Shown: piece by piece, positions 1 through 64,000 of the stretch
Position numbering within the stretch: position 1 is the stretch's first letter
How the letters are laid out: each line of letters opens with the position of its first letter
IMG/VR virus record: IMGVR_UViG_3300046490_000065
Location: 1 to 64,000 of that record
Origin: a virus
Taxonomy: Duplodnaviria; Caudoviricetes
DNA: 64,000 nucleotides
Direction: 5' to 3' (one strand)
Made by a program: the position numbers and the translations under genes
Notes under the pieces: model-generated
The model's database searches: none
What the model saw: only the letters and a program-made list of their open reading frames with translations
What the model was told of the DNA's origin: nothing

Positions 1-544
1 CTTTGGACCAATGATCCATCGCCGCCAACTCCGGGTACATCCCGATCTGCCCCAGGAACACATCCAGTGTCGCGGCAGCATCGGCTAGAGCCCCGTGGGC
101 GCCATCGTGCTCCCGGCCGCAATACTTCCGCACCGCGTCCTCCAGCTTCTTGGGTTCCTTCTTACTGAAGATCCCGAAGCAGTCGATAACCCGAACCCCG
201 GTGAGATCGAGCTTGTGTCCGGCTCGGCGCAGTTCCTCGTCCAACATTGGAAGGTCCATGCGCCATGGGTTGTATCCGGCCAGATCCTTACCTGCTATCG
301 ATCTGGCCACCTTACCGGCGTAGTCGGCGAACAGTGGGCAGTCCTTGACGTCCTCGTCGGTGATTCCGTGGACCTCCGTTGAGGCCGGCGGAATCGGCAT
401 CTCCGGGTTGAACCGCTTGCTCCACGGCACCCTCTGTCCATCCGGGAGGTAGGCCACCATGCCTAGCTCGACGATCCGGTCATGCACCGGGTCAACCCCG
501 GTGCTTTCGATATCCAGGAATACTATAGGCCGTTCGATCTTCAC
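1..544 (-). CDS. DEDDh 3'-5' exonuclease (DnaQ/Pol III epsilon-like), runs off window start
   Basis: Manual translation from GTG at 544: IVFLDIESTG...IVELG...FNPEMPIPPASTEVHGIT...AGYN...D...HGALADAAAT, matching ExoI/II/III motifs; absent from ORF track because no stop lies in the window. Confidence 0.9.
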   Translation of the reverse strand, partial: MKIERPIVFLDIESTGVDPVHDRIVELGMVAYLPDGQRVPWSKRFNPEMPIPPASTEVHGITDEDVKDCPLFADYAGKVARSIAGKDLAGYNPWRMDLPMLDEELRRAGHKLDLTGVRVIDCFGIFSKKEPKKLEDAVRKYCGREHDGAHGALADAAATLDVFLGQIGMYPELAAMDHWSK

Positions 545-1005
545 TTGTTCCCCTTTACTCTTCGGCGCCGCTCGGCCTCCAGATCCCGCAGCGCCCGCAG
601 CCTGACCCGGCCTTGAGCTTCCCCACCATCCCAGCACCCAGACCGCTCCATGGACTCCAGTTCCGCCAACTCCTCCAGAGTCCGTATCCTCCGGCTGTAA
701 GATCCTACCTGTTCCCACCGGCCGGAGAGGTGGGCCACCACCGCAATCAAGAGTGGAACCACAATGTGGACTACTATCAGCACCGGTCTCGTCGTTGGAA
801 TCCAGTCGCTCATTTTTCTTCTCCCCTTATCACCGCCGCTAAGGCGACGATCTTCTGTTTGGCAGTGGCGTGGAGTAACAGCCAGCGCTCTGTAGTCACC
901 TTCGGCCATCCGGTAGATCGACTCCCGGCTCAACTGGGACGGGCTGCACCCCTCCAACCTGCCGGCCGCCTGAATCCGGCGTTCTTCAATCTCCAACCGG
1001 GTCAT
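541..1005 (-). CDS. hypothetical protein with one hydrophobic segment
   Basis: Start moved to ATG 1005, which overlaps the upstream stop; segment VLIVVHIVVPLLIAVVA. Confidence 0.5.
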   Translation of the reverse strand: MTRLEIEERRIQAAGRLEGCSPSQLSRESIYRMAEGDYRALAVTPRHCQTEDRRLSGGDKGRRKMSDWIPTTRPVLIVVHIVVPLLIAVVAHLSGRWEQVGSYSRRIRTLEELAELESMERSGCWDGGEAQGRVRLRALRDLEAERRRRVKGNK

Positions 1006-1205
1006 AGTATCCACCAACCCTTCACCAGTAAGACTACCGCCTGCGCCACGTTCAGGCTGATCGACGCGAGCAAGAACCACCACAACCGGCGGTCCCGCTG
1101 CTTCACATGTCGCACCTGATCCCATGCCATCCACAACTCGTCCTGCTTCCGTCGCATCGTCGAACGACTCACCACTCCTGCCATATTGTATCCTCCGGCC
1201 ATCAC
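1002..1205 (-). CDS. small hypothetical membrane protein
   Basis: Coupled overlaps with both neighbours; hydrophobic C-terminus. Confidence 0.55.
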   Translation of the reverse strand: MMAGGYNMAGVVSRSTMRRKQDELWMAWDQVRHVKQRDRRLWWFLLASISLNVAQAVVLLVKGWWIL

Positions 1206-1516
1206 GCCACCCCCATCACGTCTCTCGCCCGCAATAAACAACTCTCCGCCGTAGGAGCATGGAACGACTGCTCCAGCGCCTTATCGAAGTCCGTCCGTAG
1301 CGGAAACGGTTTACACTCCACCGGCCGATACCCTAATGTCCGCAAGTCGCTCTCCCCCATCACCGTGTACGGCCGCGTTGTCCAGCTTGGCCGGCGGATC
1401 GCAAACGTCACGCTCGTCCGTTTGTGGTGGCTAACATCCCTCACGATCCGCAGAAGGCCAGCCCCCGACTCTAGCACGTCACCCTTCTTGATGTTCTTGA
1501 TCCAGTCTGATCCCAT
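1202..1516 (-). CDS. hypothetical protein
   Basis: GGAGG SD before ATG 1516; tight operon packing. Confidence 0.6.
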   Translation of the reverse strand: MGSDWIKNIKKGDVLESGAGLLRIVRDVSHHKRTSVTFAIRRPSWTTRPYTVMGESDLRTLGYRPVECKPFPLRTDFDKALEQSFHAPTAESCLLRARDVMGVA

Positions 1517-1694
1517 TACGCCTCCTCCCGGCCAACCGCTCCTGCCTCCGTATCCCCGCCGCCAATGCCACACGAGACACCCACTGCAACCGACACCCCT
1601 CCCGCAACGCTACCTCTTTATAAGGTTGTCCCGCCCGAATCCCATCCAGTATCCGGTTCCGCCGGTTCAACTGCTCTAACCCCTTGGTAGTCAC
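1479..1694 (-). CDS. small helix-turn-helix DNA-binding protein
   Basis: RNRILDGIRAGQPYKEVALREGCRLQWVSRV has an HTH pattern. Confidence 0.6.
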   Translation of the reverse strand: MTTKGLEQLNRRNRILDGIRAGQPYKEVALREGCRLQWVSRVALAAGIRRQERLAGRRRNGIRLDQEHQEG

Positions 1695-1990
1695 ACCACC
1701 TCCCGATCCTTCTTGCGCTGCAATCGGTCGATCTCGGCCGCAATCAAGGCTCCGGCCTTCACAAGGTTACGGATCGGATCGGGCGACGGCTTCCACCAGC
1801 GAAGATCCCACGGCCACGACAATGGACGCGGGTAGTCCGAGTGCTGTATCTGGCACACCGCGTTTCCCGCATAACTCACCGCCGCCTGCGTCAGGTCTCC
1901 GAAGCGGTGCTCGTCGTCGTGCTCGGCCGTCCACCCCTCCACAGAAACCTGCCTCTCCCTTTCTGCCGATATCCTCTCGATGCCCGTCAT
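1691..1990 (-). CDS. conserved phage hypothetical protein
   Basis: AERERQ..EGWTAEHDDEH...WPW...WWKP...RNLVKAGALIAAEIDR is a motif string I recognise from phage proteins. Confidence 0.75.
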   Translation of the reverse strand: MTGIERISAERERQVSVEGWTAEHDDEHRFGDLTQAAVSYAGNAVCQIQHSDYPRPLSWPWDLRWWKPSPDPIRNLVKAGALIAAEIDRLQRKKDREVV

Positions 1991-1991
1991 G

Positions 1992-2549
1992 CTATACCAC
2001 CTCCTGTATCTCGAACCGCCACGCCCGCTCCTTCTCCATCGAGAGGGCCATCTGGACCAGCCACCTCAGATTTGTCACCGTCTCCGGCAAGCCATCCACC
2101 GGCCACAATCCCACCGGCTCATCCGTACACGTCTCCAGATTCAAGATCGCGTCCGAGAAGCAGAGGAAGTAGTGGACCTGGAACGTAACCTCTCCCGGCG
2201 TCTTCTCCGACCCGGAGATCGTCGCGAACTGGCGCCACCGCACCAACCACTCCCGCGACGGCAGACTAACGCCAGCTTCTTCCAGGAACTCCCGACGCAT
2301 CGCTTCCTCTACCCTCTCTCCTAGTTCCACCTTCCCACCAACCCCGTTCCACTTCCCAGCCTGCCACTCCGGCCGGTTCTTATGGACCAGCGCCACAGAC
2401 TCCCGATCCTCGCTGAACAGCAGCCCTACCACGTATTCGATCGTCCCACTCGGCGCTGTCGCCTGCCTGTGCTCCTGCAAATACTCCGCCACGTACTCGT
2501 CGTTCAGCCTGTCCGCCTCACCCCACCCCGCTGGTTTCGTTTCACTCAC
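1992..2549 (-). CDS. NUDIX hydrolase
   Basis: Nudix box GGKVELGERVEEAMRREFLEEAGV. Confidence 0.92.
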   Translation of the reverse strand: MSETKPAGWGEADRLNDEYVAEYLQEHRQATAPSGTIEYVVGLLFSEDRESVALVHKNRPEWQAGKWNGVGGKVELGERVEEAMRREFLEEAGVSLPSREWLVRWRQFATISGSEKTPGEVTFQVHYFLCFSDAILNLETCTDEPVGLWPVDGLPETVTNLRWLVQMALSMEKERAWRFEIQEVV

Positions 2550-2923
2550 ACCGACCTCCCAACCCCTTGCACCACCGCACTAAACTCCGGCAACACCCGC
2601 CCGTCCTCCGTGTCCATCCGCGCCCACAAGTGCAGACAGTTCGGATGAATGTTCACATACTTCGACGTCGGCGGAAGCACCGCGTAAGCGTACCGATCCC
2701 CAATGAACGCGGCCTTCACCTTACATGTGTCCGCGTGGTTCGGTACCCAGTCCTTCCGCGAGTAGCTCACATGCAACCACGGGTTGCCGTCTTCCTTGAA
2801 CTCGCAGTCCACCAACACCCGAATCCCGCCACCGTCTTCCCGTAACGCAAACCCGTCACCCCAGCGCTGCAAAACTGTCCAACCCTTCGGTGCGTGAAAG
2901 TGCCACTCGAACCGCTCCATCAA
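2546..2923 (-). CDS. conserved phage hypothetical protein
   Basis: WLHVSYSR...YVNIHPNCLHLW motif, common in phage genomes. Confidence 0.7.
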   Translation of the reverse strand: MMERFEWHFHAPKGWTVLQRWGDGFALREDGGGIRVLVDCEFKEDGNPWLHVSYSRKDWVPNHADTCKVKAAFIGDRYAYAVLPPTSKYVNIHPNCLHLWARMDTEDGRVLPEFSAVVQGVGRSV

Positions 2924-3393
2924 TCACCGCCCATCAACATCGCCCGCACCGCCTGCCACTCGTGATTCCGGAATGCAGACCCGGCGTATATCCTCAGTTC
3001 ACCTCGATGGTTGTGACCATTTTCCTCGATGTATCGTTGCGCCCCTGCCTCCGTGAAGAACGGCTGCACATACTCCCAGTACTCGTGATACCCCACCCGA
3101 CGCAGTTGGTCGCATCGGCCCTCGCTCAAAACCCAACCACCTCTCCCGTCCTCTTCAACCACCGGCTCATCGCCGTGGTCTCCGTACCAAGCCTCCGCCA
3201 GCACCGCCAACTCCGCCGAAACCTCCCCCTCGTCCGGCCACATCCACGCAATCTTCGGATCGTAGTCAGTGTCGATCCCGTATACCCGCTTCCGCTCCTG
3301 AACCTCGAATATCGGATGCGCCGTGATCCGGTTGTTCTGCGTCCGCAACCGCTCCCCCATCGCGTCAAGGCTGAACATGTCGCTCGCCATCAC
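2920..3393 (-). CDS. conserved phage protein (Ead/Ea22-associated-like domain)
   Basis: RTQNNRITAHPIFEVQ...FFTEAGAQRYIEENGHNH...RIYAGSAFRN. Confidence 0.6.
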   Translation of the reverse strand: MMASDMFSLDAMGERLRTQNNRITAHPIFEVQERKRVYGIDTDYDPKIAWMWPDEGEVSAELAVLAEAWYGDHGDEPVVEEDGRGGWVLSEGRCDQLRRVGYHEYWEYVQPFFTEAGAQRYIEENGHNHRGELRIYAGSAFRNHEWQAVRAMLMGGD

Positions 3394-3587
3394 TCTCCTC
3401 CACCTTTCCTTACCCCCGGCTCCGGCGCCGCGTCAATCGCCTCGCGCAGCGAATGGTACAGCCATTCTTTCCCCTTCCTCGGCCGCGCGATAATCCTCCC
3501 ACTCGCCGTCACCCCATACCAGTGCCGGTGCATCACCACCGCCTCTATCCGCTCCAACTTGTCCAGCCTCTCTGTGTCCGTCACCAT
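3390..3587 (-). CDS. hypothetical protein
   Basis: Operon packing with SD. Confidence 0.55.
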   Translation of the reverse strand: MVTDTERLDKLERIEAVVMHRHWYGVTASGRIIARPRKGKEWLYHSLREAIDAAPEPGVRKGGGE

Positions 3588-3976
3588 ACCTCCGGATCCT
3601 CCTCCACCACCTGCCCATCCCCCACCCGCTCCACCCTCGTCTTCACCACCATACGCTTCAGCCGCCCTGCCCGCCTAGGCTTCACTTCCGCCGACGCGGC
3701 ATCAGAAACCCCAACAACGTCCACCACACCAACAACCCCAACACTACCCAGACTCCCGTCATCTTGAACGTCCTCCACTTCTCTTGTAGACACTTCACCA
3801 GCCCCACGCTCCCCCACCGGACCTGCCCCTGCCACCCCACTCCCCACCGGCCTCCCTCCTCCCTCCGCACGCTCCCTGTCCTTATCCCACAGCCGACTCC
3901 CACACCACCGACACGTCTTCGGCTCCTTCTTCACCCCCCACCAGTTCTTCTTGCACCGCTTACAGAAATGCCACAT
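3581..3976 (-). CDS. Zn-ribbon protein, first gene of leftward operon
   Basis: CKRC...CRWC at N-terminus. Confidence 0.65.
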   Translation of the reverse strand: MWHFCKRCKKNWWGVKKEPKTCRWCGSRLWDKDRERAEGGGRPVGSGVAGAGPVGERGAGEVSTREVEDVQDDGSLGSVGVVGVVDVVGVSDAASAEVKPRRAGRLKRMVVKTRVERVGDGQVVEEDPEVW

Positions 3977-4020
3977 TATTTCTTATTTATCGCATAATAG
4001 GAAATAATAGTCAAGAGGTT
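3976..4020 (-). promoter_or_regulatory. leftward promoter-like element with overlapping AT-rich inverted repeat
   Basis: Minus strand reads AACCTCTTGACT, identical to the 12-mers at about 21200 and 40363; imperfect IR TTATTTCTTATTTAT-CGC-ATAATAGGAAATAA lies directly before ATG 3976; no clean -10 at 17 bp. Confidence 0.55.
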
Positions 4021-4341
4021 TCTTGAAATATTTTCTACCTTATATATAGGGCCGGATGGGGTTCAATCCTGTTTCCGGCACCCGTCGTCCCGGCACCCCT
4101 ACCCCCTGGGCACTGTCCTACAGCTACGCGCGAGACAGTGCCGACCGCTACGCGCGAACTGTCGCGCACACACATGCGAGACACACGTGCCTCCCCACTG
4201 TCCCGCACACGCTCGCAGGACGTTGCTGAATCCGCCGAAAACGCACCAAAATGCCCGCATTCGCAAAGTGCTGAAAACGCGGCAGTTAGCGAAATAACTT
4301 GCATTGCCCGCCAGGGTGCCGCAGTATTGTGCTGCAAGCAA

Positions 4342-4990
4342 GTGGCGGACAGGAACCGCCGCCTAGGGAAAGGCCGAAAGGCGCTGGTGAGCAGTAGGGA
4401 AAGTATCCCCGAACCAATCAGCCGATAGGCGGAGGATGGAAGCTGATAGTTTGCGGAGTAAAGCCCACACAAGTCCTGGATTCCCCACTGCGGGGATGAA
4501 GCGGAGAGAACGGCAAGACTAACGGCGATGGTTCTGGCAATGAGCTAAGGATCTGGGCGTAGGGTCTGGAAGCATTGACAACTGAATACCGATGGACCTG
4601 GAGAAAACCTGCGGCACACACCGTAGGGGTAATGACCACTGGCCAAACGGAGCCTGAGCGGACTAGCGAACTGAATGATCGGGTAGCTGTTAGGGCCGGC
4701 AGAGTAGAGCATGGACGGCCAAGAGACATGGCGTAGACTGCCGGTACTGGAGATAGAATCTGATCGCGGGCTGGATAGAGCACCACTGATCGTAACCCAG
4801 GTGAAGGAGATGGGCTGATAACCCATGCCGGTCCAATGTTGGACGGGCGAAAGGGATCGAGCAATGAATTGAATGGCTTGCGGGGAGTACGGGTGGAGCA
4901 CGGCTATGCCGAGGAAGCACATCCGACACTCCCCGCATGACTACCAGACGGCTGGAGAGACATACTCCAGTCGCCCGGTGGCCATAGGCC
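4342..4990 (+). ncRNA. candidate large structured non-coding RNA or long leader
   Basis: No credible ORF; purine-rich; many stems (GTGGCGG/CCGCCGC, CCGCCTA/TAGGCGG, CCTGCGG/CCGTAGG, CCGGCAG/CTGCCGG, TGCGGGGAGT/ACTCCCCGCA, GGCTGGAG/CTCCAGTC) and a GCC-GAAA-GGC tetraloop. Confidence 0.5.
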
Positions 4991-5006
4991 AACAAGGAGA
5001 ACTACA

Positions 5007-5420
5007 ATGGCAGCTAACGTGATGTCCCTGAACTATCTGCGCCCTGGCTTCGCGGTCTTAACCCCGATGCCTACTCCCACCGTGGAGACGCCCAAACCCG
5101 TTGAGGTGAAGGCCAAGACGAAGACCGCTCCCAAGTCCGTCCGTAATTGGCTGGCCGAAGCCGAGAACGCTATCAGTCATGCGATGGAACTGTCCAAGGA
5201 TCAGCGGTTTAACGCCGACCTGACTGCGGCATGGGGTGCCGTGCTCAAGGCCCAGAACACCGTCCTGCGGGCTGAGAATGGCACACTCCCGCTGGTCAAG
5301 TCCACGGGGATCGCTTGCGAGTTCTGCGGGAAGGATCTGACTGCGGCCGAGATCCAGGCCCAGACCGAAGCTGGCGGAGAGATCGAAGCCATGTGCGATG
5401 CTTGCGCCGAGGCGGTGTAG
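5007..5420 (+). CDS. hypothetical protein with C-terminal Zn finger
   Basis: AAGGAG SD; CEFC...CDAC. Confidence 0.75.
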   Translation: MAANVMSLNYLRPGFAVLTPMPTPTVETPKPVEVKAKTKTAPKSVRNWLAEAENAISHAMELSKDQRFNADLTAAWGAVLKAQNTVLRAENGTLPLVKSTGIACEFCGKDLTAAEIQAQTEAGGEIEAMCDACAEAV

Positions 5421-5422
5421 CC

Positions 5423-5623
5423 ATGGGGAAGATCAGGACTATCTGGGCGGACTACCGCCAAACCGTTCCTCCAGCAACGAAACGGGCGGCCACCATGGCT
5501 GCCCGTAAGCACGACCAGGGGTGCGCCTGCCACAGCGTAGACCTCGTGAAGTGCCCGGACTATCGGCCGCAGGTGTGGGATAGCTTTCGCCGGCTGGCCC
5601 AGGCTCCCAAGTGGGCGGTGTAG
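5423..5623 (+). CDS. small hypothetical protein
   Basis: ATG 2 nt after upstream stop. Confidence 0.5.
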   Translation: MGKIRTIWADYRQTVPPATKRAATMAARKHDQGCACHSVDLVKCPDYRPQVWDSFRRLAQAPKWAV

Positions 5624-5625
5624 CC

Positions 5626-5769
5626 ATGGCCGACATCATGACGCTGCTGAACGCCGTTATGGCCTTTCTTTGCACCACCACCGGGATCGTGGTGGGTCTT
5701 TCCACGCTGGTGGTGGTCTTAGCCAAATGGGTATGGGCCGCCGTCCGGATGGACGCATCGTTCAAGTAG
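5626..5769 (+). CDS. 47-aa membrane peptide
   Basis: Manual translation MADIMTLLNAVMAFLCTTTGIVVGLSTLVVVLAKWVW...; not in ORF track. Confidence 0.45.
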   Translation: MADIMTLLNAVMAFLCTTTGIVVGLSTLVVVLAKWVWAAVRMDASFK

Positions 5770-5830
5770 GCCATTGGCCCACCTAGATGGCGTTGATGCG
5801 ACAGCGCCATCGAATGGTCCAAGGACCACT

Positions 5831-5868
5831 GCCTGTGGAGCACGGCTATGCCGGGGAAGCACACAGGC
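5831..5868 (+). promoter_or_regulatory. structured leader motif, second copy of the element at 4879-4937
   Basis: 29-nt core is 28/29 identical to 4893-4921 and is closed by a different stem, GCCTGTG/CACAGGC. Confidence 0.6.
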
Positions 5869-5893
5869 TAATCAACAACATAGGAGCACTATC

Positions 5894-6259
5894 ATGTCCA
5901 CAGTGAGCGTTACCCCCACCGGAAAGCCCAATGGCGTCGATGTCATGGCCGCCACGTTCGCCCAGAAACAGGCCGAGATCGGCGCCATCAAGGCCAAGGC
6001 CACGGAGTCGGAGCTTGCCATGGCCGCCGTTATCGCCCAACTCAAGGCGGAGAACGAAGCCCTGAAGAAAGGCAAGGTGGCGGCCGGTGTACTCTCCGTC
6101 AAGGTCAGCGAGAAGGGCGCCATCAGCGTCTACGGCCTCGGCAAGTTCCCGGTGACTCTGTACCAGGAACAGATGAACCGCCTGCTGGACCACGCCGACT
6201 CCATTCGGGAGTTCATGAAGACGAACGCCAGCCAGTTATCCGTCAAGTCGGCCAAGTAG
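5894..6259 (+). CDS. conserved hypothetical protein (possible PC4-like nucleic-acid-binding domain)
   Basis: KVSEKGAISVYGLGKFPVTLYQEQ motif; AGGAG SD; the fold is a guess. Confidence 0.7.
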   Translation: MSTVSVTPTGKPNGVDVMAATFAQKQAEIGAIKAKATESELAMAAVIAQLKAENEALKKGKVAAGVLSVKVSEKGAISVYGLGKFPVTLYQEQMNRLLDHADSIREFMKTNASQLSVKSAK

Positions 6260-6401
6260 CTCAGTCCTGAGCGGGACTGTCCGGGTGCTCTGTGAACGAC
6301 AGAGCACCTCATAGGCCGCTCAGTACCACCCAAATCCGGTCCAATGTTGGACTGGCCTATCGGCTCGGGTATGGCCTAATCCGGGCTTTTTCCGCTTCCT
6401 C

Positions 6402-6437
6402 TTGACTGGGCCTGCGTGGTATAGCTTAGCTATACCA
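6402..6437 (+). promoter_or_regulatory. TTGACT -35 box followed by a 21-bp inverted repeat
   Basis: TTGACT at 6402; TGGTATAGCT-T-AGCTATACCA at 6417-6437. Confidence 0.5.
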
Positions 6438-6483
6438 ACTCGGGTGTACTCTTGTCAATTGGAGCACCACAAAGGAGAACGAC

Positions 6484-6804
6484 ATGGAGCAAGAGAAGGC
6501 AGAGGGACAGGAGCTAATCGAACGTCTACGAGTTGAGCGGCCCGATGTTGCCATCGTCGTGTCGAGAACAATCGACATGAACTTCCAATGGGACGGGGAT
6601 GGACCTGACCCGGCCGAAGACGGCTTGGAGCCGTACGACGTGGAGGTCGCGGCCATCACGATCAGAAGAGGCGTGGTCTACGAGGGTACGGACCACCTCG
6701 GAGGATCGTACTTCGCCCACGATGAGCCCATCGGAGAAGTCCATGGATACTTGAAGCAGATGGTGCTGGAGGCGCTCGAAGAACTCGCAGTGGTGTTGCC
6801 ATGA
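6484..6804 (+). CDS. acidic hypothetical protein
   Basis: AAGGAG SD. Confidence 0.7.
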   Translation: MEQEKAEGQELIERLRVERPDVAIVVSRTIDMNFQWDGDGPDPAEDGLEPYDVEVAAITIRRGVVYEGTDHLGGSYFAHDEPIGEVHGYLKQMVLEALEELAVVLP

Positions 6805-7094
6805 GATCCGCTAACCTGCTCCCAACATCCAAGCGCCTGTCGAAGACGGACCTGGACGGGCTTATCGAGAGCCTGATAGCCCTTCCCGTTGCGGAGGTCC
6901 ACTACCCGACCACCCGGCAGGTGTGTATGAACCCGAAGCGGGCGTGTGACGCCTGCTACTTCCACGAATCGAAGTGGTGCCTGCCGCATGAGCGGCAGGC
7001 GAAGGCCCAAGCCGACCTGAGAGCCTTTATCGAACTCGAACACTCCACCAGCATCGAGGAGGCTTATGCCGCTACGATGGAAGCATGTGCGTGA
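6801..7094 (+). CDS. hypothetical Cys-containing protein
   Basis: ATGA overlap with upstream gene. Confidence 0.6.
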   Translation: MRSANLLPTSKRLSKTDLDGLIESLIALPVAEVHYPTTRQVCMNPKRACDACYFHESKWCLPHERQAKAQADLRAFIELEHSTSIEEAYAATMEACA

Positions 7095-7201
7095 GTATCC
7101 TCGGATGGAGACTCCCAATGGAAACCGCCGACGACTCCAGGCCAGCAATGCCCGGCGCCGCCGAATCAACCGTCATCAACAACGAGTGAGGAAATACGAC
7201 C

Positions 7202-7456
7202 ATGATGTGGCTTAACACGCTTCTTTTGATGCTCCGTATCGGGTCCAGCGACCCAGTTAACTACCGGATGTACTGGTCCATAGTGGACCATGAGCGGGCG
7301 GCCGGCTGCCGTGTCTACAACTACATCTACGACTCCTGCCCCGGCATGGACCGAATCGGTGGGATGGCCATACCGGCGGATGCGGTGGAATACTACGAGG
7401 AGCCGATCCTTCAACGCCTGCCGAATCGCATTCCTCGCGGATGGGGGCGGCGATGA
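7202..7456 (+). CDS. hypothetical protein
   Basis: GAGG SD. Confidence 0.5.
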   Translation: MMWLNTLLLMLRIGSSDPVNYRMYWSIVDHERAAGCRVYNYIYDSCPGMDRIGGMAIPADAVEYYEEPILQRLPNRIPRGWGRR

Positions 7457-7547
7457 ACACTCCCGTCGAAGTCGTGATCGGCTGCGTCCTGATCGGGCTG
7501 GCGGCCGTGACTATCACATGGCTGTGGGTCGGAAAGAGGTACTGGCA

Positions 7548-7784
7548 ATGACGGACCTGATGTGGTGGGACTATAGCGACCTGAAGGCCAACGTGACGGC
7601 TGCCATTGCCGATGCACAGGCTGCGCTGGCCGACGATACGGAGATGAGGGAGGCGCTGGAGATCGCTCTCCTTGAGGGGGATGGCGGCATCGACGTATGC
7701 CCGTCATGCGGTGGTGGATCGCTCCGCAGTAAGTGCGAGGTGTGCCACATGACTGGGTACATCTTCCTCCGATCTATTCAGTAA
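7548..7784 (+). CDS. small Zn-finger protein
   Basis: CPSCGGG...CEVCHMTG (DnaJ-like CxxCxGxG pattern). Confidence 0.6.
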   Translation: MTDLMWWDYSDLKANVTAAIADAQAALADDTEMREALEIALLEGDGGIDVCPSCGGGSLRSKCEVCHMTGYIFLRSIQ

Positions 7785-7894
7785 CTCGCAGAGGACAGCG
7801 CGTCGTGATGATGCTCTGTAATGCGGCTGGACGGTTCCAAGCCCGTCCGCATTCGGTCCAATGTTGGACCGTACTTCAACACAGGAGAACCTTG

Positions 7895-8071
7895 ATGGAC
7901 CCAAAATCAAACCTGCAAGAGCAACTGAGGATTGCTGCCCATATCGTCTGGGCAGTAGATAATGACCGCTGGATCGAGCCGGACCAAACCGATGCAGCCC
8001 GCTTAGCTGAATTGGTCATTGCGCTCGACGAATGGCGGCGGAAGGGAGGCTTTGACCCCTATGCGTCATAA
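7895..8071 (+). CDS. small hypothetical protein
   Basis: ACAGGAG SD; LAELVIALDEWRRKGGF. Confidence 0.65.
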   Translation: MDPKSNLQEQLRIAAHIVWAVDNDRWIEPDQTDAARLAELVIALDEWRRKGGFDPYAS

Positions 8072-8894
8072 ATTCATCTCGCTCAAGGAGCCGACCAAGT
8101 ACGGCTACATCTACGACTCGGAAGCGTGGAGCACCGGCACTCGCTTCTGCATGTCCCGCCACTTCCAGCAGTGTGAGACGTATGGCGACGTGCATGAGAA
8201 CGGCAATTACATCCAACACAGCGGCGAGTGGACCGTCCAAGTGGAGTTCTTAGCCGACTACCTCGCATCATTGGCAACCTACATCATGGCCAACCCCGGC
8301 GAAGAGACAGACAAGTTGCTCCATCACGTGTCCTACGACGTCACACGCCGGCCTTCGGATGCGTCCATCGCGTTCGCCGCTTCTGTGAAGTTCAAGTCTA
8401 CGGTGGACTCGGCCGGCGAGGCGACTGGCTACGAGAAACATCGTCGGTGGTTCTCTACGGATGAGAAGAAGGTGTCCGCCAGCGAGTCCAAGCGCTACGA
8501 CAAGCGCTACACCGAAGTCGATAAGCAGCACGATGGCTCGCCGGATGCCATCTATCGGATGCTCATTCCAGAGTACGCCGATGGCTTGGAGTTCTACACC
8601 TACGCCGATGCTATCCGGGACTGGTGCCAAGCCGACCCGGACCATCAGCGGCCGTACTTCTATGGCCACGCGGCACAGTTCTTGAAGTGGTTCGATGGAG
8701 ACACCCGTAAGGCTGCGGATTTGCGGTGCGCCTACAAGGCATGTCTCAGCCTTGCACTGGCCCACCAGCATCGCGCCGAAGCCGAGTGTATGCTCCACAA
8801 CCTCCACTGGCCGCCGAAAACGGAGGTTCAGGAGAACGGATTAACGGCGGAAGAGAACCGGACGGCGGCATCGGAGGCAGTCGATGCGGCCTAA
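8061..8894 (+). CDS. hypothetical protein
   Basis: GGAGG SD, long ORF. Confidence 0.75.
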   Translation: MRHKFISLKEPTKYGYIYDSEAWSTGTRFCMSRHFQQCETYGDVHENGNYIQHSGEWTVQVEFLADYLASLATYIMANPGEETDKLLHHVSYDVTRRPSDASIAFAASVKFKSTVDSAGEATGYEKHRRWFSTDEKKVSASESKRYDKRYTEVDKQHDGSPDAIYRMLIPEYADGLEFYTYADAIRDWCQADPDHQRPYFYGHAAQFLKWFDGDTRKAADLRCAYKACLSLALAHQHRAEAECMLHNLHWPPKTEVQENGLTAEENRTAASEAVDAA

Positions 8895-9162
8895 CTGGAC
8901 CATCAGGCGCACGTCGCCGACTCCGCGAGAGCGGATCGAGATGATGCCCTATGGATCCAGCGAGCAGATGGAGGCGGCGGACAAGTGGTTCCGTCGCTTC
9001 ATGAAGCTCTGGCTGGAATCGGGGCCATACACCGAGACGGGCCGCTGTGAGTGGCTCATGAAGGCGTTGTACCGAGCCTACACGGTCCTGCATAACAATG
9101 ACATCTGGTATCAGGCCCGGCGTCGATGGAACTACGACCGGGCGGAGGAACAGCGCTCATGA
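8884..9162 (+). CDS. hypothetical protein
   Basis: Overlapping operon packing. Confidence 0.6.
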   Translation: MRPNWTIRRTSPTPRERIEMMPYGSSEQMEAADKWFRRFMKLWLESGPYTETGRCEWLMKALYRAYTVLHNNDIWYQARRRWNYDRAEEQRS

Positions 9163-9332
9163 GCTACGAAGCTAAGGGCAATGGCAACTACCGCATCTTT
9201 GGCCCAAACTTCGTCGCGGAAGTCCACATGACCTACGCCGATGGAAGATGGAATTGCAGTGTCCATAACTGCAACAACGTTGATATCAGTGCATGGGACA
9301 TCGCTCTCTGGTGCGAACAGAACATTCAGTAG
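9159..9332 (+). CDS. small hypothetical protein
   Basis: ATGA overlap. Confidence 0.5.
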   Translation: MSYEAKGNGNYRIFGPNFVAEVHMTYADGRWNCSVHNCNNVDISAWDIALWCEQNIQ

Positions 9333-9340
9333 CCAGCTTA

Positions 9341-9367
9341 GGCCGCCCTGGTGACAGCAGGACGGCC
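9341..9367 (+). promoter_or_regulatory. GTGACAG-loop hairpin, copy 1
   Basis: GGCCGCCCTG-GTGACAG-CAGGACGGCC, intergenic. Confidence 0.55.
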
Positions 9368-9399
9368 GTGGAAGTCTACTGGACTTCAGAAGGAGCACT

Positions 9400-9675
9400 A
9401 TGCAGACTGAACAAACTTCCGTAGGATCGCAACTGCGGGAGAAATACAACGCGATGACGCCGGAGGATCAGGAGCAGTTGGCCGATTCCCTCCGTGAGGC
9501 CATCTACCATCTGGCCGCGTGCTGGGACGCCTGCTTTCAAGTGGAGGTCCTCTGCGGTCAGGAATTCGACGTAGAGAGCGAGCACCTTTCCGGTCTAACT
9601 GGAGACATCGGAGATCCGGCAGAGGCCCACTCACTCAGCATCGGAGACATTCTCGACCGTATGGAGGTGGATTAA
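9400..9675 (+). CDS. acidic hypothetical protein
   Basis: AAGGAG SD. Confidence 0.7.
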   Translation: MQTEQTSVGSQLREKYNAMTPEDQEQLADSLREAIYHLAACWDACFQVEVLCGQEFDVESEHLSGLTGDIGDPAEAHSLSIGDILDRMEVD

Positions 9676-9957
9676 ATGTGGCGCTGTCCCACCTGCAATT
9701 CCAAAGACCACCTGAACATTTCCGTGGAGGTATGGGCCAAGCTCATCCAGCCGGACAGTGAGCCGGAGGCGTTCGAGACTGATCTCGATGAGGCCGAGTC
9801 TCATGACCACGAGTGGTCTGCCAACAGCGTTATGATGTGCGTGAACCCAGACTGCGCCGACAGTAACGACACGCACATCGCTGAGTACTTCGAGGTGGAG
9901 GACGAGGACGAGGACGATGCCGAGGAAGACGATACCGCTGGCACCGAATCTGCCTGA
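9676..9957 (+). CDS. acidic Zn-ribbon protein
   Basis: CPTC...CVNPDC; GGAGG SD. Confidence 0.65.
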   Translation: MWRCPTCNSKDHLNISVEVWAKLIQPDSEPEAFETDLDEAESHDHEWSANSVMMCVNPDCADSNDTHIAEYFEVEDEDEDDAEEDDTAGTESA

Positions 9958-10276
9958 TTTGGACTGCATGTCGGCGGCAGAGTTGGAGGACTTCCTCCGG
10001 CGCTATGCTGGCCCCCATGTGGGCCGCCGTATGTTCCCTGGGCAATCGCTCTACTTCGACAAGGCGGCCAAAACCATCATCGGCTTGGCCACCTGCCGCC
10101 TGAAGTACCTCCGGACGAATCGCTATGTATTCGTTCGGGAGTTCGATAAGCGCTATAGAAAACTTCCACCATGGGCGCAGTGGCGGCGCTACTTCAACAT
10201 CCAAGGCTGCGTACTCCCAGGGAAGAAGCTTCGGAAGACCGTGCCACACAAGGACCGTAACGGTAAGTGGCACTAG
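9917..10276 (+). CDS. basic hypothetical protein
   Basis: ORF in operon. Confidence 0.55.
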   Translation: MPRKTIPLAPNLPDLDCMSAAELEDFLRRYAGPHVGRRMFPGQSLYFDKAAKTIIGLATCRLKYLRTNRYVFVREFDKRYRKLPPWAQWRRYFNIQGCVLPGKKLRKTVPHKDRNGKWH

Positions 10277-10293
10277 TGCGGCGCGAAAAGGTC

Positions 10294-10322
10294 TTGACTT
10301 GCGGCAGTTTAGGCTGTACGCT
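10294..10322 (+). promoter_or_regulatory. sigma70-type promoter
   Basis: TTGACT-N17-TACGCT. Confidence 0.75.
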
Positions 10323-10384
10323 CACAAAGAGGAAACCAACTTTCGCCGAATCAATCGGCGGATAAACCAACAACAGGAGAACGC

Positions 10385-10618
10385 ATGAACGAGAAGCAGA
10401 AGATGATGTTCCTGGAACTTCTCTGGAACTCACTGAAGCAGGAACCCGCGCCGGAGCGGAAGTGGAAGCGCCGCAAGCCGGAAGATGAGCGGCGGCAGAC
10501 CGGATGGGGCACCAAGACCCGCTGTGGGTTGATGGCCTGCATTGAGCGGATTGTGCGGGACGGTGATAGCCCGGAATCTTCCAGAAACTATGAACACGAC
10601 GGAGTTTCCTCATGCTGA
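10385..10618 (+). CDS. hypothetical protein
   Basis: CAACAACAGGAG SD downstream of promoter. Confidence 0.7.
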   Translation: MNEKQKMMFLELLWNSLKQEPAPERKWKRRKPEDERRQTGWGTKTRCGLMACIERIVRDGDSPESSRNYEHDGVSSC

Positions 10619-10887
10619 AGACTGAGCGCAACACGCCATCTATGGGGGCGAGGGTTGAGCGTGCCTTCCGCAACTCTGGCATCTATCGCAGCCTGCCACG
10701 ATCCAGCAAGGGCTGCATTCGCAAAATGCGCCGGATCAATGCCGACTTCGAGCACGGCCAGTGGTGGATCACTGACTTGCGCACTGGTGCCCAGTGGTCC
10801 GTGGATGACGCCGAAGGCAGCGAAGCTCGCGGCGTATACGATGGCTTTTGCTTCGAACGGGTGACTGAGGGGGACACTTCATGCTGA
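10612..10887 (+). CDS. hypothetical protein
   Basis: Operon packing. Confidence 0.6.
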   Translation: MLKTERNTPSMGARVERAFRNSGIYRSLPRSSKGCIRKMRRINADFEHGQWWITDLRTGAQWSVDDAEGSEARGVYDGFCFERVTEGDTSC

Positions 10888-11129
10888 AACCACTGATCGA
10901 GATGGTTTTCGGCTGCCAGCACTCACACACCACGTTCCCGATGACGCCCCGAAGGGAAGGGCCGCTCCACCGATTCCGCCGGAAGGAAATGCCAGCAATT
11001 ACCTGCCTGGACTGCGGCGCCGAGTTCGACTATGACTGGCGCCACATGAAGGTGGGCAAGAGGCGATATCCGCCAATCCATCAGCACCCCGACGTGCGTC
11101 CAACATTGGACGCCGAACGCGCATCGTAA
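10881..11129 (+). CDS. small Cys/His protein resembling an Acidobacteriota-typical family
   Basis: FGCQHSHTTFPMT...TCLDCGAEFDYDWRHMK. Confidence 0.65.
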   Translation: MLKPLIEMVFGCQHSHTTFPMTPRREGPLHRFRRKEMPAITCLDCGAEFDYDWRHMKVGKRRYPPIHQHPDVRPTLDAERAS

Positions 11130-11207
11130 GCGATGCAGGCCGCGCTTTCCAGCAGAGAGCGCGTCCTAGATGGCTTACCCAAAGCGATCAGAAGGAGCAC
11201 CGACAGC

Positions 11208-11561
11208 ATGAAGATTACAACGAGTATCACCAAGCTACGGGCGGCCGGAGCCTGCAAACCCAGGCTAGCCGTTCTCATGAATACCCTCTGCGGGTCGCAT
11301 ATCGATCTCGATGCTGATCTGGACAAACAAATCGTCCACGCCATCCACGCCATGGGCAACCACGCCGATCTGCCCATCAACGCCCTCGACATCCTCCACT
11401 CCAACGGAGTCGAGGACATCCTGTGGCTCATGGACTCCCCAGCCTGTCACCAGGATACGGCCCCGGCGTTGGCCGAGTATGAGCGCGTCACGGCCCCGGC
11501 GTTGGCCGAGTATGAGCGCGTCACGGCCCCGGCGTTGGAAACCATATTGGGAGGTGAGTGA
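11208..11561 (+). CDS. hypothetical protein with 11-aa tandem repeat
   Basis: AAGGAG SD; TAPALAEYERV x2.5. Confidence 0.7.
   Translation: MKITTSITKLRAAGACKPRLAVLMNTLCGSHIDLDADLDKQIVHAIHAMGNHADLPINALDILHSNGVEDILWLMDSPACHQDTAPALAEYERVTAPALAEYERVTAPALETILGGE
11457..11538 (+). repeat. 33-bp perfect tandem repeat, 2.5 copies
   Basis: ACGGCCCCGGCGTTGGCCGAGTATGAGCGCGTC. Confidence 0.95.
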
Positions 11562-13033
11562 AAATGAGCTTGATCCAGCAGTTCAAGGCCGCCTATGGGA
11601 AGTCGGTTCCGCTAATTGTCATCCAGACGGCGGATCCGGCCGCCACAGTGGCTAACATTCGAAGCAGTATGAACGGATCGGCACCGCCGATCCTACTCTG
11701 GGACATCGTACGGGGAGTTCGTTCCCTGAACGATAAGGGGAAAGAGATTCTTTCCACTATCCCCGATGCCGCCAACAAGGTGGACCCCATCGACGTGATG
11801 ATCGCGGCCGAGAGTCTGCCAGAAGACACGATCCTCTTCATGAGCAACATGCACCGAGTGATCGCTGGCAACGGTGTCTCTCAGGCCGTATGGAACCTCC
11901 GGGACCTATTCAAGGTCACTCATCGGTGTCTGGTCATGCTCTGCCCGTCTATCGATCTGCCGGTGGAGATCCAGCAGGACGTGATGGTCCTGGATGAGCC
12001 GCTGCCGGACAACGCACAGTTAGAGAAGATCGTGGCGGACATCTACAAGTCCGCACAGCAGAGCTACCCGGACATGGTGATCCCGGAGGACCTCAGCAAG
12101 CCGGTAGGGGCACTATCCGGACTCGCCGCATTCCCGGCCGAACAATCCTGTGCCGTCAGCCTGACCCGCAAGGGGATCAATCAGGACTGGCTATGGGAAA
12201 GGAAGAGGCGTGCGATCGAGGCTACCAAGGGGCTCGCCGTGCATCGCGGCAATGAGACCTTTGACCAGATCGGTGGCTGTGAGAACATCAAGCAGTTCCT
12301 CATGAGCGTTGTGAACGGCAAGGAGCCTCCTCTTGGTATCGTCTTCCAGGACGAGATTGAGAAGCAAGTGGCCGGCGCGGGCGGCGACACCTCCGGCGTC
12401 AGTGGAGAACTCCACGGCATTCAGCTTTCCTGGATGCAGGACCACCGGGCCGATGGATCGATCTTCATCGGCCCCCCCGGCGCCGCGAAGTCGGTCTTGG
12501 CCAAAGCATTCGGCAACACGGCCGGAGTGCCTACCATCGTGCTCGATACTGGCGCGATGAAGTCGTCTCTGGTTGGCGACAGCGGTGCTAACTTCCGCCA
12601 AGCGCTCAAGGTCATCCATTCGATCTCACAGGGGAGGACGTACTTCGTAGCTACTTGCAACTCCATCGAGGCAGTGAGCCCGGAGCTACGTCGGCGGTTT
12701 AAGTCCGGAATTTTCTTCTTCGATCTCCCAACGGCCGATGAGCGCAAGGCAATCTGGAAGATCTACTTCGGCAAGTACAAACTGGACAAACAGCAGCTTC
12801 CGAATGACGCCAACTGGACCGGCGCCGAGATCGAACAGGCTTGTTCGCTGTCCTGGAAGCTCAATGTCTCACTCATCCAGGCCGCCAACTACATCGTTCC
12901 GGTGGCCAAATCGGACGCCGAACGAATCAAGCGGCTCCGTCAACAGGCCGATGGTAAGTTCATCAGCGCTTCCTACTCGGGAGTCTATCAACTCGAACAA
13001 CAGGCCGAGACCGGCCGGAGGATTGAACTGTGA
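11558..13033 (+). CDS. Ycf46-like AAA+ ATPase with Walker B block placed before Walker A block
   Basis: FDQIGGCENIK, IVFQDEIEK, GPPGAAKS, FVATCN, IFFFDLP, WTGAEIEQ; Ycf46-type N-terminal domain. Confidence 0.88.
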   Translation: MKMSLIQQFKAAYGKSVPLIVIQTADPAATVANIRSSMNGSAPPILLWDIVRGVRSLNDKGKEILSTIPDAANKVDPIDVMIAAESLPEDTILFMSNMHRVIAGNGVSQAVWNLRDLFKVTHRCLVMLCPSIDLPVEIQQDVMVLDEPLPDNAQLEKIVADIYKSAQQSYPDMVIPEDLSKPVGALSGLAAFPAEQSCAVSLTRKGINQDWLWERKRRAIEATKGLAVHRGNETFDQIGGCENIKQFLMSVVNGKEPPLGIVFQDEIEKQVAGAGGDTSGVSGELHGIQLSWMQDHRADGSIFIGPPGAAKSVLAKAFGNTAGVPTIVLDTGAMKSSLVGDSGANFRQALKVIHSISQGRTYFVATCNSIEAVSPELRRRFKSGIFFFDLPTADERKAIWKIYFGKYKLDKQQLPNDANWTGAEIEQACSLSWKLNVSLIQAANYIVPVAKSDAERIKRLRQQADGKFISASYSGVYQLEQQAETGRRIEL

Positions 13034-13539
13034 TGAGACTATTCTGGAGACGGGAGGACCCCACTCCGAAGCATCCTAAGGGATGGATCAACCTGATCTA
13101 CTCTGACGGCCACACCGATTCGATTGTTGAGCATGAACTGCTGAACAAGGACATTCGTGAACTTACGGTATCTGATATCGTGAAATCTCTTCCTGTTAGC
13201 GCCGTTCTCTTCGATAACTATCGGGAAGAGTCAGAGCGGGCTCTCAAGGCTCTCCTCGCAAGGGAAATAGACGACGGGCCGATCCGTAGGTTTGTCGCCT
13301 TTGGATGCTCCTACGAGGACGACCCCGGCGATGATGTTGTAGACCTGCATTACCTATTGGCCAGCAGCATGGAGAAAGCGGAGGAGGTGCTGGCTGAACG
13401 TTATGGCGAGTTCACGATGCAGACCGTTTGGCCGCTTAACTCTCTGATTGCTTCCCTATCGGCGGCGGCCGGCGAGTCCGACCAGGAATACCAGAAGCGG
13501 GTAACTGTGAAGGAGGATGAAGAGGAGGACGACGAATAG
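13030..13539 (+). CDS. acidic hypothetical protein
   Basis: GTGA overlap. Confidence 0.65.
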   Translation: MMRLFWRREDPTPKHPKGWINLIYSDGHTDSIVEHELLNKDIRELTVSDIVKSLPVSAVLFDNYREESERALKALLAREIDDGPIRRFVAFGCSYEDDPGDDVVDLHYLLASSMEKAEEVLAERYGEFTMQTVWPLNSLIASLSAAAGESDQEYQKRVTVKEDEEEDDE

Positions 13540-13608
13540 CTGCTTGGGGCGGCATGGGCCGCCCCTTCATCCGGCCATCGGGAAAGCCGGTGGTCAGATG
13601 GAGGTAGC

Positions 13609-13917
13609 ATGGCAGCAACGTACACGAAGTTACAGAACGGAAGCTGGGGCGTTCGCGCATCCGGCAAATTGACCGATGGAGCTACCGTCGTGGTTAGTAA
13701 GAAAGACGGTAGCACCAAGACGGAGACCGTGGAGAAAGTCCTATGGTCCGGTAAGGACCAGAAGACCGGCGCAATCGTCAGTCTTTGCGCTATAGAACGG
13801 GACAATGGCGGCGGATCGCGGTACAGTGGCCGACGCCGATACCGCGATGACGACCAATGCACCTGTCCGGCTTGCAGTTCGGGGAGTGAATGTCTTTGTA
13901 TCTATGGGAGGGGTTAG
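13609..13917 (+). CDS. conserved phage hypothetical protein
   Basis: GGAGG SD; TYTKLQNGSWGVR...VVVSKKDG. Confidence 0.7.
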   Translation: MAATYTKLQNGSWGVRASGKLTDGATVVVSKKDGSTKTETVEKVLWSGKDQKTGAIVSLCAIERDNGGGSRYSGRRRYRDDDQCTCPACSSGSECLCIYGRG

Positions 13918-14343
13918 ATGTCGAAATACGCGCAGTTTCCCACCAGCCTTACCGAAGGATCTCCACTTGTGGAGGCGCTTCGCTCACTGGGGTACGATGT
14001 GGCCACATCCGCCACACCGCAACCCTGCAACGGATACCAAGGGTCTCAGGGCCAAACGGCCGAGATCATCGTATCCAAGAAAAGCCTGATCGCCAAACAT
14101 GGCCATTGCTTTGGCGACATCGGGTTCACTAAGACGGCCGATGGCACCTACAAGGCCATCATTGACGACCTGGACCAGGACACCATCGGCGGCGATGGCT
14201 GGATGAACCGGCTGAAGCAGGAGTACACGGCCCAGCGGCAGATCGCGGTAGGCCGCATGAAGGGCTATACATATCAAGGGCGTGAAGTCGTGAAGCTGGC
14301 CGATGGCCGAGAGCAGGTACGGCTACAGTTCAAGGGGAGGTGA
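13918..14343 (+). CDS. DUF1257 (Ycf35-like) protein
   Basis: LVEALRSLGY...GDIGFTK...Y...D...LKQEY; usual neighbour of Ycf46-like AAA genes. Confidence 0.8.
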   Translation: MSKYAQFPTSLTEGSPLVEALRSLGYDVATSATPQPCNGYQGSQGQTAEIIVSKKSLIAKHGHCFGDIGFTKTADGTYKAIIDDLDQDTIGGDGWMNRLKQEYTAQRQIAVGRMKGYTYQGREVVKLADGREQVRLQFKGR

Positions 14344-14531
14344 GTATGGCAAAGACGATTACGGTAGTGGTGGAACCGGACGGGACCTTTTCTGTCGATC
14401 TGAAGGGGTTCGTGGGACAAGGGTGCGCCAAGGTGATGGCGGACTTCGCTGGCGGCGAGAAGCCCATCCTGGAGCGGAACAAGCCGGAGTTCCGAGAGGT
14501 GGAGAAGCAGGAGGCGAAACAGCGTGGCTAA
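14340..14531 (+). CDS. DUF2997 protein
   Basis: ITVVVEPDG...KGFVGQGC...KPEF. Confidence 0.8.
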   Translation: MSMAKTITVVVEPDGTFSVDLKGFVGQGCAKVMADFAGGEKPILERNKPEFREVEKQEAKQRG

Positions 14532-14760
14532 ATCGCGCCGCCCAACCCTCAAGGAGCAGGAGCAAGCCTGCGAGATCTGGAACCTCAAACACCCAGTGGG
14601 GACGAAAGTCACCTGCCGTATGGACTCAGGCGAAGTCCGGCACACTGTGACTACATCGGAAGCTCAGATGCTCTCCGGCCATACGGCAGTTATCTGGCTG
14701 GATGGGATCAGCGGGTGTTACCTTCTGGCACGAGTGGAGGTTGATCGTGCGTCTGCATAG
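14524..14760 (+). CDS. conserved phage hypothetical protein
   Basis: WNLKHPVGTKV...TTSEAQMLSGHTAVIWLDGISGCY. Confidence 0.65.
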   Translation: MAKSRRPTLKEQEQACEIWNLKHPVGTKVTCRMDSGEVRHTVTTSEAQMLSGHTAVIWLDGISGCYLLARVEVDRASA

Positions 14761-15418
14761 CATCCTTCACGGAAGTCGGGCCAACGGTCCCGGCCTGCGG
14801 TCTGTCATTTGGACACAGGGTTGTGGCATGCAACCCCTTTGCCCCGGTTGCCAGAATCCCGCCACCCATAGTTTCAGCGGCGGTCTGGAGATCGAGCCGG
14901 AAGACTTGGCCTATCAGATCATCCGCGAGGCCGCCGATGGGACCGAGGGGATCACGATCTCTGGCGGAGAGCCGATGTCTCAGGCCGCTTCTCTCTACCG
15001 CTTCATCTGCATGATCAACGCTATTCGGCCGCAATGGGACATTGGCCTCTTCACGGGATACACGGTAACGGAGCTTCAGACCGGCCATTACGATATGCGA
15101 GAACCCTTCAGCGAGTTCGCTAATACGTTCGAGCAATCTATGGAGAACCAACGCCTCTGGAACCTGCAAATCCTTGACCGGCTTACATGGGCCGTCTTCG
15201 GGAGATTCGACTCATCGCGTCCAACGTTGGACAACCAACCGCACCATAAACTTTGCAGTAGCGCCAACCAGCACTTGATGATTTTCCAGCGCTACTGGCG
15301 TCGATGGAGTTACGACGATTTTCCTGCTCGCTCCATGGAAGTCAACATCGAACCGGATGGACTAGTAAAGATCAGCGGGTTTCCGCCGATCAAATCAACA
15401 GAAGGAGAACACGCATGA
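14747..15418 (+). CDS. radical SAM protein, NrdG/glycyl-radical activase-like
   Basis: ANGPGLRSVIWTQGC-x5-CPGC, GITISGGEP, LFTGY, SANQ. Confidence 0.85.
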   Translation: MRLHSILHGSRANGPGLRSVIWTQGCGMQPLCPGCQNPATHSFSGGLEIEPEDLAYQIIREAADGTEGITISGGEPMSQAASLYRFICMINAIRPQWDIGLFTGYTVTELQTGHYDMREPFSEFANTFEQSMENQRLWNLQILDRLTWAVFGRFDSSRPTLDNQPHHKLCSSANQHLMIFQRYWRRWSYDDFPARSMEVNIEPDGLVKISGFPPIKSTEGEHA

Positions 15419-16422
15419 GCACTACGCCGACAATGCCCGCACCTAGCGTCTTACCGGCGCTCAACATAACTGACCGTACCGTGGCTATCAATCTCACGAT
15501 TGGCCGGCCAGGGAACTCCAAGAAGGTCTCCAAGAGCCAGATCAGCGAGAAGACCGAGAACTCCACCGTCACCCAGGACGCAGCGGTGGAAGTCGATGCC
15601 GACAAGGATTTGGTTGGAGTGTCGAAGAAACTCCTGAAGTCGAAGGAACTCCAGTCCATCGTGAAGCACGACGCCGAGACGGCCGAGTGGGTAAAGGCCC
15701 GCTCTGTGCCGTCCATGTTCAAAAAGGGGATCCACCTCGTGAAGATCGCCGCCGTCCAGCAGATCGAGGACTACCTACTAGAGGCCCAGCGGGTTCGCAA
15801 GGAAGTCCTAATCCCGGCGTTCCTGGCCGTCTACGACCAGCAGCGGGCCGAGGCCGAGCAACACCTCCGGGGGATCTACAATGCGGCCGATTACCCGCCC
15901 CGTGGAGTTGTGGCGGCATCGTTCGTGTTCGAGTGGGCCTACATCACCTTTGCCACGCCGGGAAAGCTCAAGGAGATCTCTGCGGACTTCTTCGAGCGGG
16001 AGAAAGCCAAGGCGGCCGAGAAGTGGTCCCAGGCCACCGAGCAGGCCAAGATCCTCCTACGGGTCCAGATGAAAGACCTTGTGGACCACCTCGTGGAGCG
16101 GCTTACGCCGGGAGATGACGGCAAGAAAAAAATATTCAAGAAGACCACCGTCTCCAACATCAGCGAGTTCCTGGAAAATTTCTCACTCCGTAACGTCACG
16201 GATGACGCCGAGATGGACTTCTTGGTGGGCCAAGCCAAAAAGCTCCTGGACGGTGTGGACCCGGACCAACTGCGCAAGTCGGAGGTCGATTCCGAGTGTC
16301 TTGCCAAGGGATTTGGGACGGTGAAGACGTTCCTGGACCAAATGGTAGAAGACGCTGGTTCGAGAAAGATCGTGTTCGATTCAGAGGAAGAGGAGGAAGA
16401 GGTAAACCCCTTCGGCGACTAG
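15415..16422 (+). CDS. helical hypothetical protein (DUF3150-like)
   Basis: AAGGAG SD; YNAADYP...F.F.W pattern. Confidence 0.6.
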   Translation: MSTTPTMPAPSVLPALNITDRTVAINLTIGRPGNSKKVSKSQISEKTENSTVTQDAAVEVDADKDLVGVSKKLLKSKELQSIVKHDAETAEWVKARSVPSMFKKGIHLVKIAAVQQIEDYLLEAQRVRKEVLIPAFLAVYDQQRAEAEQHLRGIYNAADYPPRGVVAASFVFEWAYITFATPGKLKEISADFFEREKAKAAEKWSQATEQAKILLRVQMKDLVDHLVERLTPGDDGKKKIFKKTTVSNISEFLENFSLRNVTDDAEMDFLVGQAKKLLDGVDPDQLRKSEVDSECLAKGFGTVKTFLDQMVEDAGSRKIVFDSEEEEEEVNPFGD

Positions 16423-16937
16423 GGAATGTGCTTCCATGCTCTCCTAGTAACTATGAAATACACATTCTGATGGCACACTCCGAACATTTCGGCCAGTTCT
16501 TCATTGCTATGGAATCCGGTGGCCCACAGGCTGCGAAGTTCCGTTACCTGTTCATCGGTGAGCTTGGACTGGCCGTTCTGTTCCCCTTTTGCGGATCTGC
16601 CTTTGTTGTTCCGATCCGCGTGATTAGTGGCACATGTGCCAACAAAAAGGTGATCTGGGTTGCAACACGGCGGATTATCGCAGGTGTGGCAGACCAGCAG
16701 TGGATGAGGGTCTACTCCGTGGCGGATGAAGTAGGCCACGCGATTAGCCCTAAACGGCCAATTACGGGTGTGGTTAATCCTGACATTAAACGCCCCGTAA
16801 CCCCTAAAGGTCTTTCCTGCCGTCCAACCCCAGCAGTCACCATGCGGGCCTTGGCCGGGAGTCTGATCCACTTTCGACCAGAAACGGGCGATGTCTTGCG
16901 CCGTGAGCGGTGGAAGTGGTTTACTCGTTACAGGCAT
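16419..16937 (-). CDS. HNH homing endonuclease with C-terminal HTH (copy 1)
   Basis: RFWSKVD...CWGW...VCHTCDNPPCCNPDHLFVGT...KLTDEQV. Confidence 0.92.
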   Translation of the reverse strand: MPVTSKPLPPLTAQDIARFWSKVDQTPGQGPHGDCWGWTAGKTFRGYGAFNVRINHTRNWPFRANRVAYFIRHGVDPHPLLVCHTCDNPPCCNPDHLFVGTCATNHADRNNKGRSAKGEQNGQSKLTDEQVTELRSLWATGFHSNEELAEMFGVCHQNVYFIVTRRAWKHIP

Positions 16938-17022
16938 GTTGGTCACCTCCATGACCGATGCGCCGAGCGGGCGGGTGCTGAAACACTCGCCTGCACCCTT
17001 CCATTATAACTTACTGAACCAC

Positions 17023-17082
17023 CTGTAGGCGGCTCTCGTGACAGGAGAGCCGCACGGCAGATGGCTCCGTCCAATGTTGGAG
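17023..17082 (+). promoter_or_regulatory. GTGACAG-loop hairpin, copy 2, followed by the 14-bp palindrome
   Basis: GCGGCTCTC-GTGACAG-GAGAGCCGC ... GCAGATGGCTC ... GTCCAATGTTGGA. Confidence 0.65.
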
Positions 17083-17099
17083 CGATCGCAAGGAGCATT

Positions 17100-17312
17100 A
17101 TGAAGAACCCACTGAAGCATATCCCCCGCCCGATGAGTGCTTACACTCAGTGTGGCGAACCGGTCCAAGACCAGGACCCGAAGGCAACCGAACCGTGCCC
17201 TACCTGTCTCGACGCATATGAGGCTGCCCAGGCCAAGTTTGGTGGCATCCATCGCAATCTCGTTGGATCTCCAGCGAGAACCTGCGTCTCGTTCCGAGGA
17301 GGTGTCCGATGA
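17100..17312 (+). CDS. small hypothetical protein
   Basis: AAGGAG SD. Confidence 0.55.
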   Translation: MKNPLKHIPRPMSAYTQCGEPVQDQDPKATEPCPTCLDAYEAAQAKFGGIHRNLVGSPARTCVSFRGGVR

Positions 17313-17608
17313 CCCGCGAAGAGAAGGCCGCACGTATCTGGATGCAGCGGGAGGGATTCATCCTGAAGACTACCGGTAGCTTCCATTCCGACATTTGCAG
17401 CGAGGGGATCGAGGGCGAAGACACCGCCAAAGTGTTCCAGTTTGTCCGTGACACCCTCAAACGGCAGGCCGATAACTACACGGCGGCTATCAACGAGATC
17501 CTTGGCGATCTCCCGATGCCTTGGTGTGGCCACTGCCAGTCATGGCACCACACGACGGCCCCGTGCTACACGATAGCTCAGCTTCTTGGGAAGGGCGACA
17601 ATGGCTAA
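17309..17608 (+). CDS. hypothetical protein
   Basis: GGAGG SD, ATGA overlap. Confidence 0.6.
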   Translation: MTREEKAARIWMQREGFILKTTGSFHSDICSEGIEGEDTAKVFQFVRDTLKRQADNYTAAINEILGDLPMPWCGHCQSWHHTTAPCYTIAQLLGKGDNG

Positions 17609-17882
17609 GACCTACCGTTACCGCGTCACCCAGACCCTAGACATCGAGATCGGCAAGGCCGACCCTGTTAAGGCGGCTGAACTGGCCAGAAAGATCCAAC
17701 TGGATCCGCTGACCGAGGCCCGCTTCGCAGTGGAGATGCAGGGACCGTGCCCTAATTGCCACTGTTACGCTGTTCACCGGACACGCTGTAGCATTGCCAA
17801 GAAGCAGGGATGTGCCGCCGTTGACCTATCTACCAACGTCACCGTCACGGTCGAGTATAAGGACACCCCCGATGCAGGTTGA
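17601..17882 (+). CDS. hypothetical Cys/His protein
   Basis: CPNC...HRTRC. Confidence 0.55.
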   Translation: MAKTYRYRVTQTLDIEIGKADPVKAAELARKIQLDPLTEARFAVEMQGPCPNCHCYAVHRTRCSIAKKQGCAAVDLSTNVTVTVEYKDTPDAG

Positions 17883-18657
17883 CGCCCGCACCGAAGTGAA
17901 GCGCCTTTCGGCCATGATCTCCGGCATGGCTTACAAGCACAGTAGTTGGCAGGTGTTCTCGGACTTTGTGGAGGCCGCCGCGCTCTCCATCAGCAATGCA
18001 GTGGACCTTCCGCAGTATGAGAAGCGGGAGGCCCGCTACATGGAACTCATCAAGCGCTATGACGCCAAGGAACTGGCAATCTTCCCACAGATGTTGGCCG
18101 AACTCACCATGTCACTAGAGAACGAGATGGCCGACATTATGGGCCGGACGTACCACGAACTGGAGCTACACAACAAGTGGGCCGGGCAGTACTTCACTCC
18201 GTACGAGATCTGCCGCATGATGGCTAAGATGAACCTCGTGGACGGAGGTCTACAGGAGCGTATCGAACGTCGTGGTTTCATCACGCTCCAGGAACCCGCT
18301 TGCGGCTCCGGTGCCATGGTGATCGCGTTCGCTCAGGAGATGAAGGATGCTGGCTTCAACTATCAGCAACAATTGCACGTAACGGCCATGGACATCGACG
18401 CTAAGTGCTGTCACATGGCCTACCTGCAACTCTCCCTGCTTCACATTCCCGCCGTCATCATCCACGGGAATACTCTCAGCCTGGAGGAATACGGCCGCTG
18501 GTACACGCCTGCCCACATCATGGGTGGATGGGGCCACCGGCTTAACCATCCCGAGATCGAGATCCCGCCGGCCGAAACTTCGGTGGATGAATCCTGGGAC
18601 TTTTTGAACGAGTGCCTGGACGAACCTACTACGGCATGTGCTTCCAAGTTTTCCTAA
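17872..18657 (+). CDS. N6-adenine DNA methyltransferase-like protein lacking a visible NPPF/DPPY motif
   Basis: GQYFTPYEI, EPACGSGAM, DID, HGNTLS. Confidence 0.8.
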   Translation: MQVDARTEVKRLSAMISGMAYKHSSWQVFSDFVEAAALSISNAVDLPQYEKREARYMELIKRYDAKELAIFPQMLAELTMSLENEMADIMGRTYHELELHNKWAGQYFTPYEICRMMAKMNLVDGGLQERIERRGFITLQEPACGSGAMVIAFAQEMKDAGFNYQQQLHVTAMDIDAKCCHMAYLQLSLLHIPAVIIHGNTLSLEEYGRWYTPAHIMGGWGHRLNHPEIEIPPAETSVDESWDFLNECLDEPTTACASKFS

Positions 18658-19192
18658 GGTGAATAGACCCTATACAAAATCTAGACACCCCGAACGCATT
18701 GGCAATGGATAACTGAGTGTTGCCTGCGCTCAGAAGTTCCCGTATATGAGAGACTTGGACCTCTGTCAAAATAGCGGATGAGGAGTTTTCTCCAGTCCTT
18801 TTATCGACCGATACTCGGTTGTGCATCGGGTTGTTTGTGGCAAATGAATGTCTACCTTTAGCTACCATGTCATCGATGTTGTCTTGATTGGTACCGAGAA
18901 ACAGGTGTTCCGGGTTGCAGCACGGAGGGTTGTCACACGTGTGGAGGACGAGAAGGGGGCAAGGGTCTTCCCCTGTGGCCAACTTGTACATCAAGCGCGA
19001 TGCCGAGAACGCCTTCCTGCCATTTTGTCTATACAGCCACATTTGCCCGTATCCGGACGGTATCTTACCACCGCGCCACTCCCAGCACTCCCCATGCGGA
19101 CCCTGACCGGGCGTCTTGTCAACCTTCGACCAGAAACGGAGTCCTTCACTTGCGGTAAGCACCGGAAGCGGTATAGGATTTCTATTAGACAT
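18629..19192 (-). CDS. HNH homing endonuclease with C-terminal HTH (copy 2)
   Basis: RFWSKVDKTPGQGPHGECWEW...LHTCDNPPCCNPEHLFLGT. Confidence 0.92.
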   Translation of the reverse strand: MSNRNPIPLPVLTASEGLRFWSKVDKTPGQGPHGECWEWRGGKIPSGYGQMWLYRQNGRKAFSASRLMYKLATGEDPCPLLVLHTCDNPPCCNPEHLFLGTNQDNIDDMVAKGRHSFATNNPMHNRVSVDKRTGENSSSAILTEVQVSHIRELLSAGNTQLSIANAFGVSRFCIGSIHLRKTWKHMP

Positions 19193-19287
19193 GTTGGTCA
19201 CCTCCATGACCGATTTGTCGAGTGGGCGGGTGCTCAAACACTCGCCTACACCCCTAAATTGTACCAAATCAACCCACAGGAGCGATA

Positions 19288-19869
19288 ATGAAAATAGTAA
19301 AGAAAGCTGTACTTACGGACAAGGACGGGGGCCAACAGCACCTCTCATTATTCCAAATAGAGGCTCACGTTTTCCGTTGGATCGATGACAAATCAGGGAC
19401 TCCGTTTGACGGGGTGGACCTACTCAGCGAGCATGACGGAATTAAGAATCTTCGCGTCATAGTGGAATCTGATCCTAGGTTTATGGGCGTCGATTTGACT
19501 ATCCTCCCCGTGGAGCTTCCGCCTGCCGAGCGGGCCGCCAAGCGGATCTTCGACTTGGATCTGGTTGACCTGACCTACGCTCCTGGATCCATCGCCGTTG
19601 AGCGCATGGCCAAGGTAATCCAGGAAGAAACGCAGATCGACGGCCTGATCGAGGCCGTGAACCTTCTCATCACTTACGAGTTCCCCCGGCGCCTGCATCC
19701 GAAGAAGCCGGGGTTGGACATGACGTGGGGTGGCCTAGTTTTGGCCATTCTGGAGTGCATGGAGAAGTCCCAGAAGGTGGACCTGAGCAATTTGAAGAAG
19801 CAGTTAACCGAGGGCATCGAGCAGGTGAAGATATACTCTTCGATGCCTGTGTCGAAGGTGGTGAACTGA
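19288..19869 (+). CDS. hypothetical protein
   Basis: ACAGGAG SD. Confidence 0.7.
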   Translation: MKIVKKAVLTDKDGGQQHLSLFQIEAHVFRWIDDKSGTPFDGVDLLSEHDGIKNLRVIVESDPRFMGVDLTILPVELPPAERAAKRIFDLDLVDLTYAPGSIAVERMAKVIQEETQIDGLIEAVNLLITYEFPRRLHPKKPGLDMTWGGLVLAILECMEKSQKVDLSNLKKQLTEGIEQVKIYSSMPVSKVVN

Positions 19870-20827
19870 TATGGATAAATCACCGAAGACCAAACGCCTG
19901 AAAGTCGCAATCGTTGTGGATCCGATGGGGTCCGGATACGGGGAGGTTACTCCCGAGGATGAGATCCGTGAACATACGGATAAGTTCTCCAATCTCCTCC
20001 GCCCGGCTAAGTTGGACGTCTACACACCGCGATCAGCCTACCCTGGAGACATTCAGGAAGGGACCGACCTGATTCTGTTCGATTTCGGCGGCATGAGTAT
20101 GGGCAACGATCTAATGGAAACCAATTCGAGGGAATTGGTCCGATGGGCGCTGGACCACCCCACGTCCCTAGCCATCGTTGTATCTTCCTTCACTTATCGC
20201 AATGCCGTAGTAGGCGAAATGCGCGAAATGGGGATGGAGGAAATCCTCAACGTCGTTTGCGATGAGCACCAAGATGATCCATTCCCTAAGTGGTTCAGGG
20301 ATTTGCACGGGATTCCCTACACTTCAGAACCGCCGAGGACAGCACGACGAGCCACTGCCGGGTTAGCGGCTCTCGGAGGATCTCTGCCTTCCATTAAGTT
20401 CTTCGAGCCGAATGGACGATTTGTTGACTACATGTACGCGTCCTTCCGCCATTACACGATCTACGATGTTGGCGCCGGATGCGGGCATGTGTCTCGGAAG
20501 CTGGCTAACGCGGGCCTTCAGGTGGTTGCTATCGACGTGTGCGGCCGAGATAACCCGGAGTACGACGTCGAGATCGAGGACGGGACCATCTGCGAATATG
20601 ACAAGGGTTCAGTGGTGTTGATCGCTAGACCATGCCACGGCCCTTTCTGTGAAGACGTGATACGTCAGGCCGTGTTGTGCAAGGCACTCTGTGTACTGTA
20701 CGTTGGACTCCCCAAGAATCGCCTTACAGATCTTGGTGGGTTCAGCCGCCAGTTCAAGCGAGTCCTGACACTTGCTGGAGAGAACAATGAGGTAGTCTAC
20801 CTCATGAAGGTGGTGAACTGATATGGA
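19854..20827 (+). repeat. 22-bp direct repeats flanking the methyltransferase gene
   Basis: GAAGGTGGTGAACTGATATGGA at 19854-19875 and 20806-20827. Confidence 0.9.
19871..20821 (+). CDS. two-domain protein: receiver-like N-terminus plus class I SAM methyltransferase
   Basis: DLILFDFG in N-domain; IYDVGAGCG and VVAID in C-domain. Confidence 0.65.
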   Translation: MDKSPKTKRLKVAIVVDPMGSGYGEVTPEDEIREHTDKFSNLLRPAKLDVYTPRSAYPGDIQEGTDLILFDFGGMSMGNDLMETNSRELVRWALDHPTSLAIVVSSFTYRNAVVGEMREMGMEEILNVVCDEHQDDPFPKWFRDLHGIPYTSEPPRTARRATAGLAALGGSLPSIKFFEPNGRFVDYMYASFRHYTIYDVGAGCGHVSRKLANAGLQVVAIDVCGRDNPEYDVEIEDGTICEYDKGSVVLIARPCHGPFCEDVIRQAVLCKALCVLYVGLPKNRLTDLGGFSRQFKRVLTLAGENNEVVYLMKVVN

Positions 20828-21209
20828 CGACATCATCCACCATAATGCGCTCTGCGCCAAGTGCGGTTGCTCTCAGACGTTGCCTGTTGAGATACAGGAG
20901 TGTACGTGCCCATGCCACCCCGATGGCCAGGGATCCCGCGAATACAGGGCAGGCTACCGTGGACCCTTCTCGGAAGACGTCATGGCGCACCAGCGGGAGA
21001 TGAACCGTATCCAGTCCGGCGTAAACGAGATCAGTCCAACATTGGACCGGATCCACGCTGCCGACACTGAACTTCTCGATTGGTTACAGGAACAGATAGT
21101 AGACACCATCTATCTGGATGACGGCCGAATCATCGATGTTTGCGGCGGCAACTTGCGGGTTGCTATCGCCGTTGCAAAAGCCAAAAACCCGTCGCAAGAA
21201 ACCTCTTGA
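20823..21209 (+). CDS. hypothetical protein
   Basis: ORF in operon; CTCPCH. Confidence 0.55.
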   Translation: MDDIIHHNALCAKCGCSQTLPVEIQECTCPCHPDGQGSREYRAGYRGPFSEDVMAHQREMNRIQSGVNEISPTLDRIHAADTELLDWLQEQIVDTIYLDDGRIIDVCGGNLRVAIAVAKAKNPSQETS

Positions 21210-21234
21210 CTTGCCGATTTTTTCGCTGTAAACT
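21206..21234 (+). promoter_or_regulatory. sigma70-type promoter
   Basis: TTGACT-N17-TAAACT upstream of dnaN. Confidence 0.8.
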
Positions 21235-21301
21235 CCAAAAAGAACAACCGCCCGGCGCTTTCGTCGGGCAACACCCAGCACAACAGGAGCTTGTCCAAAT
21301 C

Positions 21302-22510
21302 ATGATCGTAAACGTCAAGGAACTACTCAAGGAACTCGATTACATCGGGCGGTTTGTGGAAAAGAAGACCTCCATCCCGATCCTGGCCCACGCGCTGATA
21401 TGCGCGGGTGGCGACAAACTGTCCCTGGTGGGGACGGATCTGGAACTTACGGGGATGACGTCAATCCCTGGGACCGCCGAGGCGCCGGCCGAATCGTGGA
21501 CTATCACGGCACCCATCAGGAAACTGAAAGAGTATCTGAAGCAGGTGGATGACAAAGAGGTCAGTGTGTCCGCGTCCATCGAGACAGGCAAGCCGGTGAA
21601 GATCACGCGAGACAAACTGGACGACAACGGCAAGCCAACCTACGACCCGATCACTCGCGCCAAGGTGACGGAGGAAGTCGAGGAGACCTACACCACGTAC
21701 CGGCTGGTCCTGCATCACGGCGATGGCGGCGAAGCCAGCTTCGAGGGGATGGACCCCAAGTGCTTCCCCGAAGTGGCTATCCCGGCCAAGATCCACGGGG
21801 AACTGGGCAACCTGAAGCAGATGTACCAGCGCTGCGAGATGGCGATTTCGAAAGAGGAGTCCCGGTTCACCCTCAACGGGGCTCTCCTAATCCTCAATCC
21901 GGAGAACAGCGCGGTAGTATCGACGGACGGCCACCGGCTGTCCTACCTGCCCGCCACCTTCACAGCACTGGAGCCGTGCAAGACCATCGTCATGAAGAAA
22001 GCGCTGTTTGAGGCGCAGCGGATGAATGGCGATACCTGCCTCTTTGGAATGGACGAGAACTTCCAGCTTTTCTTGGGCCACCAGCGCTCCATCGTCGCCC
22101 GCAAGCTGAAAGGCAACTTCCCGGACTACGAGCGGGTATTGCCCAAGGAGTTCTGGCGGTCCATCACGGTGGACGCGAAGGAACTGCACAAGATCATCAA
22201 GCGGTCGGCCGTATGCGCCCATGAGCGGAGCCGGGCCATCCAATTGTACGTGAAGGACAAGACTCTGGTGGCCGAAGCGAAGCAGATGGAGCAGACGGCC
22301 AGAGGCAGTATCCCAATCGAATGGCCGGATGACGCGGCATGGCGGGGTGGCATCAACGCCGACTACGCGTTGGGGTTCTTAGCCTTGGCCGATGGGCCAG
22401 TGACGTTCGGCTTTCAGGCGGTACGGGAGGGCAAGGAGTGTGTGGACGCCGCGATGCAGTTCTCCACGCCGGAAGGGTGGTTGATGGTGATTATGCCCAT
22501 GCGGATTTGA
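21302..22510 (+). CDS. dnaN: DNA polymerase III beta sliding clamp
   Basis: KKTSIPIL, GTDLE, EESRFTLNG, VSTDGHRL, GNFPDYERVLP, C-terminal VIMPMRI. Confidence 0.93.
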   Translation: MIVNVKELLKELDYIGRFVEKKTSIPILAHALICAGGDKLSLVGTDLELTGMTSIPGTAEAPAESWTITAPIRKLKEYLKQVDDKEVSVSASIETGKPVKITRDKLDDNGKPTYDPITRAKVTEEVEETYTTYRLVLHHGDGGEASFEGMDPKCFPEVAIPAKIHGELGNLKQMYQRCEMAISKEESRFTLNGALLILNPENSAVVSTDGHRLSYLPATFTALEPCKTIVMKKALFEAQRMNGDTCLFGMDENFQLFLGHQRSIVARKLKGNFPDYERVLPKEFWRSITVDAKELHKIIKRSAVCAHERSRAIQLYVKDKTLVAEAKQMEQTARGSIPIEWPDDAAWRGGINADYALGFLALADGPVTFGFQAVREGKECVDAAMQFSTPEGWLMVIMPMRI

Positions 22511-22559
22511 CCGGTCCAACATTGGACCAGACTTTGCAACAACAGGAGCAACAGAAGCT

Positions 22560-24470
22560 ATGAATACGGAACTAACGAAAGTCACCGAGGAGCAGGCCAA
22601 GGAAATTGGCCTGCCGAGTCCTCAAGCAGTTGAATACATGATGAGCATTGCCAACATGCTCCTCACCAGCGCCCTCATCACGCCGGACATGGAGCCGCCG
22701 AAGGAGGCTATCCAGGCACTCGTGGCGGCCAAGTGGGAGCAGAAGGAGATCGACCTGTACCGGGATCAGGTCATCAAGTCGAACGCCATGGCCAAGATGC
22801 TCGTCGGCCGCGAGATGGGCATGCAGACCATGGAGTCTCTCCAGGACGTTGACATCGTTAAGGGCAAGATCTTCGTTCGGTACCCGCAACTGTTCGGCCA
22901 AATCGTCAAAAAGGGATGCAAGGTCAAACAGATCGAGCGTTCCGAGAAGCGGGCGGCGGTCGAAGTTACCCGGCCGGACATGGAGGACCCGGAGGTTTAC
23001 GAGTTCACCATCGAGGACGCCAAACGGGCGGGCCTTACCTCTGGCGGAAAACCCGAGTACAACCAGTATCTCCTTCGACCCCGTGTGATGCTCTGGTCAC
23101 GGCTGATCTCGGAAGTCTACCGGGCAGTCGGCGGACGGAGCAACATCTACACACAGGAAGAGAAGGCTGAGGTCACGTCTTCCACAATGGACGCTCCCAC
23201 CGAGTCCGATCAGCGGCGAGTGGAGGTTCTCCAGGCACAGGAGGAGAAGTACAAGGTCGGCCTGAAGGCTACCGTCGAACCCATCAAAGAGACCGCTCCC
23301 CAGACCACCAACGTTGTGGAAATGCCCACCAAGGCCGCCGATCCGAAGCCGGAACCCGTGGGACAGGAAGTCACCAAGGAGCCGGAACCAAAGCCGATCC
23401 AGTATGAGATCCACGTTATGATGGCGACCGCCGGTAACAGCAAACTGAAGCCGGTCATCTGCCCTAACGAGACCCAACTGGACAAGACGGCCGCTTCTCT
23501 CCGCGCTCAAGCCATGGCGAACGACACCGGCCATATCCACGTGGTGGTGCAGTTCGACCCGTCCGCCCAGGATCGTGGCGAAACCTGCCGCTCTGAAGTG
23601 GCCCGCTGCCATCCGCCGAAGAAACAGGCGACTCCAGCCGCCGACAAACCGGCCCCGCCACAGGAGACCAAGCCGGAACTCGCTCCGGAGCCGGAGCCGG
23701 AACCCAAGGCCGCCGAGAAGGCCCCCGACGCTGCCAAGGCCGCTGCCAAGGAACGGCTGGAGGCCCTGGTGCCCATCGTAGGAATCCCTGGCCCTACGGC
23801 CATGCGGCGCTTCACTGCCTACATGGCGGGGTTCGTTGGGTGCCCCCTCAAGGAGTTCACCGCACAGCCGCTCGATAAGCGGATGGCCGCCCTGGAGTCC
23901 CTGGAGTACACCATCCGCGCCGACAAGGAAGAGTTCAACTCCGGCCCGGAGCAGTCCGGCGAACGCCGGGCCAAACGGTATAACAGCGTTCTGGAGTTCC
24001 TCACCAACCTATGGAAGGGCCACCCGGACACCATCGCTCTGGGGATGAAACTCTTCCAGCAGTGGGATCAATCGGCCGAACAGTTCCAGAAGTGGGTCCA
24101 GATGGACAACATCGAACTGGACTTCCGGCCGATGGATGACGTTCACGCTTCGATCCGTCTGCTGTTGCGGACCCGCGAGGGCGCCTACCTCATGAAGACA
24201 TGCAAGGATCACAACCTCTCCGTGGCCGCCTGCCTAGACCAGATCGAGAAGCGGGCGCTGATGGCGAAGGTCGAGGATGCGCCCGCGTCCTCCATCGAGA
24301 ACGCCATCAAGGCGTACATCCAGACCGTGAAGGAAGAACTGCGGAAGCCGGTGGCGAAACCGGAACCTGAACCCGTACCCGAGCCGGAACCCCCTGCGGC
24401 TGAACCCGAACCGCCAGCCGCCGAAGGCGAAGGCGAGGACGACAACCTGTTCGGCAATACGACTTGGTAG
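22560..24470 (+). CDS. RecT/Red-beta-like single-strand annealing protein with long C-terminal extension
   Basis: GREMGMQTMESLQDVDIVKGK...FTIEDAKRAGL...PRVMLWSR; exonuclease nearby. Confidence 0.7.
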   Translation: MNTELTKVTEEQAKEIGLPSPQAVEYMMSIANMLLTSALITPDMEPPKEAIQALVAAKWEQKEIDLYRDQVIKSNAMAKMLVGREMGMQTMESLQDVDIVKGKIFVRYPQLFGQIVKKGCKVKQIERSEKRAAVEVTRPDMEDPEVYEFTIEDAKRAGLTSGGKPEYNQYLLRPRVMLWSRLISEVYRAVGGRSNIYTQEEKAEVTSSTMDAPTESDQRRVEVLQAQEEKYKVGLKATVEPIKETAPQTTNVVEMPTKAADPKPEPVGQEVTKEPEPKPIQYEIHVMMATAGNSKLKPVICPNETQLDKTAASLRAQAMANDTGHIHVVVQFDPSAQDRGETCRSEVARCHPPKKQATPAADKPAPPQETKPELAPEPEPEPKAAEKAPDAAKAAAKERLEALVPIVGIPGPTAMRRFTAYMAGFVGCPLKEFTAQPLDKRMAALESLEYTIRADKEEFNSGPEQSGERRAKRYNSVLEFLTNLWKGHPDTIALGMKLFQQWDQSAEQFQKWVQMDNIELDFRPMDDVHASIRLLLRTREGAYLMKTCKDHNLSVAACLDQIEKRALMAKVEDAPASSIENAIKAYIQTVKEELRKPVAKPEPEPVPEPEPPAAEPEPPAAEGEGEDDNLFGNTTW

Positions 24471-24477
24471 GCTGAGG

Positions 24478-24544
24478 CATCTGTAGGTGGCGCTCGTGAC
24501 AGGAGCGCCACGTCAGCAGATGGCTCAACAGTCCAATGTTGGAC
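24478..24544 (+). promoter_or_regulatory. GTGACAG-loop hairpin, copy 3, followed by the 14-bp palindrome
   Basis: CATCTG..GTGGCGCTC-GTGACAG-GAGCGCCAC..CAGATG..GTCCAATGTTGGAC. Confidence 0.65.
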
Positions 24545-24561
24545 GATCAAAGGGGGAGACG

Positions 24562-25059
24562 GTGAAGGATACCCTACGAGTGCTAGTTGACTGGAAATGC
24601 AATCTTTCCTGTTCGTATTGCTGCAACGAGCAGGAAAGATTCCGGAAGGACATCCGGCCAACAAAAATGGACGACATCGACTTCAGCAAATACAAGGTCG
24701 TCTGTATCAGCGGGGGAGAACCCCTGCTATTCCCTGATCGGATCTATGCGGTTTGCCAACGCTTGCAATATCAACAGTTGGTCGTTCTATACACCAACGG
24801 CATCCTGATCGACCGGCCAATGGCGCTTCGCTTGCACGGCTTCGGCGTGCAAGCCATCAATGTCGGCCTGCATATCGAGTCCACGTTCGGAACGCTGATC
24901 GACCGGGTAACGGATGCCGTAGTTCAAATGGCGGACGTTCGTTTTCACGCCCAGGACTGCTACGGCTGGTTGGCGGCGATGTATCCCTATGCCAAGTTCC
25001 GGTTTTGGAAGATGGACGACTGCGACCGAGATAACGAGGATCGGGTAGTGCTGGTATGA
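24562..25059 (+). CDS. radical SAM protein
   Basis: CNLSCSYC, ISGGEPLL, YTNG. Confidence 0.88.
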   Translation: MKDTLRVLVDWKCNLSCSYCCNEQERFRKDIRPTKMDDIDFSKYKVVCISGGEPLLFPDRIYAVCQRLQYQQLVVLYTNGILIDRPMALRLHGFGVQAINVGLHIESTFGTLIDRVTDAVVQMADVRFHAQDCYGWLAAMYPYAKFRFWKMDDCDRDNEDRVVLV

Positions 25060-25718
25060 AACCTGTCCAATTTGACCCAACGTCTCACACGTACACCATT
25101 GGTGGACGGTGGGTGCCCGGCGTGACCCGCGTGCTCGCGGATTGCGGGTATGTGAAAGGGGCTGACTGGTTCACCGACGAGTCCCGCATCCGGGGGAAGC
25201 AAGCACACTACGCCTGCCAGTTGGTAGATCAGCACGCACCCGACGCTCTGACGATGGAGGACGCCCTGGATGTGATTGACTTGGCCCCGGCGCTCCATCC
25301 GTATCTGGCGGGGTATCTTTTGTTCCGCCGGGAGAAAAGTTTCCGCCCAGTGTGGAACGAGCGCCCGATGCACTTGTCCAGTCCTATGGTGGCCGGAACG
25401 CCGGACTCTTGGGGCCACTACGGGGATGGACGGAAGGTGCTGGTCGATCTCAAATCCTGGAGGGGCCAAGGGCCTACTCCGAAACGCGCTGCCGTCCTCC
25501 AGACGGCTGGATACAAGTTAATGGTGAAAGAGGCCACCGGAGAGGACACCGACCTCCGAGTGATCGTGGCGCTTCCTGGGGACGGGCGATATCGGGCATA
25601 CGAGTGTAAGGACCCGCGCGACGAGTTCCTATTCCAGTGCTGCGCCCATTCCTGGTGGGATCGTTACAACAACAAGCTGGTGTCGGGAGATCCAGCGGAG
25701 GTAGAGGTAGAAGCATAA
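25056..25718 (+). CDS. PD-(D/E)XK exonuclease (RecB/Cas4-like)
   Basis: PGVTRVL, RGKQAH, AGTPD, VDLKS, LQTAGY. Confidence 0.82.
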   Translation: MKPVQFDPTSHTYTIGGRWVPGVTRVLADCGYVKGADWFTDESRIRGKQAHYACQLVDQHAPDALTMEDALDVIDLAPALHPYLAGYLLFRREKSFRPVWNERPMHLSSPMVAGTPDSWGHYGDGRKVLVDLKSWRGQGPTPKRAAVLQTAGYKLMVKEATGEDTDLRVIVALPGDGRYRAYECKDPRDEFLFQCCAHSWWDRYNNKLVSGDPAEVEVEA

Positions 25719-25930
25719 TGGCCGACAGAAGCGCAAGGAACGACAAAGAGAAGCGGGATCGGGCAGAGCTTGCGGAGTACCGGCGGATCGTTGGCGACCG
25801 TCTCTCCGTGGCCCAACCCACCCCAACAGTCCTGGACGAACATCTGGAGTGGACGAAACGTCTCAGCGAGTTCGTCAACACCATCGGTCTCCGCAGGAAA
25901 CCGTACTTCAAAGAGGAGCTACCCAAATGA
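25718..25930 (+). CDS. small hypothetical protein
   Basis: TAATG coupling. Confidence 0.5.
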   Translation: MADRSARNDKEKRDRAELAEYRRIVGDRLSVAQPTPTVLDEHLEWTKRLSEFVNTIGLRRKPYFKEELPK

Positions 25931-26724
25931 CGAAAGAGATCACGCCGTTTTATGTGGGCAAGTTGGCGACTGCCGCCGCGCAGTTGAAAGTGACCCTAGA
26001 GGTCGATCCGGCCCTACTCCGGGAAGAGGTGGAGCAATACACCCAAGGGTTGTCCACGGTGCAGTTGGCCGTAAAGAATCTACAGGTCAACGACGAAGAG
26101 AGCTACCAGCAGTGCATCGAGCTTCGCAACGACGCTGGCCGACGCGAGAAGGGACTCACCGACATCTGGAAGCGGTACAAGGGACCGCTCAATGCCGCCC
26201 GGCAGGTGGTCCTGGATTACGAGCACGAGACGGTGGACGTATGCAAGGCCGCGAAGGATCTGGCCACCAAGAAGGGCGAGCAGTACATCATGGAGCAACG
26301 GCGGGCACAGCGGGCGGCCGAGGAACAGATGGCCGAGGCTGCCCGGAAGTTGCAACGGGATCTGGAGCGGAAGGCGTCCGACTTGGCTCTCACCGGCCAG
26401 ATGAAGGAAGCCGAGCAGGTGACCATGCAGGCGCAGATGGCCGTGGCCCCACGCCTGCCGAGCGCAGTCCCCGTGGCGGTCGGCGCCAGGGTGGGGGAGA
26501 AGTACACGGCACGGGTGATGGATGTCATGGCCGTTTTGAAGTCGATCGTGGACGGCCAAACGCCCCTCATGTGGGAGGTGAAGCCGGGCGACGTCCGCCA
26601 GCTGGTAGTGGTTGATGAAGTGGTGCTGCGGGCCATCGTGCTACGCCAGATTACGGGGTTGCGGATCCCCGGCGTGGTGGTGGAGGAAGGGGCCAAGATC
26701 AGTTCGACGCCGGGGGGAAGGTAG
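25927..26724 (+). CDS. coiled-coil phage protein of the recombination module
   Basis: Heptad-rich, ends IPGVVVEE. Confidence 0.7.
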   Translation: MTKEITPFYVGKLATAAAQLKVTLEVDPALLREEVEQYTQGLSTVQLAVKNLQVNDEESYQQCIELRNDAGRREKGLTDIWKRYKGPLNAARQVVLDYEHETVDVCKAAKDLATKKGEQYIMEQRRAQRAAEEQMAEAARKLQRDLERKASDLALTGQMKEAEQVTMQAQMAVAPRLPSAVPVAVGARVGEKYTARVMDVMAVLKSIVDGQTPLMWEVKPGDVRQLVVVDEVVLRAIVLRQITGLRIPGVVVEEGAKISSTPGGR

Positions 26725-26838
26725 TTGCCGCAGTACGAGATAACCGAGGAATCATGGGGGAGGGTGAGCAACCTCCTGATGGAGACCTACCCTGCCCCAA
26801 CAACCGACAACCAACTCAACCAACTGGAGAATACAACG

Positions 26839-27075
26839 ATGAACTGGTACGAAGATTTCACATCGAGCAACGTAAACCGGATAGGTTACGACCCGTCCAC
26901 CGAAGAATGCTTTGTCGAGTTCAAAGACAAAAGCAACAACGTGACCTCAACGTGGGCCTACAGCCGAGTGTCGGCCGACGACTTTGAGGCCATCAGAACG
27001 GCGCCAAGCGTTGGGAGCGCCGTCAACCGCAACCTCGTGCGGAGCGGCTTGTATTCAAGTCGCAAGGTGTCCTGA
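26839..27075 (+). CDS. KTSC domain protein
   Basis: SSNVNRIGYD...VEFK...Y..V...APSVG. Confidence 0.85.
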   Translation: MNWYEDFTSSNVNRIGYDPSTEECFVEFKDKSNNVTSTWAYSRVSADDFEAIRTAPSVGSAVNRNLVRSGLYSSRKVS

Positions 27076-27076
27076 T

Positions 27077-27433
27077 ATGGGCTTCCGCGACCGAAGCTCT
27101 GCCGGCCGCTCGTCGATCGTGCCTTTCGTCCCCGGTGAAGATTCCGGGGACCGGCACGACCGGAGGCTCTCCGCCAATCTGTGTGATGAGAACGACGCGC
27201 GGGCCGCCGCTAAGGCGATCGGGTTGGTGCTGAAGATTGCTAACGACGGCCATCACTGGATGTTCACCAGCCCAGGGTTTGTTGCCGACTGGTGGCCGTC
27301 ATCCGCCAAACTGGTGTTCAACAAGGAGTTCAGAAGAGGCGTTCACTGCCATGACTGGCAGCAGGCGCTACAAGAGATTGAGAAGCGACTGATCGCGTCC
27401 AACGTTGGACGCAAGGAGACTCCCTGTGGATAG
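27077..27433 (+). CDS. hypothetical protein
   Basis: NDGHHW...DWWPSSAK. Confidence 0.6.
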   Translation: MGFRDRSSAGRSSIVPFVPGEDSGDRHDRRLSANLCDENDARAAAKAIGLVLKIANDGHHWMFTSPGFVADWWPSSAKLVFNKEFRRGVHCHDWQQALQEIEKRLIASNVGRKETPCG

Positions 27434-27446
27434 GCCACTGCCCCCG

Positions 27447-27671
27447 ATGAAAGACCACTGCTGCGGTAGCTGCAAGTGGTTTGAGTTGTACACCCCGCTG
27501 ACCCCAACCGGCCGGTGGTCGAAAGACAGCGTAGGCCACTGCCGATGGCCGGAGCCACACGTCACGTACCCGGTGGCCATCACTATGTCTGTTGGTTTCA
27601 GGGTTTATCAATCCCGCAGTTACGTACAGCCGGCCACCGCCGGATGCCCCACTTGGGAGGTGCGCTCATGA
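27447..27671 (+). CDS. small Cys-rich protein
   Basis: CGSCKW...GHCRW...CPTW; start uncertain. Confidence 0.5.
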   Translation: MKDHCCGSCKWFELYTPLTPTGRWSKDSVGHCRWPEPHVTYPVAITMSVGFRVYQSRSYVQPATAGCPTWEVRS

Positions 27672-28435
27672 CCTGGAAGTCACAACTGGACATCGGCCGC
27701 GTGTTTGAACTGCGATCCAGAAGCACGAAATACCCGCCACCGTGCGGCTTGATCTTGAACCTACCCGCGCCTGGAAGAACCTACGTTGACCGTTTCATGG
27801 TTGCGGTGGACGGATTAGGCTGTATCGGTGACGGTCTCTATCGGCAAAGCCACAACCCAGACATCTACGTCGGTGGCATACGCCCCGAAGAATTCACCAG
27901 CCGACGCATCGCGCGGCGCCGCCCTGATCTGGAGCGGTTCGATGCGGATGACATTGCCCTGATCCGCTACGGACATAATCTCGATTTTGATGGCACCATC
28001 CACTCCTACTCGATGCCCAGCATCCCGCTCACGGCCCTCGCTGAGTGGACGGTATTCTGGACACCGCCATACACAGACGGTTTCCTGTACTTTAGGCCAA
28101 ACGAGCGCGAGCGCAAAGCGATGGCGGGCGCATGGCACTTCAGCCATCACGGCGGGCCGAAGCACCTTGGATACAACTATGGCCACGTTGTCGCTACTCG
28201 GAGCACTGGAGCGCGGCTGGAGCGTGTTCGCCGGATCGTGCTCCGCTATTTGTCCGACATGATCGAAACGGCGGTGCATGTGGTCCGCTATACGGACGAA
28301 CACGGGCGGACCTGCGTAACCACCGAGTTCGAGGGCGAGTGCGCTCCGTTCGGAGACGGGCGCACAACGATCTACCCAGATGCGAAGGATGGAGAGTACT
28401 CGATGTGCTGTGGCCCTCGAAAGGAGCGAACCTGA
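27668..28435 (+). CDS. hypothetical protein
   Basis: GGAGG SD, ATGA overlap. Confidence 0.65.
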   Translation: MTWKSQLDIGRVFELRSRSTKYPPPCGLILNLPAPGRTYVDRFMVAVDGLGCIGDGLYRQSHNPDIYVGGIRPEEFTSRRIARRRPDLERFDADDIALIRYGHNLDFDGTIHSYSMPSIPLTALAEWTVFWTPPYTDGFLYFRPNERERKAMAGAWHFSHHGGPKHLGYNYGHVVATRSTGARLERVRRIVLRYLSDMIETAVHVVRYTDEHGRTCVTTEFEGECAPFGDGRTTIYPDAKDGEYSMCCGPRKERT

Positions 28436-30264
28436 TGTTCCCCTCCCTTTTCTTCTGCGTAGACAAGAAGCATTCTTTTGACCTTTCCGAATGCCTGCGC
28501 TCCAACGGCATCCGCGTCTATCCCCTCACCGAGGACACCCCACCGGATCAGCGCAAGCGGTTCGTGCGGCTGTTTAAGGAGGGGGAGATAGATGGCTTGG
28601 CTTCATGTGGCGTGATTGATGAAGGCTTCGACGCCCCTAACGCAGTGGGGGGTTTTCACTGCGCCCCAACTAAGTCGGGGCTCCGCTACCGGCAGAGGGC
28701 AGGTAGGATCTTGCGGCCGTACCCAGCGCCGCAAGGAGAGCGCCTCTATCAGAAGGCCGCTCTCCACGGCATCTGGAATCATCTGAAACAGGGGGTCATC
28801 AACCAGCTTGTTGTGATGCCGACCGGCACGGGTAAGACCCGAATGGCTGCCCAAGTACCCAAGGTGATCAAGCACTGGAGGGAGAAGGCGGGGAAGGCCC
28901 GGCGCGGCCGTCTTCTGTTTCTCGTCCACCGGGAGGAACTGGCGCTGCAAACCGCCGATACCTTCCGCGAGCACACTGACATGACAGTGGGAGTGGAGAA
29001 GGCTGGATCCTACGCTGGTGATGCTGACGTCGTAGTGGGTAGCGTGCAGACCCTTGGCCCGGCCAAGTACGAAGACCTAGGGGGCGGCGAGGGGAGGTGG
29101 GAGTACAACTCCCGGCTGGCCTCTCTGCGGCCTGAGGACTTCGACTGCATCATAACCGACGAGGCCCATCACTTCAAGGGCAAGTTTTATAACCAGATAC
29201 TCCGGCGCATGCACGCGCTCAAGGGGGAACCAGACCGAGACCCGGACATCCTCAGCCTATTCATCACGGCGACTCCTAACCGTGCGGACAACGTTGGTAT
29301 GGAGGCGGTCTGCGATGCCCTTGTCTACGAATATGGGATCGTACAGGCGACGAAGGACGGCTACTTGGCGCCGCTCCACGCCTTCCGCTGCGAAACTACT
29401 GTGGACCTATCCGAACTGAAGACCCGCATGGGGGACTTGGAGCCAGAGAAACTATCCAAATTGGTCAATATCCCCGAGAGAAATATGCTGGTCGCCCGCG
29501 AGTACCTTCGGATACGGGATATGATCGCTCCGGACTTCGCGTCCAACGTTGGACCAGTCAAACCGTACTGTGTGCTGGTCGATTTCGTAGACGCGACCGG
29601 CCGCCATTCACTCATCTCCGCCCCGCAACTGTACGGCCTCCGTGAAAAGTTCGACCCGAAGGGTGCCAACGTCTTAGAGCAGGCGGCGGAGATCGACTCT
29701 ATCCAGGCAGCCAACCCCGGCCTGGACCTCCGCGAGGCCACCGACTTGGAAGATGCCAAGCGCCGGGCGGATGCCTACAAGACCTCCCTGCAAAAGCTGG
29801 ACCTCCTCAATCCATCGATCCCGAACGCCCTGCGCCACCTGTCCAAGATGACCTGGGTGGCGGAAGCGGCCGGCTCCTACCGACTGGGACTCATGGATGG
29901 CTCCATGCTCACCGTGCGGGAGGATGCCCTGGGTGGGTTCGAGGTGAACCGCCATGTGCGCGGGGTGAAGACGAAGCTCTACGCAGCCAAAGACCTGCCC
30001 CAGGCGATCAGCTTGGCCGAGAAGGAGATCCCGCCCAGTGACAAGCGGGTGCTGGCGGCCGATGCGGGGTGGAGGACAGAACCACCCACAGACAAGCAGT
30101 GCAGTAGGTTAATCGTAATCGATCGGCACTACAACCACCAGTTCCATGGGAACATGAAGGCTCTGTACACCTACGTTCTTGCCCGATACACCGCTGGCGA
30201 CCCTTTATTCTCCAGGGGAGGAATTGCCGACAGGATGAATCGAATCGACGCCAAGCGAAGGTAA
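28435..30264 (+). CDS. SF2 (ResIII/Irc3-like) DEAH helicase with motifs IV-VI moved to the N-terminus
   Basis: LFFC, DEGFDAP and QRAGRILR precede PTGTGKT, HREEL, DEAHH and TATP. Confidence 0.88.
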   Translation: MFPSLFFCVDKKHSFDLSECLRSNGIRVYPLTEDTPPDQRKRFVRLFKEGEIDGLASCGVIDEGFDAPNAVGGFHCAPTKSGLRYRQRAGRILRPYPAPQGERLYQKAALHGIWNHLKQGVINQLVVMPTGTGKTRMAAQVPKVIKHWREKAGKARRGRLLFLVHREELALQTADTFREHTDMTVGVEKAGSYAGDADVVVGSVQTLGPAKYEDLGGGEGRWEYNSRLASLRPEDFDCIITDEAHHFKGKFYNQILRRMHALKGEPDRDPDILSLFITATPNRADNVGMEAVCDALVYEYGIVQATKDGYLAPLHAFRCETTVDLSELKTRMGDLEPEKLSKLVNIPERNMLVAREYLRIRDMIAPDFASNVGPVKPYCVLVDFVDATGRHSLISAPQLYGLREKFDPKGANVLEQAAEIDSIQAANPGLDLREATDLEDAKRRADAYKTSLQKLDLLNPSIPNALRHLSKMTWVAEAAGSYRLGLMDGSMLTVREDALGGFEVNRHVRGVKTKLYAAKDLPQAISLAEKEIPPSDKRVLAADAGWRTEPPTDKQCSRLIVIDRHYNHQFHGNMKALYTYVLARYTAGDPLFSRGGIADRMNRIDAKRR

Positions 30265-30323
30265 CGTGGGCAGTAAATAGTGCCTACTTCTGCCACCCGG
30301 CAGGACCCGGCATGGGGAACAGA

Positions 30324-30611
30324 CTAGGCGCTGGCATCCTGGCGACCAACCCAAAGGGACTGTGGTGCCGGGGATTGCCCGAAGTAGGTGGCGGCAGCCA
30401 GGAACTCGGGATCGGTGGTCTGGAAGTTGTCACTTGCCATGCCGATCAGGGAGTAATAGAGCCGCAGTCGAGAGTTGGCCCCTACGGAGGGGATGTGAGT
30501 CGAGGAGCCGACGATGAGCGCCTGGTTAAATACTGGCGAGGGCGCGGCTGCTGGAGAAATAAACGTCGCAACGTTCAAAATATTGGAAAGCGGAAGCGGA
30601 TTTGCAGACAT
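30324..30611 (-). pseudogene. N-terminal fragment of a DUF3383-type contractile tail sheath protein
   Basis: LPLSNILNV...RLRLYYS...DPEFLAAATYFGQSPAPQSLWVGR, then stop at 95 aa; AAGGAG SD retained. Confidence 0.6.
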
Positions 30612-30677
30612 GCAGAAGTTCTCCTTAAAGTTCGTTAAATCGTTTCAATAATCGAGTCAGATCTGAGCCGTAGCTGA

Positions 30678-32069
30678 TTACTGCACCCCGACTACGGCGC
30701 ACCCGCCGCCCCCTCCGCTCATGCCCACCGTAATCGTGTGGGAGAGCGTTCCATCGCTGATCGTCAAGGTGCCACCTGTAGATCCCGTGGTGATGGTCAG
30801 TGTAGCCGCTGTGTTACTCGCTATGGCTTGACTGATCTTGGTTACCCCGGATACGCCTGATATAGTAAATGTCTGCGCGATCCAGGTAGTGCTATCTCCA
30901 GTGAGCGACAACACTATATTGGCAGTATTGCTGGTCGGCACAGCAGTTGGAGAAACGGTAAATGTCGCCGTCCCAGGGACCTCCTCTGTTCCGATTGACC
31001 AGAACCCCGTGGCCCCGTCGTTGCCGGGAACACTCTGATTGTTGTATTCGGCTGCTATCCAAGCGTCCGAGAATGCGCTTTGCGCTATATGTGCCTCATC
31101 GATCACGCTGTTTGCGAAGTTTACGACGCTGCCCGTATAAACCGCCCCAATGAGCGCTTTTGCCCCAGCAGTGCTGTTTAGAACTCCACTTACGTTGGCG
31201 TTCGATGTCTGCTTGACACCATTGACGAAAATGGATGAGTTAGTGGCGTCATAGGTGATTGCCAGATGGTACCAGCTACCCGCAGATGGAACAGAGGTTC
31301 CGGCAGTCAGAGTACACGCAGAACATCCCCGGTAGACGAATACGTTGGACCCGCTGGAGAATCCAAACAGGTTCCCTCCGGCTCCGTTGTACCAGGAAAT
31401 CACGTCCTGTTCCGATGACACCACGGTTGGTTTGACCCATGCAGAGTATGTGAAAGGCTGATTTGGTCCAGCCTGCAACGTAGTCGGATTTCCTAAGTCA
31501 ACATAATCGGTTATGCCGTTATATGTGAGGCCGTTGCCGATCTTTCCCGTCGCAGACTTACCGCTGGTATTCGCTGCCGCAGCCCCGTTATTTCCGTTGG
31601 TTGTCGCATCGGCTACCGCAGTGCTGGAGGCGTTATCCTCGGAGTGATAGACTCCGCCGAACGCCGCCCAGGTCGTAGCATTGTTTCCCTGGTATGTCGT
31701 GACGCCGGAGTTTCCGTAGCAGAGATTGATCGTCGTGCCGTTTGCGAGCGATGGCACCTTGACCCACATTTGCATCGCGCCAGTGGTCGCTGCATAACTC
31801 CCTGCGACGAGTTGGAACGGCAGCAAGGTCCCGGTCGAACTCACTGGAATAATGTCGTATCCAGATGCGCTCGTAACATGCCCGCCGTTAGCTACTGTCT
31901 TGAGCATGGCGCTGGCGGGGTTGAGAATGAGCGCCGGGAAGTCAGTAAGGGTTCCCGTCACTTGGCCCGTTTGCACCTGCGCCACTTTCGCATAACCGTA
32001 CCCAGATGGGCAAGTCACTGCCAGCGCAGGTGATGCAGCCAACAGCAGTACCGATAGTAAGCGCCTCAT
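30678..32069 (-). CDS. signal-peptide protein with DUF2341-like and LamG/concanavalin domains
   Basis: MRRLLSVLLLAASPALA; LTDFPALI; WVKVP; SAWVK; WYHLAITYD; IDEAHI...WIAAEYNNQ. Confidence 0.8.
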   Translation of the reverse strand: MRRLLSVLLLAASPALAVTCPSGYGYAKVAQVQTGQVTGTLTDFPALILNPASAMLKTVANGGHVTSASGYDIIPVSSTGTLLPFQLVAGSYAATTGAMQMWVKVPSLANGTTINLCYGNSGVTTYQGNNATTWAAFGGVYHSEDNASSTAVADATTNGNNGAAAANTSGKSATGKIGNGLTYNGITDYVDLGNPTTLQAGPNQPFTYSAWVKPTVVSSEQDVISWYNGAGGNLFGFSSGSNVFVYRGCSACTLTAGTSVPSAGSWYHLAITYDATNSSIFVNGVKQTSNANVSGVLNSTAGAKALIGAVYTGSVVNFANSVIDEAHIAQSAFSDAWIAAEYNNQSVPGNDGATGFWSIGTEEVPGTATFTVSPTAVPTSNTANIVLSLTGDSTTWIAQTFTISGVSGVTKISQAIASNTAATLTITTGSTGGTLTISDGTLSHTITVGMSGGGGGCAVVGVQ

Positions 32070-32070
32070 G

Positions 32071-34044
32071 CTACCTTCCCTCCCACACCTGGACTGATCC
32101 AGTAATCCAAGTGAACGTACTCGGAGATGACAGCGTGACGCACACCATCGTTTGCGGAGCCAGCGTGCGCGCCCAACTCGTCAGGGTCGAGTCCGTAAGC
32201 TTCGCCACGCTCGACATCGACTCTCCACCATTGCTGATATCACTAGCGGACGATGGTCCTGTGTAAGATGCCAACGCCACTGCTTTGACGGTGATTGTAA
32301 CTGATCCGGCTTGATCCCCTTGCGCTGAAAACTGATTGATGTACCCACCGAATGGGACCAAGGTGCATCGGGTTGTGGTTCCGGAAAGCGCCGACCCGCC
32401 GCCGTCAAACGTGAATGGGATAGTGCGCCATGGCATATAATTGTTGGCGCTCCAAGTGGAGTCCGTGAGTGCCGTACCGGAAAAGTCTACGTAGTTTGTC
32501 TTCTCTATGTTGTTGTGGATCGCAGTAGAGTCACCGCAGAGGAATGGCCCTAGAGCATCGTACCAACCGTTATCTCCAATGTTCCAGTTGGTCGAATTGG
32601 ATAACTTTATTCCGCACGAGTAACTGTACGTGCAGGACCCAGCGCCGTTGATCGGCGCGCAGCCCTCCAGCGTGTTCCCGCGTATCGTGTTTGAGCGATT
32701 GTTGTACGCCGCGCTCTGCGCGTTAGCTGCCCTGATGATGGGTGGCGTCGTGCTCGTATTTCCCCCAATCACGTAACTGTTCAGGAATTTAGTATCATTG
32801 ACGTTGCCTACCATGTCGAGGACAATCCCCATGCGCAGAAAATCCACCGTGTCGATTACGCTGCCGTACCCGCTGAACGGGTCCGTGATCGCTCCGGTAA
32901 GTGGGTAAGTTCCGCCGCCTCCCATCTGGATAGCTGTGTTGCACCCGCTTCCCTCAGCGACCGCCGAAAAGAAACTGGCATGATGGACCAGCAGTTTCGT
33001 TCCTGTGGTCAACAGAAACGTGGCGCAGTCCGTAGCGAAGTCTGCAATCGTCAAGTGATCGAGTTCGAGTGTGCCGATCCCGCTCGTCCAAAACTTCGGT
33101 CCCGCACTGTATCGAAGATCCAGGTAAGATCCCTTGCTGACAGATGCCACAGAAACCAGCAAGTCATCCCCAGAGGACGCTCCCCCGCCAGATATCCTGA
33201 TAGGTGGCATCGAATATCCAACCCCACCGTGGCACGTCACGATTTGAGAGTTTGCCCTAATACCTTTACCGGCATCGATACACAGGTGGCCTCCGTTCGC
33301 CGCGCAATACCCAGCAATGGTGGAATTCAGCCGCGTTGATTCGTCGGTGCCGTCGAGTGCGAACCCGAGCGACGAAGCCAGATCACAATTAGCGCCGCCA
33401 CCCGAACCTGCTGGCCCCTGCGGGCCAGTTGCGCCCGTCGCTCCAGCGGCACCTTGCGGTCCTGTCGCGCCAGCAGGGCCAGTAGCCCCGGCCGGACCGG
33501 TGGCACCCGTTGGCCCTGGAACGGAGGAAGCCGCTCCCGTTGCACCAGTAGGACCCTGCGCTCCTGTGGCACCCGTAGCTCCAGTTGCTCCAGTTGCTCC
33601 AGTTGACCCCGTTGGACCTGTTGCGCCCGCTGGTCCAGTAGGACCCGTTGATCCAGTTGCCCCAGTGAACCCGAACGTTGCCCAATAAGTTGGGCTTGTA
33701 TCTGGTTGATGCCCTGTATTGGATGATGCAAGAGAGATAAACGTCACTGCTGGAGTACCGTATGACACGACATCTAACGCAGCGTATGTTGTCCCCGCCG
33801 CGTACTGTCCACGCGCCACAAACGATCCGGTGGCTGCCGTAAGGAATCGCCAAGTGTCCGTCGCGGGGCAGTCGTACAACCCAGGATTGGTAGTGCCGGT
33901 CCGAAAGAAAACATCACCAGTCGCGGGCGAGCATTGTGATGGCAGCGCCGCGTTCCACTGGACGTGCCTTGCGATGCCAGAACTGGTCTGCGCCCACAGT
34001 CCAACATTGGACGCCAGAATCAAGAATACTGTAAGTAGACGCAT
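32071..34044 (-). CDS. collagen-repeat fibre/adhesin with signal peptide and beta-helix-like region
   Basis: About 28 Gly-X-Y triplets; CBM-like [10 protein letters not shown]...DVVSY...PTYW segment. Confidence 0.75.
33400..33670 (-). repeat. collagen-like 9-bp-period coding repeat
   Basis: GAT/GPT/GPA triplets. Confidence 0.85.
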
Positions 34045-34057
34045 CGTGTGGGCTCCT

Positions 34058-34390
34058 TTAGGGAATCAACTCCACATTTACTACACACGTCGCCCCGGAG
34101 GCCCGCAGCCACATCGCCCCGACCGGGACGTTCATGGCTTCCTTGCTGGCCCGGTACTGGTCATGCAGAAGAAGCTCGTATGACTTCCTGGTCGAAGACA
34201 CGTTGGCGTCTCCCACGTAGACCGAGTTGGCCCCGTTTGAACTGTCGGCCTGAAGAGACATCTGGCCGACATTCTGGATGAGCCCGGCGAGGGAAGAGTC
34301 TACCGCAACAAGTAACGCCAACAGATTGTGCGGGTTTGTATCGGATAATGTCAAACTAATTCCATAGTACGCATTCAGAGCGACAGCCAT
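34058..34390 (-). CDS. small beta-rich virion-type protein
   Basis: GAGG SD; [16 protein letters not shown]. Confidence 0.65.
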
Positions 34391-34409
34391 TCAGGACACC
34401 TCATTCTGA

Positions 34410-34456
34410 ATCATACCCCCATAGACCTTTCAAATCAACGTGGTGTAGGGTATACT
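34410..34456. promoter_or_regulatory. divergent -10 elements
   Basis: Minus strand GGTATGAT near 34410-34417; plus strand GGTATACT with TATACT at 34451-34456, 7 nt before ATG 34464 (leaderless-like). Confidence 0.55.
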
Positions 34457-34463
34457 GGGGCCG

Positions 34464-35318
34464 ATGGCGGAACTACCCGATTCCAAAGCAAGGGCATCCT
34501 GCGACCTCGATGGGGTGATCACGGTGGGACCGGGCAAGACTCCCTACGACTTTGCCCCCGTGCGAACTGGTGCCCGCGATTTCCTCCGCACCCTCCACGA
34601 GCGCTACGAAGAAGTCATCATTCACACGGCCCGGCCGGTCGATGCGGCCAAGAACTACCTGCGGCAGAACGGTTTGTTGAAGTACGTGGCGGACGTCACC
34701 AACACGAAGCTCCCATCCAAGGTCTACATCGACGACAGGGCGGTGGCGTTCACTGGGGACTTCGAAAAGACCCTGGAAGAGGTCGAGGACTTCCGGCCGT
34801 ACTGGGCAAAGTCCGCGTCCGACGTTGGACTAGATGATGCCTCCACCCAGTTCGACCTGCCGCCGGACCTTGCGGCCAAGGTGATCTCCATGGGGAAGAA
34901 TGTCCCAGACTCTATGCTCCACGGTAAGGGTCGTGAGGAGCACCCTCACATTACCGTGCTCTATGGGATCGAGGACGAGACGCCGGACAAGTTGGCCGCC
35001 GCTCTCAAAAACTTCGGCCGCGTCCGAGCCCGGCTTGGCGCCACGAGCTTCTTCCGGGTTCAAAAGAAGGGGTTCGACGTCGTGAAGCTAACCGTCGCGT
35101 CAGAGGACTTGAAGCGGTTGCGCAAAGCGGTGGAAGCGGCGTCTAAGTTCCATACGGATTTCCCGGACTACGTGCCCCACGCGACGATCGCTTATACGAA
35201 GCTAGGCAGCGGAGAGAAATTCTCTGGAGATCGCACGTTGGCCGGCGAGGAATGCGTCTTCGACGCCCTTACGTTCTACGGATCGAATGGAGAACGGACG
35301 AGGATACTCCTGACCTAG
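34464..35318 (+). CDS. HAD-family phosphatase fused to 2H phosphoesterase (Acb1/T4 57B-like)
   Basis: DLDGVI, HTAR and YIDDRA (HAD); HITVLYG and DFPDYVPHATIAY (two HxT motifs). Confidence 0.82.
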   Translation: MAELPDSKARASCDLDGVITVGPGKTPYDFAPVRTGARDFLRTLHERYEEVIIHTARPVDAAKNYLRQNGLLKYVADVTNTKLPSKVYIDDRAVAFTGDFEKTLEEVEDFRPYWAKSASDVGLDDASTQFDLPPDLAAKVISMGKNVPDSMLHGKGREEHPHITVLYGIEDETPDKLAAALKNFGRVRARLGATSFFRVQKKGFDVVKLTVASEDLKRLRKAVEAASKFHTDFPDYVPHATIAYTKLGSGEKFSGDRTLAGEECVFDALTFYGSNGERTRILLT

Positions 35319-35516
35319 CCGGTCAGCTTCCTCGGCGATCTCTTCGACGTCGTATCCGTTTTTCACCAGAAACGTAAGGTCCATTTCCCCACCTCACTAC
35401 TCCCGGCGGCTTGTCCTGTTGTACGGACGGGCCGCCGGGATCCGTACACGATTGACCTGTTGATCCATCGTACCTGATTTCTGCCGGGCCAGTCAACCAC
35501 CCGGCGCAAAAATGGG

Positions 35517-35545
35517 TTGACTTGTGGCGTGAGGTGGGGTACTGT
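35517..35545 (+). promoter_or_regulatory. sigma70-type promoter of the replication operon
   Basis: TTGACT-N17-TACTGT. Confidence 0.7.
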
Positions 35546-35669
35546 TTTATTTTCCAGTGATGATTTCCAGTTGGCCGACTGGTTCACTGTGGATCGCCGG
35601 AGCCCGGCGGAGGGAGACCCCTCCATCCTTCCGCCACCCGGTTGCCCCTACGGAGGGGGCTTATAACGT

Positions 35670-35948
35670 ATGAAGATTAAAGTTTCCGTAGAGCGCCTCC
35701 CGTTCTGGGTTTGGTTATGCCGGTTTGCCTACCGTCATGCGGCCAAACGAAGCTCTGGTATCCCCACCGGTCTACCGGGCCATCGGGATCCCGAGAGCCG
35801 GTGTGACCAGTACTTCCCTGTGAAGGAACCGAGTGGTAAAGGTCCGTGCGGGGGCGACGGGCACTACTTGTGCCGTGATTGCGAATGGCTATCAGCCGAG
35901 CGTATCGCTGAGTTCGATGGAAATTTGGAGGAGTTCTATGGCCGGTAG
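35670..35948 (+). CDS. hypothetical Cys/His protein
   Basis: GGAGG SD; CGGDGHYLCRDC. Confidence 0.6.
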   Translation: MKIKVSVERLPFWVWLCRFAYRHAAKRSSGIPTGLPGHRDPESRCDQYFPVKEPSGKGPCGGDGHYLCRDCEWLSAERIAEFDGNLEEFYGR

Positions 35949-37212
35949 CGAAAGTTGCATTTATCATCCAGAAAGGGACCAGTTTCTAATCATCCGACGC
36001 CATTATGTGGAGATGTTCGGAGGTGACGTTGACCTAGCTGCATTGCTCGCCTTATTCGAGTTCTGGACGAATGGGGAGTTGGATCAGTTTGCCAAGCGGA
36101 GAGAGCAAGGAATCCCGTGGGTGACGGTGGCCATGCCAGTCATCGAACACTGGATGATGAACATCTGTGGACGTCGGAAGATCCAGGACAAATTGGCGCT
36201 CTTGGACAAGTGGGGACTTCTCCGGTCAAACACCCCTGGATGCCAAACTTCCAAGAGCTACCTGCTGAATATAGATGGCTTAAACCAACTCGTCCACTCT
36301 GGGGTTAAAGTGGACGAGTCCTTCATCGGCAATTTTGCCGATGGGGATGCTGCAATCACAGGGTCAAGTAAAGAGGTGATCGGCAAATCTGCCGATCAGA
36401 GTCAAGAGGTGAGTAAAGAGGTGATCGGCAAAAACGACCGAGCTTATGCATTTTCTGCCGATCAGAACGACGATGTATCATTATTGTGTTTAAAGAAAGA
36501 AGAAAAGAAAGAAGAAGAGGAACACAACTCACCCTCTTTGGTTCCTTCGGAACCTGAAAACCAAAGTCAAAACCCGGATGTTCCTCCCGCCGCCGGCCGT
36601 CCAATGTTGGACGGGGACGAGACCCAGGAATCGGCCCGACCCGGCAAGCGGTCCTGGAAACGCCCAAAGCCAGAACGACCCCACGGGTTCTCCGATCGTA
36701 TGCGCCAGCTTCGCGAGGGTGCCCACAATCAAGCAGCAGACGGGGTAGAGCGGCTTATGACGCCTTCTCGCGTGGTGACCAGCGCTCCGGAGACCCCGAT
36801 AGCTCCTGGGGCATCCTACGCTCAAGAGGAGACATTCCCCGTGAGGTGGAATCGGCTGGTACCGGCGCGGCCGGTGGACGCCGGGCTTCTGGCCCCAAAT
36901 CCGAAGGCGTACCGGGAGCAGGTATTCGCCCAAAGGTTCGACGAGATCTGCCAAAAGGCCAGCGCTCTTATCGCGGCTGGCGCTGACGTGCAGTTCGGGT
37001 TTCTGTTGAGCACCGACCGAGGAACGGAGCAATACCGGTGGCAACAACTCCTGGCGGGCCAACTGGACTGGATGAAGCCGAGGGCCAACGGGAGCGTCAA
37101 GGAAGTGAAGAAGCCGGTAGATGGAGTGGCGATAGCCGCGCAGATGCGCAAGGAACGATTGGAAAGGGAGGCAAAGGAACGTGCCGCAGAAGTCAACCAA
37201 GACACCCACTGA
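35938..37212 (+). CDS. replication initiator (lambda O-like organisation)
   Basis: Winged-HTH-like N-terminus, internal repeats and A-rich tract, upstream of DnaB. Confidence 0.7.
   Translation: MAGSESCIYHPERDQFLIIRRHYVEMFGGDVDLAALLALFEFWTNGELDQFAKRREQGIPWVTVAMPVIEHWMMNICGRRKIQDKLALLDKWGLLRSNTPGCQTSKSYLLNIDGLNQLVHSGVKVDESFIGNFADGDAAITGSSKEVIGKSADQSQEVSKEVIGKNDRAYAFSADQNDDVSLLCLKKEEKKEEEEHNSPSLVPSEPENQSQNPDVPPAAGRPMLDGDETQESARPGKRSWKRPKPERPHGFSDRMRQLREGAHNQAADGVERLMTPSRVVTSAPETPIAPGASYAQEETFPVRWNRLVPARPVDAGLLAPNPKAYREQVFAQRFDEICQKASALIAAGADVQFGFLLSTDRGTEQYRWQQLLAGQLDWMKPRANGSVKEVKKPVDGVAIAAQMRKERLEREAKERAAEVNQDTH
36324..36522. other. putative replication origin (iterons plus A-rich tract)
   Basis: CATCGGCAATTTTGCCGATG, TGATCGGCAAATCTGCCGATCA, further half-sites, AGTAAAGAGGTGATCGGCAAA x2, then TTATTGTGTTTAAAGAAAGAAGAAAAG. 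Confidence 0.7.
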
Positions 37213-37540
37213 GCGGGAGGAAGACATCATGGAGGCGGTCTCTGTGCTCGCGGGGATGCCGAAGTATCCGGTCGAGGAGAAACAGTTCAAGTTCTTCTGC
37301 CGCATGATGGCCCGATTCATGCAGACCGTGGAGATCACCCACGAGTGCCCAGAGGACCCAGAGTGGACGAAGAAGTACGGCCTGGGGGTGGTGAACCCGA
37401 TGAACCACACGATAGAGACCGTGGCTGAGGGATGCACATTCTTCCCAAGTTTGGCCCAGTGGCGCCGGATCTACTGCAAGTGGTTTCGGCCGCTTGACGG
37501 CAAGTGGCCGGCCGATATCGAAGAACAGGTGGAGGAGTAG
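37181..37540 (+). CDS. hypothetical protein (possible helicase loader)
   Basis: Lies between initiator and DnaB; FFPSLAQWR. Confidence 0.55.
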   Translation: MPQKSTKTPTEREEDIMEAVSVLAGMPKYPVEEKQFKFFCRMMARFMQTVEITHECPEDPEWTKKYGLGVVNPMNHTIETVAEGCTFFPSLAQWRRIYCKWFRPLDGKWPADIEEQVEE

Positions 37541-37543
37541 CGG

Positions 37544-38899
37544 GTGGCCAACCACGAGAAAGGGCTTCCGTGTAACGTGGATGCCGAGAAGTTCGTCCTC
37601 GGGTCGATCCTCCTTGACGGGGAGATCTACCCGCAGGCCAGATCCATCCTGGAATCCAACGACTTCAGCCTGGATAAACACCGCCGGATCTATCGCAGGA
37701 TCGGGCAGATCTACGAAGACGGCGGCCATATCGACCGTATCACCGTCACCAACCAGTTGATGATGTTCGGGGAACTGGAGTCTTGCGACGGGCTGTCCTA
37801 CCTTATTTCGCTGGACGACGGTCTTCCCGAGTCACCGCACATCGAGTCATACGCCTGGATCGTCAAGGAGAAGTCGGCCCTCCGATCCACCATCTTTGCC
37901 GCACAACACCTGATCAACCGTGCAATGGGTGGAGAGGAAACCGCCCGTGACATAATCGACGGGGCCGAAGAAACTATCCAACGAATCGACGCCGGGCTTG
38001 CCAGCAAGCAAACCCTACTTTCCCCCACCGAGATCATTGAGTCCCATGGCGGGATACCAAGCTTCCTACAGCACGCGATCAAGCCGGGCATCTCCACGGG
38101 GTTCCCCCAGATAGACGAGTACACCTTGGGCCTTCAGGAGGGGTGCCACTACATCATCGGAGGTCGCACGGGGTCAGGAAAAACTGCAATGGCGGAGAAT
38201 ATCGGGATCAACGTCGCCAAGACTGGGGTCCCCGTGGCTATGTTCAGCTTGGAGATGAGCAAGGAATTGGTCATCGCGCGGGCGGTCTGTTCTGAGGCCA
38301 AGGTCCCGTTCAAAGCGTACATAAAGAATGACATGGACCCAGAGCAACGACACGCGGTACGGGACGCCCTGAACCTTATCATGGAGTTGCCGTTCTACAT
38401 CGACGACTCTCCGGACCTTACGGTGTCTCAGTTGCCGTCGCGGGTAGATCGGGCCGTACGGGACAAACACATCCGGCTGTTCATCACCGACTACCTACAG
38501 ATCATGAACGCGGAGCCGGAGTTGAAGCTGTTCTCTGAGTATGACCGGGTGACTTTCGCCAGCAAGATCTGCCGCAGTGCCGCTCGTAAGCACAACATCA
38601 GTTCGATCGCTTTGAGCCAGTTGAGCCGTCCAGCCGACAAACGGAAGCCTGGGGCCAAGCCAACGCTCTCAGATCTCAAGGCAAGCGGCGGTATCGAGAA
38701 CGATGCGGCGGCGGCCATCCTGATTCACCGACCAGAGATGTTCGACCACAACAACCAAAGCCTGAAGTTCAAAGCGCAGGCCATTATTGCTAAGTCCCGC
38801 GTGGGCGGGCAGGGTGATGTCAACCTCCGATTCGATGGGAAATACTATCGGTTCACCGACGAGGGACCAACCGAGGATACCTATGACGAAGACGACTAG
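37544..38899 (+). CDS. dnaB: replicative DNA helicase
   Basis: AEKFVLGSIL, GRTGSGKT, FSLEMS, DYLQIM, LSQLSR, LSDLKASGGIENDA. Confidence 0.96.
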   Translation: MANHEKGLPCNVDAEKFVLGSILLDGEIYPQARSILESNDFSLDKHRRIYRRIGQIYEDGGHIDRITVTNQLMMFGELESCDGLSYLISLDDGLPESPHIESYAWIVKEKSALRSTIFAAQHLINRAMGGEETARDIIDGAEETIQRIDAGLASKQTLLSPTEIIESHGGIPSFLQHAIKPGISTGFPQIDEYTLGLQEGCHYIIGGRTGSGKTAMAENIGINVAKTGVPVAMFSLEMSKELVIARAVCSEAKVPFKAYIKNDMDPEQRHAVRDALNLIMELPFYIDDSPDLTVSQLPSRVDRAVRDKHIRLFITDYLQIMNAEPELKLFSEYDRVTFASKICRSAARKHNISSIALSQLSRPADKRKPGAKPTLSDLKASGGIENDAAAAILIHRPEMFDHNNQSLKFKAQAIIAKSRVGGQGDVNLRFDGKYYRFTDEGPTEDTYDEDD

Positions 38900-39197
38900 T
38901 CCGTGTTCGTGCTGCAAGAAGACTAACCAGTTTTGCCGTTGCACCCGCGAAGTTTGTGGCAAGTGCCACCAGTGTTCAGTCCACTGCGAGTGCTTCAACC
39001 CAACGTTCAGTCCAACGTTGGACTCAGTGCGTGAGCCGGAAGGCGACCGTGGCATCTGCCGGGCGCCAGAGTGCCGAGCGGTGATCTGGTGGCAGGTTAC
39101 CGCCAAAGGGAAGCGTACGCCGGTCAACGCCGATGGATCGCCACACTGGGCGGATTGTCCGGCGGCTAAGTCATTTTCGAAAAGGAGAACGAAGTGA
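38883..39197 (+). CDS. Cys-rich Zn-binding protein
   Basis: Multiple CxxC; HWADCP. Confidence 0.6.
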   Translation: MTKTTSPCSCCKKTNQFCRCTREVCGKCHQCSVHCECFNPTFSPTLDSVREPEGDRGICRAPECRAVIWWQVTAKGKRTPVNADGSPHWADCPAAKSFSKRRTK

Positions 39198-39868
39198 AGA
39201 TAGTCCAACCGTACGCGAAGTTGATGGATGTACCTGATCTAGATTCCGGTATCCGGTTATTGAAAAAGATCGAATGGTGCGGGCGCATCTCTCACCGTTC
39301 TGAAGAAGCTCAGACTGAGGACTCTTGGCGCCGCTTCGTAGAGACTGTGGTCCTGGGCCACGGTGACTGGAGCATCGTCGAACACGCAAGCACCACGGTT
39401 GACATGCTGGTGGACCGGGGGATCACGCATGAGGTAGTGAGGCACCGGCTGTTCTCTTTCACTCAGGAGAGCACTCGGTTCGTGAACTACGAGAAGAAGA
39501 TGCCAGCGTCGTTCATCGATCCATTCCTTGACCCTTGCCCATCGTCGGACATCGTGGCATCAAGAGAGCAGTGGCAGGATGCGATCGGCGCCGCCGAGTG
39601 GGCGTACAAGAAGCTGATCGAGAAGGGGTGTGCTCCGCAAATTGCCCGCTCCGTCTTCCCCAATGCGCTCGCTTCCCGCATCATTATCACCGGCAACCTC
39701 CGTAACTGGCGCCACTTCTTCATTATGCGGGTGACGAAGGAAGCCCACCCACAGATGCGCCAAGTTACTATCCCGCTTCTGGCCGAGTTCAAGGCCAAGA
39801 TACCAATCCTGTTTGACGACATTGAGCCCCTGACGAAGCAGACAGTGGCGATGAGCAAGATGCGATGA
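39194..39868 (+). CDS. thyX: FAD-dependent thymidylate synthase
   Basis: THEVVRHRLFSFTQESTRF signature; ARSVFPNA; NLRNWRHF. Confidence 0.95.
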   Translation: MKIVQPYAKLMDVPDLDSGIRLLKKIEWCGRISHRSEEAQTEDSWRRFVETVVLGHGDWSIVEHASTTVDMLVDRGITHEVVRHRLFSFTQESTRFVNYEKKMPASFIDPFLDPCPSSDIVASREQWQDAIGAAEWAYKKLIEKGCAPQIARSVFPNALASRIIITGNLRNWRHFFIMRVTKEAHPQMRQVTIPLLAEFKAKIPILFDDIEPLTKQTVAMSKMR

Positions 39869-40086
39869 CTACCCCACCGGAGCGGGAGTTTCTTCGGTTG
39901 GCTTGCGACTGGATGGTATGTCGGCTCGTATTGCTTGGCCACCCACCCAGCCGTAAGGGGCAGGTGTACGATCCGTGCTCATGGATGATTGGAGAACTGG
40001 CCACCCAATCCGAGATGTACTTGGTCTGTAAGGAGATGAGGCGTGACAATAGAACTGTTCTGGTCCGACAAGCTGAAAAGAACTGA
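39865..40086 (+). CDS. small hypothetical protein
   Basis: ATGA overlap. Confidence 0.4.
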   Translation: MTTPPEREFLRLACDWMVCRLVLLGHPPSRKGQVYDPCSWMIGELATQSEMYLVCKEMRRDNRTVLVRQAEKN

Positions 40087-40372
40087 CTGTTCTCTGTTCA
40101 AGAGTTTCGCGCAGGCTATGGTCATGCGACTGATGCAAGGCTGGCCGACCTACGGGTTCGACCGGCGCTTCCAATACCTGACCCGTCTGGAGAAGGAGGT
40201 TGCCGCTTATCGGAAGACCGGCAACAGGGAGCACCTAATCAACGCTGCCAACTACTGCTACATGGAGTCGGAGAAGCCAGAGCTACCCGGATCACACTGG
40301 GACAACTCAGTAAAGAGCGTGACGCGGAAGCAATCGTGGTTGGACGCCGCCCGTGACCGGATAACCTCTTGA
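40043..40372 (+). CDS. conserved phage hypothetical protein
   Basis: YRKTGNREHLINAANY. Confidence 0.6.
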   Translation: MTIELFWSDKLKRTDCSLFKSFAQAMVMRLMQGWPTYGFDRRFQYLTRLEKEVAAYRKTGNREHLINAANYCYMESEKPELPGSHWDNSVKSVTRKQSWLDAARDRITS

Positions 40373-40397
40373 CTCCGCCGACCAACCGGAGTAACCT
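40369..40397 (+). promoter_or_regulatory. sigma70-type promoter
   Basis: TTGACT-N17-TAACCT. Confidence 0.75.
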
Positions 40398-40456
40398 TTA
40401 GGCGTGGTGGGGTCGTCCCCACCGACACCCTTTGACCGCAAAACTATAGGAGAAGC

Positions 40457-41188
40457 ATGCCGACGAATCTATCCGCCATTGCGAAGAAGAAGGTGAGCCC
40501 GGAGGAAATCAAACTCCTCAGCGAACTCACCAAACCAAACGCCAAGATCGAAGTCTCCGTCTCCGGCGAGATCACCGCCAAAGACTGGAAGGAAACCACA
40601 GGGGTAGTCTGCCGGGCGCTGGTCCGAGCGCAGATGCAGGGACAGAAACTCTTCCCAGTCCTGGGGCGCCTGCTCGTGATCGCCGAAGAGAACACGGCCA
40701 TCTGGGAGGGACACGAGAGCTTCAAGAAGTTCCTGGTGGCCGAGATCGAGGATAAGTTCGGGATCTCCGTCTCATCAGCCTACGAGACCCTGAATGTGGC
40801 GAAGCGCCTGCCTCACCTCCAACTGGGGCAAGTGGAGTCCATCCCCCGCCGGAACATGCGGGTGTATCTCCAAGCCGTTCCAGTGGGCAGCGAAAAGAAC
40901 AAAGAGAGCGTGGCGCTGATGGAGAAGGCCGCCGAGCTTCCGGAGAAGGAGTTCCGGGAGCACTGCGAGAACCTCAAGCTGATCGAGAAGGGTGAGACGG
41001 CCGGCGCTTTCCTACGTGTCCCCTGCAACAAAACCCAACTGAAGCGGATGGAGAAGTTCTTCGAGAACCCCCAGTATCAGGCGTACTGTGGCACAACCAA
41101 ACCCATCGTCATGCTCGAACGGGCCATCGAGGAAGCGGCTAGCGAATGGATCATCCAGGCGGCAGCGGCGGAAGTTGAGGCTGGATGA
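40457..41188 (+). CDS. putative DNA-binding protein (DUF3102-like helical/HTH domain)
   Basis: LGRLL...HESFKKFL...KFGISVSSAYETLNVA; own promoter and SD. Confidence 0.55.
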   Translation: MPTNLSAIAKKKVSPEEIKLLSELTKPNAKIEVSVSGEITAKDWKETTGVVCRALVRAQMQGQKLFPVLGRLLVIAEENTAIWEGHESFKKFLVAEIEDKFGISVSSAYETLNVAKRLPHLQLGQVESIPRRNMRVYLQAVPVGSEKNKESVALMEKAAELPEKEFREHCENLKLIEKGETAGAFLRVPCNKTQLKRMEKFFENPQYQAYCGTTKPIVMLERAIEEAASEWIIQAAAAEVEAG

Positions 41189-41189
41189 T

Positions 41190-41600
41190 ATGGGGATGCG
41201 GCTCAATGATCCCCGCTGGTTCCGCGATCCGGCACAGATCGAGCGGAGAATCTGGATTACCGGAGCCACCGATTCGGATATCGAGAAGCGCAGGAACGAT
41301 CTGGAGCTAGTCCAGTCACTCAGCGTGTTGTCCACGGAGAGTCTTTTGGAGTTGTGGGACGTCAAGGATACGGCCGCCCGCAGGTGGAAGGAGACGAGCT
41401 ACTGGCGAATGCGATGCCCTGTATGCGGCGGGTGGGCCTACTATAACCGGTCTGCATGGGCGGGAGATGGGTACTTCAACGTTGTCCCGAAGTGCCGAGA
41501 CTGCGGTTGGCCACAGGTCGATCAGATCATGGGATCGAACATCATGGTCCCAAATCCCCGTAGTGGGTTTCGGCTGTGGAACAAAGGGGGTACGTTTTGA
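41190..41600 (+). CDS. Zn-ribbon hypothetical protein
   Basis: CPVC...CRDC. Confidence 0.55.
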   Translation: MGMRLNDPRWFRDPAQIERRIWITGATDSDIEKRRNDLELVQSLSVLSTESLLELWDVKDTAARRWKETSYWRMRCPVCGGWAYYNRSAWAGDGYFNVVPKCRDCGWPQVDQIMGSNIMVPNPRSGFRLWNKGGTF

Positions 41601-42088
41601 AACTCAGCATGGCAGAGCGCATAACGGGACTTGAGATCCTGGAGATCCCCCGGATCGGCAAGAAGATCGGGACGGCCGTCACCTACGCTGCCTACGATGA
41701 CGGGGTTGAGGTGATCCGCCGCACGGAGTCCGGACACTCCGCCACATTGTCGGCCGTGGTGGAGGTGCTCTACAAGAGGACCAGCCGTCGAGTGTTCGAG
41801 GAACAAAGTTTCTTGTGCTTCGTTTGCGGGCGGCTGCGCCCACTTCAAGCGGACCACATCCACCCACGGGCGCGTGGACGGTGTGACCAGCGATGGAACT
41901 TGCGTGGGGTATGTGCCGAAGACCATCAACTCATAACAGACAACAAGCTGGTGGACCCGCAGCCTCATCCGAAGGTGCTGTCGGCCGTCCAGCGGCATGG
42001 GTGGACCTGGGAGCCGGATTCCAATGTTGTTGGCTGGCACCAACTGATCGAGAGTCCAACGTTGGACGCGGTGGAGGCAACGGCTTGA
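41597..42088 (+). CDS. HNH endonuclease
   Basis: CFVCG...ADHIHPRARG...NLRGVCAEDH. Confidence 0.8.
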   Translation: MKLSMAERITGLEILEIPRIGKKIGTAVTYAAYDDGVEVIRRTESGHSATLSAVVEVLYKRTSRRVFEEQSFLCFVCGRLRPLQADHIHPRARGRCDQRWNLRGVCAEDHQLITDNKLVDPQPHPKVLSAVQRHGWTWEPDSNVVGWHQLIESPTLDAVEATA

Positions 42089-43023
42089 AGCAGAACCAGA
42101 CGGACCCCAAGTTACTCTGGAATGCATACGTAGATCTCGGGAGCATACACCGAGCCGGGGATAAATTCGGCATCGGAGGGGAAACTGCACGAAGGGTACT
42201 CCATAGAGCCGGGTTTCACCTACATAATACACAGTGGTCTCAAGACGAGGACCGTATCCTTTCGGATTACTATGAAACCTGCACACCCGGAACATTCGAC
42301 ATAACCGAAATATCTATCAGGTTGGGGAGGTCGTATGCGGGGGTAGCTTGCAGGGTTGGCGAGATTGGCCTGAGAGTCCAAGGATACTACCCCACTCCAC
42401 AGCAGAGGGAGAGAAGGTCCGCATCACAGAAAACTCGGCTTACAAAATTCCACCCAAACAAGGGAAGAAGGTTCGGCCCTATGGGGAAGGAGCATAAGGA
42501 AAAAATCTCTCGTGGGTGCATTCTTACATTTTCGGAACAGCGGATCTCTGGCACTGGCCAATTCAGTAATGAATCCCGCGATAAGAAGTCTGTGTCTATG
42601 TCCAGACTCCAAACGGAGCGTATACTGCATGGTAAGTACCAGGGAGGCAAGTACAGGAATGGCCCGCGAGGGGATCTCGGTGGCATGCGATTCAAGTCTT
42701 CTTGGGAGGCCAACTACGCGCGAGTATTGAACTGCCAAATTGCGCGTGGAGATCTGCTGTCTTGGGACTATGAACCGGACGCGTTTAAGGTTTTGGTCAA
42801 CGGAAGGACTCTCCACTACATACCCGACTTCAGGCTTACTGAACCCGGAACCGATCCTCCTAGATATGTTGAGGTAAAGGGGTGGATGGGGGAGAAGGCT
42901 AGATTAAAACTAGAGGCTATGAAAATTTGCCATCCTGAAGTTCCTCTCCACGTATTGATGGAGGGTGAGTACAGGGAGCTATCATGTGAATACTCCTCAC
43001 TCATCCCTCAGTGGGAGGCCTAA
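42085..43023 (+). CDS. putative homing endonuclease: DNA-binding repeats plus C-terminal PD-(D/E)XK domain
   Basis: FKSSWEANYAR...YEPDAF...YIPDF...YVEVKGW; NUMOD3-like EHKEKIS; lower GC. Confidence 0.75.
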   Translation: MKQNQTDPKLLWNAYVDLGSIHRAGDKFGIGGETARRVLHRAGFHLHNTQWSQDEDRILSDYYETCTPGTFDITEISIRLGRSYAGVACRVGEIGLRVQGYYPTPQQRERRSASQKTRLTKFHPNKGRRFGPMGKEHKEKISRGCILTFSEQRISGTGQFSNESRDKKSVSMSRLQTERILHGKYQGGKYRNGPRGDLGGMRFKSSWEANYARVLNCQIARGDLLSWDYEPDAFKVLVNGRTLHYIPDFRLTEPGTDPPRYVEVKGWMGEKARLKLEAMKICHPEVPLHVLMEGEYRELSCEYSSLIPQWEA

Positions 43024-43533
43024 TTGCCTGACGATCCAATTGTAATAGAATTCCGAGGGTACTGCTCAAAGAAGAACCGAAAGGCTCCTAACGCCAACGG
43101 CAAGGGTCTGCACATAGAGCCAAAGACCCGTGAGATGATTCAGCGTATGGAGCTTCAGGTGCCGGGGTGGGCACGGGACAAGATGCTGGTGAACCCGGAA
43201 GTGGAGTGGCACTTTACTTACACGAACGCCGGGGTGGATAAAGACGGGATCATCACCACCGTCCTGGATATCCTCCAGAAATACCGCGTGATTCAAAACG
43301 ACAACATCAACAACTTCAACGGCAAGCAGACGATCTGGCCGGCTGTGCGAGCGGAGGATGACTCTGTGAAGATCATCCTTTTCCCCCGCGCCGAAGAGAT
43401 CCGCTCCCCGCGCTACGTTCGTCCGCCGCGCCGCCGGTCACTGGCGCCGATCCCAATTATTCTGAATGACAAGACAACTCCGGATGAGGACGACCTTCCG
43501 GACCTCCTGGAGGGAGTGGAATGGGGCGACTGA
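43024..43533 (+). CDS. RusA-like Holliday junction resolvase
   Basis: SKKN, DKDGIITTVLDILQ...VIQNDN. Confidence 0.7.
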   Translation: MPDDPIVIEFRGYCSKKNRKAPNANGKGLHIEPKTREMIQRMELQVPGWARDKMLVNPEVEWHFTYTNAGVDKDGIITTVLDILQKYRVIQNDNINNFNGKQTIWPAVRAEDDSVKIILFPRAEEIRSPRYVRPPRRRSLAPIPIILNDKTTPDEDDLPDLLEGVEWGD

Positions 43534-43871
43534 GAGATCGAGTACGCGCACGGCTGGACGGTTTGGCCGAGCGTCAGGCCCAACGGGATGCGGCGCGGGC
43601 GTGGGTAAACCGGAAGGCTCGTGTGCTTACCGCCAAGTACGATGGGTTGCTGACGGAACTGGACGCGACGAGGGCCGTCCTGGAGGCTCTCGACACCACC
43701 TGGGTAGAAGAGAAGGTCTATGGAATGACACTAATTGCTACCGACACCGGGTTGCTGTTGGCGTACTCCCCCGGCGGGGTGTTGGACCGTCCGACCAGCC
43801 GACTACTCCACCCTCACCACTTCCAGGAGTCTCTGTTTACTCATCTGCCGGATTTGCCTGGAAGGATATAG
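43521..43871 (+). CDS. hypothetical protein
   Basis: Last rightward ORF, convergent with the virion operon. Confidence 0.5.
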   Translation: MGRLRDRVRARLDGLAERQAQRDAARAWVNRKARVLTAKYDGLLTELDATRAVLEALDTTWVEEKVYGMTLIATDTGLLLAYSPGGVLDRPTSRLLHPHHFQESLFTHLPDLPGRI

Positions 43872-45774
43872 GCTCACCGTACGGCTTTCCCAGCGTATTC
43901 CCCGGCTGGATCGTAACCGTCTTGTACCCTTTGGCCTGACACTGCCGGATCACGTCAAGCACCTGTGTCTCAAGATCCCCCTGCCCACCGATCTTCTTCG
44001 TCCACTTTAGGCCGACACCTGGAACTTCCACGAACAGAGACTTCGGAATCCCTTTGGCCGTTAGGCCCTTGACGATGCCTTCGCTGATCTCTGTTGGCGG
44101 TGGAACCGGCGGCTGGCCCGGTTTGGCCTTGGGCGCGGGAGCGGCCGGCTTCGCAGTCTTCTTCGGCGGCACAGCGGACTTCTTCTTGACAGTAGTCCCC
44201 GTAGGTTTGGCTGGTGGTTCGGGAATAGGTTTTACCGGCTCGGCGGCAGCGGCCGGCGGAGCAGACGGCGGATCCGGTGGCGGAGCGGGGGACGTAGGCG
44301 CAGGTTCACTTGGCGCGGCGGCGGCCGGCGGCTTAACCTCCGGCGGTCCAACATTGGACGGCGGCGGAGGTCCCGGTGGTTGGGCGGCCGGAGTGGCTGG
44401 TGCTGCCGATTTTCCTTTGACCAGTTCTTCGAATGGGGCCAAGTACTCCTGCATCTTCCGGAACTCGTCCATCACTGCGGCCTTCTTCTCCGGGGCCAAC
44501 TCGTTGACGTTTACCCCGTCGAGCTTCCTTAGGAAACCATCCTGCATCTTGCTGATGAAGTTCTGGACTACCTCAGGCGGTTGTTGCTTGGCTAGTTCGA
44601 GTTGTTTCTCAATTGGAATATCCGGCTGTCCACTTAGGCCGGAAGGGTCCGGCGGCCCAGGTAGCTGCAATGGCTTCTTGGCGCGGAACCCCTCTACGAT
44701 CTTTTCCGTCCCTTTGGTGTCGGGATGGGCCTGTTGTAACCGCTTGATCTCCGCTTCTGCCGCGCTTCGAGACTTGGCGGATATCCCTTTCTCATTCAAC
44801 TGATCCTGTAGTTCTCCTATCCTTCGCTCGATCGCTGCTGGAGTCTTAGGTTCCGCCGCAAGTGGGGGTGGTGATGGCTTGCCGGACTTGCTCCTGGCAT
44901 CCACCGCCTTCTCCGCATGTGAGGCGTTCGTACGCTCAGTTACCGGGAACTCTTTCCCTCCAACCTTGACGGACTCCTCTCCCCTTGTGAAGGTCTCTCC
45001 TTTGCCCATCTCGCCTTGCTTTAACTTCAACAGGCGCTCCCGAAGGATTGGTTCGATCTGCGCCTTGATCTTCGCCCGGTTGTAAGCCTTAGCGCCAACG
45101 ATCAGACCTGCCAAGTCGCCAGCCACCTGAGCGTATTCCTCTGGCAATCCCATCCCCTTCAGGCTGTCGGTTACTACCGACTGGGACACTGAGGCGGTAG
45201 TGGCCACCTTAGCGAAGGTCAGGGGGTTCGTGGCGGCGGCTCCCATCATGATCGGAGTGGCCGCATCCATAGTGCCCTCTACGATCTTATGCGCGGCCCT
45301 AAATTTCTCCTTTGTGGTGTCGGAGGTCATACCCTCGATACCTTGGGCCAATTGCCCCACTCCGTGAGTCGTTTTATCCAGAATCGACTGTGGGATATCG
45401 GCTGGGTGCTCACGCGCGTATTGGCTTGGCTGCTGGAAACTCATCTCCCACGGCAGCGCTGGCTTCCGTGGCTCCGGAGGTCCCGGCAAGGCCCCCAATT
45501 TTCCCATCCCAGGTACGGGTGGCTCCGCAGGTTTGGACGTGGATTTAGGCGGTCCAACGTTGGACGGAGGAGGCGTCGATGGAGGCGACGGTGGCTGGCC
45601 CGGCTTCACGCCGAACTTAGATCGTGCCGTCGCTAGGACTTTTTTCTGTACCTCTGGAGGAGCGTTCTTGAAATTCGAGTTCACGGAAGCCAGCGAGGAG
45701 ACCTGCTCTTTTTCTGGCTTGTCCCAAAACCCCGTCTGCGATACGATCTCTTGAGCGCTCTGTGTCTGTGGCAT
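43837..45774 (-). CDS. Pro/Ala/Lys-rich putative internal virion (ejection) protein
   Basis: Long ORF at end of virion operon. Confidence 0.65.
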   Translation of the reverse strand: MPQTQSAQEIVSQTGFWDKPEKEQVSSLASVNSNFKNAPPEVQKKVLATARSKFGVKPGQPPSPPSTPPPSNVGPPKSTSKPAEPPVPGMGKLGALPGPPEPRKPALPWEMSFQQPSQYAREHPADIPQSILDKTTHGVGQLAQGIEGMTSDTTKEKFRAAHKIVEGTMDAATPIMMGAAATNPLTFAKVATTASVSQSVVTDSLKGMGLPEEYAQVAGDLAGLIVGAKAYNRAKIKAQIEPILRERLLKLKQGEMGKGETFTRGEESVKVGGKEFPVTERTNASHAEKAVDARSKSGKPSPPPLAAEPKTPAAIERRIGELQDQLNEKGISAKSRSAAEAEIKRLQQAHPDTKGTEKIVEGFRAKKPLQLPGPPDPSGLSGQPDIPIEKQLELAKQQPPEVVQNFISKMQDGFLRKLDGVNVNELAPEKKAAVMDEFRKMQEYLAPFEELVKGKSAAPATPAAQPPGPPPPSNVGPPEVKPPAAAAPSEPAPTSPAPPPDPPSAPPAAAAEPVKPIPEPPAKPTGTTVKKKSAVPPKKTAKPAAPAPKAKPGQPPVPPPTEISEGIVKGLTAKGIPKSLFVEVPGVGLKWTKKIGGQGDLETQVLDVIRQCQAKGYKTVTIQPGNTLGKPYGEPISFQANPADE

Positions 45775-45777
45775 CGG

Positions 45778-48700
45778 CTATTGTCCTGGTGGCGGCGAAG
45801 GAGGGGGAGATTGAAGGATCTCCAATAAGGCCGCTGCGAACTTCTTCTTCTGCGCGGCGTCCATCCTACCCATTGCGTTTTGTACCTGCTGTGGGTTGTT
45901 CTCGATTCGGTCTTTCAAGATTGGCCATAACCGGCCCTTCTCATCCGCATTGCCCACATTGTAAACCTTAATGGCGTCCGCGATCTGCATCCTCTTGAAC
46001 GTGCGGTCCAGCGGAAGCCCCACGGCCCTGTTAGCCGAGTACACCAGATCATCTTCGGTGAGAGTTCCGTCGTTGATCCCTTGCTGCGCAACCTGCTGCC
46101 ATTTTCCACCTGCCCGCATCTGCCGCTCAAGCTCACGGCGGGCCACCTGCTTCTCCCGCTGCGCTATCGTGCTGGACGCCTGCGGCAACCGCTTTCCCTG
46201 GAGTTCCGTAGCTAGTCTTTCGGCAGAAGTTTTCTTCAGGTCGGCCGGAGCCGGGACCAACCCGATCATCGTCCCGGCGATCTCAGCCTGTGGCATCCCT
46301 TCGTGGACCATCTTTGCAATGTTTCGTGCGGAGAACGGGGCCATATCCTTCGCAATAAACTTAGTGTATTCGTAGGCCCTCTTCAGGAACGGATCATCCG
46401 GGCTGGCGATCTCGGTATTGTAGTAGTCACGGTTGTTCAACAGATCGGCCGTCAAGGCCAAACCTGGGTGGATCTTACCTGACACAATACTGGCGAGTTT
46501 ACCACCACCTAGTCCTTCGGACATGTCTTGCACGCCCTGGGCAACATGCCACACGTCCTTCATGTACGACGGGATCGAGATACGCTCGTCTCGGCCGAAC
46601 TCGTCCTTGCGACCCACACTGGGGAAGTAGTAGTCCTGCAATGTCTTCGGGCGAGTACCGTTGTACAGGTAGTGAATCACTCCCCCCATCAACCCGGCGA
46701 CCACCGGCATGGCAATGGAGTAGGACATCCGGTGGGTGAACTCCTTATGTTTTCCGGTTCCGAAGTCCTTTAGGTATTTCCCGGTGTCTACCATCCCTCC
46801 GCCGATTTCTCGGAGTGTCCCCAGGTTCCACCCGACGCTTCGGAAACTGGCCATAGCCAAGTCCTTCACCGCCTTGTCCCAGAATAGGTTATCGTACACC
46901 ATCATGCCGAATCGGTTGTCTATCGAGTCCCATGCTTTCTGGTACGCCCCCCGAGCTTGGTCCGAGGTGAACCCTTCTGGGAGCTTGCTCAACTCAAACT
47001 TAGCCAAGTCAGCGAAGACCCCCATTTTTTGAAGCGGGACAAAATGCCCCATGAGGAGTGAGGATACTTTCTCCGTTACCGCCAAGGGGACCTTATACGC
47101 CAGCGACCAGTAATTCTCGTGGGTCCTGAAAACCTCATTGACCTTATCGGCCATGTGGGTTCGGTAAATTGGATCCAGGCTCATCCGGCCGCCGGCCTGT
47201 TCCATCATGGAAACCAGTTGGGCGGTCTCTGGGTTCTTGCTGGATCCTGGATTCCGCCACTCCCGACGCATGTCCATGCCAAGTTTGGTGGTTTCCAGGA
47301 GAGCGAGTGGGGCACCCACCGTTCCCTTCGCAATGTTCTTGGCGCCCTGGAACGGCTTCCCGTCCGCGATCTGCTCGAACCCCAAGGCAACTTTCGACAT
47401 CACCGAGTTGACGGCCGTGAACCCCAAGTGATACCCTGACCACCCAAGCTGCGCTTGGTTTAGGACATTATTGAAGGTCATCATCCCTCGATACCCGGCG
47501 TACTTCCGGAGACCTGGGGATAGGTAATTGTTCAGCACTCGGGCCGCGCCTTCTGGAGCCCAGTATTTACCGACGATCTTTTTGGAACCGTCCGGTTCAC
47601 GGGCGCTCTTGGCGAATGCGTCGTCCTTGATCTCCACCCACCCGGCCGGTCCCTTCTTCCCGTAGGGGACAACCTCCCCAAGGCCGGCGGTCCCCATCTC
47701 CTTGATGATCTTCTGTGCGGAGGTGAACCGCTTCATCTCCCGCCACTTCAGCATGTACAGTGCTACTGGGTCCGTGGTCACCAGTTTCAGTCCGGTGGGG
47801 ATGCGTTCTCCATGGTCGTCAATCAGGAGTTTGCCGTCCTCACCGTGTTTCCAAAGGGCGTCCTCGATTGTGGGGTGCGTGCGCTGGTGGAGGAATGTCG
47901 CTGGTCCTCCAAGAGGTTTCTTCCCAGCGTAGTACCCCTGCGTTACTTCGGCCCCCTTCTTGGGGTCCGTGAATATATGGGGCCAGTAATTCTCGTAGTA
48001 CGCCTTGAGCGCTTCATCGGGGCCATTAAGGGCGTCCACCACCGTTTTAAGAGCAGTTGGCTTCATCTCCCCGGTCTTGGGATCGCGTACGCTGGCTTCG
48101 TCAATTAGTTCTTTCCGCACACCATTGTGGATCTCCCGCATCGTATCCACAAACCCCTGCACTTTTGCGTCGGGGTTTTTCTTCCCCGTCTCGTCCAGGT
48201 GGATAATCTCTAACCGCTGGTCATCCGACATCTTACTGAACGCCTTGGTGGCATTCTGTAATGCATAGTCTGCAATGTCGGCTTGACGGTAGATATCGGT
48301 TACATTTGCCCGTACGATCCGGGCCATCTTCGCGGCCTCTGGGCCACGGTTCTGCGGGGCCACGGACTTCCGGATGATGTCACGAGCGGCGGATACGGAC
48401 TCCACCCCTCCCTCCATGATCGTTCTGGCCTTCTCTGGGGTTAGCGAGCCACGATGTTTCCCCTCACCTCCGATGGCTCCGAATCCTCCTCCCATGATTG
48501 CGGAAGCCGTTGCTTCCTTGACGTCACCTCCGCTGAAAGCAAGAGATGTGGCGCCGGCCGCCGCCGCCGATCCCGCTGCCCGCTTTGCCCGCGATGGCAG
48601 CTTGGCCGCCTGACCCATAGCTCCGAAGGTTATTACATCCTTGGCCCCAGACTTCAGCCGCCCCTCGATGCTTTGGTCTTCACTGGTTAGTGCTCCGATG

Positions 48701-49173
48701 GCACCGGCCGCCAGGGGAGCATACTTTCCAGCCAGTTCCGCCGGGGCGTATTTGGCGATCGCCGCCGGGGCCGAGCCAATGCCCTGGATGACTTTATTGA
48801 GGACTCCAGACCGGCCACGCGTTTCTTCCTCTGATGGCTGGAGGTCTTTTCCGAGCTTCTCGAAACGCTCCTGTATCCCGGTGGCGTGAACCGTACCGGC
48901 GGCTTTACTGATCCCACGCTCTAGATCAGCTACGCCCGACCTGAAACCGATGGACAGGTCTTTTCCGACGCCTTCGATCAATCCCTCTTTTGGAGGAGGG
49001 GATGGAGGAGGAGCCGACTTGCCGTATTTCTTAGCGGCATTTTCAAGGATTCTTCGCCGCCGCTCCGGCTCCATCTTGGAGAATTCTGGGGTTCGGCTGG
49101 AGAGTTCCTTCTCTCTCTCCTCCACCGGCTTGGCATGCCAGCCTGGATCGTATAGGTAGTCCGTTGGAAACAA
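45778..49173 (-). CDS. large internal virion / DNA ejection protein
   Basis: 1131 aa; Gly/Ala-rich N-part and helical C-part; podovirus position. Confidence 0.7.
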   Translation of the reverse strand: MFPTDYLYDPGWHAKPVEEREKELSSRTPEFSKMEPERRRRILENAAKKYGKSAPPPSPPPKEGLIEGVGKDLSIGFRSGVADLERGISKAAGTVHATGIQERFEKLGKDLQPSEEETRGRSGVLNKVIQGIGSAPAAIAKYAPAELAGKYAPLAAGAIGALTSEDQSIEGRLKSGAKDVITFGAMGQAAKLPSRAKRAAGSAAAAGATSLAFSGGDVKEATASAIMGGGFGAIGGEGKHRGSLTPEKARTIMEGGVESVSAARDIIRKSVAPQNRGPEAAKMARIVRANVTDIYRQADIADYALQNATKAFSKMSDDQRLEIIHLDETGKKNPDAKVQGFVDTMREIHNGVRKELIDEASVRDPKTGEMKPTALKTVVDALNGPDEALKAYYENYWPHIFTDPKKGAEVTQGYYAGKKPLGGPATFLHQRTHPTIEDALWKHGEDGKLLIDDHGERIPTGLKLVTTDPVALYMLKWREMKRFTSAQKIIKEMGTAGLGEVVPYGKKGPAGWVEIKDDAFAKSAREPDGSKKIVGKYWAPEGAARVLNNYLSPGLRKYAGYRGMMTFNNVLNQAQLGWSGYHLGFTAVNSVMSKVALGFEQIADGKPFQGAKNIAKGTVGAPLALLETTKLGMDMRREWRNPGSSKNPETAQLVSMMEQAGGRMSLDPIYRTHMADKVNEVFRTHENYWSLAYKVPLAVTEKVSSLLMGHFVPLQKMGVFADLAKFELSKLPEGFTSDQARGAYQKAWDSIDNRFGMMVYDNLFWDKAVKDLAMASFRSVGWNLGTLREIGGGMVDTGKYLKDFGTGKHKEFTHRMSYSIAMPVVAGLMGGVIHYLYNGTRPKTLQDYYFPSVGRKDEFGRDERISIPSYMKDVWHVAQGVQDMSEGLGGGKLASIVSGKIHPGLALTADLLNNRDYYNTEIASPDDPFLKRAYEYTKFIAKDMAPFSARNIAKMVHEGMPQAEIAGTMIGLVPAPADLKKTSAERLATELQGKRLPQASSTIAQREKQVARRELERQMRAGGKWQQVAQQGINDGTLTEDDLVYSANRAVGLPLDRTFKRMQIADAIKVYNVGNADEKGRLWPILKDRIENNPQQVQNAMGRMDAAQKKKFAAALLEILQSPPPSPPPGQ

Positions 49174-49182
49174 GCTGCCCCC

Positions 49183-50976
49183 TTATCGATCAAACTCATC
49201 TAGAGTTGGAGCGGCCCCACCCTGTCCAGATCCGCCAAACATCTCGTTAACCAGTGCATCGTGTTGCTGCTGGATGTGATCCACTTGCGCGGACCCTTTG
49301 GCATCCTTATGCTCCGTCTTGGCCTGACCGGTGGCTTCCTGAAGGATCTTCATGGCATCGGCCTTCCCTTTGAACGTTTCCGCCTTCGCCATCTTGTCGA
49401 GTTCGGACTTGATGTCGGGGAGATACTGGCTGACGGCTTTGTCCTTACCGTAGTATTTCTGGATATTCCCCCAGTAGTATGCGGCTAGTTCCTGACCGGA
49501 CAGTTCTTCACCTTTGGAGTTCTTCGGGACAGTGGTCTGTTCCATGACCTTGTTCAACCCTTCGAGAGCCGCGATCTTCCGCTTCGCAATCGCCACCTGC
49601 GGGTGGGCATCTGCGTTGAACTCGGCCACCGGACGCTGCGGGTTGTTGGTCTCCCCGATGACGTGGAACTTCGATGGTTCATCCTCACTCTGTTGAACCC
49701 GATACCACTTACCCGCTGCGGTTCCAGGAATCCGTTTCGGGTCTCCCTTGACCACTTGTGCCGTTGTAAATCGCTCAGCCTTCGGCTCTGCCGTGCTGGC
49801 CAGCCGAACGTCCTTGGCGGAAATCTCCCGCCCGGATACGTCGTACCAACCAGACTTACCGTTTGGGGTGTTTACGAGTTGCCCAACAGACCTAACCTGC
49901 TTACCGTCAGGTCCGGTGTATTCCACAGCCTGCGGCTTATTTGCCCACCCGGCGGTCTGGATCAAACCCCATTCCGTTGGGTTGAATACGTTGCCTTGCG
50001 GCGGGGCAGGAGGCCCCTGTTGCGGAGCGGCGCCGGCCGCCGAGGTTGGAGGCTGAGAGGGTGTTCCACCCATACCTTTCACGTTGGCAGGCGTATTCGG
50101 ATCTACCCCAGAGTTCTGAGGGCCTCCAGCCGGAGGTTGGTGCATCTTCGCCCACTCCCGCCTATTGTACTCGTCCGTTCCATACTTTGGCGCTGGCTGG
50201 TATTGCCCGGCCAAGTCGTTTCTGGCCTGTGCCCCCACTTGGGGAGCGTGCCGATCCAGAGCTTGCAGGTGAGGCATGATGGCCTTCATGGCATCTTCCT
50301 GCGTTGCATTCGGCCCAAGGTCTTTCAACTTGCGGGCGATGTCCTGCTGGTTCTGCGCGACAATCCCCTGGACGCTAAACTGCGGCTTAGGCATCCCCTT
50401 CTCGTCGAAGATGGCGGAGTGGAGTTCTGTCATGGCCCCGCCAACATCAGGTGCCCCCTTTGGCGTCTTCCCGCCAGTCATCCCTTGGAAGACATCACGA
50501 GCCATATTCGTGATGTGCTCCTTCATCCCCCCGCCGCCGCCCCCAGATGCCGTACCCATACCGGTTGGCTTTCCACCCTTGCTGGGATACTCGTCCGAGT
50601 TTTTCTTCCCTTTCCCGCCTCCCTTGCCCGCCGCTTCCACCCCATAACCGCCCATGACTTGGCTGAACTTGCTGAGGGCTAATTGCTTCGCCTCGTCCGT
50701 CAAGTTCGGGTTCTGGTAGATCTGTGACACGTATCCCTGGAACGTCTGGAACTTCTGGATCTTCTCGTTCTCTTTTTGCTCGAACGCCTTGACCCTTCCC
50801 TGCGCGGCCCCGGAGATGAACTTCGTGGCGAGGTACCCAAGGGAAGTCCCCTTCGACGCCATCACAGGCGGACCCGCCTGCGCCATCTGCTGTGCCTGCT
50901 GTGTGGGTTGTAGGAATCCAGAAAACGGTCCCTCCAGAGAGGCTGGATCTACCGGCTTGAACACCGAGTCTGCCAT
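49183..50976 (-). CDS. putative ejection protein (Gln/Gly/Pro-rich)
   Basis: Position and composition. Confidence 0.65.
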   Translation of the reverse strand: MADSVFKPVDPASLEGPFSGFLQPTQQAQQMAQAGPPVMASKGTSLGYLATKFISGAAQGRVKAFEQKENEKIQKFQTFQGYVSQIYQNPNLTDEAKQLALSKFSQVMGGYGVEAAGKGGGKGKKNSDEYPSKGGKPTGMGTASGGGGGGMKEHITNMARDVFQGMTGGKTPKGAPDVGGAMTELHSAIFDEKGMPKPQFSVQGIVAQNQQDIARKLKDLGPNATQEDAMKAIMPHLQALDRHAPQVGAQARNDLAGQYQPAPKYGTDEYNRREWAKMHQPPAGGPQNSGVDPNTPANVKGMGGTPSQPPTSAAGAAPQQGPPAPPQGNVFNPTEWGLIQTAGWANKPQAVEYTGPDGKQVRSVGQLVNTPNGKSGWYDVSGREISAKDVRLASTAEPKAERFTTAQVVKGDPKRIPGTAAGKWYRVQQSEDEPSKFHVIGETNNPQRPVAEFNADAHPQVAIAKRKIAALEGLNKVMEQTTVPKNSKGEELSGQELAAYYWGNIQKYYGKDKAVSQYLPDIKSELDKMAKAETFKGKADAMKILQEATGQAKTEHKDAKGSAQVDHIQQQHDALVNEMFGGSGQGGAAPTLDEFDR

Positions 50977-51921
50977 CTACTTCACCTCGCGTCCAACGGA
51001 CTCCAGCACCTTCACCCGCTCTGTCAACTCCAGCACGAGACCATGCAGTTCCTTTGCAGCCTGAAGTGCCACGGCGGATAACATTGCGTAGTCCACCCCC
51101 AGTGTGTCCTTGCCAAACTGGTAGATCGCCTGTGGAAAGGCCGGCTGGATCTCCTGTGCGATCACCCCGATGTGCTCACCACTCTGGAGGCTTGCTTCGG
51201 GGATGTACTCGAACGTGACTGGTTGAATAGCGGTGAGTTTCTCCAGCACACCCGAGATCGCGGCAATGTTCTTCTTTAACTGTCGGTCACTGCCGCCAGT
51301 TAGCCCTTTTATACCCGCTGTTGCCGCTCCACCAGCGGCTCCCACAAGATCCCCCACGACCCCTAGCTTGGCTGCCTGCTGCTGGGTGGCGGATGCCAAG
51401 TTCGACTGGTTCGTAGTGGATGCCCCACCGTACCCACTGAGCGAGGCACCAAGCTCCTGGAGGCTGAATGCGCCCACCCCGCTCCCGATATTGGCCAAGA
51501 TCTCCGGAGCGTTCTCCACTGACTGGGCCATTGCCTGGGCCGGTGCCACCGACTTCTGGACCTCCAAGTTAGCGAGGGCGGTATCCCGCGCCGCGCCGGG
51601 AGCGACGGAGTTGAACACGCTCTGCTTCGCCCCCTCGTATCCGCTTGAGATCTTAGAGATAGTCGGCATCGCCGCCGCGAGTGCAGCATTTCGGTCTCCA
51701 CTCGCGAGTGCCGTCTCTTTGGCAATTAGGGGAGCTTGCAGCGCTTCTGCTTTGGCCTTATCCTCCGTCGATGCCGTCTGCTGCTGCTGCGCAAGGTTGA
51801 GTTGCTGCTGGGTGATCTGAGAATTGGTGGACATCGCCGTCTTCTCGGCGCTGGAAGGGCCACACAGGAGCGTTGAAAGCCTGGAGACGTATCCCCAACG
51901 GCGGAACTCGGTATAGTTCAT
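50977..51921 (-). CDS. pilot/ejection-type protein with C-terminal peptidase S74 autochaperone domain
   Basis: Ala/Gln-rich body; SDRQLKKNI...GVIAQEI...VDYAML. Confidence 0.8.
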   Translation of the reverse strand: MNYTEFRRWGYVSRLSTLLCGPSSAEKTAMSTNSQITQQQLNLAQQQQTASTEDKAKAEALQAPLIAKETALASGDRNAALAAAMPTISKISSGYEGAKQSVFNSVAPGAARDTALANLEVQKSVAPAQAMAQSVENAPEILANIGSGVGAFSLQELGASLSGYGGASTTNQSNLASATQQQAAKLGVVGDLVGAAGGAATAGIKGLTGGSDRQLKKNIAAISGVLEKLTAIQPVTFEYIPEASLQSGEHIGVIAQEIQPAFPQAIYQFGKDTLGVDYAMLSAVALQAAKELHGLVLELTERVKVLESVGREVK

Positions 51922-52508
51922 TTATTCCCCCAACTCTCTTCCGTCAGCACAGACAAGTACCCGGCACACTCCACTCCCCGCCAGCAACACAACCCAGGGA
52001 TCGGCCCGAACGAGGTGAACCCAGATGCCTTCATGAACCGCACAGCCGGGACGTTCTTCTCCGGGGTTATCCCGTAGATGGCATCCATTGAGCATTCATT
52101 GAAGGCGAAGTCTAGCAGCGCTTTCCCCATGTCGAGAGTGATACCCATCGCTTGGTATTCCCGCCAGAACACCTCACCCACGTCCGCGTAACGGCAACCG
52201 TTCCTGGTCTTGATGTTGTGAAGCCAGCCCAACCCGGCCAGCGTGATTACTGGCGGCGCGTCCAATGTTGGACCGGGAGTTTCTAAAAAGCACCCGGCCA
52301 CAATGATGTTGGGTTGTTCGCACCATTCGAGAAACCCTCGAAGATCAGGGGGTTTATCCCAGAACATCATGGGCAACAACCCCTCCTGTTCCATCCGCAG
52401 GTAAGCTACAGCCAGCAGGCTTTGTCCGATTTCGGATCGGATCTTGATCGCTCGTTGTTCCGCTACCATATCAGACACGAGTGTACCCCTTAACACTCTA
52501 CAACGCAA
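51918..52508 (-). CDS. GNAT-fold protein in virion module
   Basis: AIYGITPEKNVPAVRFMKASGF; such genes occur between tail and ejection genes in podoviruses. Confidence 0.7.
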   Translation of the reverse strand: MRCRVLRGTLVSDMVAEQRAIKIRSEIGQSLLAVAYLRMEQEGLLPMMFWDKPPDLRGFLEWCEQPNIIVAGCFLETPGPTLDAPPVITLAGLGWLHNIKTRNGCRYADVGEVFWREYQAMGITLDMGKALLDFAFNECSMDAIYGITPEKNVPAVRFMKASGFTSFGPIPGLCCWRGVECAGYLSVLTEESWGNK

Positions 52509-52515
52509 CGACTTG

Positions 52516-53040
52516 CTACTTGTCCGGCCCCACCCACACCGCTATCACTTGGCTGGTCTGCGTAGCGCTACTCGCACTCCCGTCCACATTACTGGCCCCC
52601 GTACCCCCCGTTTTCTTGGCCACCACGACGATCTGCTCGGTTCCGGTTGGGCTCTTGTACAGCCATGAACGGCTCACCACGATGTACCCAGCCCCAGCGA
52701 TGAGATTCACAATCACCCCAGGCAACTGAGTTCCCGCTGCTGTCACCGCCACATACAAGGCGCTCCCTGTATCCAGCGCAGCCAGCAAGCATCGGACGGT
52801 CACGTCGATTTTCCACCATCCAGGGCGGGTTAGGGTGACGGCCATTCCGTGTACCGGGAGATAGCTGGTGGTCGCGGCTAGGAACGCTGTGGCCGGACTC
52901 GCTAACGGGGCCGTAAACGCACCCGCAGATTCCAGTGCGTAGATCCTCTGCTCGTCAAGCTCGAAGCGTCGGTTTAGCCGGATGCAGTCCCCGACGATAT
53001 CGGTGTCTCGAATACTGATTGGAACCTTTCCTTCAGCCAC
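52516..53040 (-). CDS. putative tail-associated protein
   Basis: Position; beta-rich C-domain. Confidence 0.6.
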   Translation of the reverse strand: MAEGKVPISIRDTDIVGDCIRLNRRFELDEQRIYALESAGAFTAPLASPATAFLAATTSYLPVHGMAVTLTRPGWWKIDVTVRCLLAALDTGSALYVAVTAAGTQLPGVIVNLIAGAGYIVVSRSWLYKSPTGTEQIVVVAKKTGGTGASNVDGSASSATQTSQVIAVWVGPDK

Positions 53041-53050
53041 ACTTCACCGC

Positions 53051-56000
53051 CTATATCGCCATCGTCATCAACTCAGAAATCAACGTCTGGGCATAACCCG
53101 CATGCTGTTCTGCTCCTTGGGGAATCCACTCGATCCCGGACATGTCCGAATACACCTTGGCAGGGCTGCTGGACACCCACGAGATCACATACGTTTTGCT
53201 CTTGTTCAAACCGGAGCCGAACACACTGGGCAACAAAAACCGTTCCACAGATCGGGTGGCATGCGCGGGCAGCACTACGGTGTAAGTGCCCGTGTCGGAT
53301 GTCACCGTGAAGTTCACGCTGGAAGCGCCCTGATAACTCAGCCAGATCTGCCTTATGATCTTAAAGCCAACGTAACCTAACGTCACCAAGTACGAAGACC
53401 ACTGGGTGACGGCGGCCGGCTCTTTAATCACCTCCATCGACCAGTCCCACAGCTTGGCCTTGCCTATCGCTGTGTAAGGATCAAGCAGCAGGCGCCACAT
53501 CATCCCAATCAGGTTGGGGTTGCAGGGGAAGATGGCCCTTCGCGTGGTGTATGATGACGTCATTGCGAAAATCTGGACAACCCCGTTTTCCGTCTGTAGT
53601 CTGATCTGGCACTGCACTCCGGCGGTGTCCATCGTGATGATGAGGTTTCGGGCGATTGAACCGTAGGGCCACTCCCAGTCGTTCCAAGGGGTCCATAGCA
53701 CCACGTCTGGAGGATCTGCCGGAGAGCTTTGTGGCGTCGTCTGCCAGCGAGAGAACGACCAAGCGAACAATTGGAACTTCCCGTTTGCTCCTGGAGTGTC
53801 GGTGAGACGCCACATCTTGGCGAAGACGTCCACTGGAATCGGGTAGTTAACCATCCGGTCAGTGAGGGTCCCCGTGTGCCGTACGGTCATCACGGTGCCA
53901 TGTTCGTTTTCCAGGATGACGGTGCATGGAATTCCCTGGGTATCCGCGTCTATCGACAACCACGAAGGGTTCTTGTCGTCCGGGCTCTCCGCGTTTCTCC
54001 ATTCAGTTGAGAGCACAATGTCGCAGGGGTAGTCAACCTTGTCGAAACTATACTTCCATTGCTTGAAGCTGACCGGCGGAGGGGACGTCGGATAGATCCG
54101 AATCATCTTTGCGATCATATCCTTTGGAAGAGGGAACTCCTTTTTCGCCCGTCCGCCTGACAACGTGAATGTGGCCAATGCCGAGTTCACTGTCTGCCCA
54201 CCGATTCCAGTCAACGTGTCGAGTTGCAGGACCACATTGGACCCGCCAGTGTTGTCCCACTCGATCGTCACTGATCGTAAGTACTTATCCCAAGGGTGTC
54301 CCAGGTCGTCCCAGTCGAACGTGTGCCCCACCTCGCCACGGTCGGCCGGCTGGAATCGGAAGATCTTCCCTGGATTGAACAGTTGGAACTTCCCGCCGCC
54401 GGACACTATCGCGTCCTGGACTGGATCTACAAAGATCCTCCACTTCTTCCCCGTGGCGGTCGGGAGGGTCGTCAAGTTTTGATCCCGGTTACTCCCCGTT
54501 CCGGTCACCGTTTGAGTACTGACTGTAACTCCATCAGCTTGGATCTGAACGGTGATCGCCACCCCGTTTGTATCCACGTCTAAGGTGGCTTGGTTGAGGT
54601 ACTTGGCAAAGGGGTAGTCGCCGTCTTCCCATGGGGTGAAGCTAACAATGTCTGGGGGGTAATCCTCCTTCTCAGTAAACTCCACGCTGAAGATCTTGAA
54701 CAACACGTCCATCGCCCCACCGGGACTTTGGGGGGCATACGGTCTCACCCGGACCATCTTTGCGATGATCCCATCGGAGATAGGGAAGGTTTTCTTCGCC
54801 CTACCGCCTCCTCCGGTTATTGTCGGGTTCGAGAGGGTGAAAACTTGCACTGACCTGTTGAAAGTTTTCCCGTCAATCCCAGAGAGGGTATCGAAGGCTA
54901 TCTTCTGATCGATCCCCGCTGTGTCGAAGGTGACCACAAATTGGTAGAGCCGCTTGTCGTGGGGGTGTCCCAGGTCGGTCCAATCCCCAGAACCGCCGGC
55001 CGTCAGTAGATCCAAATCTTGGTAAACAATCGTCAACGAGTAAAACGTAATCTGTGTTGGCCACGCAGCACCGCTAATATGGAATGAGATACTGCGGGCC
55101 TCTCTCGCATAGGAGTTGACATCAGTTGGGTGACCTATCACCACTGATAATTGAGGTAGAAGGGAGACGACGTTCCTCCCTCCGACCACGGGCAAAGTAA
55201 CAGGAAGGGTGTCCAGTGCCGTATTAGAAAAGTCTGTCGTTAAGGCCACCGTTACCGCCGAAGCACCTGCACTACCGGTAGTGTCCAGTTCCAGCAACGC
55301 CTCTTCAAACAATTTAGTGGCGGATGGTTCGCCGACATCAAACCACGGGAGGAGGATATCAAAGGTGACCGCTGATCCTCCATTGGTGGCTGATGGGGGA
55401 GCCCATGCTGGGGTGAAGTAGTCGGCCGTATAGTTCAGATAGGTGAAACCGGAGTCAGGTGTCCCCACCACATACTGGTCCATCAGCGAGAAATAGACCC
55501 CAGTCGCGCCGCCCCAACTTGCTTCTACCATCATTTGGGTGTCGGGCTCAGCGTAAATAAACGAATACACGACTTGAGGGTAGTCGGTGACTCGCCACCG
55601 ATCGTTGAATGCTGGCTCGCAAGCGATCTCCCTTGAGTGCCCTCCCGTGTCAACGTACACCAAGTACACCTGCCCGCGCCTGCATTCCATGACACACAAG
55701 CTGTACGTGTTATTGTCTATTGGCGCAAGGCCATTTACATGTTGCCCATGAAATATCGGGTCAATTGCTTCGGACCTCTTCCTGCACTGCGCCCCATCCC
55801 AAGACCATACTCCATCGGTCGCCAAAAACCATATCTCTGATTCGGTCTTGCAATTCGCCCGCATCCCAACTGTCCCACGAGCCGCTACCTTTGCCGGGGT
55901 AACGAAGGATCCACCGTAAATCACGGTCTCGAATATCCCGTATAGGTTCAGGGTCACCACCTGACCTCGAAACTCATACATCCGGAGGATCGGATTCGAC

Positions 56001-57364
56001 GGGGTTCCGCACGCTACTGTCGCCACCGAACCATCGGCCGGCGTGACGGTGAATGATTCCGGGGTGTCCCCTTTGCTTCGGTAAATCAGGTGTGGGTTGT
56101 TGGGGTCACCTGCTACCAAAACGAACTGCTGATAACTTATGCACAGGTTGCACGGCTGACCACAAACGACATCTGCGAAGATCGTGGTGCCAACTGGCTG
56201 TTGGTGCTGGAAGTATGCCGTGATGACGCTCCCCACCACCGACTCTACGGTGACGGTTTCGGGGGAATCGAATATACAGTAAACTTGGGTCCCTGGTGTG
56301 ATGGCAGAAATGTTCCCACCGGAGATCGTGATTGCCTGCCTGCCTCCCCCGGCAGCCGTGGCTGGTATTGTGGCGGTGGAATTCGCCCGTGATGGCAAAT
56401 TACTAGGCACGGGAGGGTCATTATCCACCGTCAGGAACCGCGCGGATACTAGGTCTACATCGGCGGCAGAGTCCGTAAACGTGTTTGTCGATCCGGCCCC
56501 TGGGTTCGTGCAGAATCCTACATATCTCCACGTGTCGTACAGGAGCCCACCTCGGCGGTAGATGTTGATTGTTGACCCGGCCCCGGTACCGATCTGCGGG
56601 TCGTTCGTCCCGTACACGGTGACGGTGATGTTCTGCTGTTGTACAGCCACCGGAACCCCGTTGGCGACCACGCTGTCTACAAGCATCGTCTGTGACGGGT
56701 TGCCTTCGTTGTTGGTAACTTTAGCTTGGTAGCAATAACGGTAATCGTATGGGGTAGTCCCATTCGGGCTCCCGGCCGCTCCACCATTTGGCCCATTGGG
56801 AGACGACCCAACTGCCCCCACCGCCACGGCGGTTGCAACACCAAATGCTGGGAGTATCCCCCAGAGAGGCAAGGTCCCGTACGGTGAGTTACCCGAGTCC
56901 TTGAGCATCTTGTTCTCAGATGCGATAAACGCCCACGGGCCACCCACTCCGCCAGCCGCGTACGTAGCTAGACTAAACGCCTTCCTCGTAGGGTTAGTGT
57001 TGATCTGGGTTGCGACGGAGGTAAATGATCCGAAGTCAGTCGTTCGGTACAGATCGTTTGAAGGCCCGACCAATGAAACCCCGATGTAACGTGGATTGGT
57101 TGATGGGGTGGAGGGGTTTTCCGTGGTCTGCACTACCATTTTCTGAATCATATAGCAGAGCGAAAAGGTAGGCCCCATGTTCCCTAGGTATTTCTTCCCT
57201 CCCCTAGTAGTCAACCCACCTTCCTGGACGACCTCCATATTGGTGCAGGAACGGTACTGGCCATCCGTCAGGAGGGTGGGGTCCTCCTTGGTAATCATGC
57301 CGTTCAAGCCAAACTTGAACTTGATAAGTTTTTTTCGGGGATCAGTAGGCATCTTTACATTCAC
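53051..57364 (-). CDS. tail nozzle / tubular protein B-like
   Basis: FGLNGM...DP...NM...GGLTTRGG start, propeller-like central part, repeated (W)DDLGHP.DK C-terminal modules. Confidence 0.7.
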   Translation of the reverse strand: MNVKMPTDPRKKLIKFKFGLNGMITKEDPTLLTDGQYRSCTNMEVVQEGGLTTRGGKKYLGNMGPTFSLCYMIQKMVVQTTENPSTPSTNPRYIGVSLVGPSNDLYRTTDFGSFTSVATQINTNPTRKAFSLATYAAGGVGGPWAFIASENKMLKDSGNSPYGTLPLWGILPAFGVATAVAVGAVGSSPNGPNGGAAGSPNGTTPYDYRYCYQAKVTNNEGNPSQTMLVDSVVANGVPVAVQQQNITVTVYGTNDPQIGTGAGSTINIYRRGGLLYDTWRYVGFCTNPGAGSTNTFTDSAADVDLVSARFLTVDNDPPVPSNLPSRANSTATIPATAAGGGRQAITISGGNISAITPGTQVYCIFDSPETVTVESVVGSVITAYFQHQQPVGTTIFADVVCGQPCNLCISYQQFVLVAGDPNNPHLIYRSKGDTPESFTVTPADGSVATVACGTPSNPILRMYEFRGQVVTLNLYGIFETVIYGGSFVTPAKVAARGTVGMRANCKTESEIWFLATDGVWSWDGAQCRKRSEAIDPIFHGQHVNGLAPIDNNTYSLCVMECRRGQVYLVYVDTGGHSREIACEPAFNDRWRVTDYPQVVYSFIYAEPDTQMMVEASWGGATGVYFSLMDQYVVGTPDSGFTYLNYTADYFTPAWAPPSATNGGSAVTFDILLPWFDVGEPSATKLFEEALLELDTTGSAGASAVTVALTTDFSNTALDTLPVTLPVVGGRNVVSLLPQLSVVIGHPTDVNSYAREARSISFHISGAAWPTQITFYSLTIVYQDLDLLTAGGSGDWTDLGHPHDKRLYQFVVTFDTAGIDQKIAFDTLSGIDGKTFNRSVQVFTLSNPTITGGGGRAKKTFPISDGIIAKMVRVRPYAPQSPGGAMDVLFKIFSVEFTEKEDYPPDIVSFTPWEDGDYPFAKYLNQATLDVDTNGVAITVQIQADGVTVSTQTVTGTGSNRDQNLTTLPTATGKKWRIFVDPVQDAIVSGGGKFQLFNPGKIFRFQPADRGEVGHTFDWDDLGHPWDKYLRSVTIEWDNTGGSNVVLQLDTLTGIGGQTVNSALATFTLSGGRAKKEFPLPKDMIAKMIRIYPTSPPPVSFKQWKYSFDKVDYPCDIVLSTEWRNAESPDDKNPSWLSIDADTQGIPCTVILENEHGTVMTVRHTGTLTDRMVNYPIPVDVFAKMWRLTDTPGANGKFQLFAWSFSRWQTTPQSSPADPPDVVLWTPWNDWEWPYGSIARNLIITMDTAGVQCQIRLQTENGVVQIFAMTSSYTTRRAIFPCNPNLIGMMWRLLLDPYTAIGKAKLWDWSMEVIKEPAAVTQWSSYLVTLGYVGFKIIRQIWLSYQGASSVNFTVTSDTGTYTVVLPAHATRSVERFLLPSVFGSGLNKSKTYVISWVSSSPAKVYSDMSGIEWIPQGAEQHAGYAQTLISELMTMAI

Positions 57365-57365
57365 C

Positions 57366-60300
57366 CTACCGTAACCTAGTCATATTCATACCACTAGCGG
57401 TTGTGCTTCCGCCGTTGGCGTTCAGTGGTCCTCCACTGTTCTGGAACGCTTGGCACACGAAATACTCCCCGCCCGACACTCCTCCGTAAGATTGCACCAT
57501 CGCCGTTGCCATTATTTGCTGTGAGTTACTTAGATCAGAGTTCGCCGGATACTGTTGAAGGGCGACATACTGTCCATTGCTTGGGGACGCCCCTAAGCGC
57601 TGAATCCCAACGCCGCGCGTGCCTGTAGCGTTGGGGGAGAACCTCACCCAGCAACTCAGAAGATACATCCCCCCACTAGGGGCTCCACCTGCTCCTGCAT
57701 CCGCCACGGGGGTCGCAAAACGATCTGTGTTGGCCGATGTGCTATGAATTCCGAAGTCGTATACGTTCGTGTCCCAAAGTATGTTGGTCCACGCGTTGTT
57801 AGGCACGCTCCAGGTGGCCGATGATGAGTACGCAAAACTACGAAACTGCTGTGCAGAATCCAAGGTGTTGTTGTTGTTCGTCCCGAACACAATGACTTGA
57901 TCGTTCGCCGTCTGCCCGCAGGTTTGGAAGTTCCGGATGATGTTGTCGTGATCGCCGGAGAACAGGATGATCCCCTGCCCAGAGTTGCCACAGACGTACG
58001 CACCATCAATTAAATTAAATTCATTGTCCTGGCTCGAAAACCATACCCCCTCGCTGTTCTTGTTGTCGAGCGCAACCACGTTTTTGAACTGGTTTTTATA
58101 GCTTCCCTGCGAGATCGCTAAACCGTTGGCTGATGCCCTATTAGCGGTGACGTTCACAAAACTGCCGTAGGCAGTGGCAGCGAGCTTGATGGCCCTCCCA
58201 ACGTATACCTGTCCAGCGGACTGGACGAGAACGTTACTTACTTGCGGAAACACATTCTGCGCGAACTGGATGCCAAATCCAGACGCGTTGATTACCCGCA
58301 GGTTGCTGGCTTGCAGGTTGGTTTGGCTATAAAGAGAGATGGAATCGTACCCTCCGCTACCGGAGTTGTAGGTCTCCACGTTGGTGACCGAGTTCTCGTA
58401 CCCGGCTGCCATCATCAGTCCGGCCGATGCTACCCAGTTCCGAAAATAAACATCGTTAATCCGGCAGTAAGATACATAGCTCAGCAGCACGCCATAAAAC
58501 TGGTTGGCATTGGACCGGTTGTATCCGATGCCGCCGCCGTCCAACACCAACCCCTCAATCACGATGTGGGAGACAGGATTGAGCTTGGAAATCGAGTGCG
58601 ATCCTAGTGTGTTATCGAGGGGAATGACGATAGGGTCGCGAAAGGTGACCGCTGGAGCGGAAATTGCCGAAATCGTGTTGAACTGAACAAAAACATTCCC
58701 ATAGGTGGCCTCGATCCCTGAGAACAGATCCACTACATCGCCAACGGCGTAGCCGGCAGTAGAGGTGAAGTTGATCGTATCGGTGACGATGTTCGCGCGG
58801 TTTGAGAAAGCCAAATTCGTGGCTGTTGTGGTGCTGTTGGTCAGGGTCCCTATTGCCGAAATGAGCGGCACGTACGGCGTGGCTGGTGATAGCGTGATGA
58901 TCGACTGGCGGGATGCTCCGTGCAAGTAAAAGCCGCTCGGCAACTGCATGATGGGTCCGTGTGCGGCGTAGCTTCCAGCGGTGACATACACCTCGTTTAC
59001 ACCTGCTGCAATAGCGGCGCTGATCGCTTCGCTGATCCCACTATCGTTAGACTGGACAGTGTATCCTGCTGAATGTGAGTTACTGGCCGAGAACGTGATG
59101 GACCCAATGGGGGATCCAGAGGTGCATGTTCCGCCCGTGATCTGAACCGCCTCTGGACCCATAGACAAAGACCCACCGGAGGTATACGCCCCAAAACCTT
59201 GGGAACCGATTAACGACACGGTGGACCCACTCACGGTTATCAAGTAGGCTCCATTGGCGTTCAGATTGCCGCCAACTCCGGACACTATGACCAAGTTCCC
59301 GGTGATCAAACCGGCAGTGTTGTTGAGCGTTAAGACAATGGGGGTTGTGTTGCTGGCCGCACTGACTGTCTTAACCACCGGCCCGGATGCGCCCGAAACG
59401 TACACCCAATGGTTTCCGTCTGTGCCATTAACCCCCACGGGGCATGGTGTTAGCGTGATGGTATTTGGCCCGATGGATACAGTACCATACGGGGTCTGCG
59501 ACCAAGCGATAGGCGTAAAATAAGGCAATTGTCCTGCCCCTCCTCCACCACCTGATGACGCTTGAAAACTAGGATCAGCACTGGGGCCGTTAGACGTGAG
59601 CACAAAACCGGTGGTTCCCGGAGAGACCAATGTGACCGGTGAGGCCCCCTCTGCGACGAGCACCCCGTGGGCAGTCGGGTTGGCCACCCCGGTACCACCC
59701 TTGGTCGCCGGCAGAGTCCCCGTGGCCCCCCCGTTCACAGCGCTCGTTAGATCCACTGACGACATATTAGACCCCGGCAGAGTGCCGGTGATCGCGGCGG
59801 GTTGGCTAAGGTCAACCGGGCCAACCGTAGGGGTACCCCCCGCCCCCGCCTGAAATACTTGGTACTGTGATCCGGCGGACGTTACTCCGGTATTCCCAAA
59901 TCCATTGCCGAACAAAATTCCATTAAGCGTCTGTGAGGTCAACCCTGTGCATCCCTGGGCCACCGAGCAGGGGAACGTCACCGCTCCGGAAGCCGTGCTT
60001 AACGGCAAACTATTCTGCCCAGCATACTTCACCACCGCGTTACCCGTTATTGAGATATTGACAAATGAGGCAGGGGAAGTGTACATATCAGCGCCAAAAG
60101 CTACTGCTGGATTGCTGATCTGGCTAATCGTAGCCGTTGCTCCATAGCTCGACCATGGTCCAGTGCATGCCACGTTTGAGTACCGGATGGTGACGGACCA
60201 ACTCCCCGTACCAGACGCCACCACAGAGTGATACCAATTCCTTCGGGAAGACGCGGAACGGTTGTCGATCGTGCCCGCGCACCCAGTCCCTTCGCCGGGC

Positions 60301-60416
60301 CACGACGAGTTGATGCCAGGAATCGAGGTGACTTGCATCGACACCTTGGTGGATTGGGCGAACGCCCCAAAGCAGAAAGCGGATAGAGCCAAGATCGCAG
60401 TTTTCATAAATGTCAT
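57366..60416 (-). CDS. tailspike-like protein with right-handed beta-helix and N-terminal signal peptide
   Basis: MKTAILALSAFCFGAFAQ; ISEAISAA...VYVTAGSY...LHGAS; IEGLVLDG. Confidence 0.75.
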   Translation of the reverse strand: MTFMKTAILALSAFCFGAFAQSTKVSMQVTSIPGINSSWPGEGTGCAGTIDNRSASSRRNWYHSVVASGTGSWSVTIRYSNVACTGPWSSYGATATISQISNPAVAFGADMYTSPASFVNISITGNAVVKYAGQNSLPLSTASGAVTFPCSVAQGCTGLTSQTLNGILFGNGFGNTGVTSAGSQYQVFQAGAGGTPTVGPVDLSQPAAITGTLPGSNMSSVDLTSAVNGGATGTLPATKGGTGVANPTAHGVLVAEGASPVTLVSPGTTGFVLTSNGPSADPSFQASSGGGGGAGQLPYFTPIAWSQTPYGTVSIGPNTITLTPCPVGVNGTDGNHWVYVSGASGPVVKTVSAASNTTPIVLTLNNTAGLITGNLVIVSGVGGNLNANGAYLITVSGSTVSLIGSQGFGAYTSGGSLSMGPEAVQITGGTCTSGSPIGSITFSASNSHSAGYTVQSNDSGISEAISAAIAAGVNEVYVTAGSYAAHGPIMQLPSGFYLHGASRQSIITLSPATPYVPLISAIGTLTNSTTTATNLAFSNRANIVTDTINFTSTAGYAVGDVVDLFSGIEATYGNVFVQFNTISAISAPAVTFRDPIVIPLDNTLGSHSISKLNPVSHIVIEGLVLDGGGIGYNRSNANQFYGVLLSYVSYCRINDVYFRNWVASAGLMMAAGYENSVTNVETYNSGSGGYDSISLYSQTNLQASNLRVINASGFGIQFAQNVFPQVSNVLVQSAGQVYVGRAIKLAATAYGSFVNVTANRASANGLAISQGSYKNQFKNVVALDNKNSEGVWFSSQDNEFNLIDGAYVCGNSGQGIILFSGDHDNIIRNFQTCGQTANDQVIVFGTNNNNTLDSAQQFRSFAYSSSATWSVPNNAWTNILWDTNVYDFGIHSTSANTDRFATPVADAGAGGAPSGGMYLLSCWVRFSPNATGTRGVGIQRLGASPSNGQYVALQQYPANSDLSNSQQIMATAMVQSYGGVSGGEYFVCQAFQNSGGPLNANGGSTTASGMNMTRLR

Positions 60417-60456
60417 CGTCCAACATTGGACGATTCATTGTACCGCGTTGAAAGGA

Positions 60457-61206
60457 CTACGGCGCCTGCCTGTCCGGGAGCCCTGAAACTTCCTTACAGA
60501 CGCTCATGGTCTCCTGCTCCTGTGCGGCACAGAACGCAGCCCTCTGAGAGTCCTTCAACTCGTTGTCCCCACTGAAAAGGCGGCTGAGTACCATAAACGG
60601 TAAAGTCTGTAAAGCGATGTCGTCTGGTATCAGGGGGATCGGGTCGGAAAGTTGCGTCACTTGGGTAGTGGCTTTTCTCGTCCCGATGATCGTCAACCCA
60701 CGATGCTGCACTGGATTCAGCACCACCTGGGTGGCGTCCACTTGGCAAAGTGCAGAGAACGAATCGTACACAGCGGCCGGTGGGTTCGGATCGTTCGGCC
60801 CGATGATCCACTCCCCGTTATAGTTTGGGGACGGTGCCAAGCCGATGCTTTTCAACCCCAGGCCATCCTGGTAATAGTAGCGGGGGATCGCCTGCATGTT
60901 CCGCCACTTCCTGATCTGGTTGTTCAAGTCCTGCTGGGTGGACTGTGGAAGCCACTTTCCGCCCAAAAACACGCTGTGGATGTCTACGATGTCGTCTGGG
61001 ATCAAGTAGACAGATTGGCCGGACAGAACTGTAGTCGTCCATATCCTTTGGATAATTCCGGACTGCTTTAGGAAGTCCAACACGGCAAGGTTTAGGACGT
61101 CGAAGAACTGGGGCAGAGTGACGATACCCAGGCGGAGTCCGGTCGGTGGATCCTCTGCAAGGTCGAACGCGACTTGATCGTATACCTGCTGCGCTGTTAC
61201 GGCCAT
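60457..61206 (-). CDS. head-tail adaptor-like protein
   Basis: GQSVYLIPDD...PRYYY...IGLAPSP. Confidence 0.65.
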   Translation of the reverse strand: MAVTAQQVYDQVAFDLAEDPPTGLRLGIVTLPQFFDVLNLAVLDFLKQSGIIQRIWTTTVLSGQSVYLIPDDIVDIHSVFLGGKWLPQSTQQDLNNQIRKWRNMQAIPRYYYQDGLGLKSIGLAPSPNYNGEWIIGPNDPNPPAAVYDSFSALCQVDATQVVLNPVQHRGLTIIGTRKATTQVTQLSDPIPLIPDDIALQTLPFMVLSRLFSGDNELKDSQRAAFCAAQEQETMSVCKEVSGLPDRQAP

Positions 61207-61862
61207 TAGGCCCCCTTCCCTTCAGCGACTTCCAACTGCTTGGCCACGAAGTACTGGGGGAATACCAGACCCTCCCAGATCACCATATCCCGGATTTCGT
61301 TTATGAACCGCTGGTACGAAACACTGGCAGACGCGAACGGCTTACCCCCTAATTTCATCATTATCCGACCCCGGCAGTAGTCGATGAGCGTGGGCACTTG
61401 GTCGTCGTCGAGATCCACAGTGTCGCCCGGATTGACCATGGGGGTTATCGTGGACACCCCGTTCACCTCTATCAGTCGGCCGCCCACCGCATCCATCGGG
61501 TGAATCACGAACTGGTCAATCCCTATCGGCGCCCATCGCGCCATCGGGCCGGCCGATGCCGTGGTGTCCGTCGCCCAGTTCCGGAACTGCGTGCCCAACT
61601 GGTTGAGGCTGTACTTCTCAAGTTCGATCCCTTCCACGTATAGCTTGAGCGGGAAGATCATTCCGGCCGCCATTGGGTAGACCAACTGGTTCCCTTGGGT
61701 AACCATTGGGAGAAGCTCCTCCACAATGCCCGTGAGGAAGTTGATTTTTTTTACCGCGTTGTTGAGCACTTGGGTTACTTGCGCTTGCGGGAACATTCCC
61801 ACGTTGCCGTCTAATTGGTCGTACAACAATCCAGACAGGACGCTTAGGGTGTACGAAGGCAT
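61206..61862 (-). CDS. head-tail adaptor-like protein
   Basis: LYDQL...VLNNA...FVIHP...LIDY; same pattern as neighbour. Confidence 0.65.
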   Translation of the reverse strand: MPSYTLSVLSGLLYDQLDGNVGMFPQAQVTQVLNNAVKKINFLTGIVEELLPMVTQGNQLVYPMAAGMIFPLKLYVEGIELEKYSLNQLGTQFRNWATDTTASAGPMARWAPIGIDQFVIHPMDAVGGRLIEVNGVSTITPMVNPGDTVDLDDDQVPTLIDYCRGRIMMKLGGKPFASASVSYQRFINEIRDMVIWEGLVFPQYFVAKQLEVAEGKGA

Positions 61863-61907
61863 TCTACCCACCTTGACTTTTGCGTTTCATTATGCAAACA
61901 TTTATCA

Positions 61908-62075
61908 ATGGACGCAAACAAGATAGAGACGGTGGCTTTCCGAATCGACCCAGCGACCAAAGCCATCCTACAGGAAATAGCGAGAGCCAACGATATGACC
62001 CTCGGAGCCGTCATCAGGACAGCGGTCAAAGGAGCAATCAAGAACAAATGGATCAGCTTGAAACCCAATCGCTGA
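61908..62075 (+). CDS. ribbon-helix-helix (CopG/Arc-like) protein, 55 aa
   Basis: Manual translation MDANKIETVAFRIDPATKAILQEIARANDMTLGAVIRTAVKGAIKNKWISLKPNR; not in ORF track. Confidence 0.75.
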   Translation: MDANKIETVAFRIDPATKAILQEIARANDMTLGAVIRTAVKGAIKNKWISLKPNR

Positions 62076-62488
62076 ACAAACCCTGCCTCCACTGTAAGCT
62101 CACCAAGTCGCTTGTAGAGTTCAACCGAGACTGTAGACAAAAGGACGGTCGTTCGTACTATTGCAGGGGATGTCGGTCGGCCATCCGAAAGGCTGCCTAC
62201 AATCCGATCCGGGAGCGATGGCACAACCTCTATCGACATTACGGAGTTACAGAGGAAGCATTCAATCTGATGGTTAACCACCAGAGGAACTCGTGCAGAA
62301 TCTGTCGTAAATTGTTTGGTACCGCCTCTTCTAATCGACCTAACGTTGACCACTGCCACACCTGCGGAAAGATTAGAGGGCTCCTGTGCCAGCACTGCAA
62401 CCAAGGGATTGGGGTAGTACGCGAAAATCAATCCACGTTGGCCGCAATTAGAGATTTCTTGATCCGAGTTCACCGCCCAGGAGAGTAA
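62048..62488 (+). CDS. endonuclease VII-domain protein 1
   Basis: CLHC...CRGC...YGVT...CRIC...VDHCHTCGKIRGLLCQHCNQGIG. Confidence 0.9.
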   Translation: MDQLETQSLNKPCLHCKLTKSLVEFNRDCRQKDGRSYYCRGCRSAIRKAAYNPIRERWHNLYRHYGVTEEAFNLMVNHQRNSCRICRKLFGTASSNRPNVDHCHTCGKIRGLLCQHCNQGIGVVRENQSTLAAIRDFLIRVHRPGE

Positions 62489-62923
62489 ATGGACCAGACT
62501 AAAATATGCACAGTATGCCGGCGGATTCTGCCAGTTGTGGAATTCTACCGAGATAGACGAATGTCCCTCGGCGCCCGAAGTGATTGCAAAATGTGCACGC
62601 TTCAGCGCATTGCAGACAGAGGAAAGACAGACGATGGAATACGGGCTACACGTTCCAAAAACCTCAAATCGCACTACGGGATCAGCCGTGAGAGATACGA
62701 CAAACTCCTTGCTTCTCAAGGGGGGGTATGCGCCGCATGTGGAAATCCTCCGGGGGACCCTGCTGGAAAGAGGTTCCATAACCTTGAAGTTGACCACTGT
62801 CATTCTTCGCTTGAGATCCGAGCATTGCTCTGCTGGAGGTGCAACATAACCATTGGTCATTTCATGGAAAGCGTCGATGCTGTCGAGTCGGCAATCGAAC
62901 ATTTGGAACAGTGCTCCCACTAG
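62489..62923 (+). CDS. endonuclease VII-domain protein 2
   Basis: CTVC...CKMC...YGIS...QGGVCAAC...VDHCH...RALLCWRCN. Confidence 0.9.
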   Translation: MDQTKICTVCRRILPVVEFYRDRRMSLGARSDCKMCTLQRIADRGKTDDGIRATRSKNLKSHYGISRERYDKLLASQGGVCAACGNPPGDPAGKRFHNLEVDHCHSSLEIRALLCWRCNITIGHFMESVDAVESAIEHLEQCSH

Positions 62924-62977
62924 ATGCGTCCAACGTTGGACGGGGCGATGTCCGCCGGGCGCCGCCCCTCCATCGGG

Positions 62978-63073
62978 TCAGTACCGCTTCGACTTTCGGG
63001 ACTTCTTCTTGCCACCACCGAGGGCTCGGGCTGGATCGTTCGGCATCTTCTTCCCGCGTTTGCCTTTCTTCAT
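62978..63073 (-). CDS. 31-aa highly basic peptide
   Basis: GGAGG SD; MKKGKRGKKMPNDPARALGGGKKKSRKSKRY. Confidence 0.6.
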   Translation of the reverse strand: MKKGKRGKKMPNDPARALGGGKKKSRKSKRY

Positions 63074-63108
63074 GCACTACCTCCTAAACAAGAGTTTAGC
63101 ACCCGCGA

Positions 63109-63306
63109 TCAACATGCGTCGCCCGGCCGAAAGGTGGCGCCACCACGAGTCTTGCGCCGCTCGATCTTCTCGCAGTCTCGATAGTCCTGCATCATCTTCG
63201 CCTTCATTGCGTGGCCGTCAGGACCACACAACTCGGCCCCGCCCGTGAGCGCCTTATTGGCGGCCCCTTCTTTACCTGTCCGGCCAACTCCGTGATCAAT
63301 CAGCAT
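63109..63306 (-). CDS. small hypothetical protein
   Basis: GAGG SD; GGTATTCT -10-like box upstream. Confidence 0.55.
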   Translation of the reverse strand: MLIDHGVGRTGKEGAANKALTGGAELCGPDGHAMKAKMMQDYRDCEKIERRKTRGGATFRPGDAC

Positions 63307-63415
63307 GAAAGACCTCTCGCGATTAGAATACCACCTGCGGTAGAATAAAGGAACGGGCCACCGTGGCGTGCAACCGCCGCGACAGCCCTACCAAAAGATC
63401 TATTAAGGAGATCAG

Positions 63416-63910
63416 ATGGCTACACTGAGTAAACCACTTCCGCCGCTCACAGCGCAAGACATTGCCCGGTTCTGGTCGAAGGTGGATCAATCTCCCGGAC
63501 AAGGCCCTCAGGGAAACTGCTGGGGTTGGATGGCAGGGGTCAACAACAAAAAGAGAGCCGTATTCGCCGTCAATAACAGGATGCGCCTAGCTACTCGCAT
63601 CGCGTACTTCCTGCAATACGGCGAAGACCCCCACCCCCTGATGGTCTGCCACACCTGCGACAACCCACCGTGCTGCCGTGGAGAGCATCTATTCAAAGGG
63701 ACTCAAGCGAACAATCTTTCCGACATGACATCCAAAGGTCGTCGTTCGCACGGTCAATCCGCCGGATGGCTCACCAGCGAACAGGTGTATCAAATTCGTG
63801 TATTGTGGGCCACCGGGCAATATCGTCAGTGGCAATTAGCCGAGTTATTCGGATCCTCGCAGAGCCACATTTCTCAAATCACTACCGGTCAACAGAGGAT
63901 CTTAGATTAG
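63416..63910 (+). CDS. HNH homing endonuclease with C-terminal HTH (copy 3)
   Basis: SKPLPPLTAQDIARFWSKVDQ identical to copy 1; VCHTCDNPPCC. Confidence 0.92.
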   Translation: MATLSKPLPPLTAQDIARFWSKVDQSPGQGPQGNCWGWMAGVNNKKRAVFAVNNRMRLATRIAYFLQYGEDPHPLMVCHTCDNPPCCRGEHLFKGTQANNLSDMTSKGRRSHGQSAGWLTSEQVYQIRVLWATGQYRQWQLAELFGSSQSHISQITTGQQRILD

Positions 63911-63918
63911 GGGTACCC

Positions 63919-64000
63919 CTACATTCCCCACCCAGACCCGGCTGCGGATACAGCGTGGCCCCTAAGCCAGTTATAGGAGTACGATTGGAGTTCCTCTCGG
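63919..64000 (-). CDS. 3' end of an upstream virion-operon gene (partial)
   Basis: Open frame ...REELQSYSYNWLRGHAVSAAGSGWGM* on the structural strand. Confidence 0.4.
   Translation of the reverse strand, partial: REELQSYSYNWLRGHAVSAAGSGWGM

Follow-up and report, generated by a model that had tools for sequence, protein, structure and literature searches.

Noc, the orphan ParB paralogue of Bacillus subtilis, recognizes NBS sites that occur about once per 60 kb of the bacterial chromosome, and it anchors DNA to the membrane by means of an amphipathic helix at its N-terminus. The IncP plasmid RK2 carries 12 OB sites, the operators of KorB. KorB is a CTP clamp that silences promoters and can slide as far as 1.5 kb from an operator to do so (PMC11790492). 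The ~70-kb genome of the apparently non-temperate Cluster O mycobacteriophage Corndog contains 34 invariant 17-bp repeats (TGTTCGG-N3-CCGAACA), located between genes, near ORF ends or within ORFs; the authors named no reader and judged the ParB-like protein of this phage unlikely to function in genome stability (Cresawn 2015, PMC4351075). The stoperators of phage L5 are asymmetric, oriented with transcription and located in short intergenic spaces, and are bound by the immunity repressor of a temperate phage (PMC4351075).

The subject of this analysis is the genome of an uncultured phage, a single contig of 94,628 bp (CheckV completeness 100%), of which the first 64,000 nucleotides are referred to as the window. 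The palindromic word GTCCAA-YR-TTGGAC is dispersed over this genome. We interpret its copies as a KorB/Noc-like array of sites and estimate a probability of about 0.6 that the phage-encoded ParB-family protein P0001 is the reader.

A genome-wide array under selection at the DNA level

The 14-bp palindrome is present in 29 copies in the whole genome (25 exact and 4 with one mismatch), 22 of which lie in the window (19 and 3, respectively; Table 1). The preliminary description had listed exactly these 22 positions; its counts of the central dinucleotides (CG 8, CA 7, TG 7, TA 0) and the flank extensions of the symmetry that it reported are likewise correct.

Dinucleotide shuffling (n = 100) yields 0.15 motifs on average, with a maximum of 2, and Markov models of orders 1–5 predict at most 0.013 copies per centre variant. 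When the codons of the 115 ORFs are shuffled synonymously, with the protein sequences and codon usage held constant, the mean falls to 0.05 motifs and none of 300 shuffles has more than 1, whereas the actual coding sequence contains 18. The word is thus under strong selection as DNA and not as peptide, as originally proposed. The SNVG, PTLD and PMLD readings noted at the outset are present in the ORF translations, and the motif encodes all 8 SN[VI]G and 10 of the 13 P[TM]LD peptides in the 115 ORFs; the VQxWT reading frame is unused in any ORF with a good coding signal.

The sites are evenly distributed and occupy positions of low coding cost. The coefficient of variation of their spacing is 0.54, compared with 0.95 under random placement, none of 20,000 simulations was equally even, and the smallest gap is 818 bp (P = 1.5e-4). 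With ~1 site per 3.3 kb, the array spans the whole phage chromosome, in agreement with the initial view. Coding sequence holds about two-thirds of the sites, at least 15 of them within ORFs and several mid-gene. Our gene calls, made crudely from the longest ORF and a codon score, place ~8 window sites between genes, matching the eight reported earlier.

Table 1. Word copies in the window and other phage genes discussed in the text (genome coordinates).
Coordinates	Feature	Setting	Details
239..252	site, one mismatch, GTCCAACATTGGAA	ORF 2-718 (minus)	DEDD/RNase_T exonuclease
4831..4844	site, exact	intergenic	ORF-poor divergent region; leftward arm ends 3976, rightward arm begins 5007
6339..6352	site, exact	intergenic	TTGACT -35-like hexamer ~50 nt downstream
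7856..7869	site, exact	intergenic	follows GC hairpin; GGAG-N7-ATG 14 nt downstream
11098..11111	site, exact	ORF 10881-11129	within final 10 codons, PTLD
15219..15232	site, exact	ORF 14702-15418	radical-SAM/Fer4_12, internal, PTLD
17069..17082	site, one mismatch	intergenic	cassette: GTGACAG-loop hairpin, CAGATGGCTC, site, 8 nt, AGGAG, ATG
17794-18657	candidate N6-adenine methylase		287 aa
21034..21047	site, exact	ORF 20823-21209	PTLD; beta-clamp-like gene comes next
22514..22527	site, exact	intergenic	4 nt past stop of 21140-22510; GGAG 17 nt downstream, gene start 22560
24531..24544	site, exact	intergenic	hairpin-CAGATGGCTC cassette as at 17069; 7 nt upstream of GGGGGAG; next gene is the second radical-SAM gene, probable GTG start
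27397..27410	site, exact	ORF 26984-27433	within final 12 codons, SNVG
29541..29554	site, exact	ORF 28132-30264	SF2/ResIII helicase, residue 470, mid-gene, SNVG
33999..34012	site, exact	ORF 32071-34044 (minus)	collagen-repeat protein, N-terminal hydrophobic leader, residue 11, SNVG
34817..34830	site, one mismatch, GTCCGACGTTGGAC	ORF 34464-35318	residue 118, SDVG
36599..36612	site, exact	ORF 35833-37212	residue 256, PMLD
39010..39023	site, exact	ORF 38787-39197	PTLD; flanked by DnaB and ThyX genes
42054..42067	site, exact	ORF 41576-42088	HNH-like, within final 11 codons, PTLD
44346..44359	site, exact	ORF 43837-45774 (minus), 645 aa	residue 472, SNVG, Pro/Gly-rich stretch
45552..45565	site, exact	same 645-aa ORF	residue 70, SNVG
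52260..52273	site, exact	ORF 51918-52508 (minus)	residue 79, PTLD
60418..60431	site, exact	intergenic	abuts start of 1016-aa gene 57366-60416 (minus); relative G003 has a site (23893) at the same place
61908-62075	ORF (plus), 55 aa		weak ribbon-helix-helix match (CopG, RHH_1; E 0.002), below Pfam cut-off
62928..62941	site, exact	intergenic	directly upstream of ORF 61844-62920 (minus)
91931-92896	P0001 (minus)	outside the window	orphan ParB/Noc/KorB-family protein

P0001 and other candidate readers

P0001 matches PHROG 1033 (‘ParB-like partition protein’) with E 9e-13, and its homologues contain PF02195. The family profile matches the structures of ParB, Noc and Caulobacter ParB (E 1e-7 to 8e-5), with the Q-x-R, G-x-x-R and E-N motifs and the helix-turn-helix aligned in register. 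For the AF2 model (pLDDT 81), the top Foldseek matches are ParB-CDP (6sdk), ParB-CTPgS (7bm8), Noc-NBS (7ol9) and KorB (8qa9). At its N-terminus the protein has the nucleotide-switch fold of ParB, which is accompanied by a canonical ParB helix-turn-helix and a C-terminal domain. In this family, F replaces the E of GERR and H replaces the R of ENLQR, which makes it uncertain whether CTP is bound and hydrolysed. Inspection of the N-terminus by eye reveals no LG(R/K)GL-type ParA-interaction peptide, the genome search detected neither ParA nor integrase, and no array site is located at the P0001 promoter of this genome.

Pfam scans of ~70 other ORFs revealed no other clear sequence-specific DNA binder. 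Of the three candidate binders named in the preliminary description, two (40457-41188 and 1479-1694) match no family; the third, the 55-aa ORF in Table 1, is the sole further hint of a DNA-binding protein, with a ribbon-helix-helix match that falls below the cut-off. The usual targets of ribbon-helix-helix proteins are short repeats and not 14-bp perfect palindromes, which argues against this candidate. About half of the ORFs lack an assigned function, and therefore an unrecognized reader is possible. Some dimeric phage protein other than P0001, either this ORF or an unannotated one, might act at the array as a stoperator-like or global repressor, with P0001 otherwise employed. This would also fit the proximity of seven intergenic sites to a Shine-Dalgarno sequence (6–17 nt downstream) and of one site to a -35 element (13 nt downstream). 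However, most sites are intragenic and evenly spaced, and promoter-bound repressors need neither; moreover, the word is parS-like, and its variants follow the lineages of ParB (see below). We consider such a reader unlikely.

The same gene inventory bears on a possible role of the word as a self-mark, on which an enzyme involved in DNA modification, nicking or restriction would act. The candidate N6-adenine methylase matches N6_Mtase (E 8e-9), the genome encodes two radical-SAM proteins, and the set of centres (CG, CA and TG but never TA) is compatible with decay of methylated CpG. In phages, fusion or cooperation of ParB-fold proteins with enzymes that modify DNA is common (PMC12704722, PMC13229309). 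Nevertheless, the methylase has no recognizable target-recognition domain, C5 and N4/N6 (PF01555) methylases and Tet/JBP are absent from the genome, known phage modification motifs are only 2–4 bases long (PMC13229309), and one evenly spaced site per 3.3 kb would give almost no protection, all of which makes this function very improbable.

Site variants in related lineages

Every related lineage with a P0001-type ParB has its own variant array. The relatives' word is GTCC[A/C]ACGT[G/T]GGAC, and its form GTCCCACGTGGGAC shares 10 of 14 bases with the parS core. In five diverged lineages, the ParB proteins are 41–49% identical and their recognition helices differ, and each lineage has a separate dispersed variant; lineage variants include GTMCMACGTKGKAC (18 copies in 66 kb; control 0), GTCCAAC-AT-GTTGGAC (4 copies in 18.8 kb), RTCCAMCGTTGGAN (6 copies in 10 kb) and GTCCAACGTTGYAC (5 copies in 20 kb). 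A distant member of the ParB subfamily of P0001 (G111) also has a different recognition helix, and its phage contains nine dispersed copies of TGTCAT-N3-ATGACA (control 0). In L121, L122, L124 and L125, a site lies 10–30 nt upstream of the parB start, in L120 it is inside the linker of the parB gene, and in P0012 SNVG falls within the linker.

The co-occurrence of ParB and arrays among the relatives is not independent evidence because most genes are shared. Even spacing is not significant in the relatives, and among 73 ParB-bearing viral loci, dispersed palindromes are in no general excess over controls.

The word outside the P0001 lineages

HMO-2011-type roseophages, in which a P0001-type ParB is not detectable, use the identical 14-mer, and a Pseudoalteromonas prophage has it beside a CI-type repressor; hence the word is not ParB-specific. 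Its apparent operator role in these ParB-less elements is another point in favour of a reader other than P0001.

In the HMO-type phages, the word precedes the ribosome-binding site by a short, fixed distance, comparable to the seven sites here, and HMO-2011 has GTCCG-N4-CGGAC at the equivalent place, an A-T to G-C change that preserves the stem. The word might accordingly work in RNA, as a hairpin with a 5-bp stem and a 4-nt loop (predicted free energy -4.9 kcal/mol) in mRNA leaders or bodies, serving as a processing, stability or translation signal. Yet this hairpin is weak and without a U-tract, and the symmetry extends over positions 6–9, which cannot pair in it. No single RNA loop is conserved because the sense-strand centres are TG in 11 and CA in 8 cases and the HMO-2011 loop occurs in both orientations. 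Cleavage or a roadblock would, furthermore, be costly at the sites within coding sequence, some of them mid-gene. An RNA function is, accordingly, quite improbable.

The identical word is found in unrelated phages and a few bacterial loci, and one 4.6-Mb Solirubrobacterales genome has five exact copies, as might be expected if the phage hijacked a host organizer or regulator that reads these sites. However, the roseophages using the word are known to have hosts in the Rhodobacteraceae, and 81 genomes of this family contain 0–1 copies each, like the control pattern, and the other bacterial genomes searched contain 1–5 copies per 4–12 Mb. The word also drifts between close phage lineages, as a phage-encoded reader predicts, so that a host reader has the smallest probability of all. 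Equal frequency in the host chromosome, which had been named as evidence against the initial interpretation, was not seen in the bacterial genomes searched, where the word does not occur as a repeat.

Comparison with known systems

One close counterpart of the array is the KorB/OB system (1r71, 8qa8, 8qa9). In both, a ParB-family protein built from a nucleotide-switch domain at the N-terminus, a helix-turn-helix and a C-terminal domain goes with one short palindrome that recurs, at ~1 per 3–5 kb, in a mobile genome tens of kilobases long, at promoters as well as far from them; KorB 8qa9 is one of the top hits in the fold comparison with P0001. In contrast, KorB has the ParA protein IncC and the clamp-locking KorA, whereas neither ParA nor a KorA-like partner was found here; the present element belongs to a phage that shows no sign of lysogeny, and it has a different site sequence with many intragenic copies. 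Noc is likewise an orphan ParB paralogue without ParA; the palindrome that it reads derives from parS and is dispersed over many positions, often within genes. In both sequence and fold, structures of Noc rank with the best matches to P0001.

Canonical ParABS (parS TGTTTCACGTGAAACA) relies on a protein of the same family and on sites built in the same way, as a perfect 14-bp palindrome centred on ACGT and bounded by GT..AC. The word had been described as unlike parS; that statement does not hold, given that the outer GT..AC and central ACGT are kept and 8 of 14 bases are identical to the core GTTTCACGTGAAAC, compared with 10 in relatives. The differences from ParABS are the lack of ParA and the 29 dispersed sites in place of an origin-proximal cluster. 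Like the L5 stoperators (gp71), the array comprises ~30 copies of one short word with a single predicted phage-encoded reader; unlike them, its sites are symmetric, mostly off promoters and about two-thirds coding. A stoperator-like reading is less probable than a KorB/Noc-like one. Corndog and this phage both encode a ParB-like domain protein, a beta clamp and an AAA ATPase, but differ in word and host group, with no homology detectable among the comparisons tested; here, the ParB link rests on fold, parS-likeness and lineage variants.

A probable plasmid-style array in a phage

The 29 copies are best explained as double-stranded DNA sites for a dimeric phage protein. Dimers of P0001 would load on sites such as GTCCAACGTTGGAC via the helix-turn-helix and might then, like KorB, Noc and ParB, form NTP-dependent clamps sliding ~1 kilobase; with sites every 3.3 kb, P0001 could therefore reach the entire chromosome. 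The likeliest output would be KorB-like genome-wide transcription control or organization of phage DNA during infection. Given the lack of ParA and of any sign of lysogeny, a role in partition is unlikely. Thus, the core of the original interpretation, DNA-level selection on a genome-wide array with a probable dimeric reader, is supported, and its parS/NBS-like option, extended to operators of the KorB kind, is the best explanation; the mismatch to parS and the three named binders are not supported.

The Cluster O mycobacteriophage repeats are a published precedent for such an array. A plasmid-style set of sites accompanied by its own partner-less ParB/KorB-type protein, as predicted here, has hardly been described for phages.

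Distribution of the palindrome in the phage genome

The source record is a single contig of 94,628 bp (58% G+C), complete according to CheckV, and the window represents its first 64 kb. The preliminary description listed 22 copies of the palindrome GTCCAA-YR-TTGGAC (GTCCAACGTTGGAC, beside the forms with a TG or CA centre) in the window, and exactly the same 22 are recovered by the pattern GTCCAANNTTGGAC with one mismatch allowed; the whole genome contains 25 exact copies and 4 copies with one mismatch (29 sites). The observation that the centre is CG, CA or TG, and never TA, extends to every copy genome-wide. Dinucleotide shuffles of the window contain a mean of 0.15 copies, and Markov models to order 5 predict no more than 0.013 copies per centre variant. 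The half-site GTCCAA occurs 54 times in total, with ~28 occurrences within full sites and the isolated ones close to the base-composition estimate.

The earlier proposal that selection acts on the DNA word, not on the encoded peptide, is supported by a codon-aware control, in which the synonymous codons of 115 ORFs were shuffled, with the proteins and the codon usage preserved. The mean over 300 shuffles was 0.05 motifs and the maximum 1, compared with 18 observed in the same 115 ORFs. Furthermore, all 8 occurrences of SN[VI]G and 10 of the 13 occurrences of P[TM]LD in these ORFs are encoded by the motif. Given both results, these tetrapeptides exist because of the DNA word and not the reverse.

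The sites are spaced with unusual regularity: the coefficient of variation of the gaps across the 29 sites is 0.54, compared with 0.95 for random placement, none of the 20,000 simulations is as even, and the smallest gap is 818 bp (P = 1.5e-4). The largest two gaps, 6.7 and 8.2 kb, fall within a block of very large virion genes. According to counts that are approximate owing to crude gene calls, ~10 sites lie outside ORFs with coding signal, ~8 within ~15 codons of an ORF end and ~11 mid-gene, for example, at residue 470 of an SF2 helicase and, twice, in a 645-aa protein. Seven intergenic sites, all in 5' leaders, are located 6–17 nt upstream of a Shine-Dalgarno sequence. This placement suggests two joint pressures, one for a site every few kb and the other for the position of least cost. 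At two gene starts, the palindrome is part of a cassette that consists of a GC hairpin (GTGACAG loop), CAGATGGCTC, the palindrome and a Shine-Dalgarno sequence.

The word might alternatively act in RNA, as a hairpin, but this is unlikely: the hairpin would be weak (-4.9 kcal/mol), the symmetry extends through bases that are unable to pair in it, the centre has no strand bias (sense TG 11, CA 8), and many of the sites are mid-gene. Neither does the array resemble a HIP1-like host repeat of comparable density, at least as judged from 81 Rhodobacteraceae and five other genomes. The Rhodobacteraceae genomes contain 0–1 copies each (four have one), which is about the pattern of the reversed control. 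Among the matches listed from 185,579 species genomes, the word appears as single scattered occurrences in all phyla, with 1–5 copies per 4–12 Mb in five of the matching genomes. Per unit length, the word is several hundred times more frequent in the phage than in the bacterial genomes examined. A Solirubrobacterales MAG (MFD03346.bin.3.59) carries 5 exact 14-mers in 4.6 Mb, well above chance, which may represent a chromosomal site system. A literature search found no mention of the exact word.

The candidate reader

Beyond the window, the genome encodes P0001, a protein that matches the ‘ParB-like partition protein' family PHROG 1033 (E = 9e-13). A search of IMG/VR with the single protein gave no match; an alignment-based search did. 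P0001 has ~60 homologues, most of them with PF02195, which P0001 alone matches at E = 0.02 only. A profile of 31 homologues matches the structures of Myxococcus xanthus ParB, Noc and Caulobacter ParB (E = 1e-7 to 8e-5) as well as Srx structures, with the Q-x-R, G-x-x-R and E-N motifs and the helix-turn-helix in register with ParB and Noc; Q50, R52, G98, R101 and N133 are invariant among the 31. The top Foldseek matches of the AF2 model (pLDDT 81) are ParB-CDP, ParB-CTPgS, Noc on NBS DNA and KorB, spanning 160–170 residues. The predicted helix-turn-helix directly follows the N-terminal domain, the Noc alignment running through LTQEALAQRLGKGQSTIAN, in register with DKDLARLVGCSQSLIAD, and is itself followed by a basic linker and then by a C-terminal domain with two helices and three strands. 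On the combined grounds of profile and model, the N-terminal ParB/Srx fold and the helix-turn-helix place P0001 in the ParB/Noc/KorB family. The pocket motifs of the P0001 family read GFHR instead of GERR and ENGHH instead of ENLQR, so that nucleotide use by these proteins is uncertain. The gene carries a promoter-like element of its own (TTGACT) and probably starts at a GTG near genome position 92821. Directly downstream lies an ORF with a RyR domain (PF02026, E = 6e-12).

Judging from the likeness of the word to parS and from its lineage-specific variants (see below), P0001 would specifically bind its cognate palindrome, and the probability that it is the reader of the array can be put at roughly 0.6. 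A competing candidate, the small ORF near the end of the window, has a ribbon-helix-helix match that is sub-threshold only, and Pfam scans of ~70 further ORFs detected no other clear sequence-specific DNA binder. The complete genome gave no match to ParA (PF13614; all control genomes matched), tyrosine integrase, C5 or PF01555 methylases, or Tet/JBP-type thymine dioxygenase. The N6_Mtase, ThyX, Nudix and two radical-SAM ORFs together may indicate a chemistry that modifies nucleotides or DNA. The phage is without a cultured relative; no match was obtained when 11.6 kb were compared by megablast with 50,697 phage records, and the best DnaB match is 34% identical.

Similarity to parS and arrays in related phages

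The core consensus of parS is GTTTCACGTGAAAC. The statement in the preliminary description that the word does not match the parS consensus has to be corrected: 8 of the 14 core bases match, with the GT..AC ends and the ACGT centre retained, and 10 of the 14 match in the form GTCCCACGTGGGAC found in relatives. These relatives are phage contigs that bear related arrays and virion genes with up to 83% amino-acid identity, along with, where found, a P0001 homologue that is 41–49% identical. Because the relatives share most genes, their agreement is weaker than it appears. The recognition helices vary among these lineages, as do the words (see the table). In three lineages, a site lies 10–30 nt upstream of the parB start and, in another, within the linker-coding part; SNVG is present in the linker of one P0001 homologue. 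In the G112 lineage, the half-sites are two bases further apart, which is unexpected for a rigid dimer. A 104-kb relative contig (L120) with a degenerate array and an orphan ParB carries a perfect canonical parS, TGTTTCACGTGAAACA, perhaps a centromere site borrowed from a host.

Sites move among homologous genes while their density is kept: of the 27 genes in common with the G003 relative, three bear sites in each of the two genomes, two in the present genome alone and four in G003 alone, and the site before the 1016-aa gene keeps its place. By tblastx, 4 of the 29 sites fall in alignable segments and none of the four is conserved in position. The evenness of the sites in the relatives is not significant.

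A further 55-kb viral contig (IMGVR_UViG_3300033072_000999; L267) contains nine dispersed copies of TGTCAT-N3-ATGACA (control 0) and encodes a distant member of the P0001 subfamily with a different recognition helix. Dispersed exact palindromes were detected in 3 of the 73 ParB-bearing loci, compared with 0 of 32 and 1 of 101 in the controls, and relaxed palindromes showed no difference between ParB-bearing loci and controls. With no general excess over the 73 loci, a general rule that a ParB implies a dispersed palindrome is not established.

The same word in HMO-2011-type phages and a putative prophage

A scan of IMG/VR yielded ~50 contigs of HMO-2011-type podophages (38–44% G+C) with 2–8 copies of the word, clustered at 300–1000 bp spacing. 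In the leaders of the early genes, a -10-like box precedes the word by ~20 nt and the Shine-Dalgarno sequence follows it after 8–10 nt; one copy is within the first gene, gp01, in a linker read in frame SNVG. HMO-2011 itself has neither gp01 nor the 14-mer. Three exact copies, spaced at 61–62 bp, were found in a Pseudoalteromonas sp. 0303 contig, flanked on one side by a Phage_CI_repr gene and on the other by a 196-aa ORF; they resemble a cluster of operators in a prophage immunity region. Thus, different kinds of element make use of the word; coincidence may be behind the common word, there being only a few thousand possible half-sites.

By profile, no P0001-type ParB was detected in 20 HMO-type records (3 complete), and a phmmer comparison of the complete ORF set with CRP-1 and HMO-2011 matched ThyX only. 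The gp01 product is a 200-aa family without known function. In HMMER searches, 19 of 41 gp01 members align to positions 149–240 of the ParB profile (E < 0.01), partly via the low-complexity linker, and these alignments share one register, which takes in the linker and the C-domain together with the last part of the helix-turn-helix. When the gp01 model was aligned with 48,161 chains by VIA-align, the top-ranking structure was the operator-bound DNA-binding domain of KorB (1r71), at a Z of only 5.2; Foldseek returned no match. Pfam KorB matches 1 of 31 members (E = 0.099), and HHalign of the gp01 and ParB families gives a probability of 0.5% over 31 columns, no support for kinship. A relationship of gp01 to ParB/KorB, weakly suggested by the HMMER, VIA-align and Pfam results, is a lead only.

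Coordinates of the palindrome sites and associated features
Feature	Sequence	Position	Description
Site in tRNA region	Genome (L118:19128)	83128	13 nt upstream of the -35 of a TTGACT-N18-TAGACT promoter
Gene-start cassettes	Window	17020-17082; 24480-24544	
P0001 gene	Genome	91931-92896 (-)	
RyR-domain ORF	Genome	91564-91929 (-)	
Ribbon-helix-helix ORF	Window	61908-62075 (+)	
N6_Mtase-domain ORF	Window	17794-18657	Small; without recognisable target-recognition domain
Radical-SAM/Fer4_12 ORFs	Window	14702-15418; 24487-25059	
ThyX	Window	39194-39868	
Nudix ORF	Window	1992-2549	
Relative array	G003/G114		GTMCMACGTKGKAC; 18 in 66 kb, reversed control 0
Relative array	G112 (IMGVR_UViG_3300037563_000046; L256)	3232, 6013, 11685, 15874	GTCCAAC-AT-GTTGGAC, two extra central bases; 4 in 18.8 kb
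Relative array	P0011 contig (L120)		RTCCAMCGTTGGAN; 6 in 10 kb, ~2 kb apart
Canonical parS	L120	386-401	
Relative array	P0028 lineage (L121/L122)		GTCCAACGTTGYAC; 5 in 20 kb
14-mer	Roseobacter phage CRP-1 (MK613343; L116)	429, 1059, 2228, 6868	4 exact copies
14-mer	Further HMO-2011-type marine podophages (L069, L076, L018, L026, L033, L034)		
GTCCG-N4-CGGAC	Puniceispirillum phage HMO-2011 (L117)	61, 1262, 1927	Both orientations; equivalent promoter-to-ribosome-site position
Putative prophage cluster	Pseudoalteromonas sp. 0303 contig (L214)	3254-3390	

Known systems and possible mechanism

The closest functional model for the array and P0001 is KorB with its dispersed OB operators: here, similarly, one word is spread over the replicon in 29 sites, one just upstream of a -35 element, seven in leaders and the rest in genes. 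No counterpart of KorA, the clamp-locking partner of KorB, was identified. By analogy with KorB, Noc and ParB, P0001 dimers would bind the palindrome, then close into nucleotide-dependent clamps and slide away from the sites. KorB acts on promoters up to 1.5 kb from its site (PMC11790492), so that one site per 3.3 kb would give such a clamp access to the entire chromosome. The system differs from canonical ParABS in that no ParA ATPase is matched, and from the L5-type stoperators, which are asymmetric and oriented with transcription, in that the word is a perfect palindrome.

Among published phage systems, the best parallel is the palindrome present in 34 copies in Cluster O mycobacteriophages, which shares with the present array ~30 invariant dyad repeats across a non-temperate genome, many of them in or at the ends of ORFs (PMC4351075). 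Genes for a ParB-like protein, a beta clamp and an AAA ATPase are likewise present in the Cluster O phages, whose repeat has been without a proposed reader since 2015 (PMC4351075). Orphan ParBs are common in phages and are listed as functionally unexplored in a 2025 survey (PMC12704722). One phage ParB that lacks the DNA-binding domain activates a thymine dioxygenase (PMC13229309), a client for which the present genome has no detected counterpart.

A more far-reaching reading, which has a small chance of being correct, is that, in a virulent phage, an NTP-switch ParB clamp covers the whole chromosome and thereby marks it as self or organises it, not through ordinary operators, and that the same DNA-reading module without the clamp domain may be the early-gene repressor gp01 of the HMO-2011-type roseophages, which are abundant marine phages. 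The clamp could, for example, form a condensate or shield that parts phage DNA from the host nucleoid and nucleases or, alternatively, time the early-to-late switch. If the gp01 part is true, one site-reader pair would have been put to two uses, as a local operator system and as an array across a genome.

The pairing of P0001 with the array can be tested cleanly, since the genome has one ParB-family gene for its 29 near-identical sites and five related lineages supply natural variants of the site. Should the pairing prove correct, plasmid-style KorB control or Noc-style chromosome marking would extend to virulent phages, and a simple rule would exist by which sequence alone reveals the DNA sites that members of a large protein family target.

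Follow-up and report, generated by a model that had tools for sequence, protein, structure and literature searches.

A gene-free stretch ahead of the early rightward operon of an uncultivated phage holds a conserved RNA core (positions 4573-4802, + strand), and its + strand fold is under selection: in three lineages the base pairs are retained through compensating changes, beyond what controls produce. From sequence comparison, the core appears to represent a new RNA family, known to date from three lineages within one small group of uncultivated phages. The phage record, rated complete in IMG/VR, is 94.6 kb long, and its bases 1-64000 constitute the window, the whole stretch of 64,000 nt analysed here. 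An earlier note on this DNA had proposed a structured RNA of ~650 nt at 4342-4990. The proposal holds for a core of ~207-230 nt and for a hairpin cluster on its 3' side, but not for the 5' 230 nt (z +0.69). The claim of a functional structured RNA on the + strand is borne out by covariation in the three lineages and by strand-specific folding.

The gene-free gap, its relatives and the 5' part of the leader

Positions 3977-5006 form a 1030-nt gap without a credible gene, which is larger than the stretch originally marked and separates a leftward operon from the early operon that runs rightward. It is flanked by a minus-strand gene (3581-3976) and by the + strand gene 1 (5007-5420). The leftward genes beyond 3976 encode a NUDIX protein, a DUF7694 protein and small unknowns, whereas the genes from 5007 on run rightward over tens of kb. 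Pfam and PHROGs gave no functional clue for the neighbouring proteins. The gap sits at this strand-switch point, where the cumulative GC skew reaches its minimum. As the earlier note had described, the stretch is poor in open reading frames and rich in purines. Between 4230 and 5010, each of the three + frames has 9-16 stops comprising all three kinds, and the longest + ORF in the gap has 53 aa. Because all three stop codons are present in every + frame, recoding cannot rescue a frame, and stop-codon recoding is ruled out. The composition of 4342-4990 is G 222, A 175, C 152 and T 100 (61% purine), with a GC skew of about +0.2 and an AT skew of about +0.3.

The left part of the gap has features of its own. 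Positions 4050-4298 comprise ~250 nt of C-rich DNA with inverted repeats between two divergent promoter-like sites; a word resembling a tRNA T-arm stands near its start (4058-4070) and is also present in the relative L032. This C-rich stretch could be an operator region or the remnant of an attachment site. A 17-nt word ending in TTGACT is found at 4009-4025 (minus strand) and again at 21195-21211 (+ strand), where the TTGACT at 21206 is the -35 element of a promoter-like site, TTGACT-17-TAAACT. The copy at 4009 faces leftward, and the predicted start of the leftward operon falls within a few nucleotides of its ATG (3976); its message is possibly leaderless.

Relatives were reached by protein look-ups with the downstream genes, which led to short metagenome contigs. 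The whole control region is contained in two contig types, L015 (eight near-identical contigs) and L032, which share the layout of the window: leftward genes, ~1 kb without real genes, and then a homologue of gene 1. The DNA alignment between the window and L015 is confined to window positions 4573-4797, with 77% identity. Identities (%) are given below in the order window-L032 / window-L015 / L032-L015.

Core: 89 / 77 / 78
5' leader part: 57 / 55 / 63
3' leader part: 78 / 54 / 47
Gene 1: 61 / 56 / 65
Gene 2: 78 / 72 / 76

The core is thus the best-conserved stretch of a 2-kb neighbourhood, above the adjoining genes. Wider searches added no member to this set. Neither blastn of the leader nor tblastn of gene 2 against 50,697 phage records returned a homologue or a further homologue, respectively. 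Exact and degenerate core motifs found none in IMG/VR, the JGI metagenomes or GTDB, apart from one match in an archaeal MAG that the covariance model rejected. Motif searches with the gene-1 start and the spacer yielded no further homologues, relatives of gene 1 and gene 2 sought in IMG/VR added none, and the 90% clusters of the flanking and antisense ORFs hold the window's own strain only. In the distant relatives L003 and L004, whose AAA ATPase is 51% identical, the RNA is absent by both blastn and the model; in the IMG/VR contig L003, the ORF-free stretch upstream of the AAA operon (4020-5060) carries a tRNA array. Among further lineages, the P0002 type has 875 nt upstream without a called gene, the P0123 type has 870 nt upstream, and the P0001 type ~100 nt.

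Reading of the sequence places a putative early promoter at the left border of the leader, with the transcript start predicted near 4334. The features of this part are as follows.

4299-4327, + strand: putative early rightward promoter, with TTGCAT (4299-4304), a 17-nt spacer and CAGTAT (4322-4327)
4335-4572, + strand: variable 5' leader part, purine-rich and U-poor, 55-57% identical to L032 and L015
4342-4362, + strand: 5'-proximal hairpin, recurring in L032
4373-4382, + strand: hairpin with a GNRA loop, recurring in L032
4573-4802, + strand: conserved structured core, defined by identity, RNAalifold model, column-shuffle null and the fit of L032

A consensus promoter scan left 4299-4327 unflagged. 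An equivalent promoter-like layout occupies the same relative place in L032 (TTGACA-17-CAGTAT) and L015 (TTGACA-17-CATAGT), and we infer from these sequences a promoter at 4299-4327, its start and transcription itself. In each of the three lineages, ~240-275 nt separate the predicted start from the core, and the leaders contain 14-16% U and 34-37% G. Comparison of the 5' part with L032 revealed no conserved structure (energy z +0.69; 8 compensated pairs against 8.6 expected). In L032 and L015, the core is directly preceded by a second structured domain of ~180 nt, with an energy z of -4.3 and 8 compensated pairs against 3.4, and this domain is shortened by deletions in the window.

Architecture, covariation and strand of the conserved core

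The consensus structure of the core has 53 pairs in nine helices and was derived by RNAalifold from the window and L015 only. Helix P1 closes a domain of ~207 nt, within which the hairpin P2 is followed by a long rod (P3-P4) that leads to a junction with two small hairpins (P5 and P6) and a long arm (P7-P8-P9).

4596-4600/4798-4802, + strand: P1, closing the core domain of ~207 nt
4608-4612/4623-4627, + strand: P2, a hairpin
4628-4642/4783-4797, + strand: P3, part of the long rod
4651-4656/4767-4772, + strand: P4, continuing the rod after an internal loop of 8 x 10 nt
4658-4659/4666-4667, + strand: P5, a small junction hairpin of the RNAalifold model
4671-4673/4680-4682, + strand: P6, a small junction hairpin of the RNAalifold model
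4687-4691/4752-4756, + strand: P7, start of the long arm
4693-4702/4738-4748, + strand: P8, in the long arm
4715-4721/4729-4734, + strand: P9, in the long arm
4643-4650, + strand: unpaired strand, largely conserved, one lineage differing at two positions
4703-4714, + strand: unpaired strand, largely conserved, one lineage differing at two positions
4773-4782, + strand: unpaired strand, invariant in all three lineages

Between the window and L015, 16 of the 53 pairs differ, ten on both sides and six on one side, and none is broken. When the 3' partners were slid by 1-3 columns as a control, 0-1 compensated pairs and 26-43% pairing remained. Since the structure had been derived from the same two sequences, we also shuffled the alignment columns within conservation classes and refolded them (n=300). 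The consensus energy of -56.3 compares with -37.7 +/- 5.0 in these shuffles (0/300 as low), and the ten compensated pairs compare with 4.2 +/- 1.9 (1/300 as many). L032, which was found afterwards, scores 251.5 bits with a covariance model built without it. All 53 model pairs are standard in L032, so that every pair is formed in all three lineages; relative to the window, nine paired columns differ in L032, amounting to two double and five single pair changes, all still paired. P1 is a clear example, as its two arms pair across 200 nt with a different sequence in each lineage (ACCUG/CAGGU, GUCCU/AGGAC and ACCCU/AGGGU).

The helices differ in how much they tell. P4, P5, P6 and P9 are weakly informative because no both-side change occurs in them among the three lineages, and the inner junction (P5, P6 and P9) is either invariant or redrawn by a fold of all three sequences. 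The consensus fold also differs from the single-sequence minimum-energy fold, and the covariation statistics are thin, as they come from three distinct lineages only. Every helix listed in the earlier note is present in the sequence where it had been placed; those at 4608/4627 (P2) and 4696/4744 (P8) are part of the model, whereas those at 4342-4495 are unsupported. Its short recurring words are likewise present, among them GGGAAAG, which occurs twice in 4342-4990 against 0.2 expected (2/300 shuffles).

The strand of the element follows from folding and from substitution patterns. Against 200 shuffles, the 207-nt core folds with z -2.49 on the + strand (2/200 as good), compared with -0.82 on the minus strand (42/200). 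The whole 649 nt also fold better than shuffles, with z -3.85 on the + strand and -4.08 on the minus strand (n=20 each), and in 150-nt windows strong folding is confined to 4801-5025 (z -3 to -4.5), with values of +0.65 to -1.6 across 4351-4800. In each sequence the model contains 4-7 G-U pairs; read on the other strand, these would turn into A-C mismatches. Together, the G-U pairs and the strand-specific fold scores point to a + strand RNA. An antisense protein gene would instead be read from the minus-strand ORF at 4545-4922 (125 aa), which is called in public assemblies, and gene callers place 171-187-aa minus-strand 'genes' in the gaps of L015- and L032-type contigs. Both the window and L015 indeed have antisense frames free of stops along the whole core, and their alignment is gapless (E 2e-10). 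They share only 38% amino-acid identity, however, despite 77% DNA identity, and the core substitutions between the window and L015 fall 27/22/19 on the three codon positions (p = 0.40), with neither periodicity nor a third-position excess. The core alignment includes single-base indels, and the pyrimidine-rich minus strand is stop-poor by composition alone. Outside the core, the antisense ORFs upstream show no relationship from one lineage to another (E 4.6). A search of 5.8 billion proteins with the overlapping 148-aa ORF on the antisense strand (4418-4864) returned no homologue, and Pfam gave no match for the antisense reading. A coding explanation is hardly credible on these grounds, and we conclude that the element is a + strand RNA and not a gene. 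The antisense 'proteins' of 125-187 aa annotated over this RNA in public assemblies are spurious.

It is also very improbable that the stretch works as DNA, be it an origin, an operator array or a packaging site, or is a fast-evolving spacer with incidental hairpins. Such readings would suit its place at the strand-switch point and skew minimum, the copy of a genome-wide palindrome that it holds, and its 5' third without conserved structure. They fit poorly with compensating changes in helices whose arms lie 30-200 nt apart, with the G-U pairs and strand-specific fold scores, and with a core that is 77-89% identical between flanks that are near random.

The 3' hairpin cluster and the early operon

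The 3' part of the leader (4803-4991) is a strongly folded cluster of hairpins that ends 2 nt before the Shine-Dalgarno sequence of gene 1. The consensus fold of 4803-5010 for the window and L032 has an energy of -60.3 kcal/mol (z -4.8 against column shuffles), with little variation between the two.

4810-4814/4822-4826, + strand: hairpin H1, overlapping a three-codon mini-ORF
4810-4818, + strand: mini-ORF AUG-GGN-stop, in all three lineages (L032 2421-2429; L015 ~802-810)
4831-4844, either strand: copy of the 14-bp palindrome GTCCAAYRTTGGAC, a genome-wide repeat
4879-4937, + strand: long hairpin H3, a 10-bp outer stem (4879-4888/4928-4937) enclosing a module at 4893-4921
4950-4957/4965-4972, + strand: hairpin H4, replaced by another hairpin in L007/L008
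4979-4983/4987-4991, + strand: hairpin H5, pairing via both-side changes in L032, L007/L008 and L009, with covariation over five contigs
4994-4999, + strand: Shine-Dalgarno sequence AAGGAG of gene 1, with ATG at 5007
5007-5420, + strand: gene 1, opening the early rightward operon

The mini-ORF has a purine-rich stretch in front of it and stands a few nucleotides 3' of the core in all three lineages. The palindrome, of which one copy had been noted in the stretch, occurs in more than 20 copies within the window (239-62941), in spacers as well as genes, and in more beyond it. At the place in the leader, L032 has a copy with one mismatch and L015 has none; the palindrome is not specific to the leader RNA. 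The copies at 4831, 6339 and 7856 are spaced by 1508 and 1517 nt.

The 29-nt module enclosed by H3 (4893-4921) is repeated at 5835-5863, and each lineage repeats its own leader module in the spacer between gene 3 and gene 4. In L032, the outer stem of H3 is identical to that of the window, and the enclosed module is replaced by a module of the L015 type. The gene 3-gene 4 spacer itself (window 5770-5893, + strand; compare L009 630-756 and L015 1826-1941) contains three hairpins, whose stems are wholly different between lineages yet still pair, and the single-stranded linkers are identical. The third of these hairpins shares its module with the leader hairpin of the respective lineage. Hairpin modules at comparable places are known from the nut/boxB sites of lambda and the RNase III sites of T7. 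As in those systems, a module is found here both in the leader and in an intercistronic spacer, its stems differing in sequence with the pairing kept. The likeness concerns the 3' hairpin cluster and not the conserved core; it differs in that the module varies and its position is kept, and no evidence of an N-like protein or of RNase III was found here.

The ribosome-binding region of gene 1 and its first ~17 codons (4994-5060) are near-invariant, including synonymous sites, among the window, L007, L009, L015 and L032. The overall amino-acid identity of the gene 1 protein to L032 and L015 is only 30-35%, and a near-invariant start in so divergent a protein suggests a constraint at the RNA level on the start region. 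Between the core and gene 1, no hairpin resembling an intrinsic terminator, with a U-run behind its stem, was found, and the core would therefore be co-transcribed with the operon.

Further along the early operon, a Twister-P5 ribozyme matches the full model at 7787-7846 (+ strand) with 46.5 bits, above the gathering score of 37.6. Located in the spacer behind a gene that ends at 7784, directly before the palindrome copy at 7856-7869, it would cut the early polycistronic transcript. No twister reaches the gathering score in the fetched stretches of L015, L016, L025, L032 and L033. After gene 4, positions 6363-6391 (+ strand) form a GC-rich hairpin (6-bp stem, 12-nt loop) with five U behind it. 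This is a candidate intrinsic terminator within the early operon, which the consensus scan missed because of the loop length. The 121-aa early protein encoded at 5894-6259 (+ strand) ends in ~80 aa that place it in a very large family, whose proteins have ~83 aa and no Pfam domain; the family has at least 7,981 members at E<=0.001 among 8,000 candidates scored, and it is also present in bacterial chromosomes, for example beside dapF on a 90-kb contig.

Known RNA families and the possible role of the leader

Rfam 15 contains 4227 models, including GOLLD, ROOL, OLE, HEARO, raiA, 6S, RNase P, tmRNA, riboswitches and ribozymes. None of them matched window positions 3900-5100 or the L015 leader at E<=10, nor the L032 leader at the gathering score, in line with the earlier note's remark that the RNA could not be assigned to a known family. 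ARAGORN detected no tRNA in the 64-kb window, and the earlier note puts the tRNA array of this phage beyond the window's end; an origin from a tRNA-like or degenerate tRNA sequence was rejected on the Rfam and ARAGORN negatives. The idea of a protein sponge of the CsrB/RsmZ type, which had been raised for this purine-rich RNA with its GGA motifs, also fails, as ANGGA is not enriched over dinucleotide shuffles in any lineage. The ten ANGGA motifs counted in the leader of the window, about as many as had been reported, compare with 7.0 +/- 2.5 expected (45/300), and the counts at composition level extend to L032 (7 against 6.9) and L015 (9 against 8.3). The sole PrrB_RsmZ match is weak (17 bits against a threshold of 44) and lies at 8868-9002, outside 4342-4990.

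We favour, tentatively and at somewhat less than even odds in our own estimate, a cis-acting leader RNA that controls transcription of the early operon, of the antitermination or anti-Rho type. Positions 4335-5006 would be the untranslated 5' leader of the early rightward operon, made as a + strand transcript. The core would act in cis while the operon is being transcribed, folding ~240-270 nt behind the promoter and then acting on the elongating polymerase or the nascent transcript. Transcription and expression could thereby continue through ~670 nt of untranslated RNA into the long early operon, and the hairpin cluster at 4803-4991 may serve as a processing and stabilising 5' structure of the gene 1 message. 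That the core stands in the same place in all three lineages, with a conserved promoter-like site on one side and gene 1 on the other, argues for a role in cis. Rho loads on C-rich, G-poor RNA, and the leader has the opposite composition; we infer that its composition avoids intrinsic terminators and is the reverse of a Rho loading site.

The closest analogue would be the put RNAs of phage HK022 (putL and putR), which work in cis in processive antitermination and render RNA polymerase terminator-resistant with no need of protein factors. The putR site is ~270 nt away from the PR start, and its effect extends over at least 10 kb (PMC9378689); the corresponding distance between the predicted start and the core is ~240-275 nt. 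Each is a structured RNA on the same strand as the long operon that follows it, put shortly after a phage early promoter and the core shortly after a putative one. They differ in that put is ~70 nt with two stem-loops, whereas the core is three times that size (207 nt, 53 pairs, 8-9 helices), and in that put is present once per early operon, whereas the core is found in only one of the two divergent operons; the two share no similarity in sequence or structure. It also speaks against a cis role that terminator-like sites downstream are no more frequent than in shuffles, and the two-domain RNA of ~410 nt in L032 and L015 resembles a free-standing ornate RNA more closely than it does a simple leader.

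Such a free-standing RNA is the main competitor. As a best guess, we rank the cis role first and a released, trans-acting RNA nearly as likely, although the latter is in itself rather unlikely. Cleavage of the mRNA, for instance by RNase III at hairpin H3 (4879-4937), would release the leader as a stable noncoding RNA of ~0.5 kb. This RNA would contain the core and, during takeover, act on a factor of the host or the phage. A large multi-helix core with a variable periphery, and with a second domain in L032 and L015 (z -4.3), would fit this. The layout of a conserved plus a variable part recalls GOLLD, which, like ROOL, is a large phage-encoded structured RNA of unknown function with one conserved and one more variable part (PMC12286853). 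GOLLD and ROOL are stand-alone RNAs of 580-800+ nt, usually near tRNA islands, whereas the core is fused to an mRNA leader in a window free of tRNAs. H3 forms a duplex of ~20 bp with interruptions, and its inner module is found again in an intercistronic spacer; the RNase III sites of T7 early mRNA are duplexes of this kind. The core is moreover better conserved than the adjoining proteins. On the other side, the core is always fused to the leader of gene 1 and an RNase III cut at H3 is putative, and the neighbouring proteins match no family that would identify a partner. The lack of a terminator-like hairpin before gene 1 is also why the cis, co-transcriptional role ranks first. A riboswitch-like sensor is improbable. 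The loops at 4643-4650 with 4773-4782, and at 4703-4714, would then form a pocket for a metabolite or signalling nucleotide, whose binding tunes early-operon expression to the state of the host. Unpaired strands that are almost unchanged amid covarying helices are the usual signature of an aptamer, and the core sits in a predicted 5' leader. An expression platform is nevertheless missing, as there is no downstream terminator-like hairpin and the Shine-Dalgarno sequence lies outside the predicted structure; no Rfam riboswitch matches at E<=10, and the start codon is set apart from the core by ~200 nt of variable hairpins. Still less probable is a new catalytic RNA, self-cleaving or of another kind, with a part in processing the early transcript alongside the twister 3 kb downstream. 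The twister above gathering score on the same transcript and the largely conserved junction nucleotides would favour it, and self-cleaving ribozymes reportedly (Weinberg et al. 2015) tend to cluster in bacterial and phage genomes. The core matches no ribozyme family, however, and with 207 nt is far above the size of small self-cleavers; the absence of the twister from the fetched stretches of core-sharing lineages further indicates that the two are not linked.

Beyond the cis-acting leader that we favour, it is conceivable, though doubtful, that the core and the upstream domain of the sister lineages constitute a new class of large functional RNA for host takeover, for example an RNA that reprograms RNA polymerase, Rho or the ribosome, or a new ribozyme. 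If true, this would be more than an ordinary regulatory leader. Few large structured phage RNAs are known, and GOLLD and ROOL still lack a function. The core occupies a defined regulatory position, between the putative early promoter and the first early gene, so reporter and in-vitro transcription assays could address its function directly. Should its target be the transcription machinery, the core would represent a second and much larger solution to the problem that put solves in 70 nt; if it is released, it would found a new family of ornate phage RNAs.

What the first reader, a model, noticed from the sequence alone, without database searches (positions are those of the whole stretch)
12245..12780. 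AAA+ ATPase with internally swapped blocks: Walker B precedes Walker A
Seen: the order is FDQIGG..., then IVFQDEIEK...DTSGV...SWMQD (Walker B, about 12338), then IFIGPPGAAKS...LDTGAMKSSLVGDS... (Walker A, about 12470), then YFVATCN (sensor 1). Established: Ycf46-type and other AAA domains run Walker A, pore loop, Walker B, sensor 1. Each block matches Ycf46 motifs, so two adjacent blocks are exchanged inside one intact frame. This is a non-circular permutation that rewires the core sheet while keeping the catalytic residues.
Basis: partly seen in the sequence, partly recalled or inferred. Interest (0 to 1): 0.8.

Follow-up and report, generated by a model that had tools for sequence, protein, structure and literature searches.

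The report
Phage AAA+ ATPase with swapped core segments
This phage gene encodes an ATP-driven ring-motor protein whose Walker B segment is encoded ahead of the Walker A segment. The swap is real, a very large virus-borne family shares it, the normal fold appears to be kept, and I found no published description.

Summary
The gene at 11564-13033 (+) lies in a complete 94.6-kb phage genome and encodes a 489-aa AAA protein. Its order is helix 0, Walker B unit (residues 258-297), Walker A unit (298-358), sensor 1.

- **Clean swap:** a profile of normal-order relatives matches the native protein in four out-of-order pieces that tile the profile. Exchanging the two units in silico gives one collinear match, rising from 137 to 182 bits.
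- **Not a misassembly:** all 410 non-identical relatives aligned have this order, including isolate phage Tunturi_3 gp103. Walker A Lys, sensor-1 Asn and the Arg finger are invariant, and Walker B Glu is present in 409 of 410.
- **Family size:** a search of 1.84 billion cluster representatives gave 1,219 hits at E<=1e-30.
- **Fold:** residue covariation places the moved strand beside strand 4, as in the normal 5-1-4-3-2 sheet. So connectivity is rewired, not the sheet. I had no model coordinates for a direct check.
- **Context:** the gene sits in the same module (AAA, DUF1257, DUF2997) as normal-order phage relatives. The module's function is unknown.

The scan had already noted this family on other DNA, with the same reading. 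Four literature searches found no description.

The parts
11564..13033 (+). Whole gene, 489 aa plus stop. The ATG lies 9-10 nt after a GGAGGT ribosome-binding site. The stop TGA overlaps the ATG of the next gene.
11564..12238 (+). N-terminal domain (residues 1-225). It is an alpha/beta domain without nucleotide-binding motifs. In the model it aligns with the D1 ring domain of p97/Cdc48, and it is homologous to the N-domain of normal-order relatives.
   Evidence: whole model against p97 residues 210-766: Z 18.4, 393 aligned, rmsd 6.3; profile 22-273 to residues 7-246, 54.9 bits
12239..12334 (+). Block A end (residues 226-257): helix 0 with FDQIGG, then the linker ...GKEPPL that in normal-order relatives leads into strand 1.
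   Evidence: covariation of helix 0 with helix 1 (239-308, 242-312, 246-316, 250-320)
12335..12454 (+). Block C (residues 258-297), the moved unit: strand 3 with Walker B IVFQDE (nt 12338-12355), pore loop 2 (QVAGAGGDTSGVSG) and helix 3 (...LSWMQD).
   Evidence: canonical profile 354-393 to residues 259-296, independent E 6.6e-6; D263 401/410, E264 409/410
12455..12637 (+). Block B (residues 298-358): strand 1, Walker A GPPGAAKS (nt 12470-12493), helix 1, strand 2, pore loop 1 SLVGDS (nt 12566-12583) and helix 2.
   Evidence: canonical profile 294-351 to residues 298-355, 41.1 bits; K309, G306 and G338 410/410
12638..12733 (+). Start of block D (residues 359-390): strand 4 with sensor 1 YFVATCN (nt 12641-12661), second region of homology with Arg fingers RRR (nt 12689-12697), and strand 5.
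   Evidence: profile 395-527 to residues 359-474; N366 and R378 410/410
12734..12973 (+). Helical lid subdomain (residues 391-470).
   Evidence: helices 391-461; AAA-module matches extend to residues 462-470
13918..14343 (+). DUF1257 (Ycf35-like) gene, a conserved downstream partner.
   Evidence: PF06868, E 4.8e-11; present in 60/72 viral and 60/65 genomic loci
14340..14531 (+). DUF2997-like gene, a conserved downstream partner. The window copy scores just under the Pfam cut-off (20.7 against 24.1 bits).
   Evidence: 39/72 viral and 58/65 genomic loci
15304..16422 (+). DUF3150-like gene, the fourth conserved member of the module. The likely start is near 15415.
   Evidence: 69/72 viral and 54/65 genomic loci; Atlas look-alike clusters, 18-29% of members carry PF11348

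Best explanation
The gene encodes a two-domain AAA protein of a tailed phage. It has a degenerate, D1-like N-terminal domain and a classic-clade AAA module. Inside that module, the 40-residue unit 'strand 3 (Walker B), pore loop 2, helix 3' is encoded ahead of the 61-residue unit 'strand 1 (Walker A), helix 1, strand 2, pore loop 1, helix 2'.

Shown:
- The two units tile the profile of normal-order relatives exactly, with nothing lost or duplicated.
- The order is fixed in a very large family.
- Every catalytic residue is conserved.
- The gene occupies the same module slot as normal-order relatives.
- Covarying residue pairs place the moved strand next to strand 4, pore loop 2 next to pore loop 1, and the old helix 2 to strand 3 junction still in contact.

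Inferred:
- The three-dimensional core is the ordinary 5-1-4-3-2 sheet, and the chain path is helix 0, b3, a3, b1, a1, b2, a2, b4.
- The two new crossovers (b3 to b1 over b4; b2 to b4 over b3) run the same way across the sheet as the ones they replace. Helices 2 and 3 can therefore keep their native face and the right-handed rule holds.
- The protein is an ATP-hydrolysing hexameric remodelling motor.
- It works with the DUF1257, DUF2997 and DUF3150-like proteins encoded downstream, in the early/replication region of the phage. Its substrate is unknown.
- It arose once. The likeliest route is tandem duplication of the internal B-C segment, followed by loss of the first B and the last C.
For: **The swap is exact**
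- Canonical-family HMM against the native protein gives four pieces: profile 22-273 to residues 7-246 (54.9 bits), 354-393 to 259-296 (14.5 bits), 294-351 to 298-355 (41.1 bits), and 395-527 to 359-474 (24.4 bits).
- The un-swapped sequence gives one hit, 22-527 to 7-474, at 181 bits.
- BLASTP against three normal-order phage proteins rises from 90, 81 and 74 bits to 135, 134 and 119 bits after un-swapping.
- Pfam AAA covers positions 2-53/131 at 40.6 bits here, against 1-130 at about 100 bits in normal-order relatives.

**Family-wide**
- The 120 best homologues and the 150 best of 1,219 cluster representatives at E<=1e-30 share the order.
- So do 160 viral and genomic loci and Tunturiibacter phage Tunturi_3 gp103.
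- Conservation in 410 sequences: E264 409, K309 410, S/T310 410, N366 410, R378 410, G338 410.

**Fold**
- AlphaFold2 model with mean pLDDT 79; residues 258-262 form a strand.
- The AAA module aligns with Vps4, p97 D2 and spastin at Z about 15, about 200 of 245 residues, rmsd about 3 A.
- Mean-field DCA (Neff 260): the top pair of all is G258-S355.
- Strand-pair couplings, counted as pairs above the 99th percentile: b3'-b4 7, b1-b4 3, b3'-b2 3, b1-b5 2. The six non-adjacent strand pairs have 0-1.
- In full-length DCA, block C has 31 of the top 200 pairs with blocks B and D, and 1 with the N-domain.

**Same module as normal-order relatives:**

**One origin suffices:** 46 permuted and 33 normal-order sequences are split by a single branch with SH-aLRT 100.

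**Inteins** sit at the P-loop and at sensor 1 in some members.
Against: - No model coordinates were available, so I could not do a non-sequential superposition or measure the Walker B to P-loop distance.
- The b3'-b2 coupling is weak (top-3 sum 2.82, against a null mean of 2.34).
- DCA cannot tell contacts within a subunit from contacts between subunits.
- No biochemical data exist for any member.
- The tree sampled normal-order relatives from only one subfamily plus two outliers. A long branch joins the groups, and no root was tested.
- The module's function is unknown. The DUF1257 model (pLDDT 91) has no convincing structural match.
Confidence: 0.85

Rival explanations
1. Assembly or scaffolding artefact: the order is produced by a mis-join in this metagenomic virus contig.
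For: The record is a metagenome-derived IMG/VR contig.
Against: The same order occurs in 410 non-identical sequences from many samples at 40-63% identity. These include an isolate phage genome and chromosomal contigs up to 3.65 Mb. The frame is intact and both junctions fall exactly at strand starts.
Confidence: 0.01
2. Block C is not part of the C-terminal AAA core. It would be a leftover of the degenerate N-terminal AAA-like domain (a tandem-AAA remnant), and the C-terminal module would simply lack Walker B.
For: The N-terminal domain has an AAA-like fold and aligns with p97 D1. HMMER can also align helix 2 plus strand 4 of this family to the helix 3 plus strand 4 region of p97.
Against: - Blocks B and C tile the canonical profile without gap or overlap, and un-swapping restores one 181-bit hit.
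- In full-length DCA, block C couples with blocks B and D in 31 of the top 200 pairs and with residues 1-225 in 1.
- Strand 258-264 couples most strongly with strand 4.
- D263, E264 and K267 are nearly invariant.
Confidence: 0.03
3. The moved unit inserts in trans. Strand 3 and helix 3 of one subunit would complete the core of a neighbouring subunit, giving an interlocked ring.
For: Covariation cannot separate contacts within a subunit from contacts between subunits. Permuted or split folds sometimes domain-swap (general knowledge).
Against: - The monomer model builds one compact module with pLDDT 80-86 across both junctions.
- The linkers are short: PPLG runs directly into strand 3, and about 4 residues separate helix 3 from strand 1. 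Each has to reach only one or two strands further than in the normal order (inference).
Confidence: 0.07
4. A catalytically dead scaffold: the motifs are relics and the rewired domain no longer hydrolyses ATP.
For: No member has been assayed. Q262 in the window protein replaces the usual hydrophobic residue before DE.
Against: Walker A Lys, sensor-1 Asn, the Arg finger and the pore-loop Gly are invariant, and Walker B Glu is present in 409 of 410 sequences, at 40-60% overall identity. Inteins are inserted at the P-loop and at sensor 1, sites that inteins typically target in active enzymes (general knowledge).
Confidence: 0.05

Closest known systems
Normal-order AAA ATPases of the phage AAA/DUF1257/DUF2997 module: Rhizobium phage RHph_I4 EVC24_084, Aeromonas phage HJ05 _65, Streptococcus satellite Javan368 _0002 (JGI name 'SpoVK/Ycf46/Vps4 family AAA+-type ATPase')
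   Same: They share a homologous N-terminal domain and homologous blocks A, B, C and D, at 22-25% identity native and 26-31% after un-swapping. They have the same (L/Y)VG pore loop, DE(I/V)(D/E)K Walker B and LTxMQ(D/E) helix 3. The module is the same, with DUF1257 and DUF2997 downstream.
   Different: Their order is Walker A unit then Walker B unit, and Pfam AAA covers the full profile. In the window's family the two units are exchanged. The fourth module gene also differs: DUF3150-like here, against a replication-initiator-like protein in RHph_I4.
Classic-clade AAA unfoldases (p97/Cdc48 D1-D2, Vps4, spastin, fidgetin-like 1)
   Same: These are the best structural matches. The whole model aligns with p97 D1D2 (Z 18.4, 393 aligned). 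The AAA module aligns with Vps4, p97 D2 and spastin at Z about 15, about 200 aligned, rmsd about 3 A. Walker A, pore loop 1, sensor 1 and the Arg-finger region align in sequence.
   Different: In HMMER alignments, the Walker B strand and helix 3 of p97 are skipped. The N-terminal ring domain here has no nucleotide motifs. The partners and substrates are different.
Circularly permuted GTPases (YlqF/RbgA, YjeQ/RsgA; from my own knowledge, not tested here)
   Same: They are a precedent for a P-loop NTPase family that keeps its fold and activity with the motif order changed.
   Different: Those are true circular permutations, with new N and C termini, of a TRAFAC GTPase. Here the termini and both flanks stay in place and two internal units are exchanged, in an AAA+ (ASCE) core.
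Cyanobacterial and plastid Ycf46, and Ycf35 (DUF1257)
   Same: The AAA protein has the same size and two-domain layout. The partner family DUF1257 is the plastid and cyanobacterial Ycf35. DUF2997, ycf35 and fed7 are clustered in cyanobacteria (PMC4284462).
   Different: I made no direct comparison with a genuine Ycf46.

Membership tests
Classic AAA / AAA+ (Pfam PF00004) | Walker A GxxGxGK[ST] | tested here: met
   GPPGAAKS, residues 303-310. G306 and K309 are present in 410/410 sequences and S/T310 in 410/410.
Classic AAA / AAA+ (Pfam PF00004) | Walker B hhhhDE | tested here: met
   IVFQDE, residues 259-264. D263 is present in 401/410 sequences (8 have E) and E264 in 409/410. It matches the Walker B region of the canonical profile, positions 354-393.
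Classic AAA / AAA+ (Pfam PF00004) | Sensor 1 Asn and second region of homology with Arg finger(s) | tested here: met
   YFVATCN...ELRRRF. N366 and R378 are present in 410/410 sequences and R377 in 386/410. The region aligns with the p97 second region of homology.
Classic AAA / AAA+ (Pfam PF00004) | Collinear order: Walker A, pore loop 1, Walker B, sensor 1 | tested here: not met
   The order here is Walker B, Walker A, pore loop 1, sensor 1. The canonical profile matches in four out-of-order pieces. Pfam covers only positions 2-53/131.
Classic AAA / AAA+ (Pfam PF00004) | Score over the Pfam gathering threshold | tested here: met
   40.6 bits against a cut-off of 21.2, carried by the Walker A block alone.
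Classic AAA / AAA+ (Pfam PF00004) | Alpha-beta-alpha core with 5-1-4-3-2 parallel sheet plus helical lid | tested here: inconclusive
   This is supported by model matches to Vps4, p97 D2 and spastin (Z about 15). It is also supported by covariation: b3'-b4, b1-b4, b1-b5 and b3'-b2 are the only strand pairs with two or more strong couplings. No coordinates or solved structure were available to confirm it.
Ycf46-like ATPases of the AAA/DUF1257/DUF2997 module | Homologous N-terminal domain of about 230-290 aa | tested here: met
   Canonical-family profile 22-273 aligns to residues 7-246 at 54.9 bits. tblastn to HJ05 and Javan368 spans residues 15-470.
Ycf46-like ATPases of the AAA/DUF1257/DUF2997 module | DUF1257 and DUF2997 genes downstream on the same strand | tested here: met
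   Present in the window at 13918 and 14340. Found in 60/72 and 39/72 viral loci and in 60/65 and 58/65 genomic loci. The normal-order phages RHph_I4 and HJ05 have the same layout.
Ycf46-like ATPases of the AAA/DUF1257/DUF2997 module | Specific similarity to genuine cyanobacterial or plastid Ycf46 | not tested
   Pfam, NCBIfam and PHROGs gave no Ycf46-specific model. The label comes only from JGI names of normal-order relatives.
Circularly permuted P-loop NTPases | Permutation that creates new chain termini (circular) | tested here: not met
   Blocks A and D keep their places and only the internal blocks B and C are exchanged.

The most novel reading that the evidence does not exclude
The rewiring may not be neutral. 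With strand 3, Walker B and pore loop 2 now tethered to helix 0 instead of helix 2, two things could follow. The unit could insert in trans into the neighbouring subunit, giving an interlocked ring. Or the path that couples ATP hydrolysis to pore-loop movement could be changed. Either would make this family a mechanistically distinct kind of AAA+ motor rather than a silent topological variant.
Probability: 0.08. Interest if true: 0.9.

Novelty: new variant of a known kind. Interest (0 to 1): 0.72.

Why it matters
The AAA+ core is among the most conserved and best-studied enzyme folds, and its motif order is treated as fixed.
- **Protein evolution:** here a non-circular exchange of two catalytic units has been fixed and has spread to more than a thousand 50%-identity clusters of phage and prophage proteins. 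Evolution can therefore rewire the connectivity of this core without losing it.
- **A natural experiment:** normal-order and swapped proteins sit in the same gene module. This matched pair could be used to study folding order, allosteric coupling between Walker B, pore loops and the P-loop, and permutation by internal duplication.
- **Annotation:** profile methods see only a third of the domain (Pfam positions 2-53), so the family is under-annotated.

Tried and rejected
Alignments A2 and A3 had been prepared for it.
- Model coordinates are not exposed, so non-sequential superposition was replaced by covariation analysis.

**Function of the neighbours**
- Pfam and PHROGs gave nothing useful for ORFs 13030-13539, 13609-13917 and 15304-16422. 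ORF 14524-14760 matched only phrog_9165, of unknown function.
- The DUF1257 model (pLDDT 91) had no match by Foldseek (best E 0.057). The wide VIA search gave a best Z of 6.3 (KA1-like and TBP-like alpha+beta folds), which is within the noise range.

**Weak hits**
- The NCBIfam hit to the anti-phage ATPase IteA (E 1e-6, 28 bits against a cut-off of 510) covers only the sensor-1/lid region and is generic AAA similarity.

**Literature**
- Four searches for a permuted AAA+ or P-loop core found nothing relevant.
- Papers on DUF1257, DUF2997, Ycf46 and Ycf35 give only gene-cluster and presence/absence data.

**Method note**
- A regex motif count flagged 7 family members as not permuted. These were pattern artefacts, such as extra GxxGxxK matches upstream. 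The alignment shows all of them are permuted.

Full report
**What is there.** The finding lies inside one open frame, 11564-13033 on the + strand (489 aa). An ATG follows a GGAGGT site, and the stop overlaps the next gene's ATG. The window belongs to a virus record of 94,628 bases that CheckV rates as complete. This is its only match to Pfam AAA.
- FDQIGG (233-238)
- IVFQDE (259-264, nt 12338-12355)
- DTSGVSGE...SWMQD
- GPPGAAKS (303-310, nt 12470-12493)
- SLVGDS (335-340)
- YFVATCN (360-366)
- RRR (376-378)

**Is it a swap?** Pfam AAA matches only residues 300-351, to profile positions 2-53 of 131, at 40.6 bits. Three phage proteins found by tblastn have the normal order: Aeromonas phage HJ05 _65, Streptococcus satellite Javan368 _0002 and Rhizobium phage RHph_I4 _084. 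In them Pfam covers positions 1-130 at about 100 bits.

I defined four blocks: A (1-257), C (258-297), B (298-358) and D (359-489).
- Re-joining them in silico as A-B-C-D raises BLASTP scores against the three normal-order proteins from 90, 81 and 74 bits to 135, 134 and 119 bits.
- I built a profile from more than 100 normal-order relatives. It hits the native protein in four pieces: profile 22-273 to residues 7-246, 354-393 to 259-296, 294-351 to 298-355, and 395-527 to 359-474.
- These pieces tile the profile with nothing missing or duplicated.
- The un-swapped sequence gives a single hit, 22-527, at 181 bits against 137 bits for the native protein.
- Of ten control swaps of the same sizes placed at random, eight lowered the score or left it about the same. 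The two that fell at or near the true breakpoint restored it, to 180 and 156 bits.

So two adjacent units are cleanly exchanged while both flanks stay put.

**Is it real and general?**
- The 120 best hits among 5.8 billion proteins are 50-63% identical over 97-100% of the length and share the order.
- A search of 1.84 billion cluster representatives gave 1,219 at E<=1e-30. The best 150 all have the same order.
- Eighty viral contigs and 80 genome contigs added 161 more sequences.
- The isolate phage Tunturiibacter phage Tunturi_3 carries it as gp103 'ATPase' at 38% identity.
- In 410 non-identical sequences the catalytic residues are conserved as follows: E264 409, D263 401 (plus 8 E), K309 410, S/T310 410, N366 410, R378 410, pore-loop G338 410.

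This excludes misassembly and argues for an active enzyme. Four members carry inteins at the P-loop or at sensor 1.

**Does the fold survive?**
- The AlphaFold2 model has mean pLDDT 79, with 80-86 around the junctions. Its elements run: strand 258-262, helix 279-293, strand 297-302, helix 309-320, strand 324-327, helix 339-355, strand 359-365, strand 382-385, then lid helices.
- The whole model aligns with p97/Cdc48 D1-D2 (Z 18.4, 393 residues, rmsd 6.3). The N-terminal domain is therefore a degenerate D1-like domain.
- The AAA module alone aligns with Vps4, p97 D2, spastin and fidgetin-like 1 at Z about 15, about 200 of 245 residues, rmsd about 3 A. The roughly 40-residue shortfall is what a sequence-ordered aligner should leave out.

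This was mean-field DCA on 409 sequences with Neff 260.
- The strongest coupling of all is G258-S355. These are the start of the moved strand and the end of helix 2, which are covalently joined in normal-order proteins.
- Only four of the ten strand pairs have two or more couplings above the 99th percentile: b3'-b4 (7), b1-b4 (3), b3'-b2 (3) and b1-b5 (2). These are exactly the four neighbour pairs of a 5-1-4-3-2 sheet.
- Pore loop 2 couples with pore loop 1 (280-333, 282-341, 282-330). Helix 0 couples with helix 1 in helical register.
- In a full-length analysis, block C has 31 of the top 200 couplings with blocks B and D and only 1 with the N-terminal domain.

My inference is that the sheet is unchanged and only the chain path is rewired. 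Both new crossovers run across the sheet in the same direction as the ones they replace. Helices 2 and 3 can therefore stay on their native face.

**Context and function.** Downstream on the same strand lie:
- DUF1257 at 13918-14343 (Pfam E 4.8e-11);
- a DUF2997-like gene at 14340-14531;
- a DUF3150-like gene at 15304-16422.

Profiles built from these genes find them next to the swapped ATPase as follows:

| Partner gene | Viral loci (of 72) | Genomic loci (of 65) |
|---|---|---|
| DUF1257 | 60 | 60 |
| DUF2997-like | 39 | 58 |
| DUF3150-like | 69 | 54 |

The normal-order phages RHph_I4 and HJ05 have the same layout: ATPase, one gene, DUF1257, DUF2997. The swapped protein therefore fills the same functional slot.

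Nearby genes are a DNA methylase and a sliding clamp, which points to the early/replication region. Hosts of genomic copies are mostly Acidobacteriota (Bryobacteraceae, Terriglobia). Armatimonadota, Nitrospirales, Myxococcota and Dormiibacterota also occur, and some assemblies carry three to five copies.

The module's function remains unknown. The DUF1257 model is confident (pLDDT 91) but has no convincing structural relative. From the classic-clade pore loops and Arg fingers, I infer a hexameric protein- or nucleoprotein-remodelling motor that works with these small partners.

**Origin.** I built a tree from 46 un-swapped family members and 33 normal-order relatives. The two orders are separated by one branch with SH-aLRT 100, so one event suffices. 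The caveats are narrow sampling of normal-order relatives, a long connecting branch and no root. An exchange of adjacent units equals a circular permutation of the internal B-C segment. Tandem duplication of that segment, followed by loss of the outer copies, is the simplest route. This is an inference, and I did not look for intermediates.

**Known or new?** Four full-text searches found no description of an AAA+ or other ASCE core with Walker B ahead of Walker A. The nearest precedent I know is the circularly permuted GTPases, which differ in kind. Earlier notes of this scan record the same family on other DNA with the same conclusion. They are not independent evidence, but they agree with what I tested here. 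I class it as a new variant of a known kind.

Noticed in passing
window 11457-11538: A perfect 33-bp tandem repeat with 2.5 copies lies inside the upstream ORF 11133-11561. It encodes TAPALAEYERV repeated. The ORF has no family match.
   Followed up: partly
proteins P0125, P0220, P0237, P0265 (family members): Four members are 653-896 aa long because of inteins with LAGLIDADG or HNH homing endonucleases. The inteins are inserted at the P-loop (after about residue 308-326) or at sensor 1 (after about residue 366).
   Followed up: partly
window 15304-16422; L001 9627-10655: A DUF3150-like gene is the most constant neighbour of the swapped ATPase, present in 69/72 viral loci. Its homologue in Tunturi_3 (gp96) is annotated 'HNH endonuclease'. 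No Pfam hit supports that name.
   Followed up: partly
genome loci L088-L167: Several Acidobacteriota assemblies carry three to five copies of the swapped ATPase module on different contigs, some on contigs of 2-3.6 Mb. Examples are CAWHRX01, JALHNH01 and JAIEPW01. This suggests multiple prophages or another integrated element.
   Followed up: no
window 17794-18657 and 21140-22510: An N6 DNA methylase-like gene and a DnaN-type sliding-clamp gene lie downstream of the module. They place it in the replication/early region.
   Followed up: no
window 13030-13539: A 169-aa acidic-tailed ORF sits between the ATPase and DUF1257, with its start overlapping the ATPase stop. It has no homologue in the 160 related loci, although normal-order phages also have one unrelated gene in this position.
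   Followed up: partly

Follow-up and report, generated by a model that had tools for sequence, protein, structure and literature searches.

A segment-swapped SF2 helicase gene in a soil phage, and the palindrome kept in its junction loop

In SF2 helicases, the order of the two RecA-like halves, with RecA1 N-terminal to RecA2, is treated as fixed. The 64,000-nucleotide stretch of phage DNA analysed here (“the window”) contains a helicase gene that does not have this order, and a copy of a palindrome that recurs throughout the genome stands at one of the gene’s new joints. Two questions follow: whether such a gene encodes a working enzyme, and whether the palindrome had a part in its rearrangement. 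The gene, from a soil phage, was defined by its open reading frame and by Pfam; it occupies positions 28435..30264 on the + strand and encodes a protein of 609 amino acids (P0001). Its ATG overlaps the stop codon of the upstream gene, and AAAGGAG is found 8 nt upstream of that ATG. Scans for promoters and terminators around the gene gave matches at chance level only, and no internal start signal is evident 3' of the junction loop.

The Helicase_C domain (PF00271), which contains motifs IV–VI, spans aa 5–94 (E 1.1e-9; 39 bits against a cut-off of 23.5) and precedes the ResIII domain (PF04851; motifs I–III) at aa 103–283 (E 3.8e-25; 89.1 bits against a cut-off of 22.5). Both RecA-like halves thus score above the curated thresholds, in the permuted order that the original prediction had read from the motifs. 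BLASTP against normal-order relatives divides the protein into three blocks: query residues 3–100 match subject residues ~260–358, residues 103–360 match 4–256, and residues 375–609 match 373–607. This block map also agrees with the prediction on where the displaced motifs IV–VI, now N-terminal, belong, namely between the linker and the K..C.V.DF strand.

Block A (aa 1–97; 28435..28725, + strand; from Pfam and BLASTP) holds RecA2 strands 1–4, with motifs IV (LFFCVD), V (DEGFDAP) and VI (YRQRAGRILR). A new tether, aa 98–102 of RPYPAPQGERLYQ (28726..28740, + strand), joins motif VI directly to the Q motif; in alignment A1, which served to delimit it, the consensus RPxPAPQGxRxYQ shows almost no variation. 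Block B (aa 103–360; 28741..29514, + strand; Pfam and BLASTP) comprises RecA1, with motifs Q, I (PTGTGKT), Ia, II (DEAHH) and III (TATP), and the helical linker (DGYLAP...PERNMLVAREYL). The new B/C junction loop (aa 361–375; 29515..29559, + strand; columns ~385–410 of alignment A1) differs in length and sequence among homologues. Block C (aa 376–609; 29560..30264, + strand; BLASTP) carries the last RecA2 strand (KPYCVLVDFVD, E379–387) and a C-terminal domain for which the Pfam search gave no match. In a true circular permutation, the old termini are joined, new termini arise elsewhere, and the resulting order is a rotation of the original. Because block C stays C-terminal and A-B-C is no rotation of B-A-C, the rearrangement is a swap of adjacent segments, not a circular permutation of the whole protein.

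Given that the window is a metagenome-assembled record, its arrangement could be an assembly artefact, or the gene a decaying pseudogene. We consider this extremely unlikely. An identical protein is present on four contigs, and ~29 colinear homologues (39–85% identity) were found in assemblies from ENA, JGI, NCBI and Logan. The 609-codon frame is intact, both joints carry novel linker residues instead of abutted normal sequence, and rotation of a B-A-C gene cannot give A-B-C. In a tree of 192 sequences, the swapped homologues form a single clade (lineage 1; support 0.945), the sister group of which consists of the normal-order helicases P0012/P0020/P0021/P0025. Every catalytic motif is kept down to 39% identity. 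Invariant in 24 homologues are Q106, T130, G131, G133, K134, T135, D242, E243 and T280, and likewise F6, F7, D66, Q87, G90, R91 and R94, so that motifs Q and I–VI are all present. An early concern that the locus had been misassembled does not survive a clade of colinear genes with their motifs intact.

The permuted form is rare, accounting for 6 among the best 150 cluster representatives; the family as a whole has 8,100 hits at E<=1e-30. Scans of IMG/VR with alignment A1, P0001, P0022, P0025 or P0021 returned distant normal-order relatives only, or nothing. A search pattern for the permuted A/B joint that makes no use of the palindrome had no match in viral contigs or genome contigs, and found 8 loci in metagenome contigs, 5 of which span the junction. 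P0010 and P0028 were not found in the genome contigs searched. In the literature that we searched, no SF2 helicase is described as permuted.

Structure prediction is consistent with the original reading of the gene. The AlphaFold2 model of P0001 has a pLDDT of 86.9 and a pTM of 0.67. In block A (pLDDT 76–96), strands and helices alternate as expected (E4–7, H11–23, E28–31, H37–48, E54–57, E72–75, H82–90), and an additional strand, 379–387, is separated from helix H347–368 by coil 369–378. Judged by the secondary structure and by the ranges of the structural alignments, this strand would complete RecA2 together with block A. VIA-align places residues 100–403 of the model (RecA1 through strand 379–403) on RadD residues 3–367 at Z 19.6. 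RadD (E. coli; PDB 8h5y, 7r7j, 6jde) is, with XPB, the best structural match (250 residues, rmsd 4.5); XPB/Rad25 (e.g. 7egb, 5tnu) gives Z of 17–18.5. The match covers RecA1, the linker and the final RecA2 strand of P0001, and both XPB and RadD have sequence matches to motifs IV–VI as well. The solved RadD and XPB helicases have RecA1 before RecA2 and are only 15–26% identical to P0001; we take the likeness as one of core fold only and claim no membership in either subfamily. RadD has a zinc finger and an SSB-binding C-terminus as accessory elements, and XPB has a RED motif, a thumb and a damage-recognition domain.

The same three blocks are found in normal-order ResIII + Helicase_C helicases of PHROG 16 (P0012, P0021, P0025 and gp68 of Tunturiibacter phage Tunturi_3, PP885686), which are phage or bacterial proteins often auto-named “ATP-dependent helicase IRC3”. 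The nearest of these relatives are 41–64% identical to P0001. They have in common with it the motifs, the C-terminal domain, the linker and strand signatures (PERNxL...; K..a.v.DF.D) and a replication-type neighbourhood. Compared with them, P0001 has blocks A and B swapped, has lost the 18-residue loop after motif VI (SPEELAEM...), and has gained the PAPQG tether and the new B/C loop.

We predict P0001 to be a functional SF2 helicase of phage replication or recombination, of the ResIII, RadD or “IRC3”-annotated kind. In the folded chain, residues 1–97 would supply RecA2 strands 1–4 with motifs IV–VI, and a short proline-rich tether would lead to the Q motif and RecA1 (motifs I–III). After the linker helices, a loop of ~10 residues would bring the chain back to the last RecA2 strand (aa 379–387) and on to the C-terminal domain. 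RecA2 would thus be interrupted, with two chain crossings to RecA1 where a normal-order helicase has one, and the ATP site between the RecA halves would presumably be unaltered. Natural reordering of nucleotide-binding motifs, with fold and catalytic residues kept, is also found in circularly permuted P-loop NTPases, the YlqF/YjeQ-type cpGTPases. P0001 differs from these in that the permutation is not circular for the whole protein: internal adjacent segments are swapped, one domain becomes discontinuous, and everything from the last RecA2 strand through the C-terminal domain keeps its place. The original idea that the swapped helicase, together with the AAA gene as a second block-swapped NTPase, might help to evade NTPase-sensing defences is speculative.

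The family tolerates the segment swap well enough that it became fixed on two independent occasions. A second lineage (P0218, P0266 and P0267) has it and is nested among normal-order helicases, P0218 being sister to the normal-order P0254 (support 0.964); P0218 has two colinear relatives, P0266, from a contig of 67 kb (78% identity), and P0267 (68%). In both swapped lineages, most of RecA2 comes first, the last strand is left behind, and all catalytic motifs are conserved. A natural clade and a second, independent one therefore break the standard order, and the cut sites that evolution has used twice are pinpointed. For structural biologists and protein engineers, this provides a natural test of chain connectivity in a two-lobe motor. 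It is also a caution for domain-order annotation and HMM pipelines, which could call such genes fragments or fusions. The loop of lineage 2 reads HATTDTEE-KTDCL, and in these proteins it holds no palindrome-like peptide, from which we infer that the site itself is absent. Because lineage 2 made the swap without such a peptide, the palindrome would seem not to be required for the swap.

In the window, the array palindrome GTCCAACGTTGGAC was located by motif scan at 29541..29554 (no strand assigned). Its first base is the third of codon 369 and its last base the first of codon 374 (A-S-N-V-G-P), so that it is read (A)SNVG(P); as originally reported, it lies at the junction, inside the unaligned gap 361–374 between blocks B and C. 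This copy is perfect and CG-centred, and it matches the exact 14-mer consensus, which varies at the central YR only. The window has 20 copies at <=1 mismatch against 0 expected, 19 of the 20 fitting GTCCAAYRTTGGAC, and the whole 94,628-bp record has 25 copies of GTCCAAYRTTGGAC against 0 in a reversed control. Some 16 of 26 array copies are at gene boundaries. With 26 copies in 94.6 kb, we estimate a probability of ~0.015 that one would fall by chance in a loop of ~45 nt, a figure made irrelevant by the conservation of the site in homologues. The loop also resembles the conserved ADNVG segment of block B over 25 nt (D2, 72%), a likeness that we put down to chance and a shared AACGTTGG core.

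The array and the helicase family are not generally linked: 10 IMG/VR records with perfect-palindrome arrays hold no P0001 homologue, and 80 IMG/VR loci with distant normal-order homologues show no palindrome in 1.15 Mb. Tunturi_3, unlike the window phage, has no copy in 97.6 kb. Within lineage 1, the junction-loop site persists in homologues down to ~43% identity. The window and three further loci (L089, L090, L092) have the same loop site, G TCC AAY RTT GGA C, and L086 has a degenerate copy in the other reading frame, GTC CAA GGT TGG ATA. The idea that permuted homologues might carry the motif at their junction thus held for much of lineage 1 and, on the evidence of the peptides, failed for lineage 2.

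If the S-N-V-G peptide itself were selected, for example as a turn for the permuted fold, its identity with the genome-wide palindrome would be secondary. SN[VI]G is the commonest loop reading (SN[VI]G or SKIG in 14 homologues), and most coding copies elsewhere are in the same frame, including 8 of the 10 that lie deep in coding sequence. However, ~5 homologues read VQ[C/Y/D/G]W[T/I], and in relatives VQCWT, VQYWT or VQGWI at this place would be the same DNA in another frame. Given the peptide, the codon choice TCC/RTT/GGA has a chance of ~0.003–0.005 per lineage, yet it was seen in 4/4 sequences checked as DNA. SKIG and 12 of the 13 SN[VI]G peptides are followed in the loop by a residue with codons able to start with C (P, Q, R, L or H), as the DNA site demands at its 14th base. 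Further, the peptide is missing from about one-third of the clade and from lineage 2 altogether. Selection of the peptide is, we believe, very unlikely, and the two-frame evidence appears already to have largely refuted it. The use of rare codons and of two reading frames (SN[VI]G, VQ[C/Y]WT) therefore points to selection on DNA and shows that the junction site is kept at the DNA level and not for the protein. The original suggestion that the new loop simply tolerates the site is thereby supported and strengthened. The junction loop would offer a clear-cut example of a coding sequence that holds a cis-acting DNA site, the evidence being the same 14-mer in two reading frames with disfavoured codons.

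A different history is that the array sites are recombination breakpoints, through one of which block A was excised, deleted or transposed in the lineage 1 ancestor, the junction copy being the scar. The gap between blocks B and C is indeed precisely where the site falls. Both large subclades of lineage 1 have the site, which looks ancestral or early there and may be as old as the swap itself. A further copy, at 27397..27410 (no strand assigned; motif scan), lies upstream of the helicase gene, between it and a KTSC-domain gene, and has 18 nt in common with the junction copy (TCGC + palindrome). An equivalent position is occupied in four loci in all: just after the KTSC gene in L087 (1342) and L089 (2815), and at 1449 in the same upstream stretch in L086. 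None of the closest normal-order proteins has a palindrome-like peptide at its junctions. In the normal-order P0012 and P0028, the C-terminal block is 64–80% identical to that of the window’s subclade, whereas the core is only 43–54% identical, and thus recombination near that boundary has occurred.

Other observations weigh against such a scar, and we judge it unlikely. The independent swap of lineage 2 was made without a palindrome-like peptide, and neither the A/B joint nor the start codon has an array copy or remnant at up to 3 mismatches. Loops of unrelated genes also carry the motif, usually in the S-N-V-G frame. These three points tell equally against the original proposal that the palindrome took part in the rearrangement. 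Moreover, recombination in P0012 took place downstream of the loop, and no site was left behind by it. Between the close relatives P0019 and P0018, the site is shifted in position and frame within the loop, which fits turnover under selection and not a static scar. A combined version, in which the array sites are recombination-active, one of them created the lineage 1 swap, and the junction site is both scar and still-used cis element, is in our view quite unlikely. If it were true, the dispersed DNA-binding sites of a phage would also serve as breakpoints at which segments of proteins are reshuffled.

The reading that we favour, and regard as probable, is that of a working swapped helicase, the swap having been fixed twice, with a DNA-selected palindrome that is accommodated in the junction and not needed for the swap. 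The palindrome in the new loop would be one site of the GTCCAAYRTTGGAC array, retained by selection on the DNA and accommodated by an unconstrained loop. The array palindrome is presumably a protein-binding site, and the junction copy offers a handle for finding its reader. A candidate reader ORF (genome 91,928–92,959) had no Pfam match even at E 10, and its proposed identity as ParB was not confirmed by Pfam. The “stoperators” of mycobacteriophage L5 are a dispersed operator array read by one DNA-binding protein. The array described here resembles them in that one short motif recurs across a mobile genome, its ~25 copies lying mostly between genes. It differs in that some of its sites lie in coding loops, one of them kept in the linker of a helicase over deep divergence.

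The helicase gene (P0001; 28435-30264, + strand, 609 aa) resides in an IMG/VR record of 94,628 bp that CheckV rates as complete, the first 64 kb of which are covered by the window. The start codon, an ATG that overlaps the stop of the preceding ORF, has AAAGGAG 8 nt upstream, and 24 of 24 aligned homologues have their N-terminus at most a few residues from the same methionine. The protein is matched by PHROG 16, “DNA helicase” (E 1.3e-58). In Pfam, the match to Helicase_C (aa 5-94) precedes that to ResIII (aa 103-283), and matches to sequences in the PDB are divided likewise: a fragment of HsdR falls on aa 92-336, and the C-terminal helicase halves of SauUSI, XPB and RadD fall on aa 4-106. Thus, the domain order of P0001 is inverted.

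A BLASTP comparison of P0001 to 120 homologues yielded two alignment patterns. About 28 proteins are colinear with P0001 over 98-100% of its length (39-85% identity); the remainder align in three pieces. Block A (motifs IV-VI, the first four strands of RecA2; aa 3-100) matches approximately residues 260-358 of the normal-order proteins, block B (RecA1 motifs I-III and the linker; aa 103-360) matches residues 4-256, and block C (the last RecA2 strand and the C-terminal domain; aa 375-609) matches residues 373-607. The change is thus from B-A-C to A-B-C. Two neighboring segments have exchanged places, which differs from circular permutation of the whole protein. The sequences at the joints are as follows. 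Normal-order proteins start with M.LRPYQ, pass from B to A through ...ERNELIARKY[LEIxPPG]PSIFFT, and pass from A to C through ...GRVLRxxP[SPEELAEMxAxGExPxxV]KPxAxVxDF. Permuted proteins start with M(F/I)PSLFF, join A to B as RPYPAPQG-xRxYQ, and reach block C (KPxAxVVDF) by way of a variable loop after B. Because the last RecA2 strand remains with block C, RecA2 is discontinuous in the permuted proteins. The original prediction had motifs IV-VI ahead of I-III, and held that this block belongs between the linker and the K..C.V.DF strand; the Pfam order, PDB matches and block map agree with the former, and the normal-order joints and BLASTP pieces with the latter.

The permuted arrangement is real, conserved, rare and recurrent. 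A protein identical to P0001 is found on 4 contigs, and assemblies from ENA, JGI, NCBI and Logan supplied its colinear homologues. In an alignment of 24 of these homologues, the motif residues (Q, I, II, III, IV, V and VI) do not vary. Structure prediction, which had been proposed as a check, concurs: AlphaFold2, supplied with this alignment, gave a model of P0001 with a mean pLDDT of 86.9 and a pTM of 0.67, in which block A has the expected alternation of strands and helices (E4-7, H11-23, E28-31, H37-48, E54-57, E72-75, H82-90) and a coil (369-378) precedes a strand at 379-387. With VIA-align, model residues 100-403, which extend from RecA1 through the position of RadD’s last RecA2 strand, superpose on RadD 3-367 (Z 19.6, 250 residues) and on XPB, Hef and HsdR with Z of 16-18. 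We infer from the model that strand 379-387 may pair with block A.

When 1.84 billion cluster representatives were searched with a profile, 8,100 matched as members of the helicase family at E<=1e-30; among the best 150 of these matches, only 6 are colinear with the permuted profile. In a tree of 192 sequences with blocks re-ordered, 29 permuted proteins, including P0001, are monophyletic (support 0.945), with normal-order P0012, P0020, P0021 and P0025 as their sister group. The sixth colinear protein, P0218, lies outside this first lineage, among helicases like that of the Tunturiibacter phage Tunturi_3, as sister to normal-order P0254 (support 0.964). Its colinear relatives are P0266 (78% identity, on a 67-kb contig) and P0267 (68%); everything else nearby has the normal order. 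This nesting among normal-order helicases implies that the same swap, with equivalent cut points, was fixed at least twice, with P0218, P0266 and P0267 as a second, independent lineage. No description of a permuted SF2 helicase with RecA2 before RecA1 was found in the literature searched.

The array palindrome GTCCAACGTTGGAC at 29541-29554 falls exactly in the gap between blocks B and C, as the original prediction had it, and reads xxG TCC AAC GTT GGA Cxx, encoding A-S-N-V-G-P (aa 369-374). No other part of the aligned proteins varies as much as this loop. Yet 14 proteins of the first lineage have SN[VI]G or SKIG there, and others have VQCWT, VQYWT or VQDWT; VQ[C/Y]WT corresponds to GTC CAA (TGT/TAT) TGG ACN, which is the 14-mer read in a different frame, and YRT can encode only four residues, C and Y among them. 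To retrieve homologous DNA, a search pattern independent of the palindrome was drawn from the permuted A/B joint; five of the loci it matched span the loop. The site is G TCC AAC GTT GGA C (SNVG) in L089 (73% identity to P0001), G TCC AAT GTT GGA C (SNVG) in L090 (43%) and G TCC AAT ATT GGA C (SNIG) in L092 (43%). L086 (~36-49%) has GTC CAA GGT TGG ATA (VQGWI), in another frame and with 2 mismatches, and L087 (54%) has no site at the loop. Given the peptide, codon usage would yield TCC/RTT/GGA with a probability of ~0.003-0.005 per lineage; it was seen in 4 of 4. Further, in 12 of 13 SN[VI]G loops, as well as the SKIG loop, the motif is followed by a residue that has a codon starting with C, as the 14th base needs. 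Conservation at this loop is thus of the DNA, not of the peptide. Between close relatives (P0019 vs P0018), the site moves several nucleotides within the loop, a pattern that suggests selected turnover and not a frozen scar.

The original prediction offered two readings of this coincidence: that the new loop simply tolerates the site, or that the palindrome took part in the rearrangement. We consider it improbable that the palindrome made the swap in the first lineage, and its causal role is unsupported. The junction site does occur in both large subclades of that lineage, and none of the nearest normal-order proteins has a palindrome-like peptide. Further, block C of normal-order P0012 and P0028 nests inside the window’s subclade (64-80% identity vs 43-54% for the core), so recombination near the B/C boundary has occurred. 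However, the second lineage made the same swap with a loop, HATTDTEE-KTDCLIMDVAD, that encodes nothing like the site (proteins only), and the other two new joints of P0001 have no copy, even at 3 mismatches. The motif is also written into the loops of unrelated genes, and the array and the helicase family each occur in phages lacking the other. The tolerant-loop reading fares better, with a variable loop and two reading frames; the junction palindrome is most plausibly an array site held by DNA-level selection in a permissive new loop. No observation bore out the original prediction’s speculation that block-swapped NTPases might help evade NTPase-sensing defences. Separately, comparison of P0012 and P0028 to window 29560-30264 points to a mosaic, in which normal-order and permuted genes have recombined immediately downstream of the junction.

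The window holds 20 copies of the palindrome at <=1 mismatch (0 expected) and the genome 25-26 (for example, window 34817, 42054, 44346 and 45552; genome 73450, 80870 and 87775), with nearly all variation in the center, where TG or CA replaces CG. The flanks of the copies are unrelated, which rules out a mobile element. On a crude ORF map, ~16 of 26 genome copies are at gene boundaries; 8 of the ~10 deep in ORFs are in the S-N-[V/I]-G frame, on either strand, suggesting placement where a small flexible peptide is tolerated. A copy between the KTSC gene and the helicase has equivalent positions in the window (27397), L089, L087 and L086; positional conservation of array sites thus seems general in this phage group. 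The two helicase-nearest copies have 18 identical bases in common (27393-27410 and 29537-29554; TCGC plus the palindrome); other copies have no common flanks. For a candidate ParB-type reader ORF (genome 91,928-92,959; L209:1929-2960, +), a Pfam search at thresholds as lax as E 10 gave no match. The coding sequence of the conserved helicase segment TPNRADNVG contains ACAACGTTGG (29288-29297), whose AACGTTGG core, common to the palindrome, we judge coincidental. In IMG/VR, many other viral contigs contain the perfect 14-mer, clustered as 3-7 copies (>100 stretches among the matches listed; loci L094-L173, e.g. L111, L119, L135, L127 and L162); ten array-bearing records contained no homologue of the P0001 helicase.

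Inteins (PF07591/PF14890) interrupt motif II (DEAH) in permuted homologues P0023 and P0030 and loci L086 (2304-2695) and L089 (3994-5279), and normal-order P0020 has an intein-like insert in motif VI; none is located at a swap boundary. Many family members of 900-1000 aa probably also carry inteins. The 306-aa ORF P0002 (27515-28435, +), translationally coupled to the helicase by an ATGA overlap, matches nothing in Pfam or PHROG and has no counterpart in L086, L087 and L089, syntenic loci in which the helicase starts only 150-450 bp from the upstream palindrome; by this comparison, it looks like an insertion. An N6 DNA methylase (17794-18657), a beta clamp, and radical-SAM and KTSC-domain proteins are encoded nearby, making this neighborhood a module for replication and DNA metabolism. 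The radical-SAM protein (PF04055; 24487-25059, +), 66% identical to its L086 counterpart, may be part of a DNA- or nucleotide-modification pathway.
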